Part shown: one piece after another, positions 1 through 64,000 of the stretch
Numbering within the stretch: the first letter of the stretch is position 1
Layout of the letters: each line of letters starts with the position of its first letter
The notes under the pieces: generated by a model
Told to the model about the DNA's origin: nothing
The model's database searches: none
Seen by the model: only the letters and a program-made list of their open reading frames with translations
Position numbers and translations under genes: made by a program
From: a virus
DNA: 64,000 nucleotides
Reading direction: 5' to 3' (one strand)
Virus record (IMG/VR): IMGVR_UViG_3300014501_000013
Location: 1 to 64,000 of that record

Positions 1-178
1 GCCGGACCCGTACGCGGACCCGGACCCGGACGCGTACCCGGACCCGGACCCGGACCCGGCCCCGGCCCCGTACCCGTACCCGGCCCCGTACCCGTACCCG
101 TACCCGGACACGTACCCGTACCCGTACCCGGACCCGTCCCCGGACCCGTACCCGTCCCCGTACCCGTACCCGTACCCG
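1..178. repeat. Degenerate hexamer tandem repeat encoding Gly-X (GGG TAC/GAC/TCC/GCC on the minus strand)
   Basis: Directly visible gtaccc/ggaccc/gtcccc/ggcccc units. Confidence 0.95.
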
Positions 179-225
179 AAGAACGCTTCCGTCCAAGCCG
201 GAAGCGTTCCGCGAATTAAGACCAC
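1..225 (-). CDS. Gly/Tyr/Ser-repeat protein (partial, runs off the left edge)
   Basis: GTG at 225 overlaps the end of the upstream ORF. Translation is MVLIRGTLPAWTEAFF followed by GYGYGYGDGYGSGDGSG...; not in the ORF track because it has no stop in the window. Confidence 0.7.
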   Translation of the reverse strand, partial: MVLIRGTLPAWTEAFFGYGYGYGDGYGSGDGSGYGYGYVSGYGYGYGAGYGYGAGAGSGSGSGYASGSGSAYGSG

Positions 226-533
226 GCGGATTTGTTCCATTTCTCCTCGGCTTGCGGCGTGACTTCGGAAACGGATGTGATGTCGCGCAGTTCGATATCC
301 GCTGCTGGTCCTATCTTGCAGTTTGAGTCCGGCCCATGAGAAGCTAGGCCCATGAACCCGCGAAGATCGGCGGACCAGTAAACACACAGCCTCGCGGCGC
401 GAAGTTTTATCGTGCTGCCGCTAGTTTCGGATGCGTAGCCGCAAAAAACTCCTTTATGTACCGTGGTTACAAGCACACATCTCTCTTTGGCTAAATCCTT
501 TTTCATCAGTCTATCCTTTCTATTTTTCCTCAT
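216..533 (-). CDS. DUF6948-like phage protein (start may be 506)
   Basis: VLVTTVHKGVFCGY...IKLRAARLCVYW...GLASHGP...CKIG pattern; this family is commonly followed by a GYG-repeat gene, as here. Confidence 0.7.
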   Translation of the reverse strand: MRKNRKDRLMKKDLAKERCVLVTTVHKGVFCGYASETSGSTIKLRAARLCVYWSADLRGFMGLASHGPDSNCKIGPAADIELRDITSVSEVTPQAEEKWNKSAWS

Positions 534-576
534 CCATCAACCAGTGCAACGTACCCGCGAGTCAGCGGTATGGTCT

Positions 577-858
577 TCACAGCGTATCGCCTTCCGCCAC
601 CGCCGCCAGTTCGCCCAGGCTGTAGGGCTCGCCACAGATCGCGCAGGCCCATCCCGCATCATCGAAGTGCTCCCCGTGCGGTTCAAAGCTCGTGGCCTCC
701 CGCCATTCCAAATTCTCGGTGCATTCGTGCGATGCCCGCTCTGCCAGCGTCACGATGTCCAACTCGGTTAGTTCGACCCCGTGGGCAGGTTCCAGGTTCA
801 GGTAATAGGTACCGTCGGGCATCGTGGTGACGTCTGCCTCGGTGATTTCGATGCTCAT
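577..858 (-). CDS. Hypothetical protein with Cys motifs
   Basis: ATG 858 coupled (ATGA) to the upstream stop; CAICG motif. Confidence 0.6.
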   Translation of the reverse strand: MSIEITEADVTTMPDGTYYLNLEPAHGVELTELDIVTLAERASHECTENLEWREATSFEPHGEHFDDAGWACAICGEPYSLGELAAVAEGDTL

Positions 859-1067
859 GCTTTCTCCGATCTTTCGATAGCGTCCCACTCCGTCTGTAGT
901 TCCTTCAGCATCTTGCAATCGCTTTCTCGAATCTCCACGAAACTGCGCTGGCCCCAGTTGTAGCAAAGATTCGCCATTTGCGCTCCGACTACGCGCAGTT
1001 GCCGTATCTCCTCGCGGAGCTGCGCTTTGGTGGCCGGTTGTTTCTCGCGTGTGTTTAACCCACTCAT
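855..1067 (-). CDS. Hypothetical coiled-coil protein
   Basis: MSGLNTREK start coupled to the stop of 1064..1342. Confidence 0.6.
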   Translation of the reverse strand: MSGLNTREKQPATKAQLREEIRQLRVVGAQMANLCYNWGQRSFVEIRESDCKMLKELQTEWDAIERSEKA

Positions 1068-1342
1068 TTTGCGCCTTTCGTGTTGAGCGTAGCTTTTAGT
1101 TTTGCAAGCAGGTCCACGGCTTGCGCGGCGTCGTTGGTACAGTACGCTTTCTCGTCCGTGTGCCACGTCCAATGCGCATACACGCAGGTTCCAACGTCCA
1201 AGTTGCTGGAACCACCCCGAGAAAGGTAGTAATCGTCCACCGCTTTCGGGCTGATAACCAGGGTAACCAGGAATGCCATCAGCGCCGCTAGGGCTATAAC
1301 GCACAGCAATTGCCACGTGTCTTCCCAGTCCCAATCCTTCAT
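1064..1342 (-). CDS. Small membrane-anchored hypothetical protein
   Basis: N-terminal hydrophobic helix LLCVIALAALMAFLVTLVI; GGAGG upstream. Confidence 0.65.
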   Translation of the reverse strand: MKDWDWEDTWQLLCVIALAALMAFLVTLVISPKAVDDYYLSRGGSSNLDVGTCVYAHWTWHTDEKAYCTNDAAQAVDLLAKLKATLNTKGAK

Positions 1343-1509
1343 TGCCTCCCGCCTTCCAGCGCGCGCCGCTCTTTCAGCAACAGCGCCAGCGCCTCAGCAT
1401 ATACCACGGCAAGTTTAACGCCCCTACCGCCGGCGATCCGCTTCGCCCCTAAGTGTAGCTTGGTGGGGACCCTGACAAGCACCGTGCTAATCGTGTCTTC
1501 TGGTTTCAT
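1339..1509 (-). CDS. Ribbon-helix-helix (Arc/CopG-like) DNA-binding protein, 56 aa
   Basis: Hand-translated MKPEDTISTVLVRVPTKLHLGAKRIAGGRGVKLAVVYAEALALLLKERRALEGGRQ: alternating beta-strand then two helices; lies directly below a promoter with a palindrome. Confidence 0.65.
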   Translation of the reverse strand: MKPEDTISTVLVRVPTKLHLGAKRIAGGRGVKLAVVYAEALALLLKERRALEGGRQ

Positions 1510-1517
1510 CTAAAATG

Positions 1518-1547
1518 AGATTAAACGATTTAAAATCGGTTTGTCAA
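1518..1547 (-). promoter_or_regulatory. Sigma70-like promoter TTGACA-18-TAATCT with operator CGATTT-A-AAATCG (1526-1538)
   Basis: Read directly; AT-rich island upstream of the RHH gene. Confidence 0.65.
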
Positions 1548-1582
1548 GCGAAATCTTGCGTCCTCGGCGTTCCCGCGCCGCG

Positions 1583-1849
1583 CTAGAACAAATCCTGTTG
1601 GCCGGCCACAATCAGTGCTTCCTTGACTGCTTTGGTTTTAGCCCCGAACGTGCCGAGCTTTGGCTTCTTGCCACGCTGGATTGCAACCTCAGAGCACCAG
1701 ATTTGATACGGATGGTATTTCCTTTGCCCGAACGGGTAGGCATCGCGTAGCCGCGCTTTGATGATCTTCTCTGGTTCGTCGCGCGTCTCCTCCAGCACCT
1801 TGGCGATGATGGGGGCCGCGCTATTTCGCCAATGGCTTTCGCTGTACAT
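1583..1849 (-). CDS. Conserved phage hypothetical protein
   Basis: RLRDAYPFGQRKYHPYQIW motif resembles other phage early proteins. Confidence 0.65.
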   Translation of the reverse strand: MYSESHWRNSAAPIIAKVLEETRDEPEKIIKARLRDAYPFGQRKYHPYQIWCSEVAIQRGKKPKLGTFGAKTKAVKEALIVAGQQDLF

Positions 1850-2010
1850 CAGGCGTCTAGCTCATCCAGCGGGAAGTGCGCGCACCCGGCGTGGCAGGCT
1901 GGGCACTCGTACCAAGCGTCATCCTCCCCGTATCGACGCGGGATAGCGTCCCTCTCGTAGCCGCGCCATGAGCATTCGGAACATTCGAGTGATTCTTCGG
2001 TGATTTTCAT
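1849..2010 (-). CDS. Small zinc-ribbon protein, 53 aa
   Basis: Hand-translated MKITEESLECSECSW...WYECPACHAG; TGATG coupling to the next gene. Confidence 0.55.
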   Translation of the reverse strand: MKITEESLECSECSWRGYERDAIPRRYGEDDAWYECPACHAGCAHFPLDELDA

Positions 2011-2028
2011 ATATAAAAACTGCCCTAG

Positions 2029-2331
2029 TCACGAGTTTGCAATTCGGAGAAGGATATCTGCATGACAGGGAGTCCCGACTTTACACCAGCAGGCCAAATT
2101 CTTACCGCGCAGTTCTTTGCGAAGCCGCAGGCGAAAATCATAGGCGCAGAAAATATCGAGCACCATGTCGCGATGCAGATCCACAGCCATCTGAGCATTC
2201 GTTATTACGACGGCGCCGCAGGTATCTCCGACTCTGAACGGATTACCCCACTTACTCGGCCTGGTCACGCAGACTGTATTTGGGGGTAGCTTGTAGCCGC
2301 GCGTTCGCTTGCGTTGTATTCTCTTTGGCAT
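2029..2331 (-). CDS. DUF4326 domain protein
   Basis: RIQRKR...VCVTRPSKWGNPF...ELRGKNLACWC...CHADIL signature. Confidence 0.85.
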   Translation of the reverse strand: MPKRIQRKRTRGYKLPPNTVCVTRPSKWGNPFRVGDTCGAVVITNAQMAVDLHRDMVLDIFCAYDFRLRLRKELRGKNLACWCKVGTPCHADILLRIANS

Positions 2332-2528
2332 TCACGCCTCCTCGCTGTCTAGAACATCGGGATGTCTCCCAACCACACGCGCCTCTCGCGGTTCCATGCT
2401 GCGCATCAGCGTCTCTAGCGCGATCGCGCGGGCCATCTCGCGGCGCTCTCGCGTGCTGAGCGGCAGAATACCGGTCGGTCGCGGATGATGGCGGATCTGG
2501 ACGGGGAGGGTCACGCGGTCGGTTGTGG

Positions 2529-2792
2529 CTACCATTCGACATCTGGATTATCAGCGGCGCATTCTCCGCAAACTCTCCAGCCTCCTTGGCCTCTGCACTC
2601 TCGGCACATTGATATTTCGCCAGGCTCACACTCAATGGGATCTTCCTCGTAGTCGTCAAACCAGCCTTCATCACAGCCAGCCCAACACGGCACCCAGCCA
2701 GTGAAATCCACTTCGCCATGAACGGAGCACACCCAGGTGTCTTTCGCCTGGTCGAATTTGAAACTATATTCGGGCTTTGGTTGAGTGCTCAC
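2529..2792 (-). CDS. Cys-rich (zinc-finger-like) hypothetical protein
   Basis: CxxH, CxxxC, CxxCxGxGG, CxxC motifs. Confidence 0.65.
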   Translation of the reverse strand: MSTQPKPEYSFKFDQAKDTWVCSVHGEVDFTGWVPCWAGCDEGWFDDYEEDPIECEPGEISMCRECRGQGGWRVCGECAADNPDVEW

Positions 2793-2992
2793 GGCGTTCC
2801 CGCCTCTCGCGCCCGCTTGATATGCGCCTCGATTTGCTCCAGCGTTTCCATCACCCAGCGCGTATGTCCGCTCACCAGCTCGATCGCTGTTACGCCAAGT
2901 TCTACGCGCACGAACTCGATGGCGTCGGTGTTAACAACCGCAGGGCCGACCTCTTTGCCGGATTGGTTGGCCTGAGTTAATCGTAGCCACAT
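2789..2992 (-). CDS. FlbD-like small protein
   Basis: LRLT...VVNTDAIEFV...TAIELVSG..WVMETLEQI pattern. Confidence 0.55.
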   Translation of the reverse strand: MWLRLTQANQSGKEVGPAVVNTDAIEFVRVELGVTAIELVSGHTRWVMETLEQIEAHIKRAREAGTP

Positions 2993-3048
2993 TACGCTCT
3001 CTCCTTTTTCTCATCTCGCCCCCTTCGCCCCGCGCAGGCCCGCGCCGG

Positions 3049-3378
3049 TCATGGCAGCCTCCGCGCTTGGTTAATCGCTAGACGGTCGGGGTGACGGTAT
3101 TCCCGAAATGGATCGGCTCTCATTTTTCCTTGGCCATCTTTCAACGCCACCCAATAACGGCCCGACTTTGGTCTCCAGTCGAACGTTTGATCCAGTTCTT
3201 GCAGGCACTGTACGAAGCGCCGTTGCCATTCTTGCGGCATCGTCTCTAGCAGACTGCGTGGAACCGTCAAATACTGAGCGTAGGTCAATTCAAACCACCC
3301 GTGAACCGCATCGAGCGGGATAACGTCGTAGTCCTCGCCTTCGTGCTTGCCGAATGGCATTTTCATGATGTCCGCCAT
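3049..3378 (-). CDS. Phage hypothetical protein with N-terminal KMPFGKH (DUF3820-like) stub
   Basis: MADIMKMPFGKHEG followed by HGWFELTYAQYLTVPRSLL..MP.EWQ.RFV. Confidence 0.6.
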   Translation of the reverse strand: MADIMKMPFGKHEGEDYDVIPLDAVHGWFELTYAQYLTVPRSLLETMPQEWQRRFVQCLQELDQTFDWRPKSGRYWVALKDGQGKMRADPFREYRHPDRLAINQARRLP

Positions 3379-3596
3379 CCGTAGTCGTCCCTGGGGTTCC
3401 ATTGCCGCTGCTTGCTCAACGGCGCCGCGGCCCTGTCTTGCGTCTCGAGCCACGCATCGCACTGCCGGCGTTGGTCTTCGAGTATCCAGTCGCGCATCGG
3501 CACACCGACAGCGTTCGGGTCCAGGTCTGCTAGACGCAATCCGGCGCGGGCAAAGACGCGCTCGATATCTTCGCGGTTCACTTTCCTGAGTTCCAT
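3363..3596 (-). CDS. Hypothetical protein
   Basis: MELRKVNRED start coupled (TGATG) to the helicase stop. Confidence 0.55.
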   Translation of the reverse strand: MELRKVNREDIERVFARAGLRLADLDPNAVGVPMRDWILEDQRRQCDAWLETQDRAAAPLSKQRQWNPRDDYGWRTS

Positions 3597-4945
3597 CAGT
3601 TCTCCCTTTCCTGGGTCGCTTCTACCAGCCGACAGAAGTTGCCTTGTAATTGCAGGTACACGCAAAGATCCCGCGCGCCATTGCGCTGTTTCTCGATCAA
3701 AACCTGTACTTCGTCCTTCGGTGAGTTGCCGCCTCCGCGCTTTAGCCCGGCCGGCTGATGTAGGAATATAACGGCGTCGGCGTCCTGTTCGAGCGATCCA
3801 GAATCGCGCAGGTCACTGCAACGCGGCCGGCGGTTCTCGACATCCGACAGCCGATTGAGTTGCGCGAGCACAAGAAACGGAATTCCGAGCGACTGAGCGC
3901 TCTGTTTCAAACGCCGGCTGATCGAACTCATCTCTTGGTTGCGATTTTCCCATCGGCCGGAGGTCTCGACTAAGCCAATGTAGTCGATGATTACGAGCCC
4001 CGGTTGAGACTTAGAAACATCACCGAGAATATCCGACAGTTTGAATTTGTCATCCAAGATTGCCAGCGGGTATTTTTCTATCCGGTTAAGTGCCTCGACG
4101 ATCTTGGAGCGAGACTCGCCATCCAGTTCGCCGCGGATAAGAGCGTCATGCGGAACACGGGCCGTACTGGAAACCAGCCGCTTGATCAGCGCCATGCGAG
4201 GCATCTCCAGGGAGTAAAAAGCTACCTTCACACCTTGAGCTACGGCGCAGTAAGCCATCTGAAGTGCGGCTGTCGACTTGCCTACGCTTGGCCTGGAGGC
4301 AAGGATTGTTAATTCCCCGGCCTTGAGACCTCCGTTGAGCACTTCATCCAAGGCATGCCAGGGAGTCTGCATCATGCACGCTGGACGCGCACAGAGGGCG
4401 TCCAGCCCACCTTCAGCCGCTAGCGCTTCCCCAACGCTCCGCTCGCTGGCATGCGGCGCCTGCGCCTTCGAGAGTTGAGCTAAACGCATGCCGGCGTCCT
4501 GGATCTCATCCGACACAAGGCTGTAGCCCTGATTACACTTGTCCTGAATGCTGACCGAAAGTCTATAAGCTTGCCGATCAATCGCCTTGCGCCGAAGGAT
4601 ACGCATGGCCCAATCCGCGTCAGCCAGTTCAACGTATTCGTCGGTGATTTCGGCTATACCCGACACGCCGCCTACAGCTTGTAGGTTGTTGTTTTCAATG
4701 AAATAAGAGGCCACTGTGCTGACCATAGGCGTTTTGCCAGCCGCAAGCAGTTCGCGTGATGCTTCAAAGACCTTGCGAAATTTCAAAGTGCCGAAGTCCT
4801 CAGGCTCTAACTCGTTTAGAATACGCAGGGGAGTTGTATCGGTACGAACTAGCACGTTAGCCAGTACCAGTTTCTCGAATCCTGGCTCGAACAGGTGCTC
4901 AAGCCCTCTGAACTCATCAACTTGTTGCTTTGAATCTGTGCTCAT
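3596..4945 (-). CDS. dnaB: Replicative DnaB-like helicase
   Basis: Walker A ASRPSVGKS, FYSLEM, VIIDYIGL, LAQLNR, SDLRDSGSLEQDAD, KQRNG; N-terminal DnaB domain. Confidence 0.95.
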   Translation of the reverse strand: MSTDSKQQVDEFRGLEHLFEPGFEKLVLANVLVRTDTTPLRILNELEPEDFGTLKFRKVFEASRELLAAGKTPMVSTVASYFIENNNLQAVGGVSGIAEITDEYVELADADWAMRILRRKAIDRQAYRLSVSIQDKCNQGYSLVSDEIQDAGMRLAQLSKAQAPHASERSVGEALAAEGGLDALCARPACMMQTPWHALDEVLNGGLKAGELTILASRPSVGKSTAALQMAYCAVAQGVKVAFYSLEMPRMALIKRLVSSTARVPHDALIRGELDGESRSKIVEALNRIEKYPLAILDDKFKLSDILGDVSKSQPGLVIIDYIGLVETSGRWENRNQEMSSISRRLKQSAQSLGIPFLVLAQLNRLSDVENRRPRCSDLRDSGSLEQDADAVIFLHQPAGLKRGGGNSPKDEVQVLIEKQRNGARDLCVYLQLQGNFCRLVEATQEREN

Positions 4946-5841
4946 AGCTTCGTTTTTCCGTCCCAGAACTCATCCAGATGTGCCGCGGCGCACGCTTTAT
5001 CGCGCGCTAGTTCCTCGGCGTGGCGGCGGTTGCCGGCCTCCGGATCTTCATCTTCGTCGAAGAAACTGGGATCTGGTTCGTCTCGGAAACGCTCTTGATT
5101 TAACCACGTAGCCGGGTGAAGGGTGGTCGCTCCAGTGCGCCTGCCGCGCGCTAAAATCTGTGGCGCTTGCTCTTTCGCGGCTTTCACTGCTAGGTCTTTG
5201 GTTTCAACGTCTTCGATATTTTTAAGCCAAGCTGAACGCGCGGCGCCTACGCCTGTTTTTTTCCAAACAATCGGCCAGAACTCAGACTCAAACCAGCCGC
5301 GGCGAGTTTTTTCAGAAGCAACCTTTTCTTTCTTAAGATCTTCAGAAGAAGACTTAGATTCAGATTCAGACGCGCGTAGCGACCGGTTACCGCTACGGTC
5401 AGCGTTACGGTTAGCGCCACGCTTTTTGTTTGTCTTCTCAGCCGCCTCTACGCGCTTACTGTAAGCGTTTGAAGACTCTGTATATTGTTGATATAGCTTA
5501 GGATGAAAGCGACGTCCTTCTGGAGACTTGAAACTGAACATGGCGAGCACCCAGCGCCATTCGGACTCAATCTCTCGAATACAAGCCGAGTTTGAATCAT
5601 GATTGTCTACCATCTCGTCAACAAAAGTTATGTCACGATGGATCTGAGCCAATGTTCTCGGTAGTGAATCGTCACGGTCACCGTTACGCTCATCGCCCCA
5701 ATCAGGTAATCCGCCTTCCTGCCAGCAATAAGCCAAAAGCCGGATGTACCATCCAACTTGTCTGGCGGACATGGCCGTAACCTGAGGGTCAGCAATCCAA
5801 CTGGTAGCCATGAATTTGAACCACGGGAGCTTGGTCTTCAC
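4942..5841 (-). CDS. Replication initiator / replisome organiser (DUF1376/YdaU-like)
   Basis: LPWFKF...MSARQVGWYIRLLAYCW N-terminus; FESEFW...HPATWLNQERF C-terminal domain; directly upstream of dnaB. Confidence 0.8.
   Translation of the reverse strand: MKTKLPWFKFMATSWIADPQVTAMSARQVGWYIRLLAYCWQEGGLPDWGDERNGDRDDSLPRTLAQIHRDITFVDEMVDNHDSNSACIREIESEWRWVLAMFSFKSPEGRRFHPKLYQQYTESSNAYSKRVEAAEKTNKKRGANRNADRSGNRSLRASESESKSSSEDLKKEKVASEKTRRGWFESEFWPIVWKKTGVGAARSAWLKNIEDVETKDLAVKAAKEQAPQILARGRRTGATTLHPATWLNQERFRDEPDPSFFDEDEDPEAGNRRHAEELARDKACAAAHLDEFWDGKTKL
5383..5688. promoter_or_regulatory. Putative origin iterons inside the initiator gene
   Basis: 12-bp-period repeats ccggttaccgctacg (5383), acggtcagcgttacg (5395), acggttagcgccacg (5407) and a distal acggtcaccgttacg (5674); adjacent AT-rich tract at about 5320-5370; resembles the lambda O/ori arrangement. 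Confidence 0.5.
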
Positions 5842-6393
5842 TCCCCCTGCTCCGGGTGCGAGTCGTACCAGTTCTCTTCCATGGTGGGCTCAGGATCGTC
5901 CCAGCACGCACATAGGTGCTCAGGTAGATGGCAGATAGGGCAAGCGATTAGTTCGCGGTCGGGGTCGAAATCGTCAGAAGCCACTCGAAACCTCCATCAA
6001 AGGCTTGGCGGTTAGGACTGGTGTTGATGGCACCAGCCCCGTGGGTCCGCCGTTCAATTGCTGCGCTCTTAAATTCTAACCGAGCCGCGCTACGTTTGCA
6101 ACAGAAAAACGCGGGGAATCGAACGCCCGGTAGTTATCGCGGCGACGAATAGAATCTTTCGGGCTTGCATCAAGGCACAATTCTCCTGTAAAATAGAATT
6201 GTTCTCCTCTTAGCAAACACCCGACCGCGAATCGGGCCGCTCTGCCCTTAAGCGCAGATTGATTTTCAGATAGGACTAACCCTCCTTTCTGGTGAAATGC
6301 CCCGCCGCTGTCCGTGGCCTGCAAACCGAAGGACAACGGCGGGGTTTTCTGCGTCTAGCGCAAGGCGAAAGTGCTTGCCGTGATAATATTTTT

Positions 6394-6418
6394 GGGAATT
6401 ATATACATGAGTATAGTT
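6394..6418 (+). repeat. IS1595 terminal inverted repeat GGGAATTATATACATGAGTATAGTT
   Basis: Exact reverse complement of 8416-8440. Confidence 0.95.
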
Positions 6419-6542
6419 ACCGTTTCTTTTGAGCACGTTTGGCCCTCCGTTTTTCGCGCCGTTTCGTGGCTTTCGCCTTTTCGGGCGGTTTGTATGCAAG
6501 TACTGCGTCAGTTATCGCGTCTAACTCTTTGGGCGGTTTCAT
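6417..6542 (-). CDS. 41-aa basic peptide at the IS1595 distal end
   Basis: Hand-translated MKPPKELDAITDAVLAYKPPEKAKATKRREKRRAKRAQKKR; ATGA-coupled to the MTase; similar peptide at 63912-64000. Confidence 0.65.
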   Translation of the reverse strand: MKPPKELDAITDAVLAYKPPEKAKATKRREKRRAKRAQKKR

Positions 6543-7129
6543 TCTGGGCGCTCCTCGTTGCAGATTTTGTAAAGAAAACCGCTGGCCCGGTCCACGAAAT
6601 CAGTACTGTGGCCCGTATGGAATGCGGCAGCCGTCCTGCCCATGATTCCGGTGCCTGGATACAGGTCGATCAACTCGTCCCCCGACTGGAAGTTCAGCAG
6701 CTCGAGAATCCAGCGACAGACCTTTTCCGGTTTGGCCCCGACCAGCCCCTTTTTGAGCGTGATCGGCTCCACGATGAAATCCTTGGGGGTCGTCTGCTTT
6801 CCGTTCTTCTCGGGAATGATGGCCGCGTGGCCGTTCATAGGATTTCGCCCACCGTAGAAGATGACAGGCTCCCACGCATAGGCGGGCCGCACGTTGCGCT
6901 TGAACGCACAGAACGACTTGCACCACGCCCCAAGTCTCCAACCAGGAGGGCACATCGGCAGGATGATTGCCAGCGATGGAGTGCTGGCAGACAGTGCCCA
7001 ACCGTCCGGAAACTCAGCCATCAGCCGGTTTATCAGCTCGAGATGGTCAACCTCGGCACAGTTCGGGTCATGCGAGTAATGCCGCTTGGCCTGTCCGATG
7101 TACGGCGGATCAGCGTAGGCGAATCGCAT
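6539..7129 (-). CDS. DNA adenine (N6) methyltransferase, IS passenger
   Basis: Motif IV YADPPY near the N-terminus and motif I DLYPGTG near the C-terminus (beta-class order); AWEPVIF. Confidence 0.85.
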   Translation of the reverse strand: MRFAYADPPYIGQAKRHYSHDPNCAEVDHLELINRLMAEFPDGWALSASTPSLAIILPMCPPGWRLGAWCKSFCAFKRNVRPAYAWEPVIFYGGRNPMNGHAAIIPEKNGKQTTPKDFIVEPITLKKGLVGAKPEKVCRWILELLNFQSGDELIDLYPGTGIMGRTAAAFHTGHSTDFVDRASGFLYKICNEERPE

Positions 7130-7130
7130 C

Positions 7131-7301
7131 TTACCAGTCCTTCCGCAAACCGGCCCAACGATCAGCATCGCGCTTACCACCAGAGGCGATGTGATGCAGA
7201 GCCGACAGGAGGATTCTCAGCATGTCCCACTCTCGGCCAACTAATGCAGCGGTCTGAGCGTCATCTAGGGCGCGTTGCGCGACGGCAGCGGGAGTGCTCA
7301 T
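7131..7301 (-). CDS. Small hypothetical IS passenger, 56 aa
   Basis: Hand-translated MSTPAAVAQRALDD...GLRKDW; ATGA-coupled. Confidence 0.5.
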   Translation of the reverse strand: MSTPAAVAQRALDDAQTAALVGREWDMLRILLSALHHIASGGKRDADRWAGLRKDW

Positions 7302-7450
7302 GCTGGCACCTTCTCGCGCTCCAGCCTTTCATGGCGCACCTTCAAATACAGATTGGCGGCGCATACTCCGCACTTGCATGGATATTCCGCAAGCCTACGC
7401 TGAGCCTCGGTCCAGTCTTCCTCTTGTTGTTTGGAAAAGAAGATCATCAT
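7298..7450 (-). CDS. Small Cys-containing IS passenger, 50 aa
   Basis: Hand-translated MMIFFSKQQEEDW...YPCKCGVC...KVPA; ATGA-coupled to the transposase stop. Confidence 0.5.
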   Translation of the reverse strand: MMIFFSKQQEEDWTEAQRRLAEYPCKCGVCAANLYLKVRHERLEREKVPA

Positions 7451-8382
7451 ACTGGCACCTTGGCAATGAGCCGAGCATATGTCAGGCGCTTGCCCACGAT
7501 GGCATCCACAAACGACGCCAGCCGTTCAAGGCTGTGGCGCTTTACGTTGCCCTCATTCAGCCTGAAAGTGAATTCGTCGATGTACCGCGAAAGGTGCTTG
7601 GGACTCGCATGATGGTAAACACCGTGAATCCCACGCTTCAGGACAGCCCAGACAGACTCGATAGAGTTCGTGGACACCGGACCTCTGGCGTACTCGCCAG
7701 CCGCGTGCGAGACGGCATCGTGCTTGAAGAACAGGCCGTCCAGGTCCGAGAAAACCATGTGGTCATCGGTGTACAGTTGCGACCCGACTTCGACGTTCGC
7801 GTGAATCTCACCGTGGATCGCATCCAGCGTCCGAAACTCCGTGACCTTAGCTCTGGTACGCCCACCGCGTTCCCGCATCCCCAGCACGGCAACCTTGCCG
7901 ACCGCGCCGCGTCCAGCATGGAGCTTTTTCGACTCGTGCTTATTACCCTCTTTGCCACCAAAGAACGCTTCGTCAATCTCCACAATGCCGCGCAACTTGT
8001 CGATGGAATCCGGGGCGCTGCAAGCCTCGCGGAGCCGACCGAGCATGAACCAAGCCGTCTTTTGGGTGACGCCGATCTCTTTCGCCAGTTGCAGGCTGGA
8101 GATTCCCTTACGGGCCGTTACCAGCAGATACATCGCATAGAGCCACTTATTCAGGGGGATCTTGGACCGCTCGAAGATCGTCCCGGTACGAATGGTGAAA
8201 TCAAAGTTGCAGGCGTTGCAATGGTAGAATCCGACGCGCTTAGTCCGGCTGATTCGGTCGCCCTTGCAGTCCGGGCAGACGGTCCCGTTCGGCCACAGCC
8301 GCGCCTCAAGGTACAGCCGCGCCGCTTCGTTGTCCGGGAACAACTCGAACAGTTTGAAAGTAGAGATTGTGCTCTTGCTCAT
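7447..8382 (-). CDS. IS1595-family (ISXO2-like) DDE transposase
   Basis: Zn ribbon WPNGTVCPDC..CNAC; GTIFERSKIPL; KGISSLQL; VEIDE; LYTD; TNSIESVW; YIDEF. Confidence 0.95.
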   Translation of the reverse strand: MSKSTISTFKLFELFPDNEAARLYLEARLWPNGTVCPDCKGDRISRTKRVGFYHCNACNFDFTIRTGTIFERSKIPLNKWLYAMYLLVTARKGISSLQLAKEIGVTQKTAWFMLGRLREACSAPDSIDKLRGIVEIDEAFFGGKEGNKHESKKLHAGRGAVGKVAVLGMRERGGRTRAKVTEFRTLDAIHGEIHANVEVGSQLYTDDHMVFSDLDGLFFKHDAVSHAAGEYARGPVSTNSIESVWAVLKRGIHGVYHHASPKHLSRYIDEFTFRLNEGNVKRHSLERLASFVDAIVGKRLTYARLIAKVPV

Positions 8383-8388
8383 GTTTCA

Positions 8389-8417
8389 ATGATACCTGAG
8401 TACAGAGCAGTTGTCAA
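8389..8417 (-). promoter_or_regulatory. Transposase promoter TTGACA-17-TATCAT, probably leaderless
   Basis: -10 ends 6 nt before the ATG at 8382; -35 abuts the TIR. Confidence 0.65.
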
Positions 8418-8440
8418 CTATACTCATGTATATAATTCCC
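8416..8440 (-). repeat. IS1595 terminal inverted repeat
   Basis: AACTATACTCATGTATATAATTCCC. Confidence 0.95.
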
Positions 8441-8461
8441 ATATATTTTTATCATACAATC

Positions 8462-8644
8462 ATGACTGAATGGACCTTCATGGACTTCCTGGATGGGCGG
8501 GGAACGAATCCGATCCGGGACTGGCTGAAGGACGTCCGACAAGTCCCGCTAAAAGCAAAGGCCAAAATAGACCGGATACAGTTAGGTAGTGTCCTACTGT
8601 TAGGACATTACCGGTGTTACTTGACTGGCGATTCGATACTGTAG
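8462..8644 (+). pseudogene. Truncated RelE/HigB (gp49-like) toxin N-terminus
   Basis: WTFMDFLDGRGTNPIRDWL...KAKAKIDRI matches the RelE/HigB N-terminal pattern; similarity is lost after about 40 codons; no antitoxin follows. Confidence 0.55.
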
Positions 8645-8684
8645 TACAGTGACAAGTAGAGCCTCCTAAGCAAGGGCTTATGGG

Positions 8685-8757
8685 TGGTGGAGCTGGAGGG
8701 AATCGAACCCTCGCGGCGACCAGGTGGGTAACCAGTACCGCACACCAGCTCAACCCC
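8685..8757 (-). ncRNA. 73-nt tRNA-Ala / tmRNA tRNA-like-domain-like RNA
   Basis: Acceptor GGGGUUG/CAGCUCC with G3-U70, discriminator A and encoded CCA; T-arm GAGGG-UUCGAUU-CCCUC; no D-stem. Confidence 0.55.
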
Positions 8758-8817
8758 CGGAAATCAGTTCAGAGAACGTCGCACCCTTGCTGCTACGACC
8801 GAGATGTTATGCTTTAG

Positions 8818-9027
8818 GTGCTGGAGGAAAGCGCTATGCAATGGGAAGTCGGGGAGTCAGCAACTCATCCTGGGTATTGGTCTGCCGAGGCTGTCGATTA
8901 TGCCAGCGAAGGCGAAATTTACGTTGTTCTGTTTCTGTGTCCAGACTCTAGGAAAATGGCGGAAGAGTATGTCGCACTGAAGGACGCGCATTCTTCCGCC
9001 ACGGATAGGGTCCTGGCGTCTGCCTAG
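8818..9027 (+). CDS. Small hypothetical protein (start probably 8836)
   Basis: GGAGGA SD before MQWEV; opposite orientation to neighbours. Confidence 0.6.
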   Translation: MLEESAMQWEVGESATHPGYWSAEAVDYASEGEIYVVLFLCPDSRKMAEEYVALKDAHSSATDRVLASA

Positions 9028-9076
9028 TTAGACTCGCGGCGCGGTTCAAGTGGAAAATGCAAGCGCGGCGAAAAGT

Positions 9077-10003
9077 CTACGGGTATCTCCACCGCTCTGG
9101 GGGGATGTGTCTATATTTTCTGGCCAGGTTTCGATTTAACTTCGCGTAATGTAGCGTCCGATGGCGCTTACAGCGGGTCCCGTAGCCATCCTTGCAAAGT
9201 TTGTGCTTGATCTTGAACACAGGTTTATTACATCCGTCCTCGATGCAAATCTTAAGTGCGTGACACCCACTCCCACGTTTGCGCAATGGGATGCCGCATT
9301 TTTTCAGGCGTGCCTGAACGGTTTTGTAGTTGATGCCGAGTTTCTTTGCGATTCGCGGCGTACCCCATCCAAGATCCACGTACAGGTGGTGCAGTTCCTC
9401 CTTCGTGGTCTTGGTTTTTTCGGCCCAACGGCGATCACGGAAAAACTTAGTGAGACAAGTCCGAGAACAAAAACGCCCGGTTCTTCTTGCAGTTTTCGGA
9501 GAAGCAGGAACAAGTTGGCCCAGCAATTGCGGTCTGCCTATATAGCAAATTTCAAAGTCTTCTTCCGACCAAAACTTAGGAGAAATTTTTGGTAAGAAAC
9601 TCAGTCGTTTCTCTTGGGCGGTGGTTAGTTTCTTTTTGGGCACATAGTGCTTCCAATAAAACTTCTGACTACAACATTCGCATACCGCTTTTTGTTTCTC
9701 ATGTACTGGTGGCCTCCCGATTCTAGTTCTACGCCGCGGGGCGAGCCCTGGCTTTATCCAAACATCCCCGAACGTCGTGGTGGTTCCTTCGGCCCGGTTT
9801 AGCGGAGCATCGAGCGAGAGCTGAAACTGCGCCATCGGGTATTTTCTTTTGAGCGCGGGGAGATGCTTACGGATACCGGCACGCATGTTGGTAGCATCAA
9901 TCTCGCCATCAAGAACCAGTACGGCCACATCCTGAATGATCTCCTCAGCCAGGTCGGGCGGAAGGCTCGGAAGTGCCGCTTTGATCTGGTCAAGAAGCTC
10001 CAT
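9077..10003 (-). CDS. Composite DNA-binding protein (sigma-like stub, Zn modules, HTH)
   Basis: SLDAPL; CECC; FCSRTC; EELHHLYVDLGWGTPRIAKKLG..KTVQARLKKCGIPLR HTH; CIEDGC..C..H. Confidence 0.6.
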   Translation of the reverse strand: MELLDQIKAALPSLPPDLAEEIIQDVAVLVLDGEIDATNMRAGIRKHLPALKRKYPMAQFQLSLDAPLNRAEGTTTTFGDVWIKPGLAPRRRTRIGRPPVHEKQKAVCECCSQKFYWKHYVPKKKLTTAQEKRLSFLPKISPKFWSEEDFEICYIGRPQLLGQLVPASPKTARRTGRFCSRTCLTKFFRDRRWAEKTKTTKEELHHLYVDLGWGTPRIAKKLGINYKTVQARLKKCGIPLRKRGSGCHALKICIEDGCNKPVFKIKHKLCKDGYGTRCKRHRTLHYAKLNRNLARKYRHIPPERWRYP

Positions 10004-10104
10004 TTCGCCTCACTCCCACACGCTCGGCGTTCTCCGGCCAGCACCCCGGATGAATAGCGCGACCAGCGCTGGTCCAACGATGCACAGGCCGAGCAGGAGG
10101 GCAG

Positions 10105-11362
10105 TCATCGGCGGTCGCGCTCCATATCGCTTTCCTCGTCCCGCTCGCGCTCGATAGCTTCCGCCAGTTTGCGCTTTAGTTCCGTACAGGCGGCACAATA
10201 GGCGGTGTGTGAAACCCGAATATGCTCGTCTAGCCGGCGCTCCAACTCGCGGCGATCTGGCGGGGCGTGGCGATTCACGACGGCCTCTCTGGTAATCTGA
10301 CGCGCTGCCGTATCAATGGCAACCGGCGTAGCGCTTCGCGCTCGGCTTTCTCGCGTTCGGCTGAGGCGCGCAGCATCCGGGAATAGCCGATGGAGCAAAT
10401 AATCCAAACGGCACCGACACCGAGTAGGACGAGCAGGCGGTCAAGGTCGATCATGATGCAGTTTCCTCCTTCATTGGCATGGTCGTAAGGCGATCTGCGT
10501 CCCGAATGGCTTCCTGGGCTTGGCGGTAGAACTTGGCGGGAATCCACTCGCCCGGAGTTGTCATTGCATTAGCCATAACATTCCTCAGCGCCGCGAGCAG
10601 TGCGCCGTGGCTCGAGCGCAGGGCTTCGAGATCGGCCTGGGTTCGAAGCACCAGATTTAGCGCGGCTGGGTCACTGGTCATGATATTTTCTCCCCGTCTC
10701 TAATCGCCTCGCGGGCCCAGTGCTCTAAGTCCGGGTCTAACCAGTCGCGTTTCAGCGGCAGATCGGCCAAGATCGTCCGGAGGCATCTCAGCAATTGGCC
10801 GTGGTTTTTCCGGAGGGCTTCGAGCCTGTCGGCATACGCCCGCGGCACGAACCGCGTGGGATGTTCGGAGCAGCTCAGGTTCACCTCGAAGCCTTGGTTG
10901 CAAATACACTGGTTGTCGCTCATAGAGAGATCTCCCGCGGAGTGGGTCGAATCCGTAACTCAGCGCTCGGTTCAAGTTCCTGGCAAACCGCAAGATATTC
11001 CCGGTCGGACATCCCGTCGTCGCCGGTTTTGATGCACTGCTCGCTGAAGTATGTCCAATGGCCGTTGACTTTTTGTTGAATAACGGTGGTCCAAATCAGT
11101 TGGGTCATTGTGGAATCCTCGCAGTCTCCAGCGCTCCACTAAGGTCAATCGTGTGCGTGGGGTCTTCTTGGTTGATGTCGGCCCACACGCGGAGTATTAG
11201 CTTGCCGTCATAATGCTCCAAGTAAATCAACTCGCCTTGGCCGTTCGGTGAATGAAAGTCGCCGTGCCCATCTACTCGGATAATGAGCGTCTGTCCATCG
11301 GCGATAACTTCGCCGTCATGCTTCTCGTGCGTGTCGAAGTCGGTCAGAGTAAAGTGGGTCAT
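10105..11362 (-). CDS. Run of small coupled hypothetical genes (10105-10407 or 10275-10454, 10451-10681, 10678-10923, 10920-11108, 11105-11362)
   Basis: Successive ATGA overlaps and SD motifs; no recognisable domains. Confidence 0.55.
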
Positions 11363-11460
11363 GTCAGTACCTCCCCGAATCGCGATAATCCACCAGCACA
11401 TCCATTGCGGCTATGTGAGCGATCTTGTAAGTCATCGTGAGCATATCGACCTCCGCACAC

Positions 11461-11489
11461 AGAATAGTTCAATAAGCGCTAACTGTCAA
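11461..11489 (-). promoter_or_regulatory. Promoter TTGACA-17-TATTCT with operator-like TCAATAAGCGCT in the spacer
   Basis: Read directly. Confidence 0.65.
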
Positions 11490-11628
11490 TAGTTTTCTTT
11501 AGCTTTCGTGCCACCAATGCAAGCTGTTGAATCTCAAGCCTACGTTCCACCGTCATGCGTGCGAATCCCTTTGGGACCTTGGCTTTACCGCCCCGCCTGC
11601 CGAGAGACACCGCGGCCCGGTTCTTCAT
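11479..11628 (-). CDS. 49-aa basic KGG-like peptide, possible DNA-binding regulator
   Basis: MKNRAAVSLGRRGGKAK...MTVERRLEI; ATGA-coupled to the HNH gene. Confidence 0.65.
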   Translation of the reverse strand: MKNRAAVSLGRRGGKAKVPKGFARMTVERRLEIQQLALVARKLKKTIDS

Positions 11629-12026
11629 GCGGCGCTCCTGCGAGTGTATTTCTTGCGCCTGTTTTTGGCTTGCTCTGCCAAGGTGGACCATTTGCAATTT
11701 CCCGGTTCGTAGTTGCCATCGTTGTTGATTCGGTCCAGCGTCAACCCTGAGGGTCGATCCCCCATGTCCGATCTAAAGTTCTGGAAATTGTCCCAACGGG
11801 CGCAAACCGAAATGCCTCTTCCGCCATAAAGATAGTACGCGTGATATGTGGGGCTATTACACCGCTGTCGCATCGCCGTCCAGCTGGCGTAGGCCCCCTC
11901 CATAGGAGATTTTGAATCGACGCGTGAATGGGCCGATCTCTTGTGGACTAACCAATCGCGGTGGGAATCCAAGTGGAGTCCACACTCAAGGCACGTGCGA
12001 CGCTTTGGGTAACTTCGTCCAGGCAT
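11625..12026 (-). CDS. HNH homing-type endonuclease
   Basis: YASWTAMRQRC...YGGRGISVCARW..F..F..DMG.RP...TLDRINNDGNYEPGNCKWST..EQ..N; N-terminal CxxC...HxxxxH. Confidence 0.9.
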   Translation of the reverse strand: MPGRSYPKRRTCLECGLHLDSHRDWLVHKRSAHSRVDSKSPMEGAYASWTAMRQRCNSPTYHAYYLYGGRGISVCARWDNFQNFRSDMGDRPSGLTLDRINNDGNYEPGNCKWSTLAEQAKNRRKKYTRRSAA

Positions 12027-12032
12027 GGATGT

Positions 12033-12061
12033 ATTATAAGCGCTTATTGATACTAATTCAA
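12033..12061 (-). promoter_or_regulatory. Promoter TTGAAT-17-TATAAT with palindrome ATAAGCGCTTAT (12037-12048), probably leaderless
   Basis: -10 ends 6 nt before the HNH ATG. Confidence 0.65.
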
Positions 12062-12181
12062 CTTGTTTCGCAACTGCTTGATTTTAATGCTTGACGCGCG
12101 GAGGAATCTGTGTATACCATTAGCTTCAACGGGTAGCTCATCCGTGCATTCCTGCGCACACCAGCGCCGAGCATTCCATTA

Positions 12182-12454
12182 GTGTCTCAAGCCGCTACGA
12201 TTCAGCTACGAAGCGCATCCGGCAAGCATCTACTTGACCCTGCATGCGACCTCGCCTGGTTACTCAGAAACGCTGGACACTTTCATTTCAAGCACAACAA
12301 ACGCGGCAACATAACGTCCGCGCGTCCGAAGAATCGTATGTCACTAGCGGCGCTGACACGCGCCGGCGAGTCATTCATTCAACCGCTTGCTAATGGCCGT
12401 GTTTGGAGCTTGAGGGGTACTCCTGGCGCCGTCGGTGCCCCTGTGATCGCGTAG
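12182..12454 (+). CDS. Hypothetical protein
   Basis: Divergent ORF below TTGACG (12091)...TACCAT (12115). Confidence 0.5.
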   Translation: MSQAATIQLRSASGKHLLDPACDLAWLLRNAGHFHFKHNKRGNITSARPKNRMSLAALTRAGESFIQPLANGRVWSLRGTPGAVGAPVIA

Positions 12455-12576
12455 CACTTATGCCCACGCGTCTTAGCTCGGCTCAGCGGCATCACGCCAC
12501 ACGCGCAGCGCTCAACCTCGAGCCGCGGCCCGGCCAGCTCCAGCGCGGCGACCGCCCCAGTTGGGCTTACGCGGGG

Positions 12577-13177
12577 TCAAAATAATGGGTCGCATTTATG
12601 CGCAAGCATCTCGCGGCTGGTCAGCTTCGCGCCACACTTCGGACATGGTCGAATGATCGGCGGCCGCCCGACGGGTTTCTTGACCGTTAGTGTGTCGGTC
12701 ATATAGCAACCCCTTCGGCCCGTGCACGCGCTAAGACCGCACGCATTTTCAAGCGGGCGTCGTCGGCAAACGGAAAGCATTGAGCGCAGGTTTCTGCCGA
12801 ATCTTCCAGGTCGCATTCGTCGCACTTGTTACGAAAGTCGTCCAGCAGGTCATACGCACTCAACGCTTTGAGAGCTTGCGATAACAGAGGTTCTTCCATG
12901 ACTAGAACCCAGCCACGGAGTCGGGCTCATGCAACTTACCAGTGCCGAGATAAGCATCGATTTCCATCAGACAGTCCGAAAGACTGTCAGCCCAGCGCGA
13001 CCGAATATTGCAGAACTCGCGCTGAAACACCCAAGTACTCCGGCGGCTGCGCTTGACTATCATCCCACCGAATCCATCCTTTGCGCGGTCTTCAAGGCGG
13101 ATCGTTTTACCGATTGGGATGTCTGCGATATTAGACAAAATGCGTTGCAGGTCCGGGGTTGCTGTTGTGTTTTTCAT
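12577..13177 (-). CDS. Three-gene mini-operon (12902-13177, 12699-12899, 12577-12702); last gene is a GRPP + CxxC peptide
   Basis: Coupled ORFs below a promoter; MTDTLTVKKPVGRPPIIRPCPKCG. Confidence 0.55.
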
Positions 13178-13183
13178 GAACCA

Positions 13184-13212
13184 AGTATGCCACTTTGTAC
13201 AAAGTATGTAAA
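13184..13212 (-). promoter_or_regulatory. Promoter TTTACA-17-CATACT with perfect palindrome ACTTTGTACAAAGT (13192-13205), probably leaderless
   Basis: -10 ends 6 nt before the ATG at 13177. Confidence 0.65.
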
Positions 13213-13248
13213 TAGCTAAAATCGCCTTGTTATGATGTACTTGAGTAC

Positions 13249-13638
13249 ATGGAAATTACGAAGCCTAGACCAAGCTGGAGAGCTGGATACGTCTACTTTC
13301 TCAAGTCGAACCAATACGTTAAGATCGGATTCGCGGCAAACCCGCGCGGAAGGCTTTATCAACTCAGATCGCTCGCGCGTCGGCAAAGTCTTGAAGATAA
13401 TCGTCCGTGGGATCATCGCTATGCAATTGATTTTACGCTCCTTGCACAGTTGCCCGCGAAAGCCTTCACCGAAAAAGAACTCCACAAGCGCTTCGCGTCT
13501 TCCAGGCTTGCCAAGACCGAATGGTTTCGCTTTGATCCTCCCCTCGCTGATTACATCGCGTCGATACCTGCAATGGCCGACAAACCAAAACGGCGCAGCC
13601 CCTCTCACACTTGCCCCAATTGCGGCCATAACTTCTAA
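13249..13638 (+). CDS. GIY-YIG-like T5orf172/MUG113 domain protein
   Basis: GYVYFL...VKIGFA.NP..RL..L...EKELHKRF...R...EWF; C-terminal CPNCG. Confidence 0.8.
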   Translation: MEITKPRPSWRAGYVYFLKSNQYVKIGFAANPRGRLYQLRSLARRQSLEDNRPWDHRYAIDFTLLAQLPAKAFTEKELHKRFASSRLAKTEWFRFDPPLADYIASIPAMADKPKRRSPSHTCPNCGHNF

Positions 13639-13677
13639 CTCTTTCTCCCTTCGTTTCTTTAGCTTGAACGCTCAACA

Positions 13678-14211
13678 ATGAAAGTCGAATCCCATCCTCA
13701 GCGCCAAGAGATCATCGACTCGATCCTTGCCGGCAAAGCGTTGCGCAACATCGCTGCTACACTCGATCCTCCGTTGCATTTTACTTCCCTTGCCAGGTTT
13801 CGTAAGGACATGCTTAAGACCGCCTCGGCCGGCATGCATGCTCGTGGTGCCGATTGCAGCGCAATCAAGGACTTATGCGCCGATCCTGCTGACCAGTCAA
13901 GAGTTACCGAACGTCTTCGCGATGACTTGCAACAATCCGTACAGGCTGCAAACGACCGTTTTGACCGCTGGATTGACAGCGCCGAAGCACACGAAGAAGT
14001 CAACCCAATTACCGGCGAAGTGCGCTACAACATGGATCATGGTGCACTTGCGCGACACAGCCGTAACGTGTTGAGCGCCATCGAGTTACGCGCAAAGATC
14101 GCGGGCTTGTTGCAGGATGGTAGCGCTACAGTTGCAATAAACATCGCTGTTGCAGGCGGAAGCGCTGATGTCGAGCCTGCCGCGGTGACGATCGAGATGC
14201 TACGCAAATGA
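13678..14211 (+). CDS. Putative terminase small subunit
   Basis: N-terminal HTH (HPQRQEIIDSILAGKALRNIA), helical core, AIELRAKIAGLL, C-terminal beta-strand VAINIAV; upstream of TerL. Confidence 0.55.
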   Translation: MKVESHPQRQEIIDSILAGKALRNIAATLDPPLHFTSLARFRKDMLKTASAGMHARGADCSAIKDLCADPADQSRVTERLRDDLQQSVQAANDRFDRWIDSAEAHEEVNPITGEVRYNMDHGALARHSRNVLSAIELRAKIAGLLQDGSATVAINIAVAGGSADVEPAAVTIEMLRK

Positions 14212-14829
14212 TCGAGTCAAGTGATTCAATATCACATGGTCTTAGTAATAGAATGAACGACTTACAACATTCAGGCGATACTGCGGGCGATACTAAACAT
14301 GCGTCAATGCCTGAGTTCGATCGCCTGGCCGCGCGTCGCGCTCAGTGGGCACGGCAGGGACTGCCTACCACGATGGCACGCGCTGGCGCAGCGCTGCCCG
14401 TGGCCGCATCGCTTGGATTCTCGGCACTCCCTATGGGCGTAAAACGCTTGGGGCCCCCCGGAACGGCCTTGCGCGGGATTTGTGATGGCCGTGAGGGAGT
14501 TGTGGAAAGTTCAGAGGAGTCGGCTGTATTCAGCACGGGATTGCGTGATGGGCAGGCGGAGACATCGGATGTGATACCGTACATGGGGCTGAGGCGGGAA
14601 TGAGCGTGCTGGTGGTGTGGGAGGGCGGTAAAGGGCGGGAGTGGTGCCGGGAGTGTTCCACGGCGCACCTTGCGTTGGTTGTGAAGTTCGGCGCTTTGGC
14701 GTTCGCCTACGCTTTAGCCTGCGGCAGCAAGGTTTTGCAGACACTTCTGATTATGAGCCGTTTCTGTAACTTGCAGTACATCCTGAGCCGCCTGGGATTC
14801 AGCTTTCGCCGGGCCCCTGTCGAATCGGC

Positions 14830-15402
14830 TCAACCCTGTGACGTACAGGCTTCGGGGGCTCTTGACATCATGCCCCGTCGAGGATCAGTGACGCTTATTC
14901 CGTTCTCGGCGTCCAGCCTCTTTCCCGTAAATCCGCCAGCCGGCCTATACTGGTCCCGGCAACCTGGCAACTGCTTGGGCGGTGAGATCCGTCTGCGAAT
15001 TTCTTCTACAACTGCATCGATGTCGACGAACACACGGTTCGCAGAGAAGCGTATCGTCGAGAAACCCTTTGATGCCAGCGTTTTGTCGCGGTATGCGTCG
15101 GCTTTGGCCTTCGCTGGCTTGTCATGAAACTTTCCGTCTATCTCAATGATGAGCTTGCGCTTAGCGCAATAGAAGTCGGCAATCCAGCCGAAGATCAGGC
15201 ATTGTCGACGAATGCGTATGCCAAGCCGATTCGCCCTGAGGCGAGCCCACAGCAGGCGTTCCGGTGGACTCATGTTCTTGCGAAGTTGGCGCGCAAAGGT
15301 TTTCTTGGCCGGGGCGCTCTTGGTCTTAAAGGCGTGAACCTTGGCTTCCTTGGCGGCTTCTATCAGCGATTTATAGACTGGCGAAATGAGTTGCTGTCTC
15401 AC
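14830..15402 (-). CDS. DUF559 (Vsr-like) endonuclease domain protein
   Basis: ARQLRKNMSPPERLLW..LR...RRQ..I.GWIADFYC..KLIIEIDG..H....D..RD..L...GF..IRF. Confidence 0.85.
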   Translation of the reverse strand: MRQQLISPVYKSLIEAAKEAKVHAFKTKSAPAKKTFARQLRKNMSPPERLLWARLRANRLGIRIRRQCLIFGWIADFYCAKRKLIIEIDGKFHDKPAKAKADAYRDKTLASKGFSTIRFSANRVFVDIDAVVEEIRRRISPPKQLPGCRDQYRPAGGFTGKRLDAENGISVTDPRRGMMSRAPEACTSQG

Positions 15403-15577
15403 TCGATCTTTCTCGCGCCTGAGCTTTGCGAGATGGGGCGGTCATTGCAACCGCCCCGGATCTGTGAAGTCCAAGCACTTCCACCATACTACGACTGGTG
15501 GGGTACCTGTCAAGAGGGGTACCGCATTTGGTGGGCTAGAACGGCGTAAGGATCCGGCTTGACAAAAGAGCGGCTAA

Positions 15578-16033
15578 ATGTTTGAATTGGGGATGCTCAA
15601 ACAAACCAAGGAAGTAATGTATTCGAGCAATGAAGTCGCAGCGGTTGCGCGTGCAACCTTGCGGGAGCTTCAGTGGTGGGATGAGCATAACGTTATCCAT
15701 GCCGACTTTGTCGGTCGCGAGCGTCGGTACAATGTCAAGGATCTCGTTCAGGCCGTTGTAATAGCCGCTCTGAGACGGCGAGGCATCAGCCTGCAAAAGA
15801 TCCGGGGATACTGGCCGCAGTTGCGGTGTTCGCTCGCGAAAGCCCATGCAGCGCTGGAGTCCAGCTGCACGGTGATCGTGGTTGCAAATTCCAAGCTTGC
15901 GCTGGTATTCGAAAAGTGGGATGCCGTGTTTCCGTTCATGGCTGATTCATCTTGCGCTTGGACGGTGATCGAACTGAATCACGAGCTTGGCGCTAATGCG
16001 GCGCTGATTCGCGAACAACGGAGCGCGGCGTGA
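15578..16033 (+). CDS. MerR-family HTH regulator
   Basis: YSSNEVAAVARATLRELQWWDE..VI....GRERRY...DL.....I..LRRRGISLQKI. Confidence 0.75.
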   Translation: MFELGMLKQTKEVMYSSNEVAAVARATLRELQWWDEHNVIHADFVGRERRYNVKDLVQAVVIAALRRRGISLQKIRGYWPQLRCSLAKAHAALESSCTVIVVANSKLALVFEKWDAVFPFMADSSCAWTVIELNHELGANAALIREQRSAA

Positions 16034-16055
16034 AGATTCGGCGTATACTGGCGGC

Positions 16056-16232
16056 ATGAGTCCCGAAGCTGCCGACAAACTGATCCAGATGGGCATTCTG
16101 CCGGGTTCGATAACTTGGGAGGCATGCGAGAACGCCACGCGGGCAGTCTGGCAGCCTGTCTATGACGAAGTTGCTCAAATGAAGGGTCACTGTCCACCTG
16201 AGGTAGCCGTGGCACCAAAGGCAACCGCATGA
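16056..16232 (+). CDS. 58-aa paralogue of 16996..17397
   Basis: Hand-translated MSPEAADKLIQMGILPGSITWEACEN...; TATACT at 16044-16049 ends 6 nt before the ATG. Confidence 0.6.
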   Translation: MSPEAADKLIQMGILPGSITWEACENATRAVWQPVYDEVAQMKGHCPPEVAVAPKATA

Positions 16233-17764
16233 ATAAACGAAGCCTCAGCAGGGCCGCGAACCGAATGTGCGCCGAGCGCAAGCTCGAGATGCACTTCAAA
16301 TTCCGCGACGGCACGGCTTGGGCGAGAAGCGCCGAACTTCGCAAGCGCCCGGCAGGCAAATCACGCGCCTGGTGGAAGAAGGACAAGCGCGACCGCAAGG
16401 CGCAAGCGTTTTTGGCGGCAATTCCTTCAATCCCGGCCAAGCGGTTTCAGCCGACACCACCGGGAACAGCATGAGAATTCATGTCTGGAAGAATCGAGCG
16501 TTTGCCGATCCAGATTTGGTAGTTCGTGGATGGATCGCGGGAAACCAGCGAATGATCATATTCTTCCCAACATGGCGTAAGGCTCTTGATTTTGCTGTAG
16601 CAGCATCGAAGGCGGAAGCGTGGTAACCGAAGCCGAAGAGTTGCAAGAATTTCGCGAGGTTTTAACAGCCGCTCTTCTATCACCCGCCGGAGATCTTTGT
16701 AAACGGTGTGGCCACAGAAGGGACGGACATAGTAGTTGGTGGATGGGGACACCGGAAGATGACTACTGCGAATGGAACGACAAAACCGGAGAGTGCGAAT
16801 GTTCGGGGTTTCAAGAATCAACCGCATGAACGCACTTCCCTGGTACGCGCGGTGGCTGAACGGCGACCTCGCCGCGATTCAGGCAGAGGTGTGGAAGCAA
16901 TCCCGCTGGTTTTCGTGTAAAGTGGAACCAAGCGCGGCCCGCTTTTCTCCAGTCAAACCGAAGCTTACATCACCGCGGGCTGCGCGCCTAAACGTATGAG
17001 TCCCGAAGCCGCCGACAAGCTGATTCAGATGGGCATCCTGCCGGGAAGTCTTCAGTGGGAATTATGTGAGAACGTGACGCGCGGCCTAAGCCGGCAAATA
17101 GCTGCAAGTTTCGATGGATCGCTCTGTCGCTGCGGGCACTATTTCTGGGCCCACGAAGCCGCGCAGGTCGGAAAGCAGCCGTGCAAATTTTGTGACTGCC
17201 CGGACTGGAATTCGGTGTATTCGGACCCAACCCCAGAATGTGCGACGGTGGCACCGAAGGCTGCCACCAAATTCTTACCCCCTGACAGCGCCGAGGAAAT
17301 CAAGGGCGTTGGCTGGCGCGTGCCGAAGGGTCAGATGATCGGCGGAAGGTCCACCAGTTACGAACTCTATGATTACGACGGGAAGCGCCTCACGTGAGCA
17401 AGGATCTCGACCAGCAGGAGGGCGATTTCTTTGATCGCGCCCGGCGCAATCCGCTGCGGGTGATCGACTTCGAGTACGCGCCGAACTGGAACGCGCCGAT
17501 TTCTTTGGCTCCCTTTATAGACGAAGACCCTCCCGAAGTTGAGGCAACGCTCCCGTGATTGACAAATACGCGGGGCTCATTGCGCTAGTGGGCATGACCT
17601 GCGCTTTTGGCCTCGGCTGGGTCCTTCGCGGCATGTTAACGAAACCAAAGGCACTCCCGCCGCTGCCAAAGAGACAGAACCGCGGATGGGCCAACCCGCG
17701 CGTCAAAGGTCAGTTCGTGCGGCGCCCAGCGCATTTCGAGGGGCCGAAATTTCCTTGCTCATAG
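16229..17764 (+). CDS. Cluster of small coupled hypothetical genes (16229-16474, 16620-16829, 16996-17397, 17555-17764 and others)
   Basis: Overlapping stop/start junctions; Cys/His motifs CKRCGH, CRCGH; one TM peptide. Confidence 0.55.
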
Positions 17765-17948
17765 TAACAATCAGCGTGCCCCGCGAGATCGACGCGAAAG
17801 AGCTTTTGCCGCCCAACGCCCATCCGTTTGGGGCTACCCCGCACCATGCGCCCAAGGAATACCGCGTAGAGTGCCGCGACCGTGCCGAGGCCGACATGCT
17901 CGTGAACACAATGCGAAATCAACCTGGAATCAGGGCGATGATTCTCGA

Positions 17949-18665
17949 ATGAACGCCACAGCGAAGCCGCAGGATCGCGTTCGGGGTCAAATGGACATAC
18001 CATTGTCGCCGCAGGGCGAAGCCGAGAGCGACCACCTCGGACGGCGCATCGCTGCAAAGGGTGGGATCGATTCCATCGTGGCCTCGCCGATGACTCGGGC
18101 GCAGCAGACCGTAGCCGCCGTGCTCAAGCACAATCCGCAGGCAAAGTTTCTCGGTTCGGCGCAGCAGGCACTCCCCTGGAACCAGGGTGTCGTCACCGGG
18201 CAACCGATCAGTCAGGCCCAGCCGATCATCCAGCAGGCCGCCGACCATCCAGAGACCCCAATCCCAGGAGGCGAGTCCGTCGATCAGGTGGACAACCGCA
18301 GCGGCCAGTTCGTCCACCAGCAACTGCATTCCCTGAAACCCGGAGAACGCCGTTTGGTGCTCGCGCACCACTCCCAGATGCGGTACCTTCACGGATGGGA
18401 GAAAAAGGGGTTTCCGCCCGACATGAGCGCCGATCCAAAGGAAATGGCGACTCGCGCCGACAAAGCGAAGCCCGCCGGTTCGCTAATTCGTCTGGCGAAG
18501 GGCAAAGACGGCAAGCCCATGCTCCACGAGAACCCGATAGACAGCGATGAACCGATTCACGCCGGGCTGAATTTCGCCCGCCACGGGGCGACCGAGTTGA
18601 ACAAGGAATCCGGCGGCTCGCGCCTCTCCGCACTGTCGCCGAAGTCAAAGGCCCCCTTAAGCTGA
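17949..18665 (+). CDS. Histidine phosphatase (phosphoglycerate-mutase fold), circularly permuted
   Basis: RG..DIPLS.QG, SPMTRAQQT, PGGES, LVLAHH; catalytic RHGAT.LN found only at the C-terminus (18579). Confidence 0.8.
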   Translation: MNATAKPQDRVRGQMDIPLSPQGEAESDHLGRRIAAKGGIDSIVASPMTRAQQTVAAVLKHNPQAKFLGSAQQALPWNQGVVTGQPISQAQPIIQQAADHPETPIPGGESVDQVDNRSGQFVHQQLHSLKPGERRLVLAHHSQMRYLHGWEKKGFPPDMSADPKEMATRADKAKPAGSLIRLAKGKDGKPMLHENPIDSDEPIHAGLNFARHGATELNKESGGSRLSALSPKSKAPLS

Positions 18666-19768
18666 TGGCCTCGCCTAAAAAGACAGGGATAGATCGGGCT
18701 AAAAAGTCAGAGATCGAGACTCGTTTAATGAACGAAATTCCATCGAACGCCGAAGTGGTTATCGAGAAGCTGATTTATGGCGACGGGGATACGTATAACT
18801 ATGTGCGAGCCTATATATTCAGCGGAAATTATCCGCGCTGGAATTGCCTTGTGCTGAATTACGCAACGCCTGATCCATTGACGGCGGCGTTCCCACGTCT
18901 AAAGGATGCACGCCGCTGGATCGCCGCGATACTGAGGAAAGCGAGACGATAAAATGGCCAAGCGCTACTTTTTCTCGCAGCATCACGCGAACTGGCCCGC
19001 CAAGCTCACCGTGCCTGAAGGCCACGAGGTTACGATCAACCATCCCTCGACGCGAACGCAAACCGCGCATCGCAACGAAGAGGGCGAGATATTGCTTCCG
19101 AAGGGCAGCCATATCATCGGGTTACGCCACATTGCGACCGGCAACGAACTGATGCCCGTGGCAAAGCCGTTGAATACGGTGCCGCTGGAGGTCCCGAAAT
19201 GAAACGCCTGATGTGCAGACTTGGATTCCACAAGCTTCACGCCTATAACGAAAATACGATCCACATCTGCATTCGTTGTTCCTACTGCGCCGAGTGGGGC
19301 TGTAAGGTGAGCATTCATAACAATGCCTGACTCCCGCAGTCAGGTTCGCTGGGCCCATTCGGTTCTGGAAAATCAGGCCAATGGCGACAAGTCTTTCGCC
19401 AAGGAAGTAGTGCGCGGTATGCACGGGCGAAAGATGGCCTCGCTGCCGGACCACACGAAAAAGCCCTCGATTCTCGGCAGACTCAGAAAGAAATAATGGC
19501 ATTCAACTTCAAGGCTCCGAATCCATCAAAGTTCATCGCCAAGCCATTCAACATCGGCGCCGACATCGGCCACCTTGAGAAATTTCGACCCCTCGGTCAA
19601 AGTATCGGGATTGGGCTTGATAAGGCATCGCGTGCCGAGGGCGGTCCAGCCAATCCGCTCTCGACCGACCCGCTTGGCAACCCGTCGATCATCAAGCGGC
19701 TTTCGTTCAAGAACCGCATGAACCTGCGACCGAAGTTGGCGACACCGCCAAAGATCAAGCCCGTCTAA
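18665..19768 (+). CDS. Small hypothetical genes (18665-18952, 18954-19202, 19323-19496, 19496-19768)
   Basis: Coupled ORFs; 19323-19496 hand-translated as MPDSRSQVRWAH...LPDHTKK. Confidence 0.55.
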
Positions 19769-21858
19769 TGGCCAAGCAGCAAGCACAGCCGCGCGTCGTT
19801 CTCCTGACCGGCAAGCAGATCCGCGCGGTCAACCCGAACAAGTACACAGGGCCGTTCCGCGCGGTTTGGTGTGCCGAGCACCACTTTACGGGCCCGTGGC
19901 CTTGCGATTGCCCTTCTGGTCCCCAGACCCAGGCGTGGAACAGTGATGCCGACGAGATTGGGCTCGGCGGCACGCGCGGTTCAGCGAAGACGCACCTAAT
20001 GCTTGCTTGGATGGCGTTCCGAGGCAACCCGAGAAAATTGAATAAGCTTCTCGCTGAAGGCAAACAACCTGAAGGCGCCGACGTGATGTACATCAACCAC
20101 CGCAATTTTCGCGGCTTGATGCTTCGCAATCAAGCTAACGATCTTGAGGATTTGATCGATCGTGCGGAGGAGATGTGGGGACCGACCGGCGCAATCATCA
20201 AGCGCGGCAATCCTTCGATGGCGGAATGGCGCACGGGGGCCAAGATTATCTTCGGGCACTTCGGAGACAACGGCTGGAAAAAGTACGTCGGTCCCGAGTA
20301 TCAGCGGATTGCAATTGACCAGGCTGAGATGATGGAGTCAAAGGAAATCCACGACCGCATTATCGGCTCTTGCCGCTCGAAGTGGTCAGCGTTAAAACCG
20401 CAGGCGCTGTTAACGTTCAATCCTGGCGGCGGCGACGAACTAGCGGGCGCTCCCGGCCAAGCGTGGTTGATGGACTATTTTTACATCGAGGATTACGAGC
20501 GCGGTGAGAAACTAAAGCGCGGAGATTACGTTATCGATGAACATGGCAAGTACCACACGTTCATCATGTCGAAGTGGAGCGATAACCCGTACTTGTGTCA
20601 CTACGTTGAATACGACGCGCCCTACGATGCCGCGACGGGAACCGGCGGAAACGTCACCGTCTACAAGCCGAATGAAGGACCATACGTCAAGTGGCTGAAC
20701 TCGATCGAGCCCGAATCGCTGCGCGCCGCGTGGCGCGACGGCAACTGGCACGCGCTCTCCGGCGCTTACTTCCGCGACTTTCGTCCAAATGGACCGCTGG
20801 TAGGTGAAGAGAAGTACAATGCCAATCACGTCTACGACCCGTCCAAAGTAAAACTCGAATCGTGGTTCCACCGCTGGATGGCTATTGACTGGGGCTATAT
20901 CCATCCGAGTGCGTTGGGGTGGTTCTGCAAATCTCCATGGGGCCAGACGTATCTGGAAAAAGAAATTTGCCTCAATCGCGTTGAGCCCTTCGAACTCGGC
21001 ATCCTGATCGCACGTGAATCCAAGGCTGCGCTTGCGGGAGTCGAATCGCACCAGATGGTGATCTACCTATCGCCTGACGCTTACGCAAAGCGCGAGAGTG
21101 AGAATACGGTGGCTTCGCAGATTGCGGCTGGGATCTCTAGCGAACTTGGTCCGCACGCGGCGTTTGTCGCCGATCTTACCGACGAAGAACGCGAGATGGA
21201 TTCGAAGGACGCGCTTGAATCGCTGAAGCGCCGGCGGCGCGAGCAATCGAATACCATGCTTACCTTGGTGCGCGCATCGACCGATCGCGTGGCGGGCTGG
21301 ATGCACATTCAGACCATGTTTAGGTTCAGACCGCTCCAGGAGCAGGCGGTCCCGGATAAGGAATTCGCCGAACAGTTGGAAATCGAGAAGGGTATCGTTG
21401 CCCGATTGCAATATGAGGCGCTCCCGGAGTTTCTTGCGGCGCGCGAAGTGCTACCGAAATTGCAGATTTCCAAGCAGGCGCGAAATCTGATTAAAATGCT
21501 TCCGATGATGATGCACCGGCCTGGGACAAATGACACAGAAAAACTTGACGCAACTGAAACTCGTCCCGGCGACGACTCCTGCGATATGCTGCGCTACGGA
21601 TGCTTTTCGGAAGAGAGGCAGGGCGCGACCGAGGCTCCGCTCGATGTTCGTGTGGGATTGCAGGTCGCTCAGATGCAGTCGCGCTACGGTGGCGGCATTT
21701 CGCATCACAGCGTTCTGATGGCGACAGAGCAGGCGCGGTGGCGCGAGCAGCATCCACTCGCGAAGAAACAGGACCTGTTCGTTGGGGCTAACAGACTTGC
21801 TGCAATTCGCGCGATGCGTTCTGCTAACTTCGGAAGGGGCAACGAAATAATTCAATGA
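19768..21858 (+). CDS. terL: Terminase large subunit
   Basis: GPQ Q-motif, Walker A GGTRGSAKT, Walker B IAIDQAE, TFNPGG, DNPYL, RAAWRDGNW, nuclease AIDWGY..P and DDSCDMLRY. Confidence 0.9.
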   Translation: MAKQQAQPRVVLLTGKQIRAVNPNKYTGPFRAVWCAEHHFTGPWPCDCPSGPQTQAWNSDADEIGLGGTRGSAKTHLMLAWMAFRGNPRKLNKLLAEGKQPEGADVMYINHRNFRGLMLRNQANDLEDLIDRAEEMWGPTGAIIKRGNPSMAEWRTGAKIIFGHFGDNGWKKYVGPEYQRIAIDQAEMMESKEIHDRIIGSCRSKWSALKPQALLTFNPGGGDELAGAPGQAWLMDYFYIEDYERGEKLKRGDYVIDEHGKYHTFIMSKWSDNPYLCHYVEYDAPYDAATGTGGNVTVYKPNEGPYVKWLNSIEPESLRAAWRDGNWHALSGAYFRDFRPNGPLVGEEKYNANHVYDPSKVKLESWFHRWMAIDWGYIHPSALGWFCKSPWGQTYLEKEICLNRVEPFELGILIARESKAALAGVESHQMVIYLSPDAYAKRESENTVASQIAAGISSELGPHAAFVADLTDEEREMDSKDALESLKRRRREQSNTMLTLVRASTDRVAGWMHIQTMFRFRPLQEQAVPDKEFAEQLEIEKGIVARLQYEALPEFLAAREVLPKLQISKQARNLIKMLPMMMHRPGTNDTEKLDATETRPGDDSCDMLRYGCFSEERQGATEAPLDVRVGLQVAQMQSRYGGGISHHSVLMATEQARWREQHPLAKKQDLFVGANRLAAIRAMRSANFGRGNEIIQ

Positions 21859-22009
21859 TCCAAGCTGGTTACTTGGCAATGGAAGTAGACATCGAGTATA
21901 CCAACGGTTGGCGCGAGACAATAACGCTACAACCGGGCGAAGATACGACTCTGCCGTTTGAAGGAAAGATTGTCGGAGCACGCCCTGTATTTCAGGAGGA
22001 AGAAGATCG

Positions 22010-22345
22010 ATGACACCATCTAGTGGGCCACCCAAAAAGGGGCTTTTGCTACTCGCCGACGACAAGAACGGTCCCCCTCCGCTCTCCTCTCCCGACGAGC
22101 CGGATGCAGACGATGTGCAGCAACCGGGCAGTCAGGGATCGTGCGCCGATTGCGTCTTCTACGACACCTCCGAGCAGAATTGCAAGCGCTATCCTGATTG
22201 GATTCCTCACGCGCCTGATGATTATTGCGGAGAGTACAAAGCAGGCAAGCCACATGATTCAGCGGGCGCTGGAGCGGCACCGCAATCTCAACCGACTTCC
22301 GCGCCGCCCTCACAAGCGGGGCCGTATACGAAACAGCAGTTCTAA
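22010..22345 (+). CDS. Hypothetical protein with a 4-Cys motif
   Basis: SCADCVFY....NCKRYP.......DYCGEY. Confidence 0.6.
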   Translation: MTPSSGPPKKGLLLLADDKNGPPPLSSPDEPDADDVQQPGSQGSCADCVFYDTSEQNCKRYPDWIPHAPDDYCGEYKAGKPHDSAGAGAAPQSQPTSAPPSQAGPYTKQQF

Positions 22346-22366
22346 CCCATAAAAAGGAGCAATAAC

Positions 22367-23665
22367 ATGACCGACGCAGAACAACTCGCACAACAGCAAC
22401 AGCAGCAGTTTCCGGGCAACCCTCTCCGGGGTGCCGCGACGCCAGCCAACATGACCGACGCAGAACAACTCGCACAACAGCAACAGCAGTTTCCGCGCGC
22501 CAACCCTAATCTGGTGGCTCAAAAGCAAGTCGGCATGACTGACGCAAACCAACTCGCCCAGCAGTTCCCGCGCGCCATGAACAGCCCGCCTCTCGTTCCG
22601 GGGCCGAGCCCGTTCAAAGAGACAAAGGACTGGGATCAACACAAGGCCGCCTACGAGCAGAAGTCCCGCGATAGCATCAAGGACGGCTTCCGCTATTCGG
22701 CGCGCGTTACGTTCATCAGCCGCTTTGGCGCCGGAATCGCCAAGCGCTTCAAGGGTGACGCCACGACCACACGCCAGGCGTCCAACTCGCAAGCACCTTT
22801 TACCAACAACGTCCCTTCGGACCCGAACGCCCGTGGGCAGCAAGGTTTCCCTTCCCCGGACGTGAACGCCGTCCCGATTGTCGCGCCTCCTCCCTATGCC
22901 GCGACTGATGCCGGGGCCACGCCGAATGAAGCGAGTTCAAACGTTCCCCGAAACCCGCAGTTCCAGAACCAGCCACTCCAGGGACAGCAGTACGGCGAGC
23001 AACTCGGCCAAGGCTCCGTTGACCACTTCGCCGGGTCCGCCGTCACGCCGATACTCAATAACACATTCGTAATTGCGCGCGGGTTCAACGATGCCGCCGA
23101 GTTGCTGGCGTGGTTCAATGCTCCGTTCGGCGATAACGTCGGGCCGCATCAAGATCGGGCATACGTTTCGCCGCGCACTGTCGCTGCCAAAGAACCGGCC
23201 ATCACCGCGAGCGCAGTCTCTTTCGTGGTGCATGACCGTCTCCGAACTGGCGATCAGGGCAGCACGCTTACCGAGAAGACAGGTGACCCGGCAATCTGGG
23301 AACCGTGGCTCGATGAGGGCACGGTAGAGGAACACGCCCGCAGCCAATTCCTGAAGGATGCGCGCGTAGATCTCACCAAGCCTATGTGGGACACTTCGTC
23401 CGCACAAAGGCCTAACCTTGGCCAGGAAGTCGGGCAGCAGACCGGATACGCCCAGGGTCAGGGTCCGAATTACCAGGGTACTCAGAATTACCAGGGACGG
23501 AAAGACCCGAATTACCAGGCCGCTAACGCTCCGAATCTCCAGGGCGTGAACGACCCAAGTGTCTATCCGAAGCGGATGACCAAGAAGGACGGCGAAACTA
23601 AAATCGTCAACGAAGCTTCCGGAGAAGCCGCCGCGCAGGCAGAGGGGCACTCCGTAGTCGCGTGA
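22367..23665 (+). CDS. Q/P/N-rich protein with three N-terminal MTDAxQLAQQ repeats
   Basis: AAGGAG SD; direct repeats at about 22364-22413 and 22448-22495 plus a degenerate third copy. Confidence 0.75.
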   Translation: MTDAEQLAQQQQQQFPGNPLRGAATPANMTDAEQLAQQQQQFPRANPNLVAQKQVGMTDANQLAQQFPRAMNSPPLVPGPSPFKETKDWDQHKAAYEQKSRDSIKDGFRYSARVTFISRFGAGIAKRFKGDATTTRQASNSQAPFTNNVPSDPNARGQQGFPSPDVNAVPIVAPPPYAATDAGATPNEASSNVPRNPQFQNQPLQGQQYGEQLGQGSVDHFAGSAVTPILNNTFVIARGFNDAAELLAWFNAPFGDNVGPHQDRAYVSPRTVAAKEPAITASAVSFVVHDRLRTGDQGSTLTEKTGDPAIWEPWLDEGTVEEHARSQFLKDARVDLTKPMWDTSSAQRPNLGQEVGQQTGYAQGQGPNYQGTQNYQGRKDPNYQAANAPNLQGVNDPSVYPKRMTKKDGETKIVNEASGEAAAQAEGHSVVA

Positions 23666-24021
23666 CCTGGACCCAAACCTTCCTGCTCCTGTTCGCCGAC
23701 TACCGCGATGCGCTCGATCGCGTAACGAAGGCGGAAGATGAAGCGCGGTTCGAACGGGGCCGCGCTGATTCGCTCGCGGAGCAACTTGCGACCACTCAGA
23801 AGGACGCACTGGAACGCGAGCGCGTCATCGCCGACCGCATGATGGCTATCAAGCACGGGCCGCGCTCGGTGCTGACCAACGAGCAGATATCCCAAGCGGC
23901 ATTGACGCAGGAACCAAGGAAAACGCCGAATCCCGTGACCGACGTGCGGGAGTGGCAGCAGGCTCAGACCATGAGCACACTGAACACCTTCGACAAGTTC
24001 GACAGAAAAGTGAATGGATAG
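23662..24021 (+). CDS. Coiled-coil protein upstream of the portal
   Basis: GTGA coupling; heptad character. Confidence 0.65.
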   Translation: MTWTQTFLLLFADYRDALDRVTKAEDEARFERGRADSLAEQLATTQKDALERERVIADRMMAIKHGPRSVLTNEQISQAALTQEPRKTPNPVTDVREWQQAQTMSTLNTFDKFDRKVNG

Positions 24022-26542
24022 CGCTCTCCTCCAACTGATCGATTGCGATCCGGCGCTCAAGCAGGTTGACGCCACAGGCGCCGCTCCGCTCGACAAGATC
24101 ATCACCGCCGTGGAAACGATGCTCAAGGACTCGGTGGACGCCAACTATCAGGGCGAGCGTGTGCTTCAGCTTTTGCGCCTGGAACGCGCCGACAACTTCT
24201 ATCGCGGTATTCAGAATATCGCGCCAACGATGGATGGACAAACCGGTGCAATCGGCTGGACGCAATTCGGGCCAACGGCCGGAAAAATGGGTGACCCTCA
24301 GACCCAAGCGCGCGCTTTCGATTACAACCCGCGGCTCACCAAATCCTACGGCGATAAGTTCATCGCGGTTCTTGGGCAGCGGCCCTTTTACAACTCAACC
24401 GCCGAACCAATTGACGAAAACAAAGAGCAAGATCGCCGTGGCGCGAGACAAGTGAATCTGCTGATCCAAATGCTGAGCGGCCAACTGGATCTCAAGACTC
24501 TCAACAAGCAACTCTGCTACATCCTCTACAAAAACGGAACGGCCATCGGGCAGGCGAAGCCCGTTGTGGACGCGAAGCGCTTCGGCACGCACGATATCCC
24601 GAACCTGATCCCGCACACAACTTGCCTCGGTTGCGGTGATACAGCACCCAATACTTCGCCTGATACGCAAACGCCGCAGACGTGTCCCGGATGTGGAGGG
24701 CCACTCGCGAACACAGCCGCGCCTGACCCCACACAACCTGTGCTGAGCATTCCGCAGCGCAGCGTAGATTTGGAACTTTTTAGCGGCTACACTCACACAT
24801 GGCCCTTTAGCGTGAAGTTCCAAACCGGCGCGCTCCGCTACTCGCCGTGGGTGGTTGCCAAGTCGGGGAAAGACCGAGGCGCAATCCTCAAGGACTATCC
24901 GCAAGCGCGCAAGATCGTAGGGATGGGTACGAACACCCAGTACGGTTCCGGTTCGCCTGATGATGCGACCGCCGCTGTGGTTCAGGCTTCCGCGCAATCG
25001 CAGACCGGCACAATCCGTTCGCGCAACCTGAATGTTTGGACTGAAGCACTCTACGACATCGATGCTTCGCAAATCGAGTTGATAGACGATGACGCCACGC
25101 GGATGCTGGTCAAGCAGTACTTCTCCGAGGGCATCTTTTGCGTTCAGATTGAGGGGAAGACCGTCGCGATTCACAATCAGGACTATCGCAAGAAGCTCAC
25201 CGTCTGTACGCCGGCCATGTCGGACTATCTTTTCACCGATGGTGGCTGCTGGGGCATGTTGGGGCTCGAAGATTTTTACTCCAACATGCTAAACATCATC
25301 GCCGAAACACTCGAAACCGGCATCATGCGGTTCATTGTTAACGAGGAATACGTTTCTGGTGACGATTTGAACCGAAATCGCTACTCGCCGAACCGTTTTG
25401 TCAGCGCGGTCCCCAAATACGGCGATAATTTGCAGAACGCCGTTGTCCCGCTACCGACTTCCGACTATCCGCAGCAGATCACCGAGGTCTTTGGCATCAT
25501 TGATGGACTGATTCAGAACATTTTGGGGCTCCTGCCGCAAGTTTACGGCCAGATGCCTGGAAACTTGACCCTAGGGCAGGCCCGGATGATGTTAAACCAG
25601 GGCTTGATGCAACTCGGGACCGTCGCGGAGCTGATTTCGAGCTTCTGGGAGGCTTCCTGGACCAATCTGGTCAAGATGTACTGCGAAATAGCGCTCACTA
25701 ACCCGGAATTTCAGGGCCAGAGCATCGATTTGGACCTGATCCGATCGAGCGGCTGGATGGTCAAGAGCGATACCGCAATTCCGCGTTCTTTTGCCGAGCG
25801 CGTCGAGTCACTGCGGGCACTTTTACAGGAAACGCCGCAGTTGGCCGACACTTTGAAGATCACCACTGCTGCAAACGCCGGGAAATTGCGCCAGTACATG
25901 GATCTTCCGGACTTCGAGGACCCCGACGAGGAGGCGATGGACGCCCTCAACGAAATCATCGATCAATTGTGGCAAGCAGCTCCGATGCCGCCTCCTCCGC
26001 CTCAACCTGGACCGCCAGATCCAATTACCGGGATGCCAACACCACCGCCGCCGCCTCCGCCACCGGAGCCATCGATCCCGTTCAACCAAATGCTGTTCGA
26101 TCCGAACATGACGATGCAATTGTGCCGCATGTCGATGCTCAAGGCGATGTTGAAGCCGACCGCGCAGCGCAGTCAGGACAGTCCTGGCTTCCAGAACCTG
26201 GGCGCGTTCTTCTCGCAGGCGCAGCAAGCCGCCGCCCCGCCGCCGCCACCGCCTCCGCAGCCTAAGATGACCTTTACGGCGAAGATTCCGGATCTCACGC
26301 CGGAACAGGAAGGCGCGGTGCTGAACGATTTCGGGGTAACCGTACCGCCGCCGCATCCGGGAGCGATCCAGGCGCGCGCACAGGACAAGATGAACGAACA
26401 AGCTTCGAGTGCTCCTCCCGGCAGTACTTCTCCTGGAGGACCGGGACTTCCTCCCCCCGGTCCTCCAAATTTGTCCATGCCGAGTGGAATTATGCAACCC
26501 GGAACGCCTGCAATGCCCAATCCGATGGGGCCAATTCAATAA
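24014..26542 (+). CDS. Portal protein (P22-like), with Zn-ribbon insert and Pro-rich tail
   Basis: Position after TerL; 842 aa; FYRGIQ, YNPRLTKSYGDKFIAVL, GLLPQVYGQ...TLGQARM pattern. Confidence 0.75.
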   Translation: MDSALLQLIDCDPALKQVDATGAAPLDKIITAVETMLKDSVDANYQGERVLQLLRLERADNFYRGIQNIAPTMDGQTGAIGWTQFGPTAGKMGDPQTQARAFDYNPRLTKSYGDKFIAVLGQRPFYNSTAEPIDENKEQDRRGARQVNLLIQMLSGQLDLKTLNKQLCYILYKNGTAIGQAKPVVDAKRFGTHDIPNLIPHTTCLGCGDTAPNTSPDTQTPQTCPGCGGPLANTAAPDPTQPVLSIPQRSVDLELFSGYTHTWPFSVKFQTGALRYSPWVVAKSGKDRGAILKDYPQARKIVGMGTNTQYGSGSPDDATAAVVQASAQSQTGTIRSRNLNVWTEALYDIDASQIELIDDDATRMLVKQYFSEGIFCVQIEGKTVAIHNQDYRKKLTVCTPAMSDYLFTDGGCWGMLGLEDFYSNMLNIIAETLETGIMRFIVNEEYVSGDDLNRNRYSPNRFVSAVPKYGDNLQNAVVPLPTSDYPQQITEVFGIIDGLIQNILGLLPQVYGQMPGNLTLGQARMMLNQGLMQLGTVAELISSFWEASWTNLVKMYCEIALTNPEFQGQSIDLDLIRSSGWMVKSDTAIPRSFAERVESLRALLQETPQLADTLKITTAANAGKLRQYMDLPDFEDPDEEAMDALNEIIDQLWQAAPMPPPPPQPGPPDPITGMPTPPPPPPPPEPSIPFNQMLFDPNMTMQLCRMSMLKAMLKPTAQRSQDSPGFQNLGAFFSQAQQAAAPPPPPPPQPKMTFTAKIPDLTPEQEGAVLNDFGVTVPPPHPGAIQARAQDKMNEQASSAPPGSTSPGGPGLPPPGPPNLSMPSGIMQPGTPAMPNPMGPIQ

Positions 26543-26551
26543 AGGAAAAAC

Positions 26552-27997
26552 ATGGCAACTGAAGCAATTCCGATCACCAGCGCGCCAGCCCCTGTGGCTC
26601 CAGCGCCAGCAGCGCCAGCGTCTACGCCCGCCGCAACTCCAGGACAAAGCCTCGCTGATCTCGTCCGAGAGTCCATTGTCCCGCTGAACACGGAGGCTGC
26701 GCCAGTTGATGGCGGTACTCCGGCGACACCAGCACCCGATGGCCAGCAAGCCGCGCCAGCGCTTGAGCCGATGGTTCTGCCTGATGATGGGGTTGCCCCT
26801 CCTGCTACCGCGGCGCCAGCGGTTGCCGACCCAAACGCACCGGCGGTTGAGGAACCACTCGACTTCACAGGCGAGTCACTAGAACCGGACAGCGTGGACG
26901 CCGATGGCAAGCGCATGTTCACAACGCCCACTAAATGGGCGAAGTTCCAGAACGCAGCTAAGTTCGTAAATGCGCTCCAGGAGGTGATGCCGCAAGTCAC
27001 CCCGTCCACCGTTATCGACGCAGTGAAGCGCGCAGGGGCAGCCGATGCCCTAATGACGAAGTATCAGTTGGGCGCCTCTAACCCGTCGGATGTGAATGAC
27101 GTTCTCGATCTATTTACCGGCGAGATTGAGGTTAACGGCGTTAAGCAGCAGCCTACCCCGGTCGAGCGGCAGGCCTTTGGTGCGCTAGTACTTAATGCCT
27201 TGGATCGGCTCCAGCGCATCAACCCGCAGGCCATGCAGGGCGTCTACCGCGTCCACAACCAGCAGACCGTGGAAGGGTTGCGCGCCCGCGCTCGCGCGCT
27301 TCCTGATGGCCCCGAACGTGAGCAGAAGATCGCCTTGGCGCTTCGTTTTGAGCAGGAAGTGTTCGGAAAGTTCACCCCGCGAGACCAGTGGCTTCAGGCG
27401 CAGCCTACGGACCCTATCGAGCAGCAGCGTCAGCAGATTGCGCGTGAACGGCAAACCCTCGTAACCCAACAGCAGGAATGGCAGCGAACGCAATACGGTC
27501 AACTCGTTGCTAGCGTAGGCGAAGCGCAAGAAGCAGCGCGTCAGGAACCGATAAACCAACTCCTTGACAGGTTCAAGGATAACCCAATCGGCCAAAAGTT
27601 CCGTTCGCAAATGCACGGCGAATTGTTGCAGGCGGTCCAGGATACCGAGATCGCGCATCCGGAATGGGCTTATCAACACCAGACGCTCGAACAGCAGGCG
27701 TTGATGCAGCCCACGCCCCAGAACATACAGGCTTTGAACGATTACCGACGGAATATCTCGAAGCGCGTTGTCGCGGCGAATGCCAAGGCCGTGATCGAGA
27801 AATACAATTCCATCGCACTACAGAACAACCAAGCGGACAAGGACCGCGCCCTTAGGCCGATTGTTAATACGCCATCCCCGAATGGGGCAACAACCCAGGC
27901 TCCGAATGGAGCTATGGAAAGCGTCATGAAGCAACCGGACCTGAAGAACGCGATTCGGGAAACCATCCGGCAGACCGCTGCTGGCGTCCGCTTGTAA
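26552..27997 (+). CDS. Capsid scaffolding protein
   Basis: A/P-rich acidic N-terminus, coiled coil, position between portal and capsid. Confidence 0.65.
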   Translation: MATEAIPITSAPAPVAPAPAAPASTPAATPGQSLADLVRESIVPLNTEAAPVDGGTPATPAPDGQQAAPALEPMVLPDDGVAPPATAAPAVADPNAPAVEEPLDFTGESLEPDSVDADGKRMFTTPTKWAKFQNAAKFVNALQEVMPQVTPSTVIDAVKRAGAADALMTKYQLGASNPSDVNDVLDLFTGEIEVNGVKQQPTPVERQAFGALVLNALDRLQRINPQAMQGVYRVHNQQTVEGLRARARALPDGPEREQKIALALRFEQEVFGKFTPRDQWLQAQPTDPIEQQRQQIARERQTLVTQQQEWQRTQYGQLVASVGEAQEAARQEPINQLLDRFKDNPIGQKFRSQMHGELLQAVQDTEIAHPEWAYQHQTLEQQALMQPTPQNIQALNDYRRNISKRVVAANAKAVIEKYNSIALQNNQADKDRALRPIVNTPSPNGATTQAPNGAMESVMKQPDLKNAIRETIRQTAAGVRL

Positions 27998-28165
27998 CTC
28001 GACTCAAACAGGCAAGATCACCCGTAACGACCGACGCACTAATCGTGGCACTCGCCGCAATGGCGAGTTTGCCGGATCTCTCGCGCAATGCTTGAGATCG
28101 CGCGCCCGATTGTCCACGTCCTAACGAGTTTCTGGTGTTCGCCATTCCAACAGGAGAATCTCATC

Positions 28166-29512
28166 ATGGGACAATCATTGACCGACCTCCTCGATGCGAA
28201 CATTGAAAACATTCGCAAAGGGGTATTGCCTCGGATCTACCAGATCGATAAAGACTTCGCGGTGCAAAGGGTTTGCAAAAACACCGAAACACACCGTATC
28301 ACCAAAACCATTAACGGCCTCGACTTCCGAGCACCGTTCGAACTGGCACCCCCCGGAAACTTCGGAGCGTTCAACCCCGAAGGCGGACCCTTGGGCTTGG
28401 GCGTTGGGTTCTCAATCAGTGAGTTCTATCAGACCTTTTTCAGCACCCGCATGGCCTTCCAATTGACATGGCAGGCTATCAAGGGAACCGCGACCAGCGA
28501 GCAATCCGTATTGAACGCCTGGCAGCGCACCATGGAAGAAGGAACTCCCAACATGGCCCGCTATGAGAACGCCTCATGGCACAATCTCGGCGGTGGCGAC
28601 GGCCAGTTTGCGGTAGCCACTGCCTACACAGGAGATGGCACGGGAGGCACCTACACACTCGACCCTGACGTTGGTGCCCGCCTCATCATCCCGAACCAGC
28701 GCTTTGAGATCATCAACGGCGCGACCTACAAAACGAGCCCCGTATCTCCGGACAGCCTGCCCTACGTCCTTCCCGGCACCGTGAACTATTCGGCCCGGCA
28801 GGTCCAAATCTCCTGCCCCACCACCCTTACTGCTGGCAACGTCCCCGCGGCCGGCGACGTACTCTACTTTGGTGGTGCGACCCCCTCCGGCACCCCCACC
28901 TGGGCGCAGGGCCTACGCTACGTCAACACCACCGCGACCAGCGGCACCTACCTGGGCGTCAACCGCGCGACCTACCCGGTCGTGAACTCTTCGGTGATCT
29001 CCTCAGGCGGCACGCTCACCCCCCAAATGGTCTTTGCGCTCCGCAACCTGATTCGCGTCAAAACCGGAACCAGCGGAAAACTCCCGGTAATCGGTCTCGC
29101 CAGCCTCCACCAGCTGGCCATCATGAGCCAGACCGTCCAGGCCATGCAGACCTTCTACCGCAGTGCCGTCACTCAAGACCAGATCGATCCCCTGCCGGCC
29201 GTTACCGTCGAAGGCGGCGTGATCTACGGTGGCCTCACTCACTACGAGGATCTGCTCCAATCCGCCACCCGCATCGACTACTGCGATCCCTCCGACTGGG
29301 GCCGCGTGTATCTCGATGACAAACCAGGCGCCGATTTCTACAAGAATCCGGGGAGTGGGGAGATGTTTTTTCCGCTCTACGCTGCGAACAATGGACCGGC
29401 CGCGGCGGTTTTGTTCTATCTAATATCAACCCTAAATTACTTTAACATTAATCCGGAGAAGTCCGGTTTAATCGTCAACTTAGTGGCGCCGGCAACCGAT
29501 TATTCGTACTGA
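28166..29512 (+). CDS. Major capsid protein
   Basis: AGGAG SD; strongly C-ending codons; position; GLRY, GTYLGVNRATYP motif. Confidence 0.75.
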   Translation: MGQSLTDLLDANIENIRKGVLPRIYQIDKDFAVQRVCKNTETHRITKTINGLDFRAPFELAPPGNFGAFNPEGGPLGLGVGFSISEFYQTFFSTRMAFQLTWQAIKGTATSEQSVLNAWQRTMEEGTPNMARYENASWHNLGGGDGQFAVATAYTGDGTGGTYTLDPDVGARLIIPNQRFEIINGATYKTSPVSPDSLPYVLPGTVNYSARQVQISCPTTLTAGNVPAAGDVLYFGGATPSGTPTWAQGLRYVNTTATSGTYLGVNRATYPVVNSSVISSGGTLTPQMVFALRNLIRVKTGTSGKLPVIGLASLHQLAIMSQTVQAMQTFYRSAVTQDQIDPLPAVTVEGGVIYGGLTHYEDLLQSATRIDYCDPSDWGRVYLDDKPGADFYKNPGSGEMFFPLYAANNGPAAAVLFYLISTLNYFNINPEKSGLIVNLVAPATDYSY

Positions 29513-29528
29513 GAACAAAACAAAGGAG

Positions 29529-29801
29529 TTATACTCCAGGTTTCTTACAGTTTCGACCAGTGCAAATGTGGGAGATCATGCTTTTTCCGATGGGATAATC
29601 CATGGCGATTATCGCAATGGTCTCCCCATTTGCTCTCCTCCCAAGAATGTCTTCAACGTCCTTTGCCGTGACTTTTGAATTTGGATTCCGCTGTCCATCG
29701 AGCAGCCCTTCCGGACGCGGGATGCCGCGCTTGAACTCCATATTCCTGCCGTGCGTTCCGGCCTCAAGATGGCACGGGTTCCCGTTCGTATTCAATCCCA
29801 A
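29529..29801 (-). pseudogene. HNH endonuclease remnant (C-terminal half plus HTH)
   Basis: NPCHLEAGTHGRNM...G.RNPNSKVT..DV..I......GET...IA..Y.I....ISHI..G; N-terminal HNH half missing. Confidence 0.7.
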
Positions 29802-30018
29802 TGATGGACCCAGATAGCTGTCGGCAGGCGGACGAATTAATGCCGCTGCTGTTTCCCATTCTTCGTAGATTCAGCATGGATGCGGCCCTCTGCGTCCTGC
29901 TTGCCCTTGCGGTAAGCGTGGCCAAAACGATGGGGGTGACCAAAAGGCGATTGGCCGAGATTGCGGAAAAAATGTACGACGGTACTGAACCTCCAAATTC
30001 CTTTATCAACTAACCCAC

Positions 30019-30666
30019 ATGACCACCATCGAACTGACCCGCTTGAACCGCATTTTCGGCGACAAGTTGGGACTGATACCGACCGGCTTCCCGCAGTCAG
30101 GGGAGCCGGCCTTCCAATACAAGCGTGTGGGCGAGTTGACCTACCCAGCGCCTTACGACACCGAGATCCGCGAAAGTCCTGGCGGGCTCTCTTACGCGCA
30201 GCTTGTCTACCGCATGGAGCCGCAGTTGCCGGGCGATGATCCGCACGGCTGGGTAATCGCGAAGTGGCTGGAGCCTGGCTATTCGCCGCCTGACGTGACC
30301 GGCGCGTTCGGGGAAATGGGCGAGCCGATCATCCTGAGTCCGTCCGACTGGGAGCGGCGCTTCGGTAAGGACATGGGCTATCCCTCCGGCGGCTGGTGGC
30401 TCGCGATTCAGCCGCTGCGCCCCGGCTACGAGCCGGACGAGAAGTGGACGCGCTGGGCCGCAGACAATCTGCATATCCAGCGGTCGCTATCGCTTCGGGA
30501 CACCTTCCGCATGATAATGGCGCGCAACGAAAAGAAAGAGGCGAGCAGGGACCGTGAGATTAGCGCCATGACCAGAGACTGTTTTGTGAACCACGTTCCA
30601 GGCGCTAGGGGTGGTTCGTACATCGCATTTTCAGAAACACCAGAGAAAAAGGAAAGGTATTCATGA
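30019..30666 (+). CDS. Hypothetical head-associated protein
   Basis: Late-operon ORF with typical codon usage. Confidence 0.65.
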   Translation: MTTIELTRLNRIFGDKLGLIPTGFPQSGEPAFQYKRVGELTYPAPYDTEIRESPGGLSYAQLVYRMEPQLPGDDPHGWVIAKWLEPGYSPPDVTGAFGEMGEPIILSPSDWERRFGKDMGYPSGGWWLAIQPLRPGYEPDEKWTRWAADNLHIQRSLSLRDTFRMIMARNEKKEASRDREISAMTRDCFVNHVPGARGGSYIAFSETPEKKERYS

Positions 30667-30905
30667 CCGATCAGCAAATAGAAAACACATTCAGCTACCA
30701 CGCGCCATTCGGCGATCAAGCACAGCGCTACGTGCAGATTCGGACCGCGGCTAAAACTCTGGCACTCGTGATCCAAAACGCTTGTCCCGAATCACGCGAG
30801 AAAAGCGTGGCGCTTACTAATCTTCAGCAAACCGTTATGTGGGCGAACTCCAGCATTGCCATTACGGAAGTGCCGCCGCCCACCCAGCCCGTACCCAAGA
30901 ACTAA
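30663..30905 (+). CDS. Acb2/Tad1 hairpin-domain-like protein
   Basis: IENTFSYHAP...RY..IR..AK.LA..I...CPESREKSVALTNLQQTVMWANSSIA. Confidence 0.7.
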   Translation: MTDQQIENTFSYHAPFGDQAQRYVQIRTAAKTLALVIQNACPESREKSVALTNLQQTVMWANSSIAITEVPPPTQPVPKN

Positions 30906-30913
30906 GGAGACAC

Positions 30914-31714
30914 ATGACACCGCATATGCGACCACCCGCCCCGGCGGATAACGAAGAGGATCAGGGCATAGTTGCCCAAACTCTCGTTGCCTACGGCCAG
31001 CGCGTCCCTGTTTGCAGTTTACACTTCAAGCCGCTCAAAGAAGAGCGCCCGTTCCGCACCACGCTCAAGGAAGGCTACCGGCATGTCTACTACATGTCTG
31101 GAGTCGAGTCGATTGACGATCACCCGATTGTGCTGATGGTGACGGACGCCTACGACAAGGTTTTCGTGAGGACCAATATTATGGGTCAGCGCGAATACAC
31201 CGACAGGCCCACCATGGCCAAGGAGATCGCTGACGATATCGTTCACGTTGGCTCGATGGCGTCCAAGAATAGCGGCCCCGACGATGTTTCGCTTCCGGCG
31301 TTCTGGATCTCGAAGGTACCGGAGGACCGCATTCCCAAGGGCAAGCAATGGCAACTATGGAAGGAACCCAAGGAGTTCGCGAAGACATTTCCTGAGTTTC
31401 ACGCCGAGGCGGTTGCTTACAAGCGGCGCGAGCACCGCTGGTGCCAGTTGCGCGTAACGAATGCCGACGCGAATCATGCCAAAAAGTTGCCTCACGAGAT
31501 TTCATCGCTCGATCGCGACTGCGCGAACTTCATTGGAGCGAATCTCGCGGAGCATCCCTGGATTGAGTTCTCAACCTTCGGGAAGCTTGCGCAGTGCCCG
31601 TTCTGCAAGGCGCCTGTGGACGTGGAGGCATCAATCTGTCAGAGTTGCGCTCGCGTCATTAACCCGGCGCTTCTCGCGCGAACCGAAGCTGGACTTGTAG
31701 CACCCGCAAAATAA
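30914..31714 (+). CDS. Hypothetical protein with C-terminal double zinc ribbon
   Basis: AAGGAG SD; CPFCKAPVDVEASICQSC. Confidence 0.7.
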   Translation: MTPHMRPPAPADNEEDQGIVAQTLVAYGQRVPVCSLHFKPLKEERPFRTTLKEGYRHVYYMSGVESIDDHPIVLMVTDAYDKVFVRTNIMGQREYTDRPTMAKEIADDIVHVGSMASKNSGPDDVSLPAFWISKVPEDRIPKGKQWQLWKEPKEFAKTFPEFHAEAVAYKRREHRWCQLRVTNADANHAKKLPHEISSLDRDCANFIGANLAEHPWIEFSTFGKLAQCPFCKAPVDVEASICQSCARVINPALLARTEAGLVAPAK

Positions 31715-32653
31715 ATGGCCGATTGTACCGTAGCAGATGTATTGACCTCCGCAGAGTCCATGCTAGGGGATGCCGATGGGGAGATCACACAGGAGATCGT
31801 TGACGATTTCCAGACCGCGTATTCTGAGTTGACGGATGCGGCTCTAAAGATCGCGGTGCCAGAGATCACGCGGGAAGTATACTTCACGCTTCCCGCGAAC
31901 ACCGCCGTTCTATTTCCGGTTCAGTTGGGCGTTACCGACTTCGCGGAGCCTTCTCAGATTTACGAGCGCGGCAATGTGCAAGCGGTTAACATCGTCTCGA
32001 TCACGGACGGTACGCCGCTCTCGGTTGTAACCTCCGGGGCCCCAAGTCCGGTGAACGGCAGGGTAGAGATCAGCGGCGCTGCCGGTCCCCAACCGCTTCC
32101 TGGCTGGGTGAACCGTGACTGGTTCATCACGCCAACTGGCCCGAACACATTCACACTCAACGGCTCAATCACTACGGGCCTAGGGGGGGTGATCGCAAAC
32201 ACGGGGACGGTGAACTGGTCCTCAGATGGCTTCGTAAAAATGAATCAACTCGATGTGCAGCCGCCAGCGGCTCCTCCTGCACTTCAGAATCTTGGGGCGT
32301 GGCGCTGGGCGGATCGGTTCATTTACTTCCCGAACGGCTCAAATCAGCCGCGCCAGTTATGGATTGAATATCTCGCGGATGCGACCCCGCCGGCCTCCGG
32401 AATCATCGGACTCTTCAATGGCCGCGAGCTCAAGTTCCTGGCGCAGGCTACCGGGGCGCACTTCGGGCCCAAGCGTCAACTTCCCATGGGACCGCAATTG
32501 GCCGCGTGGGCCTACGGACCTTCAGGGCAAGCCGATATGACGGGCGGCTCCCTGCGCGAACTCCTTCTGCCGGTATTAAAGCAGAAAAATGCACTAACGC
32601 GCCGCTCCGGTCTCTACCGGATGCGTCGTGGATTTGTGTCAATCATAACCTAG
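31715..32653 (+). CDS. Putative head-to-tail adaptor with FCCH-like beta insert
   Basis: TVADVL...LGD N-terminus; IVSITDGTP...VEISG....VNRDWFIT..GPNTFTL. Confidence 0.55.
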   Translation: MADCTVADVLTSAESMLGDADGEITQEIVDDFQTAYSELTDAALKIAVPEITREVYFTLPANTAVLFPVQLGVTDFAEPSQIYERGNVQAVNIVSITDGTPLSVVTSGAPSPVNGRVEISGAAGPQPLPGWVNRDWFITPTGPNTFTLNGSITTGLGGVIANTGTVNWSSDGFVKMNQLDVQPPAAPPALQNLGAWRWADRFIYFPNGSNQPRQLWIEYLADATPPASGIIGLFNGRELKFLAQATGAHFGPKRQLPMGPQLAAWAYGPSGQADMTGGSLRELLLPVLKQKNALTRRSGLYRMRRGFVSIIT

Positions 32654-32705
32654 TCAACCATGTCGCCTTCGCGCGACGTTCTTCTGAAAGGAACAGTAAA
32701 CCTAC

Positions 32706-34088
32706 ATGTCAATTCCACAGAATATTAAAGCAGCGCAAGATGCTCCCTTTCTTAAGCGCGAGTGGAGCGGCAAGGAAGTGGATTTAATCGACTCCGCAGC
32801 CGGTGTCGGCTTTTCATACTCCGAGCAAGATCCGACAGGGCTCATCGAGCGCCTTCTGCTCGAACAGGACTCAGACGATCAGCTTCGACTCGGAGATGCG
32901 ATTGTCAATCCGACTCGCCAGCAACTCATCTTCCACGTCTATCCGAACGCGAGTCTGGTATCTCAAACCTTTTTCGTTAACCCGACGCCGCGGCAGTTGG
33001 TGATCAACGTGGCGGCTGAGGTCCACACGACCGCCGGAACAGGGACAACCGCAACCGCAACAGTCACCCATGAGACCATTCCGCCGAGCGGGACGCTTCA
33101 GCAGGCGGCTGGCACAGGCAAAGCTGTAATTACGGCACCATTCAACCTTAAAGGGACCGCCGAAACGGTTCAGAATGGGGCACTCGCGGCCGCCTTCCAA
33201 AAGCAGACTCGCAACAACAGCGTTTATATCGCTACTCCGCAAGCGGGCCTAATCGTTCTCCAACCGGGAGACAGCCTTAGCGTTTTGTTTGCGGGGACAC
33301 TCACCACTCTCGTGGGCGTGACCATCACTATCACGGTTGAACCAGGTTCGAAGTATGAGTTCGTTTCTTTCTATGCCGGGACCGCGGGAACCGCCGTTAC
33401 CACGTCGCTGATAACTTCACTGCGGCCGCGTACGCTACTCTATGGCGCCGCTCTCTGGCAGGCTAAGGAAGCTACAGCGGCTACACTAACGCTCGACGTC
33501 ACCAAGGATGCTTCGGCAACCGCGCCTGGTGCCGGAACATCCATGCTGTCCGCAACGGTGAACCTCAAGGGCACTGCGTTGACCTATACGCAGCTTGCGC
33601 TTTCCGCTACCGTGGCAACGCTTAGCACTCTGTCGAGCGATTCTGTCGCGGCCAAAATTTCGGCTTCTACAACGGAACTCGCGGGCCTCTGCATGACGCT
33701 GGCCTTTGACGGGAAGATGGGCGAAGTATCAATCAACTACAACGCCTTCAACTCGACCGTTGGAACGGACGAGGAAATCTTCATCGCTGACCGCGATTAT
33801 GAGGTTTCGGACTTTGCCGCGAAGTGGCCCACGGCTGGTACCGGCGACGTTCTGGTGACCAAGGAAATTGGAACTCAGACACCTGGGACCGGTGGCGTCG
33901 GCCTCCAGACCGACAACTCCAACGCAGGGTTCCTCACTTCCGGGAGCATCAACGTGCCAGTCTTCGCTGCCCTCGTAGCGCTTAATCTGCGTTTTATACC
34001 GAAGGGTACTCGCATCGGCCTGCACTATTCGGGAACGCTCGGCTCTTTGGCCGGATTCCAGATGTCGATGCGTCTCAAAGCTGCCTAA
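32706..34088 (+). CDS. Virion structural protein with three tandem beta-sandwich repeats
   Basis: Repeated TKD/E...PGTG..(NLKGT)..L..GD blocks; no signal peptide. Confidence 0.6.
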   Translation: MSIPQNIKAAQDAPFLKREWSGKEVDLIDSAAGVGFSYSEQDPTGLIERLLLEQDSDDQLRLGDAIVNPTRQQLIFHVYPNASLVSQTFFVNPTPRQLVINVAAEVHTTAGTGTTATATVTHETIPPSGTLQQAAGTGKAVITAPFNLKGTAETVQNGALAAAFQKQTRNNSVYIATPQAGLIVLQPGDSLSVLFAGTLTTLVGVTITITVEPGSKYEFVSFYAGTAGTAVTTSLITSLRPRTLLYGAALWQAKEATAATLTLDVTKDASATAPGAGTSMLSATVNLKGTALTYTQLALSATVATLSTLSSDSVAAKISASTTELAGLCMTLAFDGKMGEVSINYNAFNSTVGTDEEIFIADRDYEVSDFAAKWPTAGTGDVLVTKEIGTQTPGTGGVGLQTDNSNAGFLTSGSINVPVFAALVALNLRFIPKGTRIGLHYSGTLGSLAGFQMSMRLKAA

Positions 34089-36071
34089 ATGGGTACCTGT
34101 ATCGTTCCAGTTCAACCGTGGGAGGAAACCGTTATCAGCGGTTTCCTCGGTCCGTGGGCTCGACCGGAGGTTACCGACCTTCCGCCGAACCGTGGCTTGC
34201 TCGCACTCAACACCGAGTACTACAGTCTGGAACCTGGAACGCGCGCAGGCTTCGGCCCGTTGGTCAATACCAATAAAATCATCACATCGCTTTTCAACTG
34301 GATCAAGGCAGCAGACGACGTTTCACCCGTTGGCAACTATCTGCTGCTTTACAACGCCACTGACGGAGAGGTCGAGTTCATCGTGAACATGGCCTCTCCG
34401 TTTTTCACTATTCTTTTCGCTGTCACTTGCGATTCAATCGACGCTTGTTCGAACGGTAATCAACTTTTCGTCGCCTCGATCAATGTCTCGGCGCAATCCA
34501 CGCCGGTAGGGGCCGCGCAGGTTCGCATCGTCGGCATCTACGGCGCGGCTATCAATACCGACATCGGCTTCCTTGGACCACTGACCACAAAGCCCACGCT
34601 CTCAAATACAGGCAGTGGTAGCGTGACGGCGGGCTCTCATTTTGTAGGCTACGTTATCACCACGCGCAACGGCTTCACTGGGCTAATCTCTCCTGTAGTG
34701 AGCGGAACATCGACGCCCGATCAGACCTCGGCGATAACAGCGCCTGGAGCCCAGACGATTCAGGTCTCGTTAACAGCGACGTGGCCGGCGGAAGCTAATT
34801 TGGTTCAATTCGTGATGACCGCTACCACCAACCCCTTTCAGTACTTCACCATTCCGGGTGCTCTCTATGCGGTTCCTGGCGGCGCGTCGTTCACAGTAAA
34901 TGCCAACATCAACATCTCAGACCAGCAACTGATCGCCAACACCAACGATGTCACGAACAATCAGTTCTTTCTGACGCAGAACTCGCTCGGTGCGGGGCCG
35001 TTTAATCCCTTCAAGGTGGTCATATACGGGTCACGGTCAATGTACCTGACCTACGATACCGAGAGCACGTTTGCAATCTACGGGTCCGAGCCAAACAATG
35101 CGCAGCAACTTACGGAGCAGTTTCACGAGTTGCGGCTTCCCGGCTTTCAGATGGGTTGCTCGGCGTTCAGTCTCGGCGGGATCTTCTACGTCGTTGGACC
35201 CAACTGGACGTACAGCTTCCAGGACAACGGGCAGCAACCGGTAGCGTGGCCCACTCCGACCTTGATTGATGGTCGAATTGGGTCCGCTTGTGTTGAGGGC
35301 GTCACTGTCACGGCTTCCGGCAACTGGGCCGCCGTGGTCCACACCTCGGGACTGTACGTGATGTCCGGTTACTATCAGGACAAGCCAATCTCGTATTACA
35401 ACGACCCGGAGTGGCGGCGCATCAACTGGGCGGCACAACAGACCATCCGTATCGTTGACAATCACGACAAGAAGGTGTTGGCGCTCGCCGTTCCGCTCGA
35501 CGATTCCACCGTTCCGAATTACATCATGACGTGGGACTATTCGCAGAGTCAGGGCGGCACGCCGGATTACGCGAGCGTCAGCTACTCGCTGTGGAATCTG
35601 AGCGGCTACAATCCGCGTGCAATGTGCCTGTATCAGAATTACACCACCACACGGTTGGAGTTTCTGTTAGGGCCGTCGATCGCGAACTACCTACTACGGC
35701 AGATGAACACCACCGACGATGCCAATCCTTGGACGGACAACGGCGCGGCCATCAATTGGCAGTATCAGACCGCGCCCCAACCGCAAGGTTCTCTTGGCGT
35801 GGTGAACGCCTATCCGGGGGCCTATGTGCGAGCCCGTGGGATGGGCGCTGCGAATCTCGGTGTAACGAGCGATACGTTGGATAACGCGGCATCGGTCAAG
35901 TGGTCCAAGCCGATTATTCTTTCGCCGGCTCCGGGCGTTGAATACTGGCGTCAGTTTTATGTGAGAAGCGAGCAGATGTCGATGCTGTTTCAGGCCGGAA
36001 CTAATGCGGGAGACTGGGCGATCCTTGCAGGCATTCGGCTGAAGTATTACCAATGGGCAGCGCGTCGGTAG
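34089..36071 (+). CDS. Tail tube/nozzle-like (P22 gp10-like) protein
   Basis: 660 aa; beta-rich; PISY...WRRINW, ALAVPLD.ST.PN, WTDNG.AI pattern; position. Confidence 0.6.
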   Translation: MGTCIVPVQPWEETVISGFLGPWARPEVTDLPPNRGLLALNTEYYSLEPGTRAGFGPLVNTNKIITSLFNWIKAADDVSPVGNYLLLYNATDGEVEFIVNMASPFFTILFAVTCDSIDACSNGNQLFVASINVSAQSTPVGAAQVRIVGIYGAAINTDIGFLGPLTTKPTLSNTGSGSVTAGSHFVGYVITTRNGFTGLISPVVSGTSTPDQTSAITAPGAQTIQVSLTATWPAEANLVQFVMTATTNPFQYFTIPGALYAVPGGASFTVNANINISDQQLIANTNDVTNNQFFLTQNSLGAGPFNPFKVVIYGSRSMYLTYDTESTFAIYGSEPNNAQQLTEQFHELRLPGFQMGCSAFSLGGIFYVVGPNWTYSFQDNGQQPVAWPTPTLIDGRIGSACVEGVTVTASGNWAAVVHTSGLYVMSGYYQDKPISYYNDPEWRRINWAAQQTIRIVDNHDKKVLALAVPLDDSTVPNYIMTWDYSQSQGGTPDYASVSYSLWNLSGYNPRAMCLYQNYTTTRLEFLLGPSIANYLLRQMNTTDDANPWTDNGAAINWQYQTAPQPQGSLGVVNAYPGAYVRARGMGAANLGVTSDTLDNAASVKWSKPIILSPAPGVEYWRQFYVRSEQMSMLFQAGTNAGDWAILAGIRLKYYQWAARR

Positions 36072-36580
36072 ACCTCACTGGCCTTCCGGGGATCGGCCAG
36101 CTCACGAACTCGATTCGCGTTGGGCCATCGCAGCAGAACTCTTCACAGATATGGCTACAAAGCGCGCAGGCTCTCGACACGCTGGATCAGAACTTCCAGA
36201 GCGTTGCGGGCGTGGTCACCGATTTACAGGCGAGCGTCAGTGCGCCAGTGGCCACCTCGTCGCTTTATTACGACAACGGTTCCGGGGCTTCATTTACTCC
36301 CAACTTCGCTCAAGGCACGACGCAGGTATGCACACTGACCGGCAACGCCACGATAAACCCCTCGGCGGGAGCCAAAGCGGGGCAGGAAGTGATTATGATT
36401 CTGGTGCAGGATGCGACCGGCGGCTGGCAGGTCGCCAGCTGGGACGCGAGCTATTACTTCGCGGGCGAGTTCGATCTCGACCCGACGCCGAGCACAGCGA
36501 CAGTATTCCGGTTTGTTCCAAATCAGGCGGGGAACCTGATCCAAAGTGGGCCACCCGTCACAGGGATTGCATTTCCATGA
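36053..36580 (+). CDS. Tail-associated protein with fibre C-terminal-type domain
   Basis: TLTGNATI.P......GQ...MILVQDATGG..V.SW...Y.F; no signal peptide. Confidence 0.6.
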   Translation: MGSASVDLTGLPGIGQLTNSIRVGPSQQNSSQIWLQSAQALDTLDQNFQSVAGVVTDLQASVSAPVATSSLYYDNGSGASFTPNFAQGTTQVCTLTGNATINPSAGAKAGQEVIMILVQDATGGWQVASWDASYYFAGEFDLDPTPSTATVFRFVPNQAGNLIQSGPPVTGIAFP

Positions 36581-37842
36581 TTAAAACTCTACTTTTGTCC
36601 TCCCTTGTTCTCTGCGGTTGCCTTCATGGGCAATATCGCGTCACAGTGGCCGGGTCCGGCAACAAGCAGGCGTTCATCGCCGAGAATCCATCATCGGGCG
36701 TGAACGGTTCCTGTTACGACCTGCGCACGGTAGACCCTGGTACTGGCATTCTTCACGATGCTGGCCAGATGTGCGGTCTTTTTTACGCTACTGGCTACGC
36801 GAATGCTGGCGTCACCATTGAGACCGTCACCGGCGATAGCGTTTTTCAGCCCAACACCACCTTCCGAGGTCCCGGCATGATTGTTGGCGCGACCGGGCCA
36901 TCGAGCTATATCCCCACCGCTGGGCCTTATGCGGCGGTTATCTCGCCGAGCAATCCAGCGTATCTTGTCGTGGAAGGCACCACTGGTGCTGCGGCGATCA
37001 TTTTGAGAGATGGCGTCGGGCCGACCAATTCTAAAATGTGGGACTTCATTGCGGACGCTGGTGGCAACCTGCACTTCAGGGCCGTCAACGATATTTACGG
37101 CGCGGCGCAGGACTTTCTCACAATCTCCAGGTCGGGACTGACCATCAACTCGGCGACGTTCAATGAGTCTCTGCTATTTGGCGGCGACAATTCCTACAAC
37201 GTAGGATCAAGCACGAGTGCGGCGGTGAACGTGTACACCGCTGGAGTACAGCTTGGGCGTGGAAACGCGCGGCAGGGCAGCGCTACGTTCTTCAATCCCC
37301 TGAATGGCAATTCGTTCGTCATGGCTGGAACCAACGTGGCAACCGGCGGCGGGGATCTCGTGGTCGGCAATCTCTTTGGGAGCGGCGCAATCTACCCAAT
37401 AAACTCGTCCACCAACCTCGGCTATGCTTCAGGGCCGTTCGCAAATGCCTTCGTCACCAACCTCACCATCTATGGCACATGTACGGGGTGCAGCGGCGCG
37501 GCTGGCGCGAACACGGCGCTGTCGAACTTGGCGTCCACGGCCATCAATACCACGCTGAACACAACAAGCGACATCTATGTAAAGACGGCGAATGTCCACG
37601 TTCAGACTTCGGGCGGTGTGGACCTAATCGAACTTCAGTACTCGACGGGGACCGCAGGTGCGCTTCTGTTCAATAACTCCTCCGGCACCAATCTTGTGCA
37701 GTTCAATCAGTTCGGTGTGGACGTGGCGAACGGAGCGACCTACAACTACGGCGGACTGACTGGAGAAACGCATACTGTCACCACGGGAACTTGCACGATG
37801 AATTTCTCGGGCGGCATTCTCACGAGCACTTCAGGGTGTTAG
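36577..37842 (+). CDS. Signal-peptide-bearing tail-fibre-like protein
   Basis: ATGA-coupled start MIKTLLLSSLVLCGCLHG|Q; GANTALSNLASTAINTTL and C-terminal MNFSGGILTS fibre motifs. Confidence 0.7.
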   Translation: MIKTLLLSSLVLCGCLHGQYRVTVAGSGNKQAFIAENPSSGVNGSCYDLRTVDPGTGILHDAGQMCGLFYATGYANAGVTIETVTGDSVFQPNTTFRGPGMIVGATGPSSYIPTAGPYAAVISPSNPAYLVVEGTTGAAAIILRDGVGPTNSKMWDFIADAGGNLHFRAVNDIYGAAQDFLTISRSGLTINSATFNESLLFGGDNSYNVGSSTSAAVNVYTAGVQLGRGNARQGSATFFNPLNGNSFVMAGTNVATGGGDLVVGNLFGSGAIYPINSSTNLGYASGPFANAFVTNLTIYGTCTGCSGAAGANTALSNLASTAINTTLNTTSDIYVKTANVHVQTSGGVDLIELQYSTGTAGALLFNNSSGTNLVQFNQFGVDVANGATYNYGGLTGETHTVTTGTCTMNFSGGILTSTSGC

Positions 37843-38020
37843 CTATTTTCTCAAAAGCTTCCGCTGCTGTTCCCGCCCACTGTTCTGGCGTCATCTCTAC
37901 GCGAAGAACTTCGGTTTTAATGAATTGGCCTGCCGTTATGCGGGACGAACGGCTCTCGTAGATCACATTGCCAGCTTCAGGATTGTCTTCAATGCGAGTC
38001 ACGGTGAGCAGATATTTCAT
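37820..38020 (-). CDS. Antisense small hypothetical protein, probably leaderless
   Basis: MKYLLTVTRIED...; TACTAT (38028-38033) ends 7 nt before the ATG; fills the gap between two late genes. Confidence 0.5.
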   Translation of the reverse strand: MKYLLTVTRIEDNPEAGNVIYESRSSRITAGQFIKTEVLRVEMTPEQWAGTAAEAFEKIANTLKCS

Positions 38021-40550
38021 ATCTCTGATAGTACTTCTATTCGGTTCCGTCGCGGTGTTGGCCCAATCGGTGACCATCTCCGATACGCTCTACCTCCCTG
38101 ACGGTACGAAGTATTCAGGGCAACTCACGATCTCATGGCCAGTACCGTTCACGGGTGGTGATGGTCGGCAGATTCCATCGGGACCGCCGATCTCAACAAG
38201 CGTAAACAATGGAGTGCTGAGTGTGGCGCTTGAGGCGAATAGTACCGCGACACCAGCCGGCACGTTTTACCAAGTAGTTTACCGACCGGCGGGAAGTTCA
38301 GCTATTACCGAAATATGGATCGTCCCCTGCTGCTCTTCTCCGGTAAATCTGAGCACTGTCCGAGTGGCACTTCCGCCGTCGCCGTCCTTCATGATCGCGC
38401 TTTCGCAACTAGCCCAAGGCGGAGCGACTTCGGGCCAGTGCATCACATGGGGTGGCAGTTCGTGGGCCGTTGGCGCGTGCGGCAACCTGCCAAACATCGT
38501 GACACCTGGGACGAACACAAAGATCACCTACAACGCCCAAGGTCTTGTCACGTCAGCCGTCCAAGCTAACTTCACCGACTTGGCGGGATCTTTGCAACTC
38601 ACGCAGACGCCGCTCACTACAAGTCAGGACATCTTATTTGACAACGCCGGAAGTCTTGGGCGTCTTCCCATTTCCTTGGTTGGGAACGGAGCATGTCTTG
38701 GCAACTCCGGCGGCGTGTGGGCCAGTCTGGCGTGTTCGGGAGGCGGCGGTACAGGAACGGTCATCAACGACGCGCCGCTCACGAACGGGCAACTCGCGAT
38801 CGGTGGGACAGCGGGTGGCGTTCACATCACGGTCGGAGATTTGAGTGGGGACATTGCTACCGCTGGCAGCACCGTAACAGTGCTTCCTACTGTCAACTCG
38901 AACGTAGGCACCTGTGGCGATTCGACTCACGTTAGCCATATTACTCTCAATGCTAAAGGACAAGCCACGGCTTGTACTGCGGTGGCTATTTCCGGTGTTT
39001 CTTTCCCGTCTGCCTCGGCCCAGCTCCAATATCTACGCATTCAGCCCAACACCGGCAATCTTACTACTACCCAATTCGCGGGTCCGTTTGTGTTCTACCC
39101 GGAAGACTACAACTTCACTGCGCAAGCCCCAGGCGGCTCTCTGACAGGTGGTGGTGGTACTCAAACAATCAACCTCTCTCCGTGTCCTCTTGGCTTGAAT
39201 GGCTCGGATACATTGCACCAAGTGTATCTTAGCGGGGGAACGGGCACAGCCGAAGCCAAGCCGATTACGGGTGGTACCTGCATATCCGGCGCGTCATCGG
39301 GAACTATTACTCTGTCTCCAACGAACTCGCATAGCGGTGCGTGGACGGTCGGACCTGCATCGGCCGGAATCCAGGAAGCGCTGGTTGCCGCTAGTGGTTC
39401 TGGAGTGAAACTGCGCGATGCCACGTATGGCGTGTACGCGCCGATCTACGTGTGCCAAGGAACACTGACTGGCGCGGGGATGTTCAACTCCATCCTTCAG
39501 ATTCAAACGGCCTCTGTGGGCGCTATTGATGCACCGTGCCAAAAGGACACTTTTGAAAATTTCGGCATCACGACTGCCAGCATGACGCCGGGAACGAGCG
39601 GAAACTACGGAATCCGACTCGGCAACGGATCGGGACACGACAACTCTTTCACGCGCATCAACCGCCTTTACTTTGAGCCGCTGTACGACGCGATCCTTTG
39701 CATCAATTGCTCCCAGACTTCGATTACGAACAACGTTTTTTACAACTTCTACCACACCGCGATCACGGCTAACGACACCACGGGCGGAGACAACGATGGG
39801 CCTTGGATTCGCGGCAACGTGATGTTTAACTACAACTCGTACTCGACGCCGGCGCTCGCCTGCATGTACATCACTTCGACGGGTGGCATCACGATCACCG
39901 ACAACAATTGCTACGGAAGTTCGGCGCTTACTTCGCCGCAACTCCAGTACAACGTCTACATGAATCAGACGGCATCGACGCAGTTGACGATGAAAGGGAA
40001 TGTCTTCGAGACGGTATCAGTGGATAACGTAGCGCTGGTTGGGGTCTTTAATCTTATCACTATCACTGGCAATACCATCGCGCAGCCGCAAGTCGCCCAA
40101 TCGGGGTGGCGCGGCATTACGATTAGCGGCAATAACACGACCAGTCCATGCGGCAGCGGAATCGGCATCTGCCAGGTTGCGATTACAGGAAACACTATTC
40201 AGGGTCCGGGGCCAAGTTCTAGTTCTTCCGTCTGCATTGAACTGATCGGCTATATAAGTGGTGCGTTCATCGGCGGGAACCCCTGTAACTTTTCGCAGAT
40301 CGGCGTCAACATCGGCAGCAACGTGACGGCCACCACCGTGGGCCAGAACCAGATGTCCACATATAGCACTAACGTATACGGCGGTTCGACGGGCACAACA
40401 TGGGACTCGCCAGCAGCAATCGTCTGGTCTCAGCGCCCGATAGCAGCGAATGGTTCTGTTATCTACATGAGCGATGCCAACGCGGGCTGCACCGCTGGAG
40501 GCTCCAGTGGCCAACGGTGTGAATTTATAAATTCTGCATGGACCCATTAA
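38004..40550 (+). CDS. Signal-peptide-bearing tail spike with right-handed beta-helix (start 37992 or 38004)
   Basis: SRYFISLIVLLFGSVAVLA|Q; TKITYNAQGLVTSA fibre repeat; AGIQEAL...L.GAG...SIL then ITNN/ITGNTI beta-helix rungs. Confidence 0.75.
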   Translation: MSRYFISLIVLLFGSVAVLAQSVTISDTLYLPDGTKYSGQLTISWPVPFTGGDGRQIPSGPPISTSVNNGVLSVALEANSTATPAGTFYQVVYRPAGSSAITEIWIVPCCSSPVNLSTVRVALPPSPSFMIALSQLAQGGATSGQCITWGGSSWAVGACGNLPNIVTPGTNTKITYNAQGLVTSAVQANFTDLAGSLQLTQTPLTTSQDILFDNAGSLGRLPISLVGNGACLGNSGGVWASLACSGGGGTGTVINDAPLTNGQLAIGGTAGGVHITVGDLSGDIATAGSTVTVLPTVNSNVGTCGDSTHVSHITLNAKGQATACTAVAISGVSFPSASAQLQYLRIQPNTGNLTTTQFAGPFVFYPEDYNFTAQAPGGSLTGGGGTQTINLSPCPLGLNGSDTLHQVYLSGGTGTAEAKPITGGTCISGASSGTITLSPTNSHSGAWTVGPASAGIQEALVAASGSGVKLRDATYGVYAPIYVCQGTLTGAGMFNSILQIQTASVGAIDAPCQKDTFENFGITTASMTPGTSGNYGIRLGNGSGHDNSFTRINRLYFEPLYDAILCINCSQTSITNNVFYNFYHTAITANDTTGGDNDGPWIRGNVMFNYNSYSTPALACMYITSTGGITITDNNCYGSSALTSPQLQYNVYMNQTASTQLTMKGNVFETVSVDNVALVGVFNLITITGNTIAQPQVAQSGWRGITISGNNTTSPCGSGIGICQVAITGNTIQGPGPSSSSSVCIELIGYISGAFIGGNPCNFSQIGVNIGSNVTATTVGQNQMSTYSTNVYGGSTGTTWDSPAAIVWSQRPIAANGSVIYMSDANAGCTAGGSSGQRCEFINSAWTH

Positions 40551-40557
40551 ATTCTCT

Positions 40558-40884
40558 ATGAAACTACTACTCATTCTCTCACTATTTTCGTTGGCCGCAT
40601 TCGCTGCCGACGCACCGAAACCAACACCAACCCCGGTCAACCCGATCACGGACAAGCAAGCGAAAGATGCTGCTATCGTTCAGCGCGATTTCATGGTGGC
40701 CAAGTCGGATCTCGACGCGGCACAGACCAAGTTCAACGCAGCGCAGAAAGCGCTCATGGCCAAGTATGACGAACTGGGCGCGAGTTGCAAAACGATCAAG
40801 CAGACTTTTGAGCCGAACGCAATAGGGTGCGTGCCTGCTCCAGAGACAGCCGCAGTTACCGCGAAAACAGAACCCAAGAAGTAA
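40558..40884 (+). CDS. Secreted coiled-coil small protein
   Basis: MKLLLILSLFSLAAFA|A; two Cys. Confidence 0.7.
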   Translation: MKLLLILSLFSLAAFAADAPKPTPTPVNPITDKQAKDAAIVQRDFMVAKSDLDAAQTKFNAAQKALMAKYDELGASCKTIKQTFEPNAIGCVPAPETAAVTAKTEPKK

Positions 40885-40896
40885 AGGAGAACTCGC

Positions 40897-41607
40897 ATGT
40901 CTTCAATGCCGATGTCACCGCAACAAATGATGATGATGCGCCAGCAGCAGCAAGGGAATCAACAGCAACAGGCAATGCCCGCTGCTGGCCCCGGCGGAGG
41001 TGCGCTCCCAATGATGCCACAACGTCCAGCGGGATCTCCCGGCGCATGGGGTTCTGGCGGCGGTGGGGCACCGATGGGCGGCCCTGGCCAGTGGGGTGGT
41101 GGCGCTCCCGGTGGAATGCCGCCGCGCCAAATGCCGCCGCAAATGGGCGGTCCCCCTGGCGGCGGGATGCCTCCTGGGATGCCGGGCGGAATGCCGCAGC
41201 AGGGGATGATGCCACCTGGAGGCGGCGGTGGGATGCCTCCGCGACCGATGGGCCAACAGATGGCTCCCCCCGGCGGAGGACCTAATTATGGGACTGGCTA
41301 CGGGAGTGCTCCTGGTGCTAACGGTGGTTTGCCTTCAGTAGGAGCCAACGCGACTGCTGGAAACTCGTATGGTCCAGGGGCTCCTCAAATGCCTCCAGGG
41401 ATGGGCGGCGGCCAAATGCAACCGATGGGTGGTCCATCAATGTCTGGCCAGCCAGCGCCCCCTGGTGCAGGTGCGCCACCGCAATCCGCCCAAAATCCAT
41501 GGGGCGGCGCTGGAGGAACTATGCAAGGGCTACCGCCGCAACAGGGCGGCGGTATGCAGCAAAACCAGCTCGCCATGCTTCGCCGTCAGCAGCCAATGAG
41601 CCAGTAA
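40897..41607 (+). CDS. G/P/M/Q low-complexity protein
   Basis: AAGGAG SD; no acidic residues. Confidence 0.7.
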   Translation: MSSMPMSPQQMMMMRQQQQGNQQQQAMPAAGPGGGALPMMPQRPAGSPGAWGSGGGGAPMGGPGQWGGGAPGGMPPRQMPPQMGGPPGGGMPPGMPGGMPQQGMMPPGGGGGMPPRPMGQQMAPPGGGPNYGTGYGSAPGANGGLPSVGANATAGNSYGPGAPQMPPGMGGGQMQPMGGPSMSGQPAPPGAGAPPQSAQNPWGGAGGTMQGLPPQQGGGMQQNQLAMLRRQQPMSQ

Positions 41608-41617
41608 GGAGTTCCCC

Positions 41618-43240
41618 GTGTCAACCGCTCCCGCACCGTACAGCAATTTCAGTTATTCGGATTGGCTCAACCAAGCTCCGTATCAGTCCTTCAACGATGG
41701 AAACATCAACGGTGTCCAGAACTCCAATTGGTCCAATCCGAACTCTGCCTTCCAAAGCAACCTTCTCAACGAGCAGGTTCAGGGCGGAGAACTGCAATCA
41801 GAGTTCGGGAACACGGCGAACTCTGCTCAACAGCTTGCAAATTACTACCGCGTGCCGATGGACCAGGCTGCGGGAGCGCTCGCCCAGACTCCAGGCTACA
41901 CATCCGGCGAACTGGGTAACATTCTCGATACCAGCGGCTACCAGCAGGGCGAGACCACGGGAGGGCAGTATGCCTCGATGGCCCCCACCGGGTCGCAGCA
42001 GTCGGCGATGGAGGGCAACCCGAACAGTTTCATGAACTGGTTCGATCCGGCGCAAACGCAGGGCGATATCACGACTGCCGCCGGCTATTCGCAAAATGAC
42101 CTGAACAACACCAACATCGCGTTGCAAAACACAATGAATAACCAGTCCGCTGGCTATTCAGGTGCGATCAATCCATCGGCGTTGACGGTTAACCCAGCGC
42201 TTCAGGGACAACTGCAAAACACGGTCGGCGGGGCGACCAGCGCGATCAATTCGGCTGTCAATAGCCCCAACCTTCAATTGAACCTCGCGCCACAGAACTA
42301 CCTGATGAGCAATCAGCAGGTTCAGGCAACACAGAACCAGGCGGCGCAAGACGTTCAGCAGCAGGCGCAATCCCAGTACGAGAACACCTACAAATCCGCG
42401 CTCGCTTCTGGCAATGCCGATCCCATGGCGCTCGCGGCGCTCCAACAGCAATCGCAGGCTACAGGTGAAGAAGCCGCGGCCAACGCTGAGACAAGTGCCA
42501 ACCTTGCAGCAACAGGCCAACAGCGAACCCTTGCGATGAACTACGCCCAAGCTCAGTTGGGAGCCGGGCAGACACAGGCGGGGTTGCAATCATCGGCGCA
42601 AGAGAACCTCCTTGGCCAGACGCTTGGAGAACAGACCGGGTACGCGGGCCTCCAGATTGGAGCGCAGCAGGGACTGACCCAAGACCAGATGACAGCGGTC
42701 CAGAATCAAGCGAACACGCAGACGGGAGCCAACGAATATCTCGGTACCACGGGCGTCAACTTACAACAGGGCGTCGGAGCGCAGGAAGAGGCTGCTCAGC
42801 AGTATTTGACGAATATGGGCACTGGCATAACAGAGGCGCAGAATACCGCGAAGACGGGCGCAGCCACCCAGCAGTATCAGAACCAGCTTCAGAACCAGAT
42901 GTACCAGCAGCAGAACACGTTCAACCAGAATACCGCGGTGCAGGATCGCCAGTCGGCGGCGTACTCGGCCGCCGCGAATGCGCGCATGGCCGGCCAAGGT
43001 CAGTTCCTCAATTGGTCCACAGGGGCCACCAGCGGAGCGACTAATCAGCAGTTGGCGAGCCAGAACATGCAGGCCGGTGTCTACGGTACGCAGGGTCAGT
43101 TGGCAAACAACGCTGCGGGTCAGTGGGGCAACTACCAGATTCAGAAGAATGGCCAGCCAGGGATGACCTCACAGGTTATGGGCGGAATTGCGGGGGCCGC
43201 ATCAGCAGCGGCACCGTATGCAGCGATGGCGTTCGCGTAA
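41618..43240 (+). CDS. Q/N/A-rich putative DNA ejection protein
   Basis: AAGGAG SD; helical Q/N/A-rich; hydrophobic GGIAGAASAAA tail as in P22 gp7-like proteins. Confidence 0.6.
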   Translation: MSTAPAPYSNFSYSDWLNQAPYQSFNDGNINGVQNSNWSNPNSAFQSNLLNEQVQGGELQSEFGNTANSAQQLANYYRVPMDQAAGALAQTPGYTSGELGNILDTSGYQQGETTGGQYASMAPTGSQQSAMEGNPNSFMNWFDPAQTQGDITTAAGYSQNDLNNTNIALQNTMNNQSAGYSGAINPSALTVNPALQGQLQNTVGGATSAINSAVNSPNLQLNLAPQNYLMSNQQVQATQNQAAQDVQQQAQSQYENTYKSALASGNADPMALAALQQQSQATGEEAAANAETSANLAATGQQRTLAMNYAQAQLGAGQTQAGLQSSAQENLLGQTLGEQTGYAGLQIGAQQGLTQDQMTAVQNQANTQTGANEYLGTTGVNLQQGVGAQEEAAQQYLTNMGTGITEAQNTAKTGAATQQYQNQLQNQMYQQQNTFNQNTAVQDRQSAAYSAAANARMAGQGQFLNWSTGATSGATNQQLASQNMQAGVYGTQGQLANNAAGQWGNYQIQKNGQPGMTSQVMGGIAGAASAAAPYAAMAFA

Positions 43241-43249
43241 AGGAACCTA

Positions 43250-45631
43250 ATGGGCGGCTACAATATTCCCGGTTACAACTCCAGCGGCGGCGCCTTCGAG
43301 CAGGGGCCCGATCCTAACGATCCGAACCAGCAGCAGCCGAATGGCTACACGCAACTGCTCGCGCGGCTTCGGCAATTGCAAACGGGCGGTCTTCCGCTTC
43401 AGCAGCAACAGAATGGGCAAGTAGGGATGAACCAGCCCAATCAGCCAAATCAGCCGTATAACAAGGGTACGCAGATGGGGTCGAATATCGGGTCGATCAT
43501 TAAAAACGTTGGCCAGATGTTCCAACCACAAGTCGGCACAGGCGGTAACCTTCCGGCATCGTCCATGATGAACATCGGAATGCCACCGAGCCTCTACGGG
43601 GGTGCGCCCGCCGCGGCACCGCCCAGTTTTCCTGGAGACGGATCGTCCATGGCGTCTCCCGACATGCCTGAGTTCGCCTATGGCGGTACAATCTTCGGAC
43701 AAAACGACCCGAACAACACAAGTTCCAGCAGCGGGCCGACGATCCAGGGACCGGCGGATTCCCTCTTCGGTGAAGCTGGCCCGGAGTTGCTATCTCACTC
43801 AAGCGGCGCGCCACCAGAAGTTATCACTAAGCCACAGGTGCGAACGCTTGGTACTCAGGGTACCGACACAGTAACCCCGCTCACCGCACCGCCGCACAAA
43901 GTCACGCCAGCGGGCAAGAACCTCATCAAGCGGCTCCATCCCAAGTATCGGTTCGACGAAGGTGGAACCGTTACGGGCGAAGATGATGCACTTTACGGTT
44001 CCGACCTCGATGCCATGGCCGCGCAGCAGCGAGCGAATCCGCAATTAGATGCGGTTGACGAATCCGAAGGCGCTGGCGGACCTATTCCGGCTGGAACGGC
44101 CAATCTCGGCGCAAGTGGCGGAATTAATCGTTACGGTATTCTCCCTGGCGTTGCTACTCTGCCGGCGGCTCCAACGCAAGGGCCAACTACTGAGGACACT
44201 ACTAATATCGGCGCACCGCCCCTCATCGCTCCCGATAGTCAAACCCCGAGTAGCGCTGCGAATGCCGCAGCACCTCAAGCTGCTTCGCTAGGCAATCGTC
44301 CAGCGGCACCCCCTCCATCCGTCCGCGAGCAGACCGCTGGGCTCAGGACGCCCGTGCCTACGCCGCCCAGCATGGGCCAGCGCGTTGCCGCCGGGGTTCT
44401 CGGCGGTCTCGCGGGATGGGCCAATCAAAAGGCGTGGCGCGGTCGGCCAATCGACACCACGGCGGCTACCCAGAACATCCTCTATCCAGGCCAAGCGCAG
44501 AAGCAGGCGCAGTTCAACGCGCAGGCTCAGGATCTCCAGCGGCAACTCAACATGCAGGAGGGCGGCGACAAGGATAAGATGCAGGCCGCGCAGTTGGCCA
44601 ACTTACAAGCCAATACCGCGCTGACGCAGAACCAAGTTGAAAATCCTTCCCTGAAATATCCCGACCTTGTTCCCGACCCAGACCCGAACAAGCAGAACCC
44701 GAAAGCCTATCCCGGAACTCATTTGGTAGTCGGTGGCCAGCCGATGTATCGCCCGACGGCGGTGGAGAAATCGCAGCAGACTTGGTTGGAGGTTCCGACC
44801 GTTTTACAGAAACGCTACGGGATGCCGGCCAAGGCTCCCTATCAGATGATCGATTCCACATTGCGGACGATGGAGATTGAAGCCCAGAGCCAAGCGACCA
44901 TGGCGGGTCGGCAACAAATGCAGCAGCAGGTTTTAGAGGCTCGTGCCGAAGCGAACAACCAGATGAATCAGACCAAGTTGCTCGTGGGCGGTATGATGGG
45001 CGCGAATAAAACGGCGGATGCTTCGAACAAGAGTTACCAGTTCAACGTCGGGGAACTCAACAAAATTGGATCACCGGTAGACCAACTAGTGAGCAGGATG
45101 GGGCGTTTGCAGGACACGCTCGCACAAAACAGCCCCGCTGCTGACGCGCTCGTCGCGCCGGAACTGTTAACGGTAATGGCCGGTGGCCAAGGCTCCGGGA
45201 TGCGCATGAACGAAGCGGAAATCTCCCGCATCGTTGGCGGTCGCTCTAACTGGCAATCGCTTCAGGCTGCTGTCAATAAGTGGCAACTCGATCCGTCCCA
45301 AGCTCTCAGCATCACGCCCGCGCAGCGCGCGCAGATGAACGCGCTTATTGGAACGGTCAATCAAAAGCTACAGGCTAAGAAGCAGATTGTCGATCAGGCG
45401 CAGCAGGATCTCGTTGGCACGGACGACATAAAGCAACACCGGCAAATCGTAGTGAATGCGCGTAGGTCGGTGTCGGGAGTCGACCAGGGCGCAGGCCAAC
45501 CCAGCGGCCAAGTTCCGCCAGCAGTCCAGCAGGTTCTTTCCAAAGCAACTCCAGGCATTCACACACTCAGCGACGGCAGCAAGTGGATGAAGACGGCTGA
45601 TGGCAACGTGATCGCGGCTCCTGCTCAATAA
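43250..45631 (+). CDS. Putative DNA ejection protein
   Basis: Disordered N-half with FAYGG, FGEAGPEL, FDEGG; helical C-half; terminal GIHTLSDGSKW motif. Confidence 0.6.
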   Translation: MGGYNIPGYNSSGGAFEQGPDPNDPNQQQPNGYTQLLARLRQLQTGGLPLQQQQNGQVGMNQPNQPNQPYNKGTQMGSNIGSIIKNVGQMFQPQVGTGGNLPASSMMNIGMPPSLYGGAPAAAPPSFPGDGSSMASPDMPEFAYGGTIFGQNDPNNTSSSSGPTIQGPADSLFGEAGPELLSHSSGAPPEVITKPQVRTLGTQGTDTVTPLTAPPHKVTPAGKNLIKRLHPKYRFDEGGTVTGEDDALYGSDLDAMAAQQRANPQLDAVDESEGAGGPIPAGTANLGASGGINRYGILPGVATLPAAPTQGPTTEDTTNIGAPPLIAPDSQTPSSAANAAAPQAASLGNRPAAPPPSVREQTAGLRTPVPTPPSMGQRVAAGVLGGLAGWANQKAWRGRPIDTTAATQNILYPGQAQKQAQFNAQAQDLQRQLNMQEGGDKDKMQAAQLANLQANTALTQNQVENPSLKYPDLVPDPDPNKQNPKAYPGTHLVVGGQPMYRPTAVEKSQQTWLEVPTVLQKRYGMPAKAPYQMIDSTLRTMEIEAQSQATMAGRQQMQQQVLEARAEANNQMNQTKLLVGGMMGANKTADASNKSYQFNVGELNKIGSPVDQLVSRMGRLQDTLAQNSPAADALVAPELLTVMAGGQGSGMRMNEAEISRIVGGRSNWQSLQAAVNKWQLDPSQALSITPAQRAQMNALIGTVNQKLQAKKQIVDQAQQDLVGTDDIKQHRQIVVNARRSVSGVDQGAGQPSGQVPPAVQQVLSKATPGIHTLSDGSKWMKTADGNVIAAPAQ

Positions 45632-45632
45632 C

Positions 45633-47123
45633 ATGGCCGACGGGCTTTCCATTGTAGATTCGCAACCGCTCCCTCAGCAGGGACCACCGCTCTCAATCGT
45701 TAAGAGCGAGTCCATTCCATCACCAGAAGGCTTCTGGTCCAGTTTTTATAACGCCTCCCCTCTTCCTGCCGTCGTTAATGCGATCAAGGGCGGCAATAAA
45801 CCCCCAGCGGGCCAACCGCCGCCGGTGGCCGTAGATCCATGGACCGGCGCAGCCCAGACGATTACCGATGCCGCTAAGAACGCCTATCAGCATATCGGCG
45901 CTGCTGGCGGAAAGATAGCGCAGGGCGATTACTCAGGGGCGCTCGGTGAATATGCTGGCGCGGTTCCGTTCTTTGGCCAAGGCGCGCAGAAATCCGGACA
46001 GCAAGCCGCTGCCGGAAACTATGCTGGTGCTGCTGGATCTGCTCTTGGGACGATCTCGGGGGCTGCAATTCCAGAAGCAAAGCGCGGCGGCGGGGAAGCT
46101 GCCCAAGCAGTCAAGGACTTTGCAGCGAAACCTGGAGCGGCAGACATCCTGATGGGCGGCGGCTTGGTCGCGGGCGGCGCAACGGGAGCCGTGGCAGGGG
46201 CACTCAAAGGGCACGCACCCATCGGTGCATCGGGCGGCTTGGCCGCTACGCTCTACGGTCTCGGGCGGATCAAGAAGGGCCTCACTGCGAACAAAGCCGC
46301 TGCCGTTGAGGCTGCCGGCGAAGCCGTAACGCCTCCGCCAAACCAATTCACGGGCCCACGCAATCCCGCCTGGAAGGACATCCCGGCGGAACCGGATTTG
46401 ACCGCGCCAGATGCGACTCCCATTCCCTCCCCGTTGCCATCGGGACGCACTCCGGGCGGCATCCAGAACCAGCAGCCAATCACGACACCCGCCGCTTCAA
46501 GTTTCACGCCATCCGCCGCCGACGCGGGAGTGAGCCTCAACGATCTCGCGATGGGCCAGTACAAAAAACCATTCGGAAAATTAAAGCTAGAGGAGCAGGC
46601 GAACGTAAAGAGCTGGAAGCAGCGCATCGACCAGGACAACCAACAGCCGACGCTGACGGCTCCCGATGCTCCAACACCCGCGCCAACTCCTGCACCACCT
46701 ACTCCATCTACACCGAAAACTCCGCCTCCGCGGCCCACTAGCACGCTGACGATCCCGCCCGCTGATGACCTGACCGGCCCTCTCGCTCATTCGGTGAATC
46801 GAGCCAACATCGTGATCGCCGCGGTTCGGGTAATGAACAATGGCGGGTACGATTCTAGCGTGATTCCGTCCATGAGGCCAGAGCACTGGGCCGCTATCGC
46901 TCAGGAAGTAGATAAGTTGCGTGGCGCTCCGCAGGGCAGCCCACCGCGCGCAGCGATTACCGACCCAGCGACTATTGACGCGATCAAGCAGCGACTTCAA
47001 CTCCAGGAGCAACTTCGCGATTCCATGACCCCGAACATTGGCGTACTTCGCCCGACGCCCGCAGCGCAACCAACAATGGATGCCCAAGGCAACCCTATCC
47101 TTACCTCACCGGAGAACCCATGA
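45633..47123 (+). CDS. Putative DNA ejection protein
   Basis: LSIVDSQP/LSIVKSE N-terminal repeats; G/A-rich membrane-like segments. Confidence 0.55.
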   Translation: MADGLSIVDSQPLPQQGPPLSIVKSESIPSPEGFWSSFYNASPLPAVVNAIKGGNKPPAGQPPPVAVDPWTGAAQTITDAAKNAYQHIGAAGGKIAQGDYSGALGEYAGAVPFFGQGAQKSGQQAAAGNYAGAAGSALGTISGAAIPEAKRGGGEAAQAVKDFAAKPGAADILMGGGLVAGGATGAVAGALKGHAPIGASGGLAATLYGLGRIKKGLTANKAAAVEAAGEAVTPPPNQFTGPRNPAWKDIPAEPDLTAPDATPIPSPLPSGRTPGGIQNQQPITTPAASSFTPSAADAGVSLNDLAMGQYKKPFGKLKLEEQANVKSWKQRIDQDNQQPTLTAPDAPTPAPTPAPPTPSTPKTPPPRPTSTLTIPPADDLTGPLAHSVNRANIVIAAVRVMNNGGYDSSVIPSMRPEHWAAIAQEVDKLRGAPQGSPPRAAITDPATIDAIKQRLQLQEQLRDSMTPNIGVLRPTPAAQPTMDAQGNPILTSPENP

Positions 47124-47713
47124 AATATTTGATGATTCCACTTTTCGCAATCGCCGCGTGGGCGCAGGAGGGGCAGCCCGTCAGCATCAGTCCCGCACCT
47201 GTGCCGCAAGCCTTCACTACGATCACACACTATACTAGCGGCAATCCTGACCGCGTTTGCAAGGCGCGATCCACGCAAGACGTATTCACGATCACGACCT
47301 CGGCGATCTCGAATGCAAACCCAGGCGTCATCACGGCCACGGCTCACGGTTTCTATTACGACTCGGGCAACACGAGCGTTGTTCAAAAGTTCGTTGTGTT
47401 CATCTCCGGACTCACGGGAAGCTGGGCACCGCTGAATGGGCTCCAAGTGGTTTTTGCATCGAGTGCCAACGCGCTGACAAGCACGGTTAACACGACGGCA
47501 TACGGTGCGGTAACCGGAACTGCCGTGGTTTCCTCGCGAGCCCCGCGCGTTACCGCCTCGATCTGGTCTGTGCTCACTACTGTCTACGATTCCAGCAATA
47601 ACCCGACAATCACTGCTTGGCCAGTTCCGACCACAGGTGCCACGCTCGGCAATCTTCAGGGTGGTCAAACGTCTTTCGCTTTCCCATGCGCGGCTCAAAG
47701 CGCGGTCCAGTAA
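47120..47713 (+). CDS. Signal-peptide-bearing FCCH-like beta protein
   Basis: MKYLMIPLFAIAAWA|Q; AISNANPGVITATAHG...VFISGLTGSW..LNG. Confidence 0.7.
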   Translation: MKYLMIPLFAIAAWAQEGQPVSISPAPVPQAFTTITHYTSGNPDRVCKARSTQDVFTITTSAISNANPGVITATAHGFYYDSGNTSVVQKFVVFISGLTGSWAPLNGLQVVFASSANALTSTVNTTAYGAVTGTAVVSSRAPRVTASIWSVLTTVYDSSNNPTITAWPVPTTGATLGNLQGGQTSFAFPCAAQSAVQ

Positions 47714-47722
47714 GGAGTATCC

Positions 47723-50700
47723 ATGCGCTATTTTTTGCTGTTATTGCTTCCGTTTGGATTAGCCGCCCAATGGCTACCGACCGGGCTCCCCGGTGACCCA
47801 TACCGCTCCGGCCCGCTTCCCTCCAGCATCACGACCGGCCAGTGCCTCTACAACAACAACGGCGTGTGGGGCGGCACGGGTTGCGCTGGGGGCTCCGGCG
47901 CCCCGACGGTCGCTACCTACATCCTTCAGACCACGAACGCGACGCTGACTAATGCGCAGGTGCTGGCATCTCTCGGTACTGGGCCACTTTTCAATACGAC
48001 TGGAACTGGGGTTCTGGGGATAGCCACGATTTCTTCACCGATCACATTCACTGGCGGTGCTTTCGCCTGCCCTACGTGCGGAGTGACAGGCTCCCCACTC
48101 TCGCAATTCGCATCCACGACCTCGGCCCAACTTCGAGGCGTGCTTAGCGATGAATCAGGAACTGGCGTGGCACTGTTTGCAAACGGCGCTCTCGGCACTC
48201 CGATCAGCGGAGTGATGACGAACGTCACGGGGCTGCCTCCGGCTGGTGTAACCGCTACGCAGGGTAACGGAACTAAGTTCCAGCTAAGCACGGGTACGAC
48301 CACGCTCAACGATTGCGTAAAGTATGACGCGAACGGCAACACGGTAGACGCGGGCGCAGCTTGTGGATTGGGCGGCGGTACGGTCTATCCATCTGGAACG
48401 GGCATTACGGTAGTAACGGGCGGAACTGCTTGGGGCACCACGCTAGCCGACCCGCTTACGGGGACTCACGGCGGAACTGGCGTCAACAACGGCGCGTTCA
48501 CGATTACTCTCGCTGGCAACCTCGTAACCACAGGCGCGTTCAATACGACATTTGCGCAGCAGGGTAGCACCACCATTACGACACCAACCACTTCCTCAAC
48601 GATGGCGCGCGCCGATGCAGCTCAGACATTCACTGGCATCCAGACGTTTAGCACTCCGATTGCGCTCACGAGCCTTGCGGCTACCGTGGTCAATGCGACC
48701 ACGCCTGGAGCTGGGATCGCCCACTTCGCTGGATCGACGCAGACCGTCACCAGTTCGGCGGTCAGCCTGACAGCGGATGTAAGTGGAATTCTTGCGGGGG
48801 CCAATGGCGGCATGGGCGTGAACAACGGTTCTTTCACTGAAACGCTCGCGGGTAACGTCGTCTTTACCGGCGCTTTCAATCCAACCTTCGCAATCCCAGC
48901 CACTGGCACCTATACGCTTGCGGTCGGGACTGAATTGGTCAGCGGCGGCGCGCTCGGCACCCCAGCTAGCGGCGTTGCGACCAACCTTACCGGGACGGCA
49001 GCGGGCCTAACTGCTGGGGCCGCGACCAATATGGCAGGCGGTGCGGCTGGAGGCATCTCATACCAGACAGGCGCTGGAGCAAGCACATTCCTGGCATCTA
49101 CCGGCTATAGCGTTCTCGTAACGGGAGCAACGAATCCGCAGTATGCAACCCCGACAGGTAATGGCCAGTGCTTTATGTCCGGCGCATCTTCCTACGCGAC
49201 GACCATTCCATCCTTCCAGACATGCCCGAGCGGAGGTATTACGGCGCTCACGGGCGATGTAACCGCTTCAGGTTCTGGATCGGTGGCGGCAACGCTCGCC
49301 ACGACTGCGGTTACTGCGGGTAGCTACACCAACACAAATCTAACCGTTGACGCAAAGGGCCGTATCACGGCGGCAGCTAATGGTTCAGCCTCTGGGAGTG
49401 CCTACGCCACAATTGATGTCGGTGGAACGCCCTTGACGCAGAGAAATACGCTGAACTTTATTTCGGGAAGTGGCATAACTCAATCGTGCGTGGACAATTC
49501 AGGAGCCACGAGAACAGACTGCACGCCCTCGATCAATTCTACCTTTGTTCCAACCATCGCCAACCTGCTAGAAGGTAATAACGATGTCGGTTTCTCAACG
49601 ACGGGGACGACCGGCTACGTGGCTGCTCCGACCGCTGGTTGTTCCACCTTCGCTCTTCAGACGGGAGCGCGGGGCTGGATCTCCGTTGATACTTCGTCAA
49701 CCACCACGGCATCTCTAAACTTCTGCGGCTCTGGCGTAAAAAACATCAAGCAAATCGATGGGGCCACCGATCCTGGCACGACGATCACCGCGAATCAGCC
49801 ATTCCCGGTATTTTACAACGGGACGGTTTGGCTTGATCTTTTCTCTGGGATCAGTGGCGGCGGGTCGGGCGTCACCAGCGTCGGCCTCGTCGGAACCGCG
49901 AACCAACTTACGGTTACTGGCACGTCACCTATCACCACTTCCGGCTCCTGGACAATCTCGGTCCCATCGACCTTCACATTTCCAGGCACGGTCACGAACA
50001 ATCTCAGTATCTTCGGAGCAACGACATCAGCCCAACTTCGCGGCGTGTTGAGCGACGAGTCGGGAACTGGCGTGGCTCTATTCGCGAATGGCGCGCTCGG
50101 GACCCCTGTCAGCGGCGTGATGACAAACGTCACGGGATATCCTGGAGATTCGTCTCTTGTGACGGTAGGGACGGTGACCGCTGGTACGTGGCATGGCAGC
50201 GTGGTCACAGGGACCTATGGCGGCACGGGAGTCAACAACGGCGCGTTCACTGAAACGCTTTCCGGAAACGTTGTCTTTACAGGCGCATTTAATCCGACCA
50301 TCGCGATCCCTGCTACTGGCACTTACACGCTCGCGGTCGGTACGGAATTGATAAGCGGCGGCGCGCTCGGCACTCCGAGCAGTGGTCTTGCCACAAATCT
50401 CACGGGAACAGCGGCTGGCCTAATCGTTGGAGCTGCAAACAATATAATCGGGGGCGCGGCTGGTTCACTCCCTTACCAGACAGGCTCTGGAGCGACCACC
50501 TTTCTAGCATCGACTGGTTACAGCGTATTGGTGACGGGCGCGACCAATCCACAGTATGCAACTCCGACCGCGAACGCCCAATGCTTCATGTCGGGAGCGG
50601 CGAGCTATGCTACTACGATTCCGTCGTTCCAGACGTGCCCAGCGGGTGGCTCTTCGGCACTATCATCTATCACGGCGGCAACAGGGTCAAACACTATCTT

Positions 50701-52141
50701 GAACGGAAACAATCCGCAGATTTGGAAATGGGCCCAGACTAGCAACAATCAACAGGCCTTTATGATTGAGGAAAGCGCTGCGGCTACTGGAGGGACAGGC
50801 GTTCTACAACAACTGGTATATATTCAAACAGTAACGGGCTCTACTGCGATTCCTCTTTATGTAGAGAACGTCCTGAACGGCTCCCAAACGCTTCCTGCCG
50901 TTATCATCGGGCCACACTGGAACACCACTGGACTGGTGGACGCAGCGCTACTTGTCGATCCCGCCTACACGGCAGCAGCCACCGGCTCTCTGCTGATCGA
51001 CGCTCAACTTAGCGGCACCTCCCAATGGAAGGTGGACATGGCCGGGAACTCGACGCAACTCGGCGGGGTCATCGCTACAACCGGAGCGTTCGGCGGCGTG
51101 ACTATCGGATCGAACGCGCTGGCGGTGACAGGCACGGCAAATATCTCTGGTGCAACGACTCTTGGCGTTCAAAATACGGTTGCTGGTAATTTACTCGTCT
51201 CGGGTTCCTCTAGCGCGGGAGGTTCTCTGACGATCTATGGCACCGGCGCATCTCCCGGCAGTTCTGTGCTCTCAGTCTCGACGGCGGGAACCACGTTGAA
51301 TCTCGGCTCGACGAACGCGACGGTGACGACGGCGGGAGTCGCGGGGCTTGCCTCTCTCGCCCTCAATGGCTGCACCATTGGGGTGTCTAAACTGTGTGTC
51401 AGTGGAAATGCAACTTTCACTAGCATCCTTACAGGGCAAGTTGGGTTCAACGGTTCCTTATCGCACACAGCTTGGCTCACTGGCGGTTTACTCATCTACA
51501 ACGCCGCCCAAACCCTTACCGATACCAGTTCGTCGGGAACCGTTGCGACAGCTTACAGCAATGTCTTTGGTGGTGATGTAATCGCGGCAAGTTCAGCCTC
51601 CGTGTACACGAACTACTATGCGGGCTACTTCGCGGCCGAGACCGCTGGGACCAACGTCACCTTGACAAATTCCTGGGGTCTCGGCGCGGACTCGCTGCAT
51701 GTCGGAACCTCGAATCCGTTCACGGTCGCCGCGAACGGGGCGATGTCGGGGAGCACGCTGGCACTTAGCGGCCTTCTAACTGGTGGCATCATCCACCAGT
51801 ACGGCGCGGCATTCGGCACTCCAGGCGGCGCGGCCCTGACAACGGGTGGCATCCAGTACTTCAACATGCCGCAGTCCTGCACTGTTGGTGGCTACGAGAT
51901 TACCGCTGACGCCGGAACTGCCACGGTCAAGTTCTGGAAGATCGCAGCGGGCACGGCCATTCCAACTGCGGCGAATGTCATCAACACTTCCGGGGTGGCA
52001 CTCGCGAGCGGGACCCACATCAAGAGCACCACGGTTACCGATTTCACCACCACGACAGTTACGGCTGACGACATCGGGGCGGTCACACTCACCGCTGTAT
52101 CTGGCGCTGGGTATGTACAGGCGGTATTGCTATGCCAATAG
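47723..52141 (+). CDS. 1472-aa signal-peptide-bearing long tail fibre/adhesin
   Basis: AAGGAG SD; MRYFLLLLLPFGLAA|Q; fibre modules ITALTGDVT, AGSYTNTNLTVDAKGRITAA, SAQLRGVLSDESGTG, GALGTP; 18 Cys in local pairs. Confidence 0.8.
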   Translation: MRYFLLLLLPFGLAAQWLPTGLPGDPYRSGPLPSSITTGQCLYNNNGVWGGTGCAGGSGAPTVATYILQTTNATLTNAQVLASLGTGPLFNTTGTGVLGIATISSPITFTGGAFACPTCGVTGSPLSQFASTTSAQLRGVLSDESGTGVALFANGALGTPISGVMTNVTGLPPAGVTATQGNGTKFQLSTGTTTLNDCVKYDANGNTVDAGAACGLGGGTVYPSGTGITVVTGGTAWGTTLADPLTGTHGGTGVNNGAFTITLAGNLVTTGAFNTTFAQQGSTTITTPTTSSTMARADAAQTFTGIQTFSTPIALTSLAATVVNATTPGAGIAHFAGSTQTVTSSAVSLTADVSGILAGANGGMGVNNGSFTETLAGNVVFTGAFNPTFAIPATGTYTLAVGTELVSGGALGTPASGVATNLTGTAAGLTAGAATNMAGGAAGGISYQTGAGASTFLASTGYSVLVTGATNPQYATPTGNGQCFMSGASSYATTIPSFQTCPSGGITALTGDVTASGSGSVAATLATTAVTAGSYTNTNLTVDAKGRITAAANGSASGSAYATIDVGGTPLTQRNTLNFISGSGITQSCVDNSGATRTDCTPSINSTFVPTIANLLEGNNDVGFSTTGTTGYVAAPTAGCSTFALQTGARGWISVDTSSTTTASLNFCGSGVKNIKQIDGATDPGTTITANQPFPVFYNGTVWLDLFSGISGGGSGVTSVGLVGTANQLTVTGTSPITTSGSWTISVPSTFTFPGTVTNNLSIFGATTSAQLRGVLSDESGTGVALFANGALGTPVSGVMTNVTGYPGDSSLVTVGTVTAGTWHGSVVTGTYGGTGVNNGAFTETLSGNVVFTGAFNPTIAIPATGTYTLAVGTELISGGALGTPSSGLATNLTGTAAGLIVGAANNIIGGAAGSLPYQTGSGATTFLASTGYSVLVTGATNPQYATPTANAQCFMSGAASYATTIPSFQTCPAGGSSALSSITAATGSNTILNGNNPQIWKWAQTSNNQQAFMIEESAAATGGTGVLQQLVYIQTVTGSTAIPLYVENVLNGSQTLPAVIIGPHWNTTGLVDAALLVDPAYTAAATGSLLIDAQLSGTSQWKVDMAGNSTQLGGVIATTGAFGGVTIGSNALAVTGTANISGATTLGVQNTVAGNLLVSGSSSAGGSLTIYGTGASPGSSVLSVSTAGTTLNLGSTNATVTTAGVAGLASLALNGCTIGVSKLCVSGNATFTSILTGQVGFNGSLSHTAWLTGGLLIYNAAQTLTDTSSSGTVATAYSNVFGGDVIAASSASVYTNYYAGYFAAETAGTNVTLTNSWGLGADSLHVGTSNPFTVAANGAMSGSTLALSGLLTGGIIHQYGAAFGTPGGAALTTGGIQYFNMPQSCTVGGYEITADAGTATVKFWKIAAGTAIPTAANVINTSGVALASGTHIKSTTVTDFTTTTVTADDIGAVTLTAVSGAGYVQAVLLCQ

Positions 52142-52149
52142 GAGCCACC

Positions 52150-53598
52150 ATGCGAAAACTACTTATTGTCCTTCTCCTAAGTCTCCCGGCTTTCGCTGCC
52201 ACGAACAACGTTACCAGCGGCACCGTGTTCAAGCTTGACGCCTCGACCGGCGTGGATACTAACGGAGGCGGCTTCGACGCAACCGCTTCGTGCAGTGGCA
52301 GCGGCGGCTCTGACTTAACCCTGTCCGCCCCCGTCGCTACGACCCTGGCCACAAGCACAGGCAGCGCCTCGACCACAATCACCCAGGTCGGCGGCACATG
52401 GACGAGCTCGATGGTTTGCAATGTCATCCATATAAACAGCGGAACCAATTTTACTGTTGGGTTCTATACTATCGTGGCGTTCACTAATTCCAATAACCTC
52501 GTCCTGAATGTAAGCCCGTGCCCTACAACCGCCTGCACTACTGGAGTTACTGACGTCGGAGGCCCGCTGCTGACCATCGCCAAGGCCATCACCGCCGTAG
52601 CTGCTGGCAACACTGGCTATGTAAAGAGCAGCGCGACCTATTCGATCAACGCGAGCAATGCTTTTGCCACGAATGGCACGAGTGGACTTCCTGTTTCGTG
52701 GATCGGCTACACGAGTTCGCTTACGGATGGCGGTCATCCGACGATCCAGATCAGCAGCGGAACGGGCCTTACCATCTTTAACGCAACCGGAAAAAGCTTC
52801 CAACAATTTAGACATTTCACCCTGGATTGCAACGGCAAGACCACGTCCACTGGCCTGGCGGCAGGCAACGCAGGAACCGTTTACGACGACATCAGTGTAA
52901 CGGGCTGCACGGCGGTTGGAATAAACATATCGGCGTCACATGCGCAGGTGAGCAATAGTAGCGTGAGTGGCATGACCGCGTGCACGGCGAGTTCCGGAGC
53001 ATTCACAATCTCCCAGACGAATGTCTACCTTTTTAACAATCGCGCGACCGGCAATGCCTGCACTGGGTTCTGGGATTCGGCTGGGGGCGAGAATACTTAC
53101 ATCGGAAATGTTTCGGACAATAACACCGGAGCGTCTACAGACGGATTCTATAAATCTGGGGTGGCGGGGTTCACGATGCATGACAACGTGGCCTACCTGA
53201 ACGGTCGGGACGAGTACCGTTTTGATAACGCAGCCGCGCTTGATTCATTCAGTTTCTATAACAACGTGGCGTGGGGCACGGGCGGAAAGTGCTTCAACTC
53301 AACCACTACCAACTGGTCGGCAGATCCTGCGTTCGCGTGGGATTACAATGCGGACGGAGGGGGATGCACGGCTTACACGGGCATTCCGGCTGGGCTGCAC
53401 GACGTTACTCTAACCGTCGATCCTTTCGTGGCTGGAGCGTCCAACAACTTTGCGCTGAACGCAACGACGGGAGGTGGGGCGCTTTTGCGAGCCGTTGGCT
53501 TCCCCGGAGTTAGGAACAGCGGTGGAACCGGGTACAAAGATATCGGCGCGCTGCAATCACAGGGTTCTTCACCGGTGTCGTATCCTATTTCGCAGTAG
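52150..53598 (+). CDS. Signal-peptide-bearing beta-helix protein
   Basis: AGGAG SD; MRKLLIVLLLSLPAFA|A; PLLTIAKAI...AGNT.YVK; terminal DIGALQ. Confidence 0.75.
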   Translation: MRKLLIVLLLSLPAFAATNNVTSGTVFKLDASTGVDTNGGGFDATASCSGSGGSDLTLSAPVATTLATSTGSASTTITQVGGTWTSSMVCNVIHINSGTNFTVGFYTIVAFTNSNNLVLNVSPCPTTACTTGVTDVGGPLLTIAKAITAVAAGNTGYVKSSATYSINASNAFATNGTSGLPVSWIGYTSSLTDGGHPTIQISSGTGLTIFNATGKSFQQFRHFTLDCNGKTTSTGLAAGNAGTVYDDISVTGCTAVGINISASHAQVSNSSVSGMTACTASSGAFTISQTNVYLFNNRATGNACTGFWDSAGGENTYIGNVSDNNTGASTDGFYKSGVAGFTMHDNVAYLNGRDEYRFDNAAALDSFSFYNNVAWGTGGKCFNSTTTNWSADPAFAWDYNADGGGCTAYTGIPAGLHDVTLTVDPFVAGASNNFALNATTGGGALLRAVGFPGVRNSGGTGYKDIGALQSQGSSPVSYPISQ

Positions 53599-53797
53599 GC
53601 CGTATGAAGATCTGCGACATGACCCCCATATACACCATGGCCAAGATGATGACGATGTTCTGGAGAGCGATGATGGGAGCAAGCAGGATACGTTTGAGCG
53701 AGGTACCTTTATGACGTTCTGGAGGCCCGGCGGGCGCGTATGTCGCCTGGGAGTCGGTGTTGGAATATTCGGTAAAGGGGGACCATTCGGATTGCAT
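53585..53797 (-). CDS. Antisense small membrane protein, probably leaderless
   Basis: C-terminal hydrophobic helix; promoter TTGCCG (53834-53829)-17-TATGCT (53811-53806) ends 8 nt before the ATG. Confidence 0.55.
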   Translation of the reverse strand: MQSEWSPFTEYSNTDSQATYAPAGPPERHKGTSLKRILLAPIIALQNIVIILAMVYMGVMSQIFIRPTAK

Positions 53798-56700
53798 AGA
53801 CTACCAGCATACGCCTTTCTCCTATTTGCGGCAATCGTGATAGTACCAGTACGCGCCGCCTGCACCGCCAGCGTGGTAACGCCAGCCGCCAGCGCCTCGA
53901 TCAGCGGTCTCTCCTATGCCCTCACCGCCAGCCTCTCTACGTGCCCAACGGCCCTCTCGGTCGAGTGGATGATCGACGGCGAATCGCAAGGCGTCTTCTG
54001 GCAGGCTCCGTGGTCTATCTCCTCCTGGAACACCAACAATCGCTGGCGTGGCCCCGCTCACAACGCCTACGTGATCGTTCGCGATCCGACCGGAGCGACT
54101 ATCGCCACATCGCCGACCAACACCTTCGCCATCACGAATGACTATCTCGAACCCGCTGCCTACATCAACCTCGTCTCCGTCACGCCATCGACCGCGATCT
54201 CGAGCAACTGGTCGGGCGTAGTCAACTTGGTCGCGACCTTCAACGGCACCAACGCCACCAATGCCAAGGCAATCACCGTTTACGTGGACGGGGACGTGCT
54301 TGGCTTCGAATCACTCAACGAATTATCCACGAGCGGTTCGACCGCGACCACGATGAACGCAGCCGTCAACACGACGCAGTATCTAAATGAGGGCCATGAA
54401 GTCTGCTTAGTCGTAAAAGATATCGCCTCCGGCCGTCCTGGTGTCACCAACGGCGGCTACCCGTTCGGCGAATGGTGTCAGCAGGTGACGTTCTCGAATA
54501 CCTCGACCATCCTGCTCAAGAACGCGACCACAAACGCGGACTACGTGTGTTGGGGCGGTGGCGCTTGCAACACGTTTTCGAGCCTCACTGCTCCAGCATC
54601 AGGTACGGTCAACGTCACCACCGGCGATTTTCTGCTGGTCTGCGATGGCTACTTTCAGGGCGGCGCTACCACAATAACCGACACGCTGGGAAATAGTTGG
54701 ACGGCGGTCAATACCGGAACGAAACAGGCAAACTGGAATCAATACTGTTTCTATTCGGCGAACGTAACGGGCGGCGCGGATGCCTTCACCGCGACCTTCG
54801 CAGGCGGCGGAGCGAAAAGCATGGCACTGCTGGTGCGCGAGTATTCAGGCGTGGCCACTAGTTCGCCAATCGACACCCAAATCACTTCGACAGGCACCTC
54901 CTGCGCGTCTCCCTGCGTTGTCACTTCCGGCACGTTCACTACCTCGAACGCAAACGATATGATCGCTTTGTATTACGTGTCCAATATAAATGGCCAAGTA
55001 TTCCAGAACGGTCTGAACGCCAGCCTCGATAGCACCACGAGCGCCACTGGCGGAGGGACATCACAACTATTAACTGCAACAGTCAGCGGAGGTACAGCGA
55101 CGATCGGGATTGCGAACGGTAGCAGCCTAACCTACGGCATGACCGTAGTCGCTCTCAATGCGGCATCCAACACACCTATTGCAACTCCCAGCCAGCTCAC
55201 CCTCTCGCCCAAGGACTGGGTGATCTCGCCATCGTCGGGGACCATCCAACTTACACCCTCGATTGCGAATGCGGATACTACCTCGACGACGGTCACGAGC
55301 GCTATGAACCCGGTCTACACGACCACGAATAGTTCGGTCTGCACTGTTTCCTCCAGCGGCCTCGTCACGGGTGTGGCGTATGGTTCTTGCGGCGTTACAA
55401 TTACGCTCGGCAACGGATTGACGGAAACCATCTACGGCTGGGTTTCTTCCACCAACGTAATCCCCTGCCAGACGACGACTGGCCAAATCTCAACCACCAA
55501 CACAGGTTGCCTGTGGGTAGCTAGCGTATTCAATTCCTCGGGCATCGCACTGTTTCATGATGCTCTGAAGACACCCACTCAAGTCGGAATCGCCTACCAG
55601 AACGCTGGTTGGAACACCGTCGAAGATTCTCCTGCGCCATCAACTGGCTGGACTGGAGTAAACGGCACCTGTGCGAGCTTCCAATCGACTCTCAATACAT
55701 ATATTTCAACCCTGACAACACTCTATGCTCCGTTCAAGTTCTACTTTCATGGAGTCGCCACATCGCTCATAACCGGCGTTTTTCCGAACCAGTTCTATGT
55801 CGGAGTGCGTGGCCTTGGCGCGACGTGTTCGCCCCAGAACTGGCAGTACCTAGCTCAGCAGTGGGTTGCTTCCGGAATCCTTCTATCACTGGAAGGACCG
55901 GATGAAGTGGACGCCGATTACTCCTATCCAGTCCCATCGCCCGTTATCAGTTCCAGTGGGCCGTTCACGGGTATCACCTGCACAGTTAGCGGGACTCCAG
56001 TATGTACAGTAGCCTATGCCAACCCGCAATCTGCTACCAACCAGAACGGCCCTGGGCGAATTGGGATCTTCGGTGGGACAAGCACAGCAGGGCTCGCTAT
56101 AAATAGCGCTATCGGAACACCAAATACCAACACTGGCCTCTACGTTCCATCAGGAGTCAGTGGTGGGTTCACATTCACTGGGCCATCCGGAGCGTCTGGC
56201 GCAAATATCACGTGGGTCAGTGATCCATCCATCCGGATTGAGCCCTTCGCATTCAATTGGCAAACCGCTGTTCCTGGCGGCGGTGGAGACTATTCACACT
56301 ATCAGGACTTCGCGACCATGTCCTCATTGGTTCACGCTGGAGGATCTATTATCAGTTCGGCTCCCAGAGCTATCGCCAGTTCTATTTCCCAGTGCGGCTG
56401 GGGTGGCGCTTGCTCCTATGCCGCCGGATCACCTGCGTTCTCCGACTACGCCATCATCTACAACTCGCCGGGCTCAAACGGCACAGCGCAATATGTCGCC
56501 CTGCCTGACATCCGAATCTCCAGGACCCCCAACCTCAACGTCTTCCAGCAGAACCGCAAGTTCATAAACGGCGCCGGATCGCTTCGCGCCTTCCTTGGAC
56601 AGACGCAATTCATTCAGACGAACTGGGGAATGAACGGGCAAATCATCACTGGCGTGTCGTGCTCCGGTTCCCTCTGCACGTTCCCTTCTCCCATCTGCGG

Positions 56701-58096
56701 GGCCGGTACAGCAAACAGCCTATGTAACGTAGTCCCTTATGTGTCGCGCGTCATCGGTTCTAGTTCATCGAACTCGTACTACAACGCGAATTTCTATATC
56801 GATAACTGTCCGACCGCGACGACATGTAACATCTCGCTGCAATATCCATCAACGGCGGGACTTGTTCAAGGATCTGGAGGCACGTTAACGTTCGCCAACG
56901 GCGTCACGATGGGGCCAACCAATCCATTCCCCTGCATCATCGTCAACGGGTTCTCTCCAAATAACACATTCAATCTACGCAGTTCAACTGTAGGCACGGG
57001 CGGCAGTTGCAGCGGCACCACGAGCGTACCGGCTGCCGTCACCCACAGCGCTGGGCTCACGTTCACGATCTCTGGCATGACCGGATCGAGTGCTAGTTAT
57101 TACAACTCCACCACCTTTATCCTGAGCCAGTTTCCGAGTCCCTACATCACCGAATCCGACACGCCGCGCGAAGTCCCTCCATCGAGCCAGTCCACCAGCA
57201 GCGTGACCTTCACCCTCAACGCCGATGACGGTTGGGTACGCGGGCAGGGACAATCATTCTATGGTGAGATCGTCCAAGGCCCGCGAGTGCCGTTCGCCTT
57301 TGTAGCGGCGCAAGCGATCACGGCAGCCACCGGGGTTAGGGCGTACACCAGCGGTGAGAACTTCAACGTCGATCAGACTTTCTCTCGTAGCTTCGGCACC
57401 TTCCCTTGTCTAAATGGCGGCGACTGCCTCCAGGGCGGCGCGACTCAGTTCTACGACCAAGGTGCGGATTTGATTCGGTTCTTCAATTCTCCGACCAACG
57501 CTAACCTGTTACTGGAAAGCTTGGCCATAACCGGGTATCTCTACGGCACGCATGGGAACGCCCCGGACCTTGGGTTCAACATCGAATCTAGCGTTCGGCA
57601 AAGCAGCGTGGGGAACCTGCTCCTGGTCGGAAATTTCAATGATGGGCCGGTCACCCCGGCGATTCCCATTTCTGCCTGCATCGTCAGTGGCCAGTCGGCT
57701 ATCCGCTACACCGCCTCGGCGCTTGGCGGAATCGCAACTGCGTCAATCTCTTCTGGAACCACCTCTAACTCCCCGACCATTCCCGCGGGCGGCATGGTGA
57801 TCTACAAGTGCCCTAACGTAAGCGCCGGCGTACTTCAGCAACCAACCATCGCCGCGCTTCTGACAGATGTCGCCAATGCCACCTCCGTCGCCGTCGAGTA
57901 CGCCTATTCTCCGTGGTTCCTCTCGGGGCTTCCACAAGCTGGTGTCCCACTCGCGGTGAGCAGTTCGACGCCTGCGACCGGATTCCTATTGCCAGTCGAT
58001 CTGAAGCTGGGGCCGGTTAGCTATCGGTTGGTGTACTCAGGGGCGTCTGGAGTATTAGCGACGGGCGATATCCAGACGATCGGAGGAGTGCAATGA
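53792..58096 (+). CDS. Large signal-peptide-bearing Ig-domain / putative glycoside hydrolase protein (start uncertain: TTG 53792 or ATG 53711)
   Basis: HRLPAYAFLLFAAIVIVPVRA|A; Ig-like repeats; Big_2-like SSVCTVSSSGLVTGVAYGSC; SLEGPDEVD clan-A-like motif. Confidence 0.7.
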   Translation: MHRLPAYAFLLFAAIVIVPVRAACTASVVTPAASASISGLSYALTASLSTCPTALSVEWMIDGESQGVFWQAPWSISSWNTNNRWRGPAHNAYVIVRDPTGATIATSPTNTFAITNDYLEPAAYINLVSVTPSTAISSNWSGVVNLVATFNGTNATNAKAITVYVDGDVLGFESLNELSTSGSTATTMNAAVNTTQYLNEGHEVCLVVKDIASGRPGVTNGGYPFGEWCQQVTFSNTSTILLKNATTNADYVCWGGGACNTFSSLTAPASGTVNVTTGDFLLVCDGYFQGGATTITDTLGNSWTAVNTGTKQANWNQYCFYSANVTGGADAFTATFAGGGAKSMALLVREYSGVATSSPIDTQITSTGTSCASPCVVTSGTFTTSNANDMIALYYVSNINGQVFQNGLNASLDSTTSATGGGTSQLLTATVSGGTATIGIANGSSLTYGMTVVALNAASNTPIATPSQLTLSPKDWVISPSSGTIQLTPSIANADTTSTTVTSAMNPVYTTTNSSVCTVSSSGLVTGVAYGSCGVTITLGNGLTETIYGWVSSTNVIPCQTTTGQISTTNTGCLWVASVFNSSGIALFHDALKTPTQVGIAYQNAGWNTVEDSPAPSTGWTGVNGTCASFQSTLNTYISTLTTLYAPFKFYFHGVATSLITGVFPNQFYVGVRGLGATCSPQNWQYLAQQWVASGILLSLEGPDEVDADYSYPVPSPVISSSGPFTGITCTVSGTPVCTVAYANPQSATNQNGPGRIGIFGGTSTAGLAINSAIGTPNTNTGLYVPSGVSGGFTFTGPSGASGANITWVSDPSIRIEPFAFNWQTAVPGGGGDYSHYQDFATMSSLVHAGGSIISSAPRAIASSISQCGWGGACSYAAGSPAFSDYAIIYNSPGSNGTAQYVALPDIRISRTPNLNVFQQNRKFINGAGSLRAFLGQTQFIQTNWGMNGQIITGVSCSGSLCTFPSPICGAGTANSLCNVVPYVSRVIGSSSSNSYYNANFYIDNCPTATTCNISLQYPSTAGLVQGSGGTLTFANGVTMGPTNPFPCIIVNGFSPNNTFNLRSSTVGTGGSCSGTTSVPAAVTHSAGLTFTISGMTGSSASYYNSTTFILSQFPSPYITESDTPREVPPSSQSTSSVTFTLNADDGWVRGQGQSFYGEIVQGPRVPFAFVAAQAITAATGVRAYTSGENFNVDQTFSRSFGTFPCLNGGDCLQGGATQFYDQGADLIRFFNSPTNANLLLESLAITGYLYGTHGNAPDLGFNIESSVRQSSVGNLLLVGNFNDGPVTPAIPISACIVSGQSAIRYTASALGGIATASISSGTTSNSPTIPAGGMVIYKCPNVSAGVLQQPTIAALLTDVANATSVAVEYAYSPWFLSGLPQAGVPLAVSSSTPATGFLLPVDLKLGPVSYRLVYSGASGVLATGDIQTIGGVQ

Positions 58097-58154
58097 ACAA
58101 CAATTGGAATGATGGCAGTGTTGTAGGGGAAGTACTATGGAATGGAGAACTAAC

Positions 58155-58550
58155 ATGAAACACCTTTTGATTCTCGCTGTTCTTTCGGCCAGCCTGATGG
58201 CCGCACAATCCAGAACCGTAAATGTAAGCTGGACGCCTTCCACGTCAACCGGAATAACCGGCGTGGCGATCTCGACCGGCACATCGGCTACTGGCCCTTT
58301 CACTTTCAAAGCTTGCGTGGGGGCCGTGAGCGGCCAGACTTGCATATCCGGCTCGACGCCTACCACTACGACTTACGCCGACACCGAAGCGGTTGGAACC
58401 ACAGTGTTCTACCAGGTTGTTGCGTTTGCGGCGGCATGCACACCTACAACTCCGGCGACGACCGCCTGTGGTTCTAGCGTGGCGGCGGTTGCGAGCACGA
58501 CCGTGCCCTCGCAGCCTGGGATATCGACCGTGATACTCGTTGTGCCGTGA
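58155..58550 (+). CDS. Secreted FN3-like protein
   Basis: GGAG SD; MKHLLILAVLSASLMAA|Q; VNVSWTPS...GPF...TTYADT.....VFYQVVA; 4 Cys. Confidence 0.7.
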   Translation: MKHLLILAVLSASLMAAQSRTVNVSWTPSTSTGITGVAISTGTSATGPFTFKACVGAVSGQTCISGSTPTTTTYADTEAVGTTVFYQVVAFAAACTPTTPATTACGSSVAAVASTTVPSQPGISTVILVVP

Positions 58551-59059
58551 AGCGCACACTCATAGCTGCGTTGATCGTTGGGCTTGCTCTGTTCGGGCAG
58601 ACGGCACCCGGACCCATCGGCAACCTCACGCTCACGGTGGGAGGCGTTGCGCTGACGGGCATCACCAGCCTCACGCTGAGCGCTGGAACGGGCACCGTGG
58701 TGAGTTGCCTCCCAAGCCCCTGCGCGGTGAGTGCTGGAGGCGCCCTGACGGTGCAGGTTTCGGCTAACACCGCTGTCGTCCTTTCCTACCCGGACGCCAT
58801 GGCCGCAGCGCCGTTCGACTGCGTCTCAACCAGCGGGACCATCGCCAGTGTCTGCAATCTCAAGGTAGCGCCCACCGTACCGCCGGTCTTCGTGGCGCTG
58901 ACGACCTCGGTAAACTGTCCCGGCGCTTGTTCGCTGAATGTGAGCAATACCGGGATCAAGGCTATCAAGACGAACGCGGCTGGAGCGACGGATGCTACGG
59001 TGATGGCCGGGACACATCTGCTCCGTTACGACGGCACGGTTTATAGGCTTTTGCTTTAG
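58547..59059 (+). CDS. Secreted protein with a tail-fibre domain
   Basis: MKRTLIAALIVGLALFG|Q; SLNVSNTGIKAIK...LRYDGTVYRL domain also present inside 47723..52141; 6 Cys. Confidence 0.7.
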   Translation: MKRTLIAALIVGLALFGQTAPGPIGNLTLTVGGVALTGITSLTLSAGTGTVVSCLPSPCAVSAGGALTVQVSANTAVVLSYPDAMAAAPFDCVSTSGTIASVCNLKVAPTVPPVFVALTTSVNCPGACSLNVSNTGIKAIKTNAAGATDATVMAGTHLLRYDGTVYRLLL

Positions 59060-59082
59060 AGGAAAATGGGCCATAATTAGCC

Positions 59083-59451
59083 ATGTACACATATTCCCAA
59101 AGCACCGGCCAACTCACCGATGCCGGAGGCGTACTGATCGGAACCGGATTTTCCGGTCATGACGTGGGGATGAATAACCCGCAAATGCAGAACGTTAAGG
59201 GCGTGGGCCCTTTGCCGCAGGGTCGCTATACTATTGGGGCACCGAGGGACTATCCGGGAACGCTCGGGCCGCTTGTGATGGCGCTCCTTCCAGATCCGGC
59301 AAACGAGATGTTCGATAGATCGGGTTTTTATTTTCATGGAGCTTCGGCAGTCCACTACTCGGAATCGAGTGACGGTTGTATCGTGCTTCCGTTACTGGTT
59401 CGCCTGGAGATCTCGCAAAGTGGCGACAAAGCGCTTCAGGTGACCGCGTGA
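59083..59451 (+). CDS. Tlde1/DUF2778 (L,D-transpeptidase fold) protein, candidate endolysin
   Basis: YSQSTGQL...G.SG....NNP..Q....GPLPQG.Y.I...RSGFYFHG......SSDGCIV. Confidence 0.85.
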   Translation: MYTYSQSTGQLTDAGGVLIGTGFSGHDVGMNNPQMQNVKGVGPLPQGRYTIGAPRDYPGTLGPLVMALLPDPANEMFDRSGFYFHGASAVHYSESSDGCIVLPLLVRLEISQSGDKALQVTA

Positions 59452-59491
59452 TGCCTCAGGTTGTGGCGGCGATTCAGGCGGCGAGGGGCGC

Positions 59492-59806
59492 ATGACGCCC
59501 ACGGCAGCACAGTCGCTCTGGACGGATGGATACTGCACGAAATGCTATCGGCTTCTGTTGATTCGCGTTAGTTGTGATCCGCACTCACTAGAATGTCCAG
59601 AGTGTGGAATGACAACACTGAAAATAGGGCGACCGGCCAAGGGAAGGAAACTAAAGGTGTTTCGTTTGACTGGCCTTTGTGCTAAGTGCGGATTGCCAAG
59701 CCAATCTGTCTTTTGTTCAAACCTTTGTGAGGCGTTGTATCGCGCGTGGAGACTTGGGACTGATGAATCTCAAAAAGGAGAAGTAGGGCAAACTAGGGAC
59801 GTTTGA
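59492..59806 (+). CDS. Zn-finger hypothetical protein
   Basis: CTKC, CPEC, CAKC, FCSNLC; lower GC than neighbours. Confidence 0.55.
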   Translation: MTPTAAQSLWTDGYCTKCYRLLLIRVSCDPHSLECPECGMTTLKIGRPAKGRKLKVFRLTGLCAKCGLPSQSVFCSNLCEALYRAWRLGTDESQKGEVGQTRDV

Positions 59807-60388
59807 TCCAACGCAACATTAGCCCCATGATCGCCACCACCTACTTCGATGGCCTGGGCAGCGCCATCTGGTACAACCTGCGCCCGCTAGTCTGGTTCGC
59901 GCTTGGAGTCGTGGTAGTGGTCGGAGGGCTGGTTGTGTGGGGCGTGCTGGCGGCGAAGAAGGGGAAGGTCACAGAGATATGATCGGAGGTTATTTGTGAA
60001 AGACATCATTGAACAGGTTTTGAGCCAGCAAATCGATTTCTCGATCTATCCACCAGGCGGGCCAACTGCAAATATCGTGGCCCAAAAGATCGTCGATGCC
60101 TTGGGGCCTTACGCACGAATCGATGATATCGGCAGCAGAACTGAGTACGAGAAATCAGCAAGTTGACTGAAGCTGTAAAGGAGAAATATGAGTCACACGA
60201 AGCACGAGGAGATCGAGCGCGAACGCGAGCGCAACCTGGAGGCTCAACGTAAGGGAACCCCCATCGAACGATACACCAGACAATTCGGAAAGGCACCGCG
60301 GTACGGGCCATTCGGCAATTATCCGAATCGCATTGTCGGAGATGGCACGATAGTTGTGGCTGGATGGCGGTAAACAAAGGAAAATGAC

Positions 60389-60556
60389 ATGGGACTGATA
60401 TTGCTGATTGTGATTCTCTTTCTGGTGTTCGGCGGCGGAGGTGGCTACCTTACGCGCGCCAACCCGAACTATGGTTACTGGGGCGGTGGCGGATTCGGCA
60501 TAGGCGCGCTCTTGGTCATCCTGCTCGTGCTCTATTTGATGGGGGTATTCCGGTAA
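60389..60556 (+). CDS. DUF3309-like small two-TM protein
   Basis: Hand-translated MGLILLIVILFLVFGGGGGY...YGYWGGGGFGIGALLVILLVLYLMG. Confidence 0.7.
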   Translation: MGLILLIVILFLVFGGGGGYLTRANPNYGYWGGGGFGIGALLVILLVLYLMGVFR

Positions 60557-60880
60557 TGGGCATCCTTGACCCGAAAGCTGATGCTGCTGCGCTTGACCCC
60601 GTGATCCAGCGCGCCGTCACTGCGCTCGTAGACCAGTTCGTCGCTAAAGCCATTCCGGCGCTGAAAGCCGCTTTGGTCGAGATGCTTACCGAGGTTGCTG
60701 TGACGACGGCGGTCACTAAAAAAGGCACACCATGACTATACGCGATCGAAATGCTCAATGGGCTCCATCGACAGGCCGTTTCATAATCCCGAAGGAAAGT
60801 CCTGGAACAGGCACTGTAATGCAAGCCCAGGTTGCTGCCGTGACGACGGCGGTCGCGAAGAAAGGCAGCGCCTAGAGAAC

Positions 60881-61162
60881 ATGCCCACATTGTCCGAGAA
60901 AGTCGATCCCGTCCTGTTCCTGCTGATCGGCGGCATTATCTTTTTCTCACTCAGCCTGTTCGCCGTCGATCTCTGGTTCAAGCAGGATCAAGCGCTGTTC
61001 AGCGTGCTCTCGTCGCTCGTCTCTGGATTCGCTGGGTCGTTCTTCACGAGGTTAAGGCCGAAGGATGCTCCGACCCCTGCTAGTTCTCCAGACGCAACAG
61101 TGGACACAACTGCGACCACAACGGTGCATACCGAACCGGCGAAGGACCCGGCGAAGCCGTGA
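60881..61162 (+). CDS. Holin candidate (two TM helices)
   Basis: VLFLLIGGIIFFSLSLFAV and LFSVLSSLVSGFAGSFF; located in the lysis region. Confidence 0.5.
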   Translation: MPTLSEKVDPVLFLLIGGIIFFSLSLFAVDLWFKQDQALFSVLSSLVSGFAGSFFTRLRPKDAPTPASSPDATVDTTATTTVHTEPAKDPAKP

Positions 61163-61504
61163 GCGAACCAACCGGTCTCGTAGCGGGCGACCTTAGCATC
61201 GCCTTCCCTGTGCTCGTGGAGCCAGAGTATACCTTAGACGGATACGGGCGCGGTGTCGCTGTCAACGTGGAGGAATTGCTGAGGCTTATCGTTTGCGGAC
61301 TGCGTCTCTCGCCTAATGGAATTGTGCGCCTAACGAAGACGAATGGAAGTAAGCGAATCTGAAAATTCGCGGCTACACTTTTCGCGTGTTGCTGATCGGG
61401 GCGCTGCCTGCATTGGCGATATTGTTTGTGGCGGCGTTCGTGCTGGCCTTGATTGTTGAGTTTTTAGTAGGACTGATGAGGTAGGGAGACGGGCTGAAAA
61501 CCGC

Positions 61505-61909
61505 ATGACAATTGACATATCACACTGGCACATTCCCTGGCTTCCTTCAGGTACGCTGGCAGGCTTCGCAGCCGGCTTTATAGCCATCTTGGCCTTTGAT
61601 CCGACGTGGACAATGGGAAATATCATCACTATCAGCGTGGTGGTTCTCGGCGGCTTGGGCACATTTTATGGCATCATCAGCAAACTCACCAGCGCTCAAC
61701 AAAAACAGGATCAGGCTCTTGAATTGCTGGCGGCGCATCAAGAAGCAGCGATGGGGCTGATGAATCAGTCTGTTGTGCTTCTGAAAGAAACCGCCGTTGC
61801 GATGCAGGCCGTGCTCGGCAAGCAAGGGGACCAGCTCTCAAGTATGGTTATCGAGACTGAAATAAATCGGCGTATGCAAGCTATGGCTCAATCTCAACCG
61901 AAGGTGTAG
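61505..61909 (+). CDS. Membrane protein with coiled-coil tail (holin/antiholin-like)
   Basis: Two hydrophobic segments then a heptad region; last late gene. Confidence 0.5.
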   Translation: MTIDISHWHIPWLPSGTLAGFAAGFIAILAFDPTWTMGNIITISVVVLGGLGTFYGIISKLTSAQQKQDQALELLAAHQEAAMGLMNQSVVLLKETAVAMQAVLGKQGDQLSSMVIETEINRRMQAMAQSQPKV

Positions 61910-62038
61910 GCTCCTCGCCTTTCACCAGCGCTTCGAGCGCACGGGCGATGCGGTCCAACTTATGGATTACGATGCCGAGCGCTACGATAATAGTCACCCA
62001 TCTCACGAATTCGCCAACTACCTGAACTGGATCTGTAC

Positions 62039-62413
62039 TCATTCGACCTCCCCGGCCCGCGCTTGGGGCTGCATCGCGGCGTCAATAACGTGGCGTACCG
62101 ATTGATTCAATTCCAGTTTCTTCCAGGTTTCGTCAGTGACCGCACGCCGTAGCATTAGGGCGGTAAAGTAAAGGTCGCGTTCCATAAGGACCGCGCATCC
62201 CCGCTCGGCCACCAGCACATCGCATCGTTCATCGTTCTGGCGTGTCAATCCAAATGCCAGATTTCGGAAACTGTCTCGTTCTGCAAGAGCCTGAGTGAAT
62301 TGCGTTTGCAGCGCATCGTACTTCTGCTGAAGGGCATCCGCGCGGGCTGTCGCTGCCTCCGTTAATTTCCTCTGCTCTTTAAGTAGACGAGCGGGAAGTT
62401 CCATGTCAGCCAT
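62039..62413 (-). CDS. Coiled-coil hypothetical protein
   Basis: AGGAGG SD; leftward early operon. Confidence 0.6.
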   Translation of the reverse strand: MADMELPARLLKEQRKLTEAATARADALQQKYDALQTQFTQALAERDSFRNLAFGLTRQNDERCDVLVAERGCAVLMERDLYFTALMLRRAVTDETWKKLELNQSVRHVIDAAMQPQARAGEVE

Positions 62414-63169
62414 TCATTCCTCCTTGGCCTCGGGCGCGTCAGGTCTAAACGTAACGTCGTAGCTAGACCAGTGCGTACCGTCATCCGCTTCGTACCACGG
62501 CTCCCCGTGAGGAGCGCCTACTGTTTTCGAGATGCGAGCCCGACGCCTGTAATTGTTTCCGAGAATCCAGCCGGTGCCGAATCCCTCCTTGGCCTCGGGC
62601 GGTGATGGTGACCAAGATGGGTCATCCCATGGTTGCGGCTTGGCCTCGGGCGCTGCGGGCTCCTGAGGAACAGTCGGCGCTGGAATTTGCATGGCAGGGT
62701 CCTCTTTGGCCATCGCTATATATGCCTGCATGACATCGTGTAGCACTGCTAAAGCTTCGTTGACGTCAGCCCCGTGCGCAGTACACCCAGGAAGATCAGG
62801 GATTCTAGCGATTACATCCCCTTCTTCATCCATCGTCAGGGCGACTGCGTATGGGAATTGGAAACATCGAACAGCGGCTTCCGATTCAGGCTTATCGGAT
62901 GCTGCTGGTTGGGCGAGAGCCTGCCGCAACTCCATAACGCGTGGATAGAGAACGTATCCTGCCCCTGTCGTCCACAGACTATTGTGGTAGGTGTTCTCCA
63001 GATGCACGAAGTCGTTATCAATCCGCTTCAACAAGTCCTCCAACTCCGCGACCCGCTTGGAGACGGCGTCGTGGGAGTCGAGCACTCGAAATAATGTATC
63101 TGAACCAAACGAGTGCTTTCGTATCGCCTCCAACTCGGCGTCGGTCAGAATTGGCTTATCGGTCGGCAT
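62414..63169 (-). CDS. Mosaic phage protein containing a HicB-like antitoxin domain
   Basis: YAVALTMDEEGDVIARIPDLPGCTAHG....EAL..L..VM..YI. Confidence 0.7.
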   Translation of the reverse strand: MPTDKPILTDAELEAIRKHSFGSDTLFRVLDSHDAVSKRVAELEDLLKRIDNDFVHLENTYHNSLWTTGAGYVLYPRVMELRQALAQPAASDKPESEAAVRCFQFPYAVALTMDEEGDVIARIPDLPGCTAHGADVNEALAVLHDVMQAYIAMAKEDPAMQIPAPTVPQEPAAPEAKPQPWDDPSWSPSPPEAKEGFGTGWILGNNYRRRARISKTVGAPHGEPWYEADDGTHWSSYDVTFRPDAPEAKEE

Positions 63170-63903
63170 TAGCGCTCTCCTTCATAAAGCTCTCGAATCT
63201 TTTCGCGCAATTCTGCGCTTACTTTTTTGCCTTCACTCCGTTCTAGTGAATCCTCCGTCCAGTTCTGTTCGAGATGGTTAGCGGCCTCCTCTAGCGCTTC
63301 GATACGCGCGTCACGCCGCTGGTCCTCTTTCGTTCTCATTCCGCCCTCCCGTCGCTCCCGGCTTGCTTCAACTGAGCAGGCTGAAAGCAAAACTGTGGCG
63401 GCTTCGGCTTCTCTCGGCATGAGACGGCGCAGAGCAGGGCGAGCAGGCAAAGGGGTTTCATGATGCACCTCACTCTTTTTCTCTTCCATCAAGAAACCAA
63501 AAAGGATCTAAACCGTACATTTCGTACCTCTTCTCTTTATCGAGATAATAGGTCGCGCGCGTCAAATCTCCATTCCTAAGTGCCTTTCTAAACTCGGTAT
63601 TAGCCGGAACAAAAAAATGGATGTGGGTATATACCTTGCGGCTGGTCATAAGGACCGCTAGCCCCAGGGCCAGCAGCGCGAGTGCGGCTCTCATGGATTC
63701 GGCTCCATCTTAGCGTCCTCAATGTTCAAATCAGCGACCCAGCAGGCTACGGTTTTTGTTTCCCGCAGACCGGCGTCGGTCAATCTCACCTCCAATTGCT
63801 TCGACCGATCACAAGCTGATTGTTCGACTACCCACAAGGTATCGACCCATGTTCTACCGCTGGTCTTCATCACAACCGCCCAAACTTTGGGAATTATATA
63901 CAT
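63169..63903 (-). CDS. Small coupled hypothetical genes (63169-63492, 63470-63694, 63691-63903)
   Basis: Overlapping junctions; the start codon of 63691-63903 lies inside an IS terminal repeat. Confidence 0.5.
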
Positions 63904-64000
63904 GACTCCCGTTAGGCTTTCTTTGCATCGGCTTGCCGCTTTCTTTTCGCGCGCCGTTTTGAAGCTTTTGACTTTGGCTTCGGGCGGTAGCGAAGGACTA
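63889..64000 (-). mobile_element. Distal end of a second IS1595-family element (continues beyond the window)
   Basis: GGGAATTATATACATGA (63889-63905) is identical to the first 17 bp of the 6394 TIR; adjacent minus-strand ...VLRYRPKPKSKASKRRAKRKRQADAKKA* resembles the 6417-6542 peptide. Confidence 0.8.

Follow-up and report, generated by a model that had tools for sequence, protein, structure and literature searches.

Predicted Sec export and paired cysteines in a late spike and fibre module of a tailed peat phage

A late operon of the tailed phage described here encodes nine proteins, including spike and fibre candidates, that judged from their sequences are very likely genuine substrates of the host Sec pathway; eight of them look signal peptidase I-type, and the product of the first gene is lipoprotein-like. 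Since these proteins combine secretion signals with paired cysteines, the host-recognition proteins of the phage very probably fold in the periplasm. The whole explanation, i.e. export, disulfide-dependent folding in the periplasm and docking on the particle at lysis, is evenly poised between being right and wrong. The window, by which is meant the entire 64,000-nucleotide stretch analysed, belongs to a peat-derived phage genome of 74 kb whose habitat is peat or permafrost. Genes are referred to by their start positions, and an arrow marks a predicted cleavage site in the following features.

19768..36580, + strand: head/tail-core block without signal-peptide calls.
19768-21858, + strand: large terminase (phrog_2 match).
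Same block, + strand: portal-like, scaffold-like and capsid-like genes and the tail-core candidates 32706, 34089 and 36053, with roles from gene order.
36577..37842, + strand: 421-aa probable lipoprotein with L-C-G-C, Cys15 and six further Cys.
37992..40550, + strand: 852-aa spike with signal peptide and 22 locally paired Cys.
40558..40884, + strand: 108-aa helical protein with signal peptide (AFA↓AD or FAA↓DA) and 2 Cys.
40897..47123, + strand: four leaderless, Cys-free proteins of 236, 540, 793 and 496 aa.
47120..47713, + strand: 197-aa protein with signal peptide (AWA↓QE) and 2 Cys; GGAG 5 nt upstream.
47723..52141, + strand: 1472-aa long fibre-like protein with signal peptide (LAA↓QW) and 18 locally paired Cys.
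52150..53598, + strand: 482-aa Pel9A-like right-handed beta-helix with signal peptide (AFA↓AT) and 10 Cys.
53792..58096, + strand: 1434-aa protein (1461 aa from ATG 53711) with signal peptide (VRA↓AC or RAA↓CT) and 32 Cys.
58155..58550, + strand: 131-aa beta-rich protein with signal peptide (MAA↓QS) and 4 Cys; GGAG 7 nt upstream.
58547..59059, + strand: 170-aa beta-rich protein with signal peptide (LFG↓QT) and 6 Cys.
59083..59451, + strand: 122-aa leaderless protein with a Tlde1/YkuD-like L,D-peptidase fold (PF10908 1.8e-11; phrog_24118 2.6e-31).

Signal peptides were called on all ORFs by our own heuristic, which asks for basic residues in the n-region, then 7-15 hydrophobic residues free of charge, then a small-x-small (-3/-1) site, all within ~15-35 residues of the N-terminus; in the nine leader-bearing proteins this core spans 8-16 residues. 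Leaders so defined are found on 9/15 genes at 36.5-59.1 kb as against 0/14 at 19.7-36.5 kb (Fisher p = 7e-4), which bears out both the Sec-type signal peptides that the initial annotation had placed on nine late genes and the absence of leaders that it had noted in the head and tail-core genes. Two of the gene starts given there, 38004 and 53792, are revised or doubtful. For the second gene ATG 37992, preceded by AGGA at a distance of 9 nt, is a likelier start than GTG 38004, and the seventh may begin at ATG 53711 (GAGG upstream) instead of TTG 53792, giving a 50-residue extended leader; every revised start keeps the leader, and the call for the seventh gene stands with either start. The concern that true starts might lie downstream of the hydrophobic segments finds no instance, in that no alternative start, upstream or downstream, removes a leader. 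A Shine-Dalgarno motif precedes 5/9 of the leader-gene starts; of the remaining four, three overlap or directly adjoin the stop of the preceding gene (the 36577 start overlaps that of the upstream tail-core gene as ATGA), and at 53792 nothing but a G-rich stretch precedes the start. A second, leaderless isoform made from an internal start was considered and rejected: none of the nine genes has a Shine-Dalgarno-led in-frame start near its cleavage site, and a Met lies close to the cut in just 3/63 members of the 52150 family. The leaders are conserved in homologs of the 36577, 52150 and 37992 products.

The family of the 52150 spike allows the predicted cut to be compared with naturally leaderless relatives. 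It comprises 2261 representatives, mainly viral records, and a signal peptide is present in about half of the best 150 of these. Leaderless forms start M-A-L-S-A-N-T-V-W, 56/62 of them having Trp at position 9, and in 53/63 of the leader-bearing forms an AXA-like site gives the identical mature N-terminus; leaderless members thus begin precisely at the predicted cut, so that both routes would yield one mature N-terminus. On the family tree leader-bearing members group together (at least six changes), and the trait extends to adjacent genes: leaders are found on 22/51 neighbours of leader-bearing spikes vs 10/177 neighbours of leaderless ones (p = 1e-9), and neighbouring fibre genes are leader-bearing in ten other uncultured phages. 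The leader therefore appears as a trait of whole fibre modules. Leaderless members lie in sipho-type tail modules beside tape-measure-sized genes. The family gives no tblastn match in GenBank phages, and the spike profile matches in 3/401 Acidobacteriota genomes, the single match checked being leaderless. A motif scan of genomes yields 13 genuine-looking copies, 12 of them leaderless, mostly from Planctomycetota and Acidobacteriota; the sole leader-bearing copy is in a Saccharibacteria MAG.

Mature cysteine counts, in gene order from 36577 to 58547, are 6, 22, 2, 2, 18, 10, 32, 4 and 6, so that the even and mostly locally paired cysteines claimed at the outset are found in 9/9 leader-bearing proteins of the window. 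The ejection-like proteins without cysteine had been put at three and are actually four (40897-47123); the 22367, 23662 and 26552 products also lack cysteine. Cysteines had further been said to fall within fibre repeats, and the Cys-flanked TCGD...ATAC is indeed present in the 37992 product. Together with TKITYNAQGLVTSA in the same protein and with two motifs of the 47723 product, ITALTGDVT and AGSYTNTNLTVDAKGRITAA, it makes up four of the fibre motifs quoted earlier, each of them present where implied. Within the 52150 family mature cysteine counts are even in 51/66 leader-bearing vs 22/62 leaderless members (Fisher p = 2.5e-6), in the ten further phages in 26/32 leader-bearing proteins vs 42/86 others, and among homologs of the 37992 spike in 61/82 leader-bearing ones. 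Even cysteine counts thus appear to track the leader, not the family.

The AF2 monomer of the 52150 product (pLDDT 89.7) shows the leader as a low-confidence helix before a confident fold, and its Foldseek matches include 1ru4, 7w1c, 4ru4 and 4y9v in the PDB as well as BFVD entries. Pel9A, a secreted pectate lyase, has the nearest fold (TM 0.51/0.60), in agreement with the Atlas structural neighbours, and the closest Atlas clusters are 91-100% viral. The 37992 product consists of an N-domain and fibre stalk (340 residues together) followed by a beta-helix, with residues 370-800 modelled by AF2 at pLDDT 80-90 and Foldseek matches that include the Pam1, CBA120, Det7 and HK620 tailspikes and phi29 gp12. 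The beta-helix spike expected in the module is borne out by these monomers and matches for both proteins, and as modelled both would show the character of a tailspike or depolymerase, i.e. a right-handed parallel beta-helix in a phage structural module. Residues 285-345 of the 37992 product share 56% identity with Tunturi_4 gp113 ('tail protein'), and 82/107 of its homologs carry a signal peptide. Homologs of this spike also occur on contigs that measure from 160 kb to 1 Mb and are probably chromosomal. The 47723 product is Gly/Thr/Ser/Ala-rich with internal repeats, its gene is preceded by AGGAG 5 nt upstream, and its last 115 aa share 46% identity with the C-terminal end of a leader-bearing spike of IMG/VR phage G409. 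The leaders, the cleavage-site logic, the link between export and cysteine pairing and the spike folds all have support in the sequence.

A lipobox has the pattern [LVI]-x-[GAS]-C. The 36577 product matches it by pattern in V-L-C-G-C, whose Cys15 ends the hydrophobic core; its sole homolog, P0002, is 49% identical and keeps both leader and lipobox, its closest Atlas clusters are viral as a lead-level match only, and a metagenome scan gives one match only, a frameshifted 1.5-kb fragment 95% identical to the 36577 region (JGI metagenome). Pfam and PHROGs return nothing for nearly all late proteins, among them the 40558 product, possibly a periplasmic helper, and the proteins of 40897-47123, which from position only are probably internal or ejection proteins; the head/tail-core block other than the terminase likewise has no Pfam or PHROG match. 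A Pfam scan of all nine leader-bearing proteins finds one Big_2 Ig-like domain only, in the 53792 product, and PDB sequence searches with three of the nine give no match. No other receptor-binding candidate is recognisable in the genome by Pfam or PHROG. The 59083 product is a candidate holin-dependent endolysin. Spanins consist of an outer-membrane lipoprotein and a type II inner-membrane protein with a periplasmic coiled coil; the 58155 and 58547 products were rejected as such a pair, neither having a lipobox and both being beta-rich and, by eye, Gly/Thr/Ser-rich. Cargo of type IX secretion was also rejected, the Pfam scan showing no Por_Secre_tail domain in any of the nine.

The leader pattern is, as far as predicted leaders go, not peculiar to this phage. 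A survey of related phages, which the initial annotation had proposed, finds it in the ten uncultured phages and in Tunturi 1 and Tunturi 4 (PP887698, PP885687), cultured phages of Tunturiibacter (Acidobacteriota). These two share with the phage of the window large, Cys-rich, leader-bearing proteins (in Tunturi named 'tail spike', 'tail protein' or 'virion structural'), often with a predicted cut before Gln, in blocks that adjoin leaderless Cys-free ejection-like proteins, but they have no detectable terminase, portal or capsid similarity to it. Leaders of Tunturi_1 are on gp12, gp13, gp14 ('tail spike'), gp16 and gp17 ('virion structural protein'), whose mature chains have 20, 10, 20, 1 and 32 Cys, respectively; the Tunturi product names, including 'virion structural', are depositors' annotations. 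In Tunturi_4 the leader-bearing gp113 and gp114 share a cluster with the leaderless fibre gp111. Tunturi_3, whose host strain is the same as that of Tunturi_1, has leaders on 0/27 late genes and its fibres are leaderless and Cys-poor; the host thus does not impose export. Large Cys-free proteins positioned as in 40897-47123 are found in both (Tunturi_1 gp36/37, Tunturi_3 gp24/25). The paper on the Tunturi phages mentions no signal peptides and contains no virion proteomics (PMC11924767). Scans of IMG/VR with two individual proteins, the 793-aa ejection-like and the capsid-like one, found no relatives of the phage; the latter protein has no match in 50,697 GenBank phages nor in five leader-bearing IMG/VR phages, and the terminase has distant matches only, at best of 29% identity.

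An acidobacterium from peat or permafrost is the probable host, as indicated by the Tunturi_4 module, by homologs in Ca. Sulfotelmatobacter, by the habitat and by a 28%-identical match of the capsid-like protein in an Acidobacteriota MAG, where it adjoins genes of terminase and portal size. Six of the nine predicted cuts expose Gln (A/G↓Q), the pattern of the Q-rule. Gln is likewise exposed in 8/8 sampled TonB-type receptors of an Acidobacteriaceae MAG, and such cuts occur also in acidobacterial and verrucomicrobial receptors. In Bacteroidota most substrates of signal peptidase I have Gln at +1, and high Q-values are found also outside this phylum (PMC5837995). A Bacteroidota host was rejected because all links are to Acidobacteriota and A/G↓Q is seen also outside Bacteroidota. 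An IS transposase, followed as a further host clue, has no relative among the genome contigs searched.

In the explanation that we prefer, the nine proteins would cross the inner membrane late in infection and shed their leaders; folding would take place in the periplasm, where the host oxidising machinery would supply the disulfide bonds. At least five of them would be receptor-binding or polysaccharide-cutting parts, namely the two beta-helix spikes, the long fibre and two further large proteins, and the small exported proteins would probably serve as helpers or distal subunits in the periplasm. DNA-filled heads with a bare tail core would be made in the cytoplasm, and the two sets would meet once the holin breaches the inner membrane, in the still-enclosed cell or just after the burst. 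We infer that spikes and fibres would dock last and at this time. Leaderless spikes such as P22 gp9 and T7 gp17 can dock in vitro as the final step, so late addition is physically possible. To our knowledge no mechanism is known by which fibres in the periplasm reach particles made in the cytoplasm, and their dilution at lysis speaks against docking. Of the initial interpretation, it is the part on Sec export and oxidative folding that gains strong support, from the shared mature N-terminus, even cysteines that go with the leader only, module-wide leaders and the Tunturi phages; the other part, in which the exported proteins would be added to particles during or after lysis, is plausible.

An explanation that is distinctly less probable, though it has weight, is that the exported disulfide-bonded proteins stay off the particle and serve the infected cell as enzymes and adhesins, either free or anchored in its envelope. 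They might cut capsule or exopolysaccharide for progeny escape, destroy or mask receptors, thereby blocking superinfection and keeping progeny off debris, or be displayed on the surface like the MAT (mosaic adhesive trimer) fibres of Bdellovibrio bacteriovorus, which are tail-fibre-like, chromosomally encoded and displayed on the bacterium's own surface (PMC10769870); the true receptor-binding protein of the virion would then be an unannotated leaderless protein. The 52150 fold is nearest a secreted lyase, the 36577 product resembles a membrane-anchored lipoprotein, and MAT fibres have the same leader, conserved N-domain and fibre layout. Phage-encoded secreted proteins are moreover known: 5% of prophage CAZymes have signal peptides (PMC13507307), and Porphyromonas gingivalis phages encode Q-rule proteins with Gln exposed after cleavage (PMC10367356). 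The leader and conserved beta-rich domain of the 37992 family, a layout of cell-surface fibres, and the very long, probably chromosomal contigs that carry its homologs speak for a role off the particle and against docking. However, ~16 kb, a fifth of the genome, would then be spent on non-structural late proteins and no recognisable receptor-binding protein would be left. Leaderless 52150-family members lie within sipho-type tail modules, the identical mature N-terminus is kept by both routes, and the N-domain and stalk of the 37992 product would be superfluous for a soluble enzyme.

Mixed use is improbable; here some of the nine, for instance the long fibre and one spike, would dock at lysis, and others, for instance the lipoprotein, the Pel9A-like lyase and the small proteins, would remain unattached or bound to the envelope and act as depolymerases, chaperones or exclusion factors. 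It would accommodate the varied sizes and folds of the nine proteins, one of them lipoprotein-like, and the Tunturi_4 cluster in which gp111 is leaderless beside gp113 and gp114; however, no feature splits the nine into two classes, the leader and even cysteines being common to all. It is very improbable indeed that the hydrophobic N-termini are not cleaved signals, being start artefacts, uncleaved anchors or tail plugs of proteins that fold in the cytoplasm. The ambiguous 53792 start and the 4/9 starts that have no Shine-Dalgarno motif would fit such a reading, against which stand leaders kept in orthologs, leaderless relatives that begin exactly at the predicted cut, even cysteines that follow the leader instead of the family and the lack of any alternative start that drops a leader. 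Fragmentary peat-metagenome contigs of at least 99% identity that span the 47120 and 47723 starts also show no leader change among the differences listed.

Textbook morphogenesis of tailed phages is wholly cytoplasmic. No published description of Sec signal peptides on tailed-phage fibres or spikes was found in the full-text literature searched, whose coverage is incomplete. That many tailed phages of soil and peat bacteria use a two-compartment route, in which the whole receptor-binding module of spikes, fibres and helpers passes through Sec, is oxidised, stored in the periplasm, perhaps with a phage lipoprotein as tether, and docked when the holin opens the membrane, falls just short of an even chance. 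Gains or losses of the leader number at least six within one spike family, and the classical route exists alongside on one host strain (Tunturi 1 vs Tunturi 3). Periplasmic maturation of host-recognition parts in a large group of environmental phages, if true, would change the order and place of tailed-phage assembly, bear on what sets burst size and lysis timing, and explain Cys-rich fibres that are perhaps unusually stable in acidic soils; for structural or applied purposes receptor-binding proteins would be best expressed in systems that export and oxidise them instead of keeping them in the cytoplasm. Annotation would also be affected, because pipelines tend to class phage proteins with signal peptides as morons or auxiliary genes. 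The proposal is directly testable now, since Tunturi 1 and 4 are cultured with the trait and Tunturi 3 lacks it on the host strain of Tunturi 1.

Known systems resemble the module of the window in part. The spikes and fibres P22 gp9, T7 gp17, HK620, Det7 and CBA120 are leaderless and fold in the reducing cytoplasm. Podovirus tailspikes share with the spikes described here a right-handed beta-helix depolymerase fold after an N-terminal domain and a place at the end of the late operon; unlike these leaderless proteins, every spike or fibre candidate here has a Sec leader and paired cysteines. The g3p and g8p proteins of the Ff phages have cleavable leaders and undergo host export or insertion and periplasmic disulfide formation before joining the particle, and as proposed here leader-bearing virion proteins include the receptor-binding protein. 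However, Ff particles have no head or tail and are extruded without lysis, whereas the phage of the window is tailed and terminase-packaged and would join the products of two compartments at lysis. Among Sec-exported phage proteins outside the virion are signal-peptide and SAR endolysins, spanins and the T5 lipoproteins Llp and Cor. Like the proteins of the window these are late or moron products that use host Sec and signal peptidase, but they are small, one or a few per genome, and serve in lysis or exclusion, in contrast to a whole 16-kb fibre and spike module. The MAT fibres, compared by layout, are encoded by chromosomal genes of a predatory bacterium, whereas the proteins described here belong to the late operon of a terminase-encoding phage.

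All nine of the late genes between 36577 and 59059 to which the initial annotation ascribed signal peptides do begin with a Sec-type leader (basic start, uncharged hydrophobic core and small-x-small site in 9/9), and its statement that the head and tail-core genes have none also holds. A home-made heuristic, used for the leader calls throughout, finds leaders in 9 of the 15 genes in the 36.5-59.1 kb interval vs none of the 14 in 19.7-36.5 kb (p = 7e-4), and in 0/27 late genes of the cultured phage Tunturi 3, taken as a control. The leaders stand but two of the proposed starts may not: the second gene, placed at 38004, probably starts at ATG 37992, and the seventh (1434 aa, placed at 53792) may start at ATG 53711, which lies 27 codons 5' of that position and has a GAGG motif. 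With a start at 53711 the leader would span 50 residues and have a long basic n-region, a form that recalls extended signal peptides known from large adhesins. A Shine-Dalgarno motif is found at five of the nine starts and three more are coupled to an upstream stop; since none of the in-frame starts close to the cleavage sites has a ribosome-binding motif, a second, leaderless isoform is unlikely. The 36577 product has a lipobox-like L-C-G-C that is kept in its sole homolog, and Gln follows the predicted cut in six of the nine proteins.

The record is a single virus sequence of 73,805 bp (57% GC), the window being its first 64 kb, and near-identical DNA is present in permafrost and peat metagenomes of several studies and in a JGI fragment. 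After the terminase come portal-, scaffold- and capsid-sized genes, then tail-core candidates and the long late operon, and a DnaB-type helicase is encoded in the early region on the opposite strand. Almost none of the late proteins is recognised by Pfam or PHROGs, roles are assigned by position alone for all genes save the terminase and two spikes, and such relatives of the terminase as occur among 50,697 GenBank phages are all distant.

Features of the window identified by match or by repeat content
19768-21858, large terminase (phrog_2 match)
gene starting at 47723, repeat-rich fibre of 1472 residues
59083-59451, Tlde1/YkuD-like L,D-peptidase, endolysin candidate (phrog_24118), leaderless

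The L,D-peptidase lies at the expected endolysin position and is of a kind unusual among endolysins. On the minus strand at 66554-68264 of the whole record, beyond the window, lie two small genes with lipoprotein-like leaders, one of them also with a twin-arginine motif (RRDFGR ... LIGC). Hexamer runs of the CCCGGA/CCCGTA type are found at both record ends (window 1-60 and, beyond the window, 73746-73805); they form no exact terminal repeat and could be a telomere-like repeat, a packaging-related repeat or an assembly artefact.

Two of the leader-bearing proteins can be assigned a fold. The 52150 product is predicted to be a right-handed beta-helix (pLDDT 89.7); among solved structures it comes nearest to the pectate lyase Pel9A, phage capsule depolymerases and tailspikes. 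In the 37992 product the last 430 residues are modeled as a second beta-helix, matching the Pam1, CBA120, Det7 and HK620 tailspikes and phi29 gp12, and are preceded by a conserved domain of ~100 residues and a fibre-repeat stalk whose Cys-flanked repeat shares 56% identity with the gp113 "tail protein" of Tunturi 4, a cultured phage of Acidobacteria. Among homologs of the 37992-40550 protein (P0186-P0252), many long ones open with a conserved extended leader, GRRPMGRLFYWAL, which could be an Acidobacteria lineage-specific export/sorting signal; several of the homologs are on contigs of 160 kb-1 Mb.

Even cysteine numbers in the mature chains, first reported from the sequence for most of the nine, are found in every one (6, 22, 2, 2, 18, 10, 32, 4 and 6 in gene order), mostly as local pairs. 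Cysteine is absent from the four ejection-like proteins (40897-47123), the scaffold-like protein (26552-27997) and two further proteins in 22367-24021; their positional counterparts in Tunturi 1 (gp36/37) and Tunturi 3 (gp24/25), large proteins too, likewise lack cysteine. Such absence would fit proteins that need to cross an oxidising periplasm unfolded.

The 52150 family, comprising 2261 cluster representatives in an exhaustive search, has both leader-bearing and leaderless members and permits a comparison of the two; its nearest Atlas clusters are 91-100% viral, and no match was found in GenBank phages. About half of the best 150 of the 2261 representatives have a leader and the rest open M-A-L-S-A-N-T-V-W. 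Of 62 leaderless forms, 52 carry Ala at position 2 and 56 carry Trp at position 9, while an AXA-like site sets that Trp at mature position 8 in 53 of 63 leader-bearing forms, so that Met removal and signal-peptidase cleavage would yield one mature N-terminus. The leader state is strongly clustered on the family tree, with at least six changes, and the window's protein falls within a clade of 20 that are all leader-bearing. Cysteine number is alike in both forms (about 10), but it is even in 51/66 leader-bearing vs 22/62 leaderless proteins (Fisher p = 2.5e-6). Disulfides formed merely in air after lysis would be a poor fit to these counts, since air oxidation would be expected to bias both forms and the bias is limited to those with a leader. 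Of 82 homologs of the 37992 spike that have a leader, 61 likewise show an even count; in ten other uncultured phages this is so for 26/32 leader-bearing proteins vs 42/86 of their other proteins. Export and oxidative folding in the periplasm are thus predicted with high confidence for the nine proteins, and that they stay in the cytoplasm is most improbable. Across the genome collection, only one of the spike-family copies found has a leader, and it is on a Saccharibacteria (CPR) MAG contig; Saccharibacteria cells are thought to be single-membraned, and the protein would there be released extracellularly.

Leaders also characterise modules as a whole. At IMG/VR loci with a leader-bearing spike, 22/51 large same-strand neighbours have a leader, vs 10/177 where the spike is leaderless (p = 1e-9). 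Three IMG/VR phages exchange spike modules, including the N-domain behind the leader, with the window's phage, and no capsid-like gene in common with the window was detected in them:

52 kb, sipho-like phage, seven leader-bearing genes in a row and a gene of tape-measure size
75 kb, phage with four leader-bearing genes
40 kb, podo-like phage with two or three leader-bearing genes

Where the exported proteins act is less certain. We favour docking on the particle, which may well be their fate: the nine include the only receptor-binding candidates found in the genome, leaderless family members occupy tail modules, the mature N-terminus is kept in both forms, and spikes are the last addition in known podoviruses. 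A holin would be needed by the endolysin candidate, which lacks a leader; we infer that its opening of the inner membrane would allow exported spikes and fibres to dock on particles built in the cytoplasm. The main rival, that the proteins act off the particle, free or envelope-bound, is possible but doubtful; it draws on the Pel9A-like fold of 52150, the lipoprotein-like 36577 product, and the MAT fibres of Bdellovibrio, cell-surface proteins in which a leader and a conserved beta-rich domain precede a phage-like fibre (PMC10769870). Mixed use, with some of the nine on the particle and others off it, is unlikely.

Our best guess for the host is an acidobacterium. Bacteroidota were first suggested by the Gln after the cut, but A/G before the cut with Q after it occurs outside that phylum too, in 8/8 TonB-type receptors sampled from one Acidobacteriaceae MAG and in several from a verrucomicrobial MAG. 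The guess combines these receptors with the Tunturi 4 module, 37992 homologs named Ca. Sulfotelmatobacter, a capsid-like gene with 28% identity in an Acidobacteriota MAG, the GC content and the peat/permafrost habitat.

Two cultured Tunturiibacter phages carry leaders as well; their description (PMC11924767) never mentions signal peptides and contains no proteomics. In the podovirus Tunturi 1 (PP887698) of T. psychrotolerans X5P2 they are found on gp12, gp13, gp14 ("tail spike"), gp16 and gp17 ("virion structural protein"), with 20, 10, 20, 1 and 32 mature cysteines, and the large cysteine-free proteins come after this block. In the siphovirus Tunturi 4 (PP885687), gp113 and gp114 have leaders; the tape measure, distal tail proteins and fibre gp111 do not. 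Tunturi 3, a podovirus of the same strain as Tunturi 1, has only leaderless late proteins and cysteine-poor fibres; the two opposite designs in one host strain are a natural control pair. Since Tunturi 3 grows without leaders on the strain of Tunturi 1, the host does not require export, and the predicted export is the phage's own strategy. The Tunturi phages provide a laboratory system in which it can be tested.

A full-text literature search yielded no account of Sec leaders on tailed-phage fibres or spikes, apparently a broad and undescribed phenomenon; the nearest reports are of phage proteins that are secreted but functionally uncharacterised (PMC10367356) and of secreted prophage enzymes (PMC13507307). 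Added here are the within-family parity test, the common mature N-terminus and the link to the cultured Tunturi phages.
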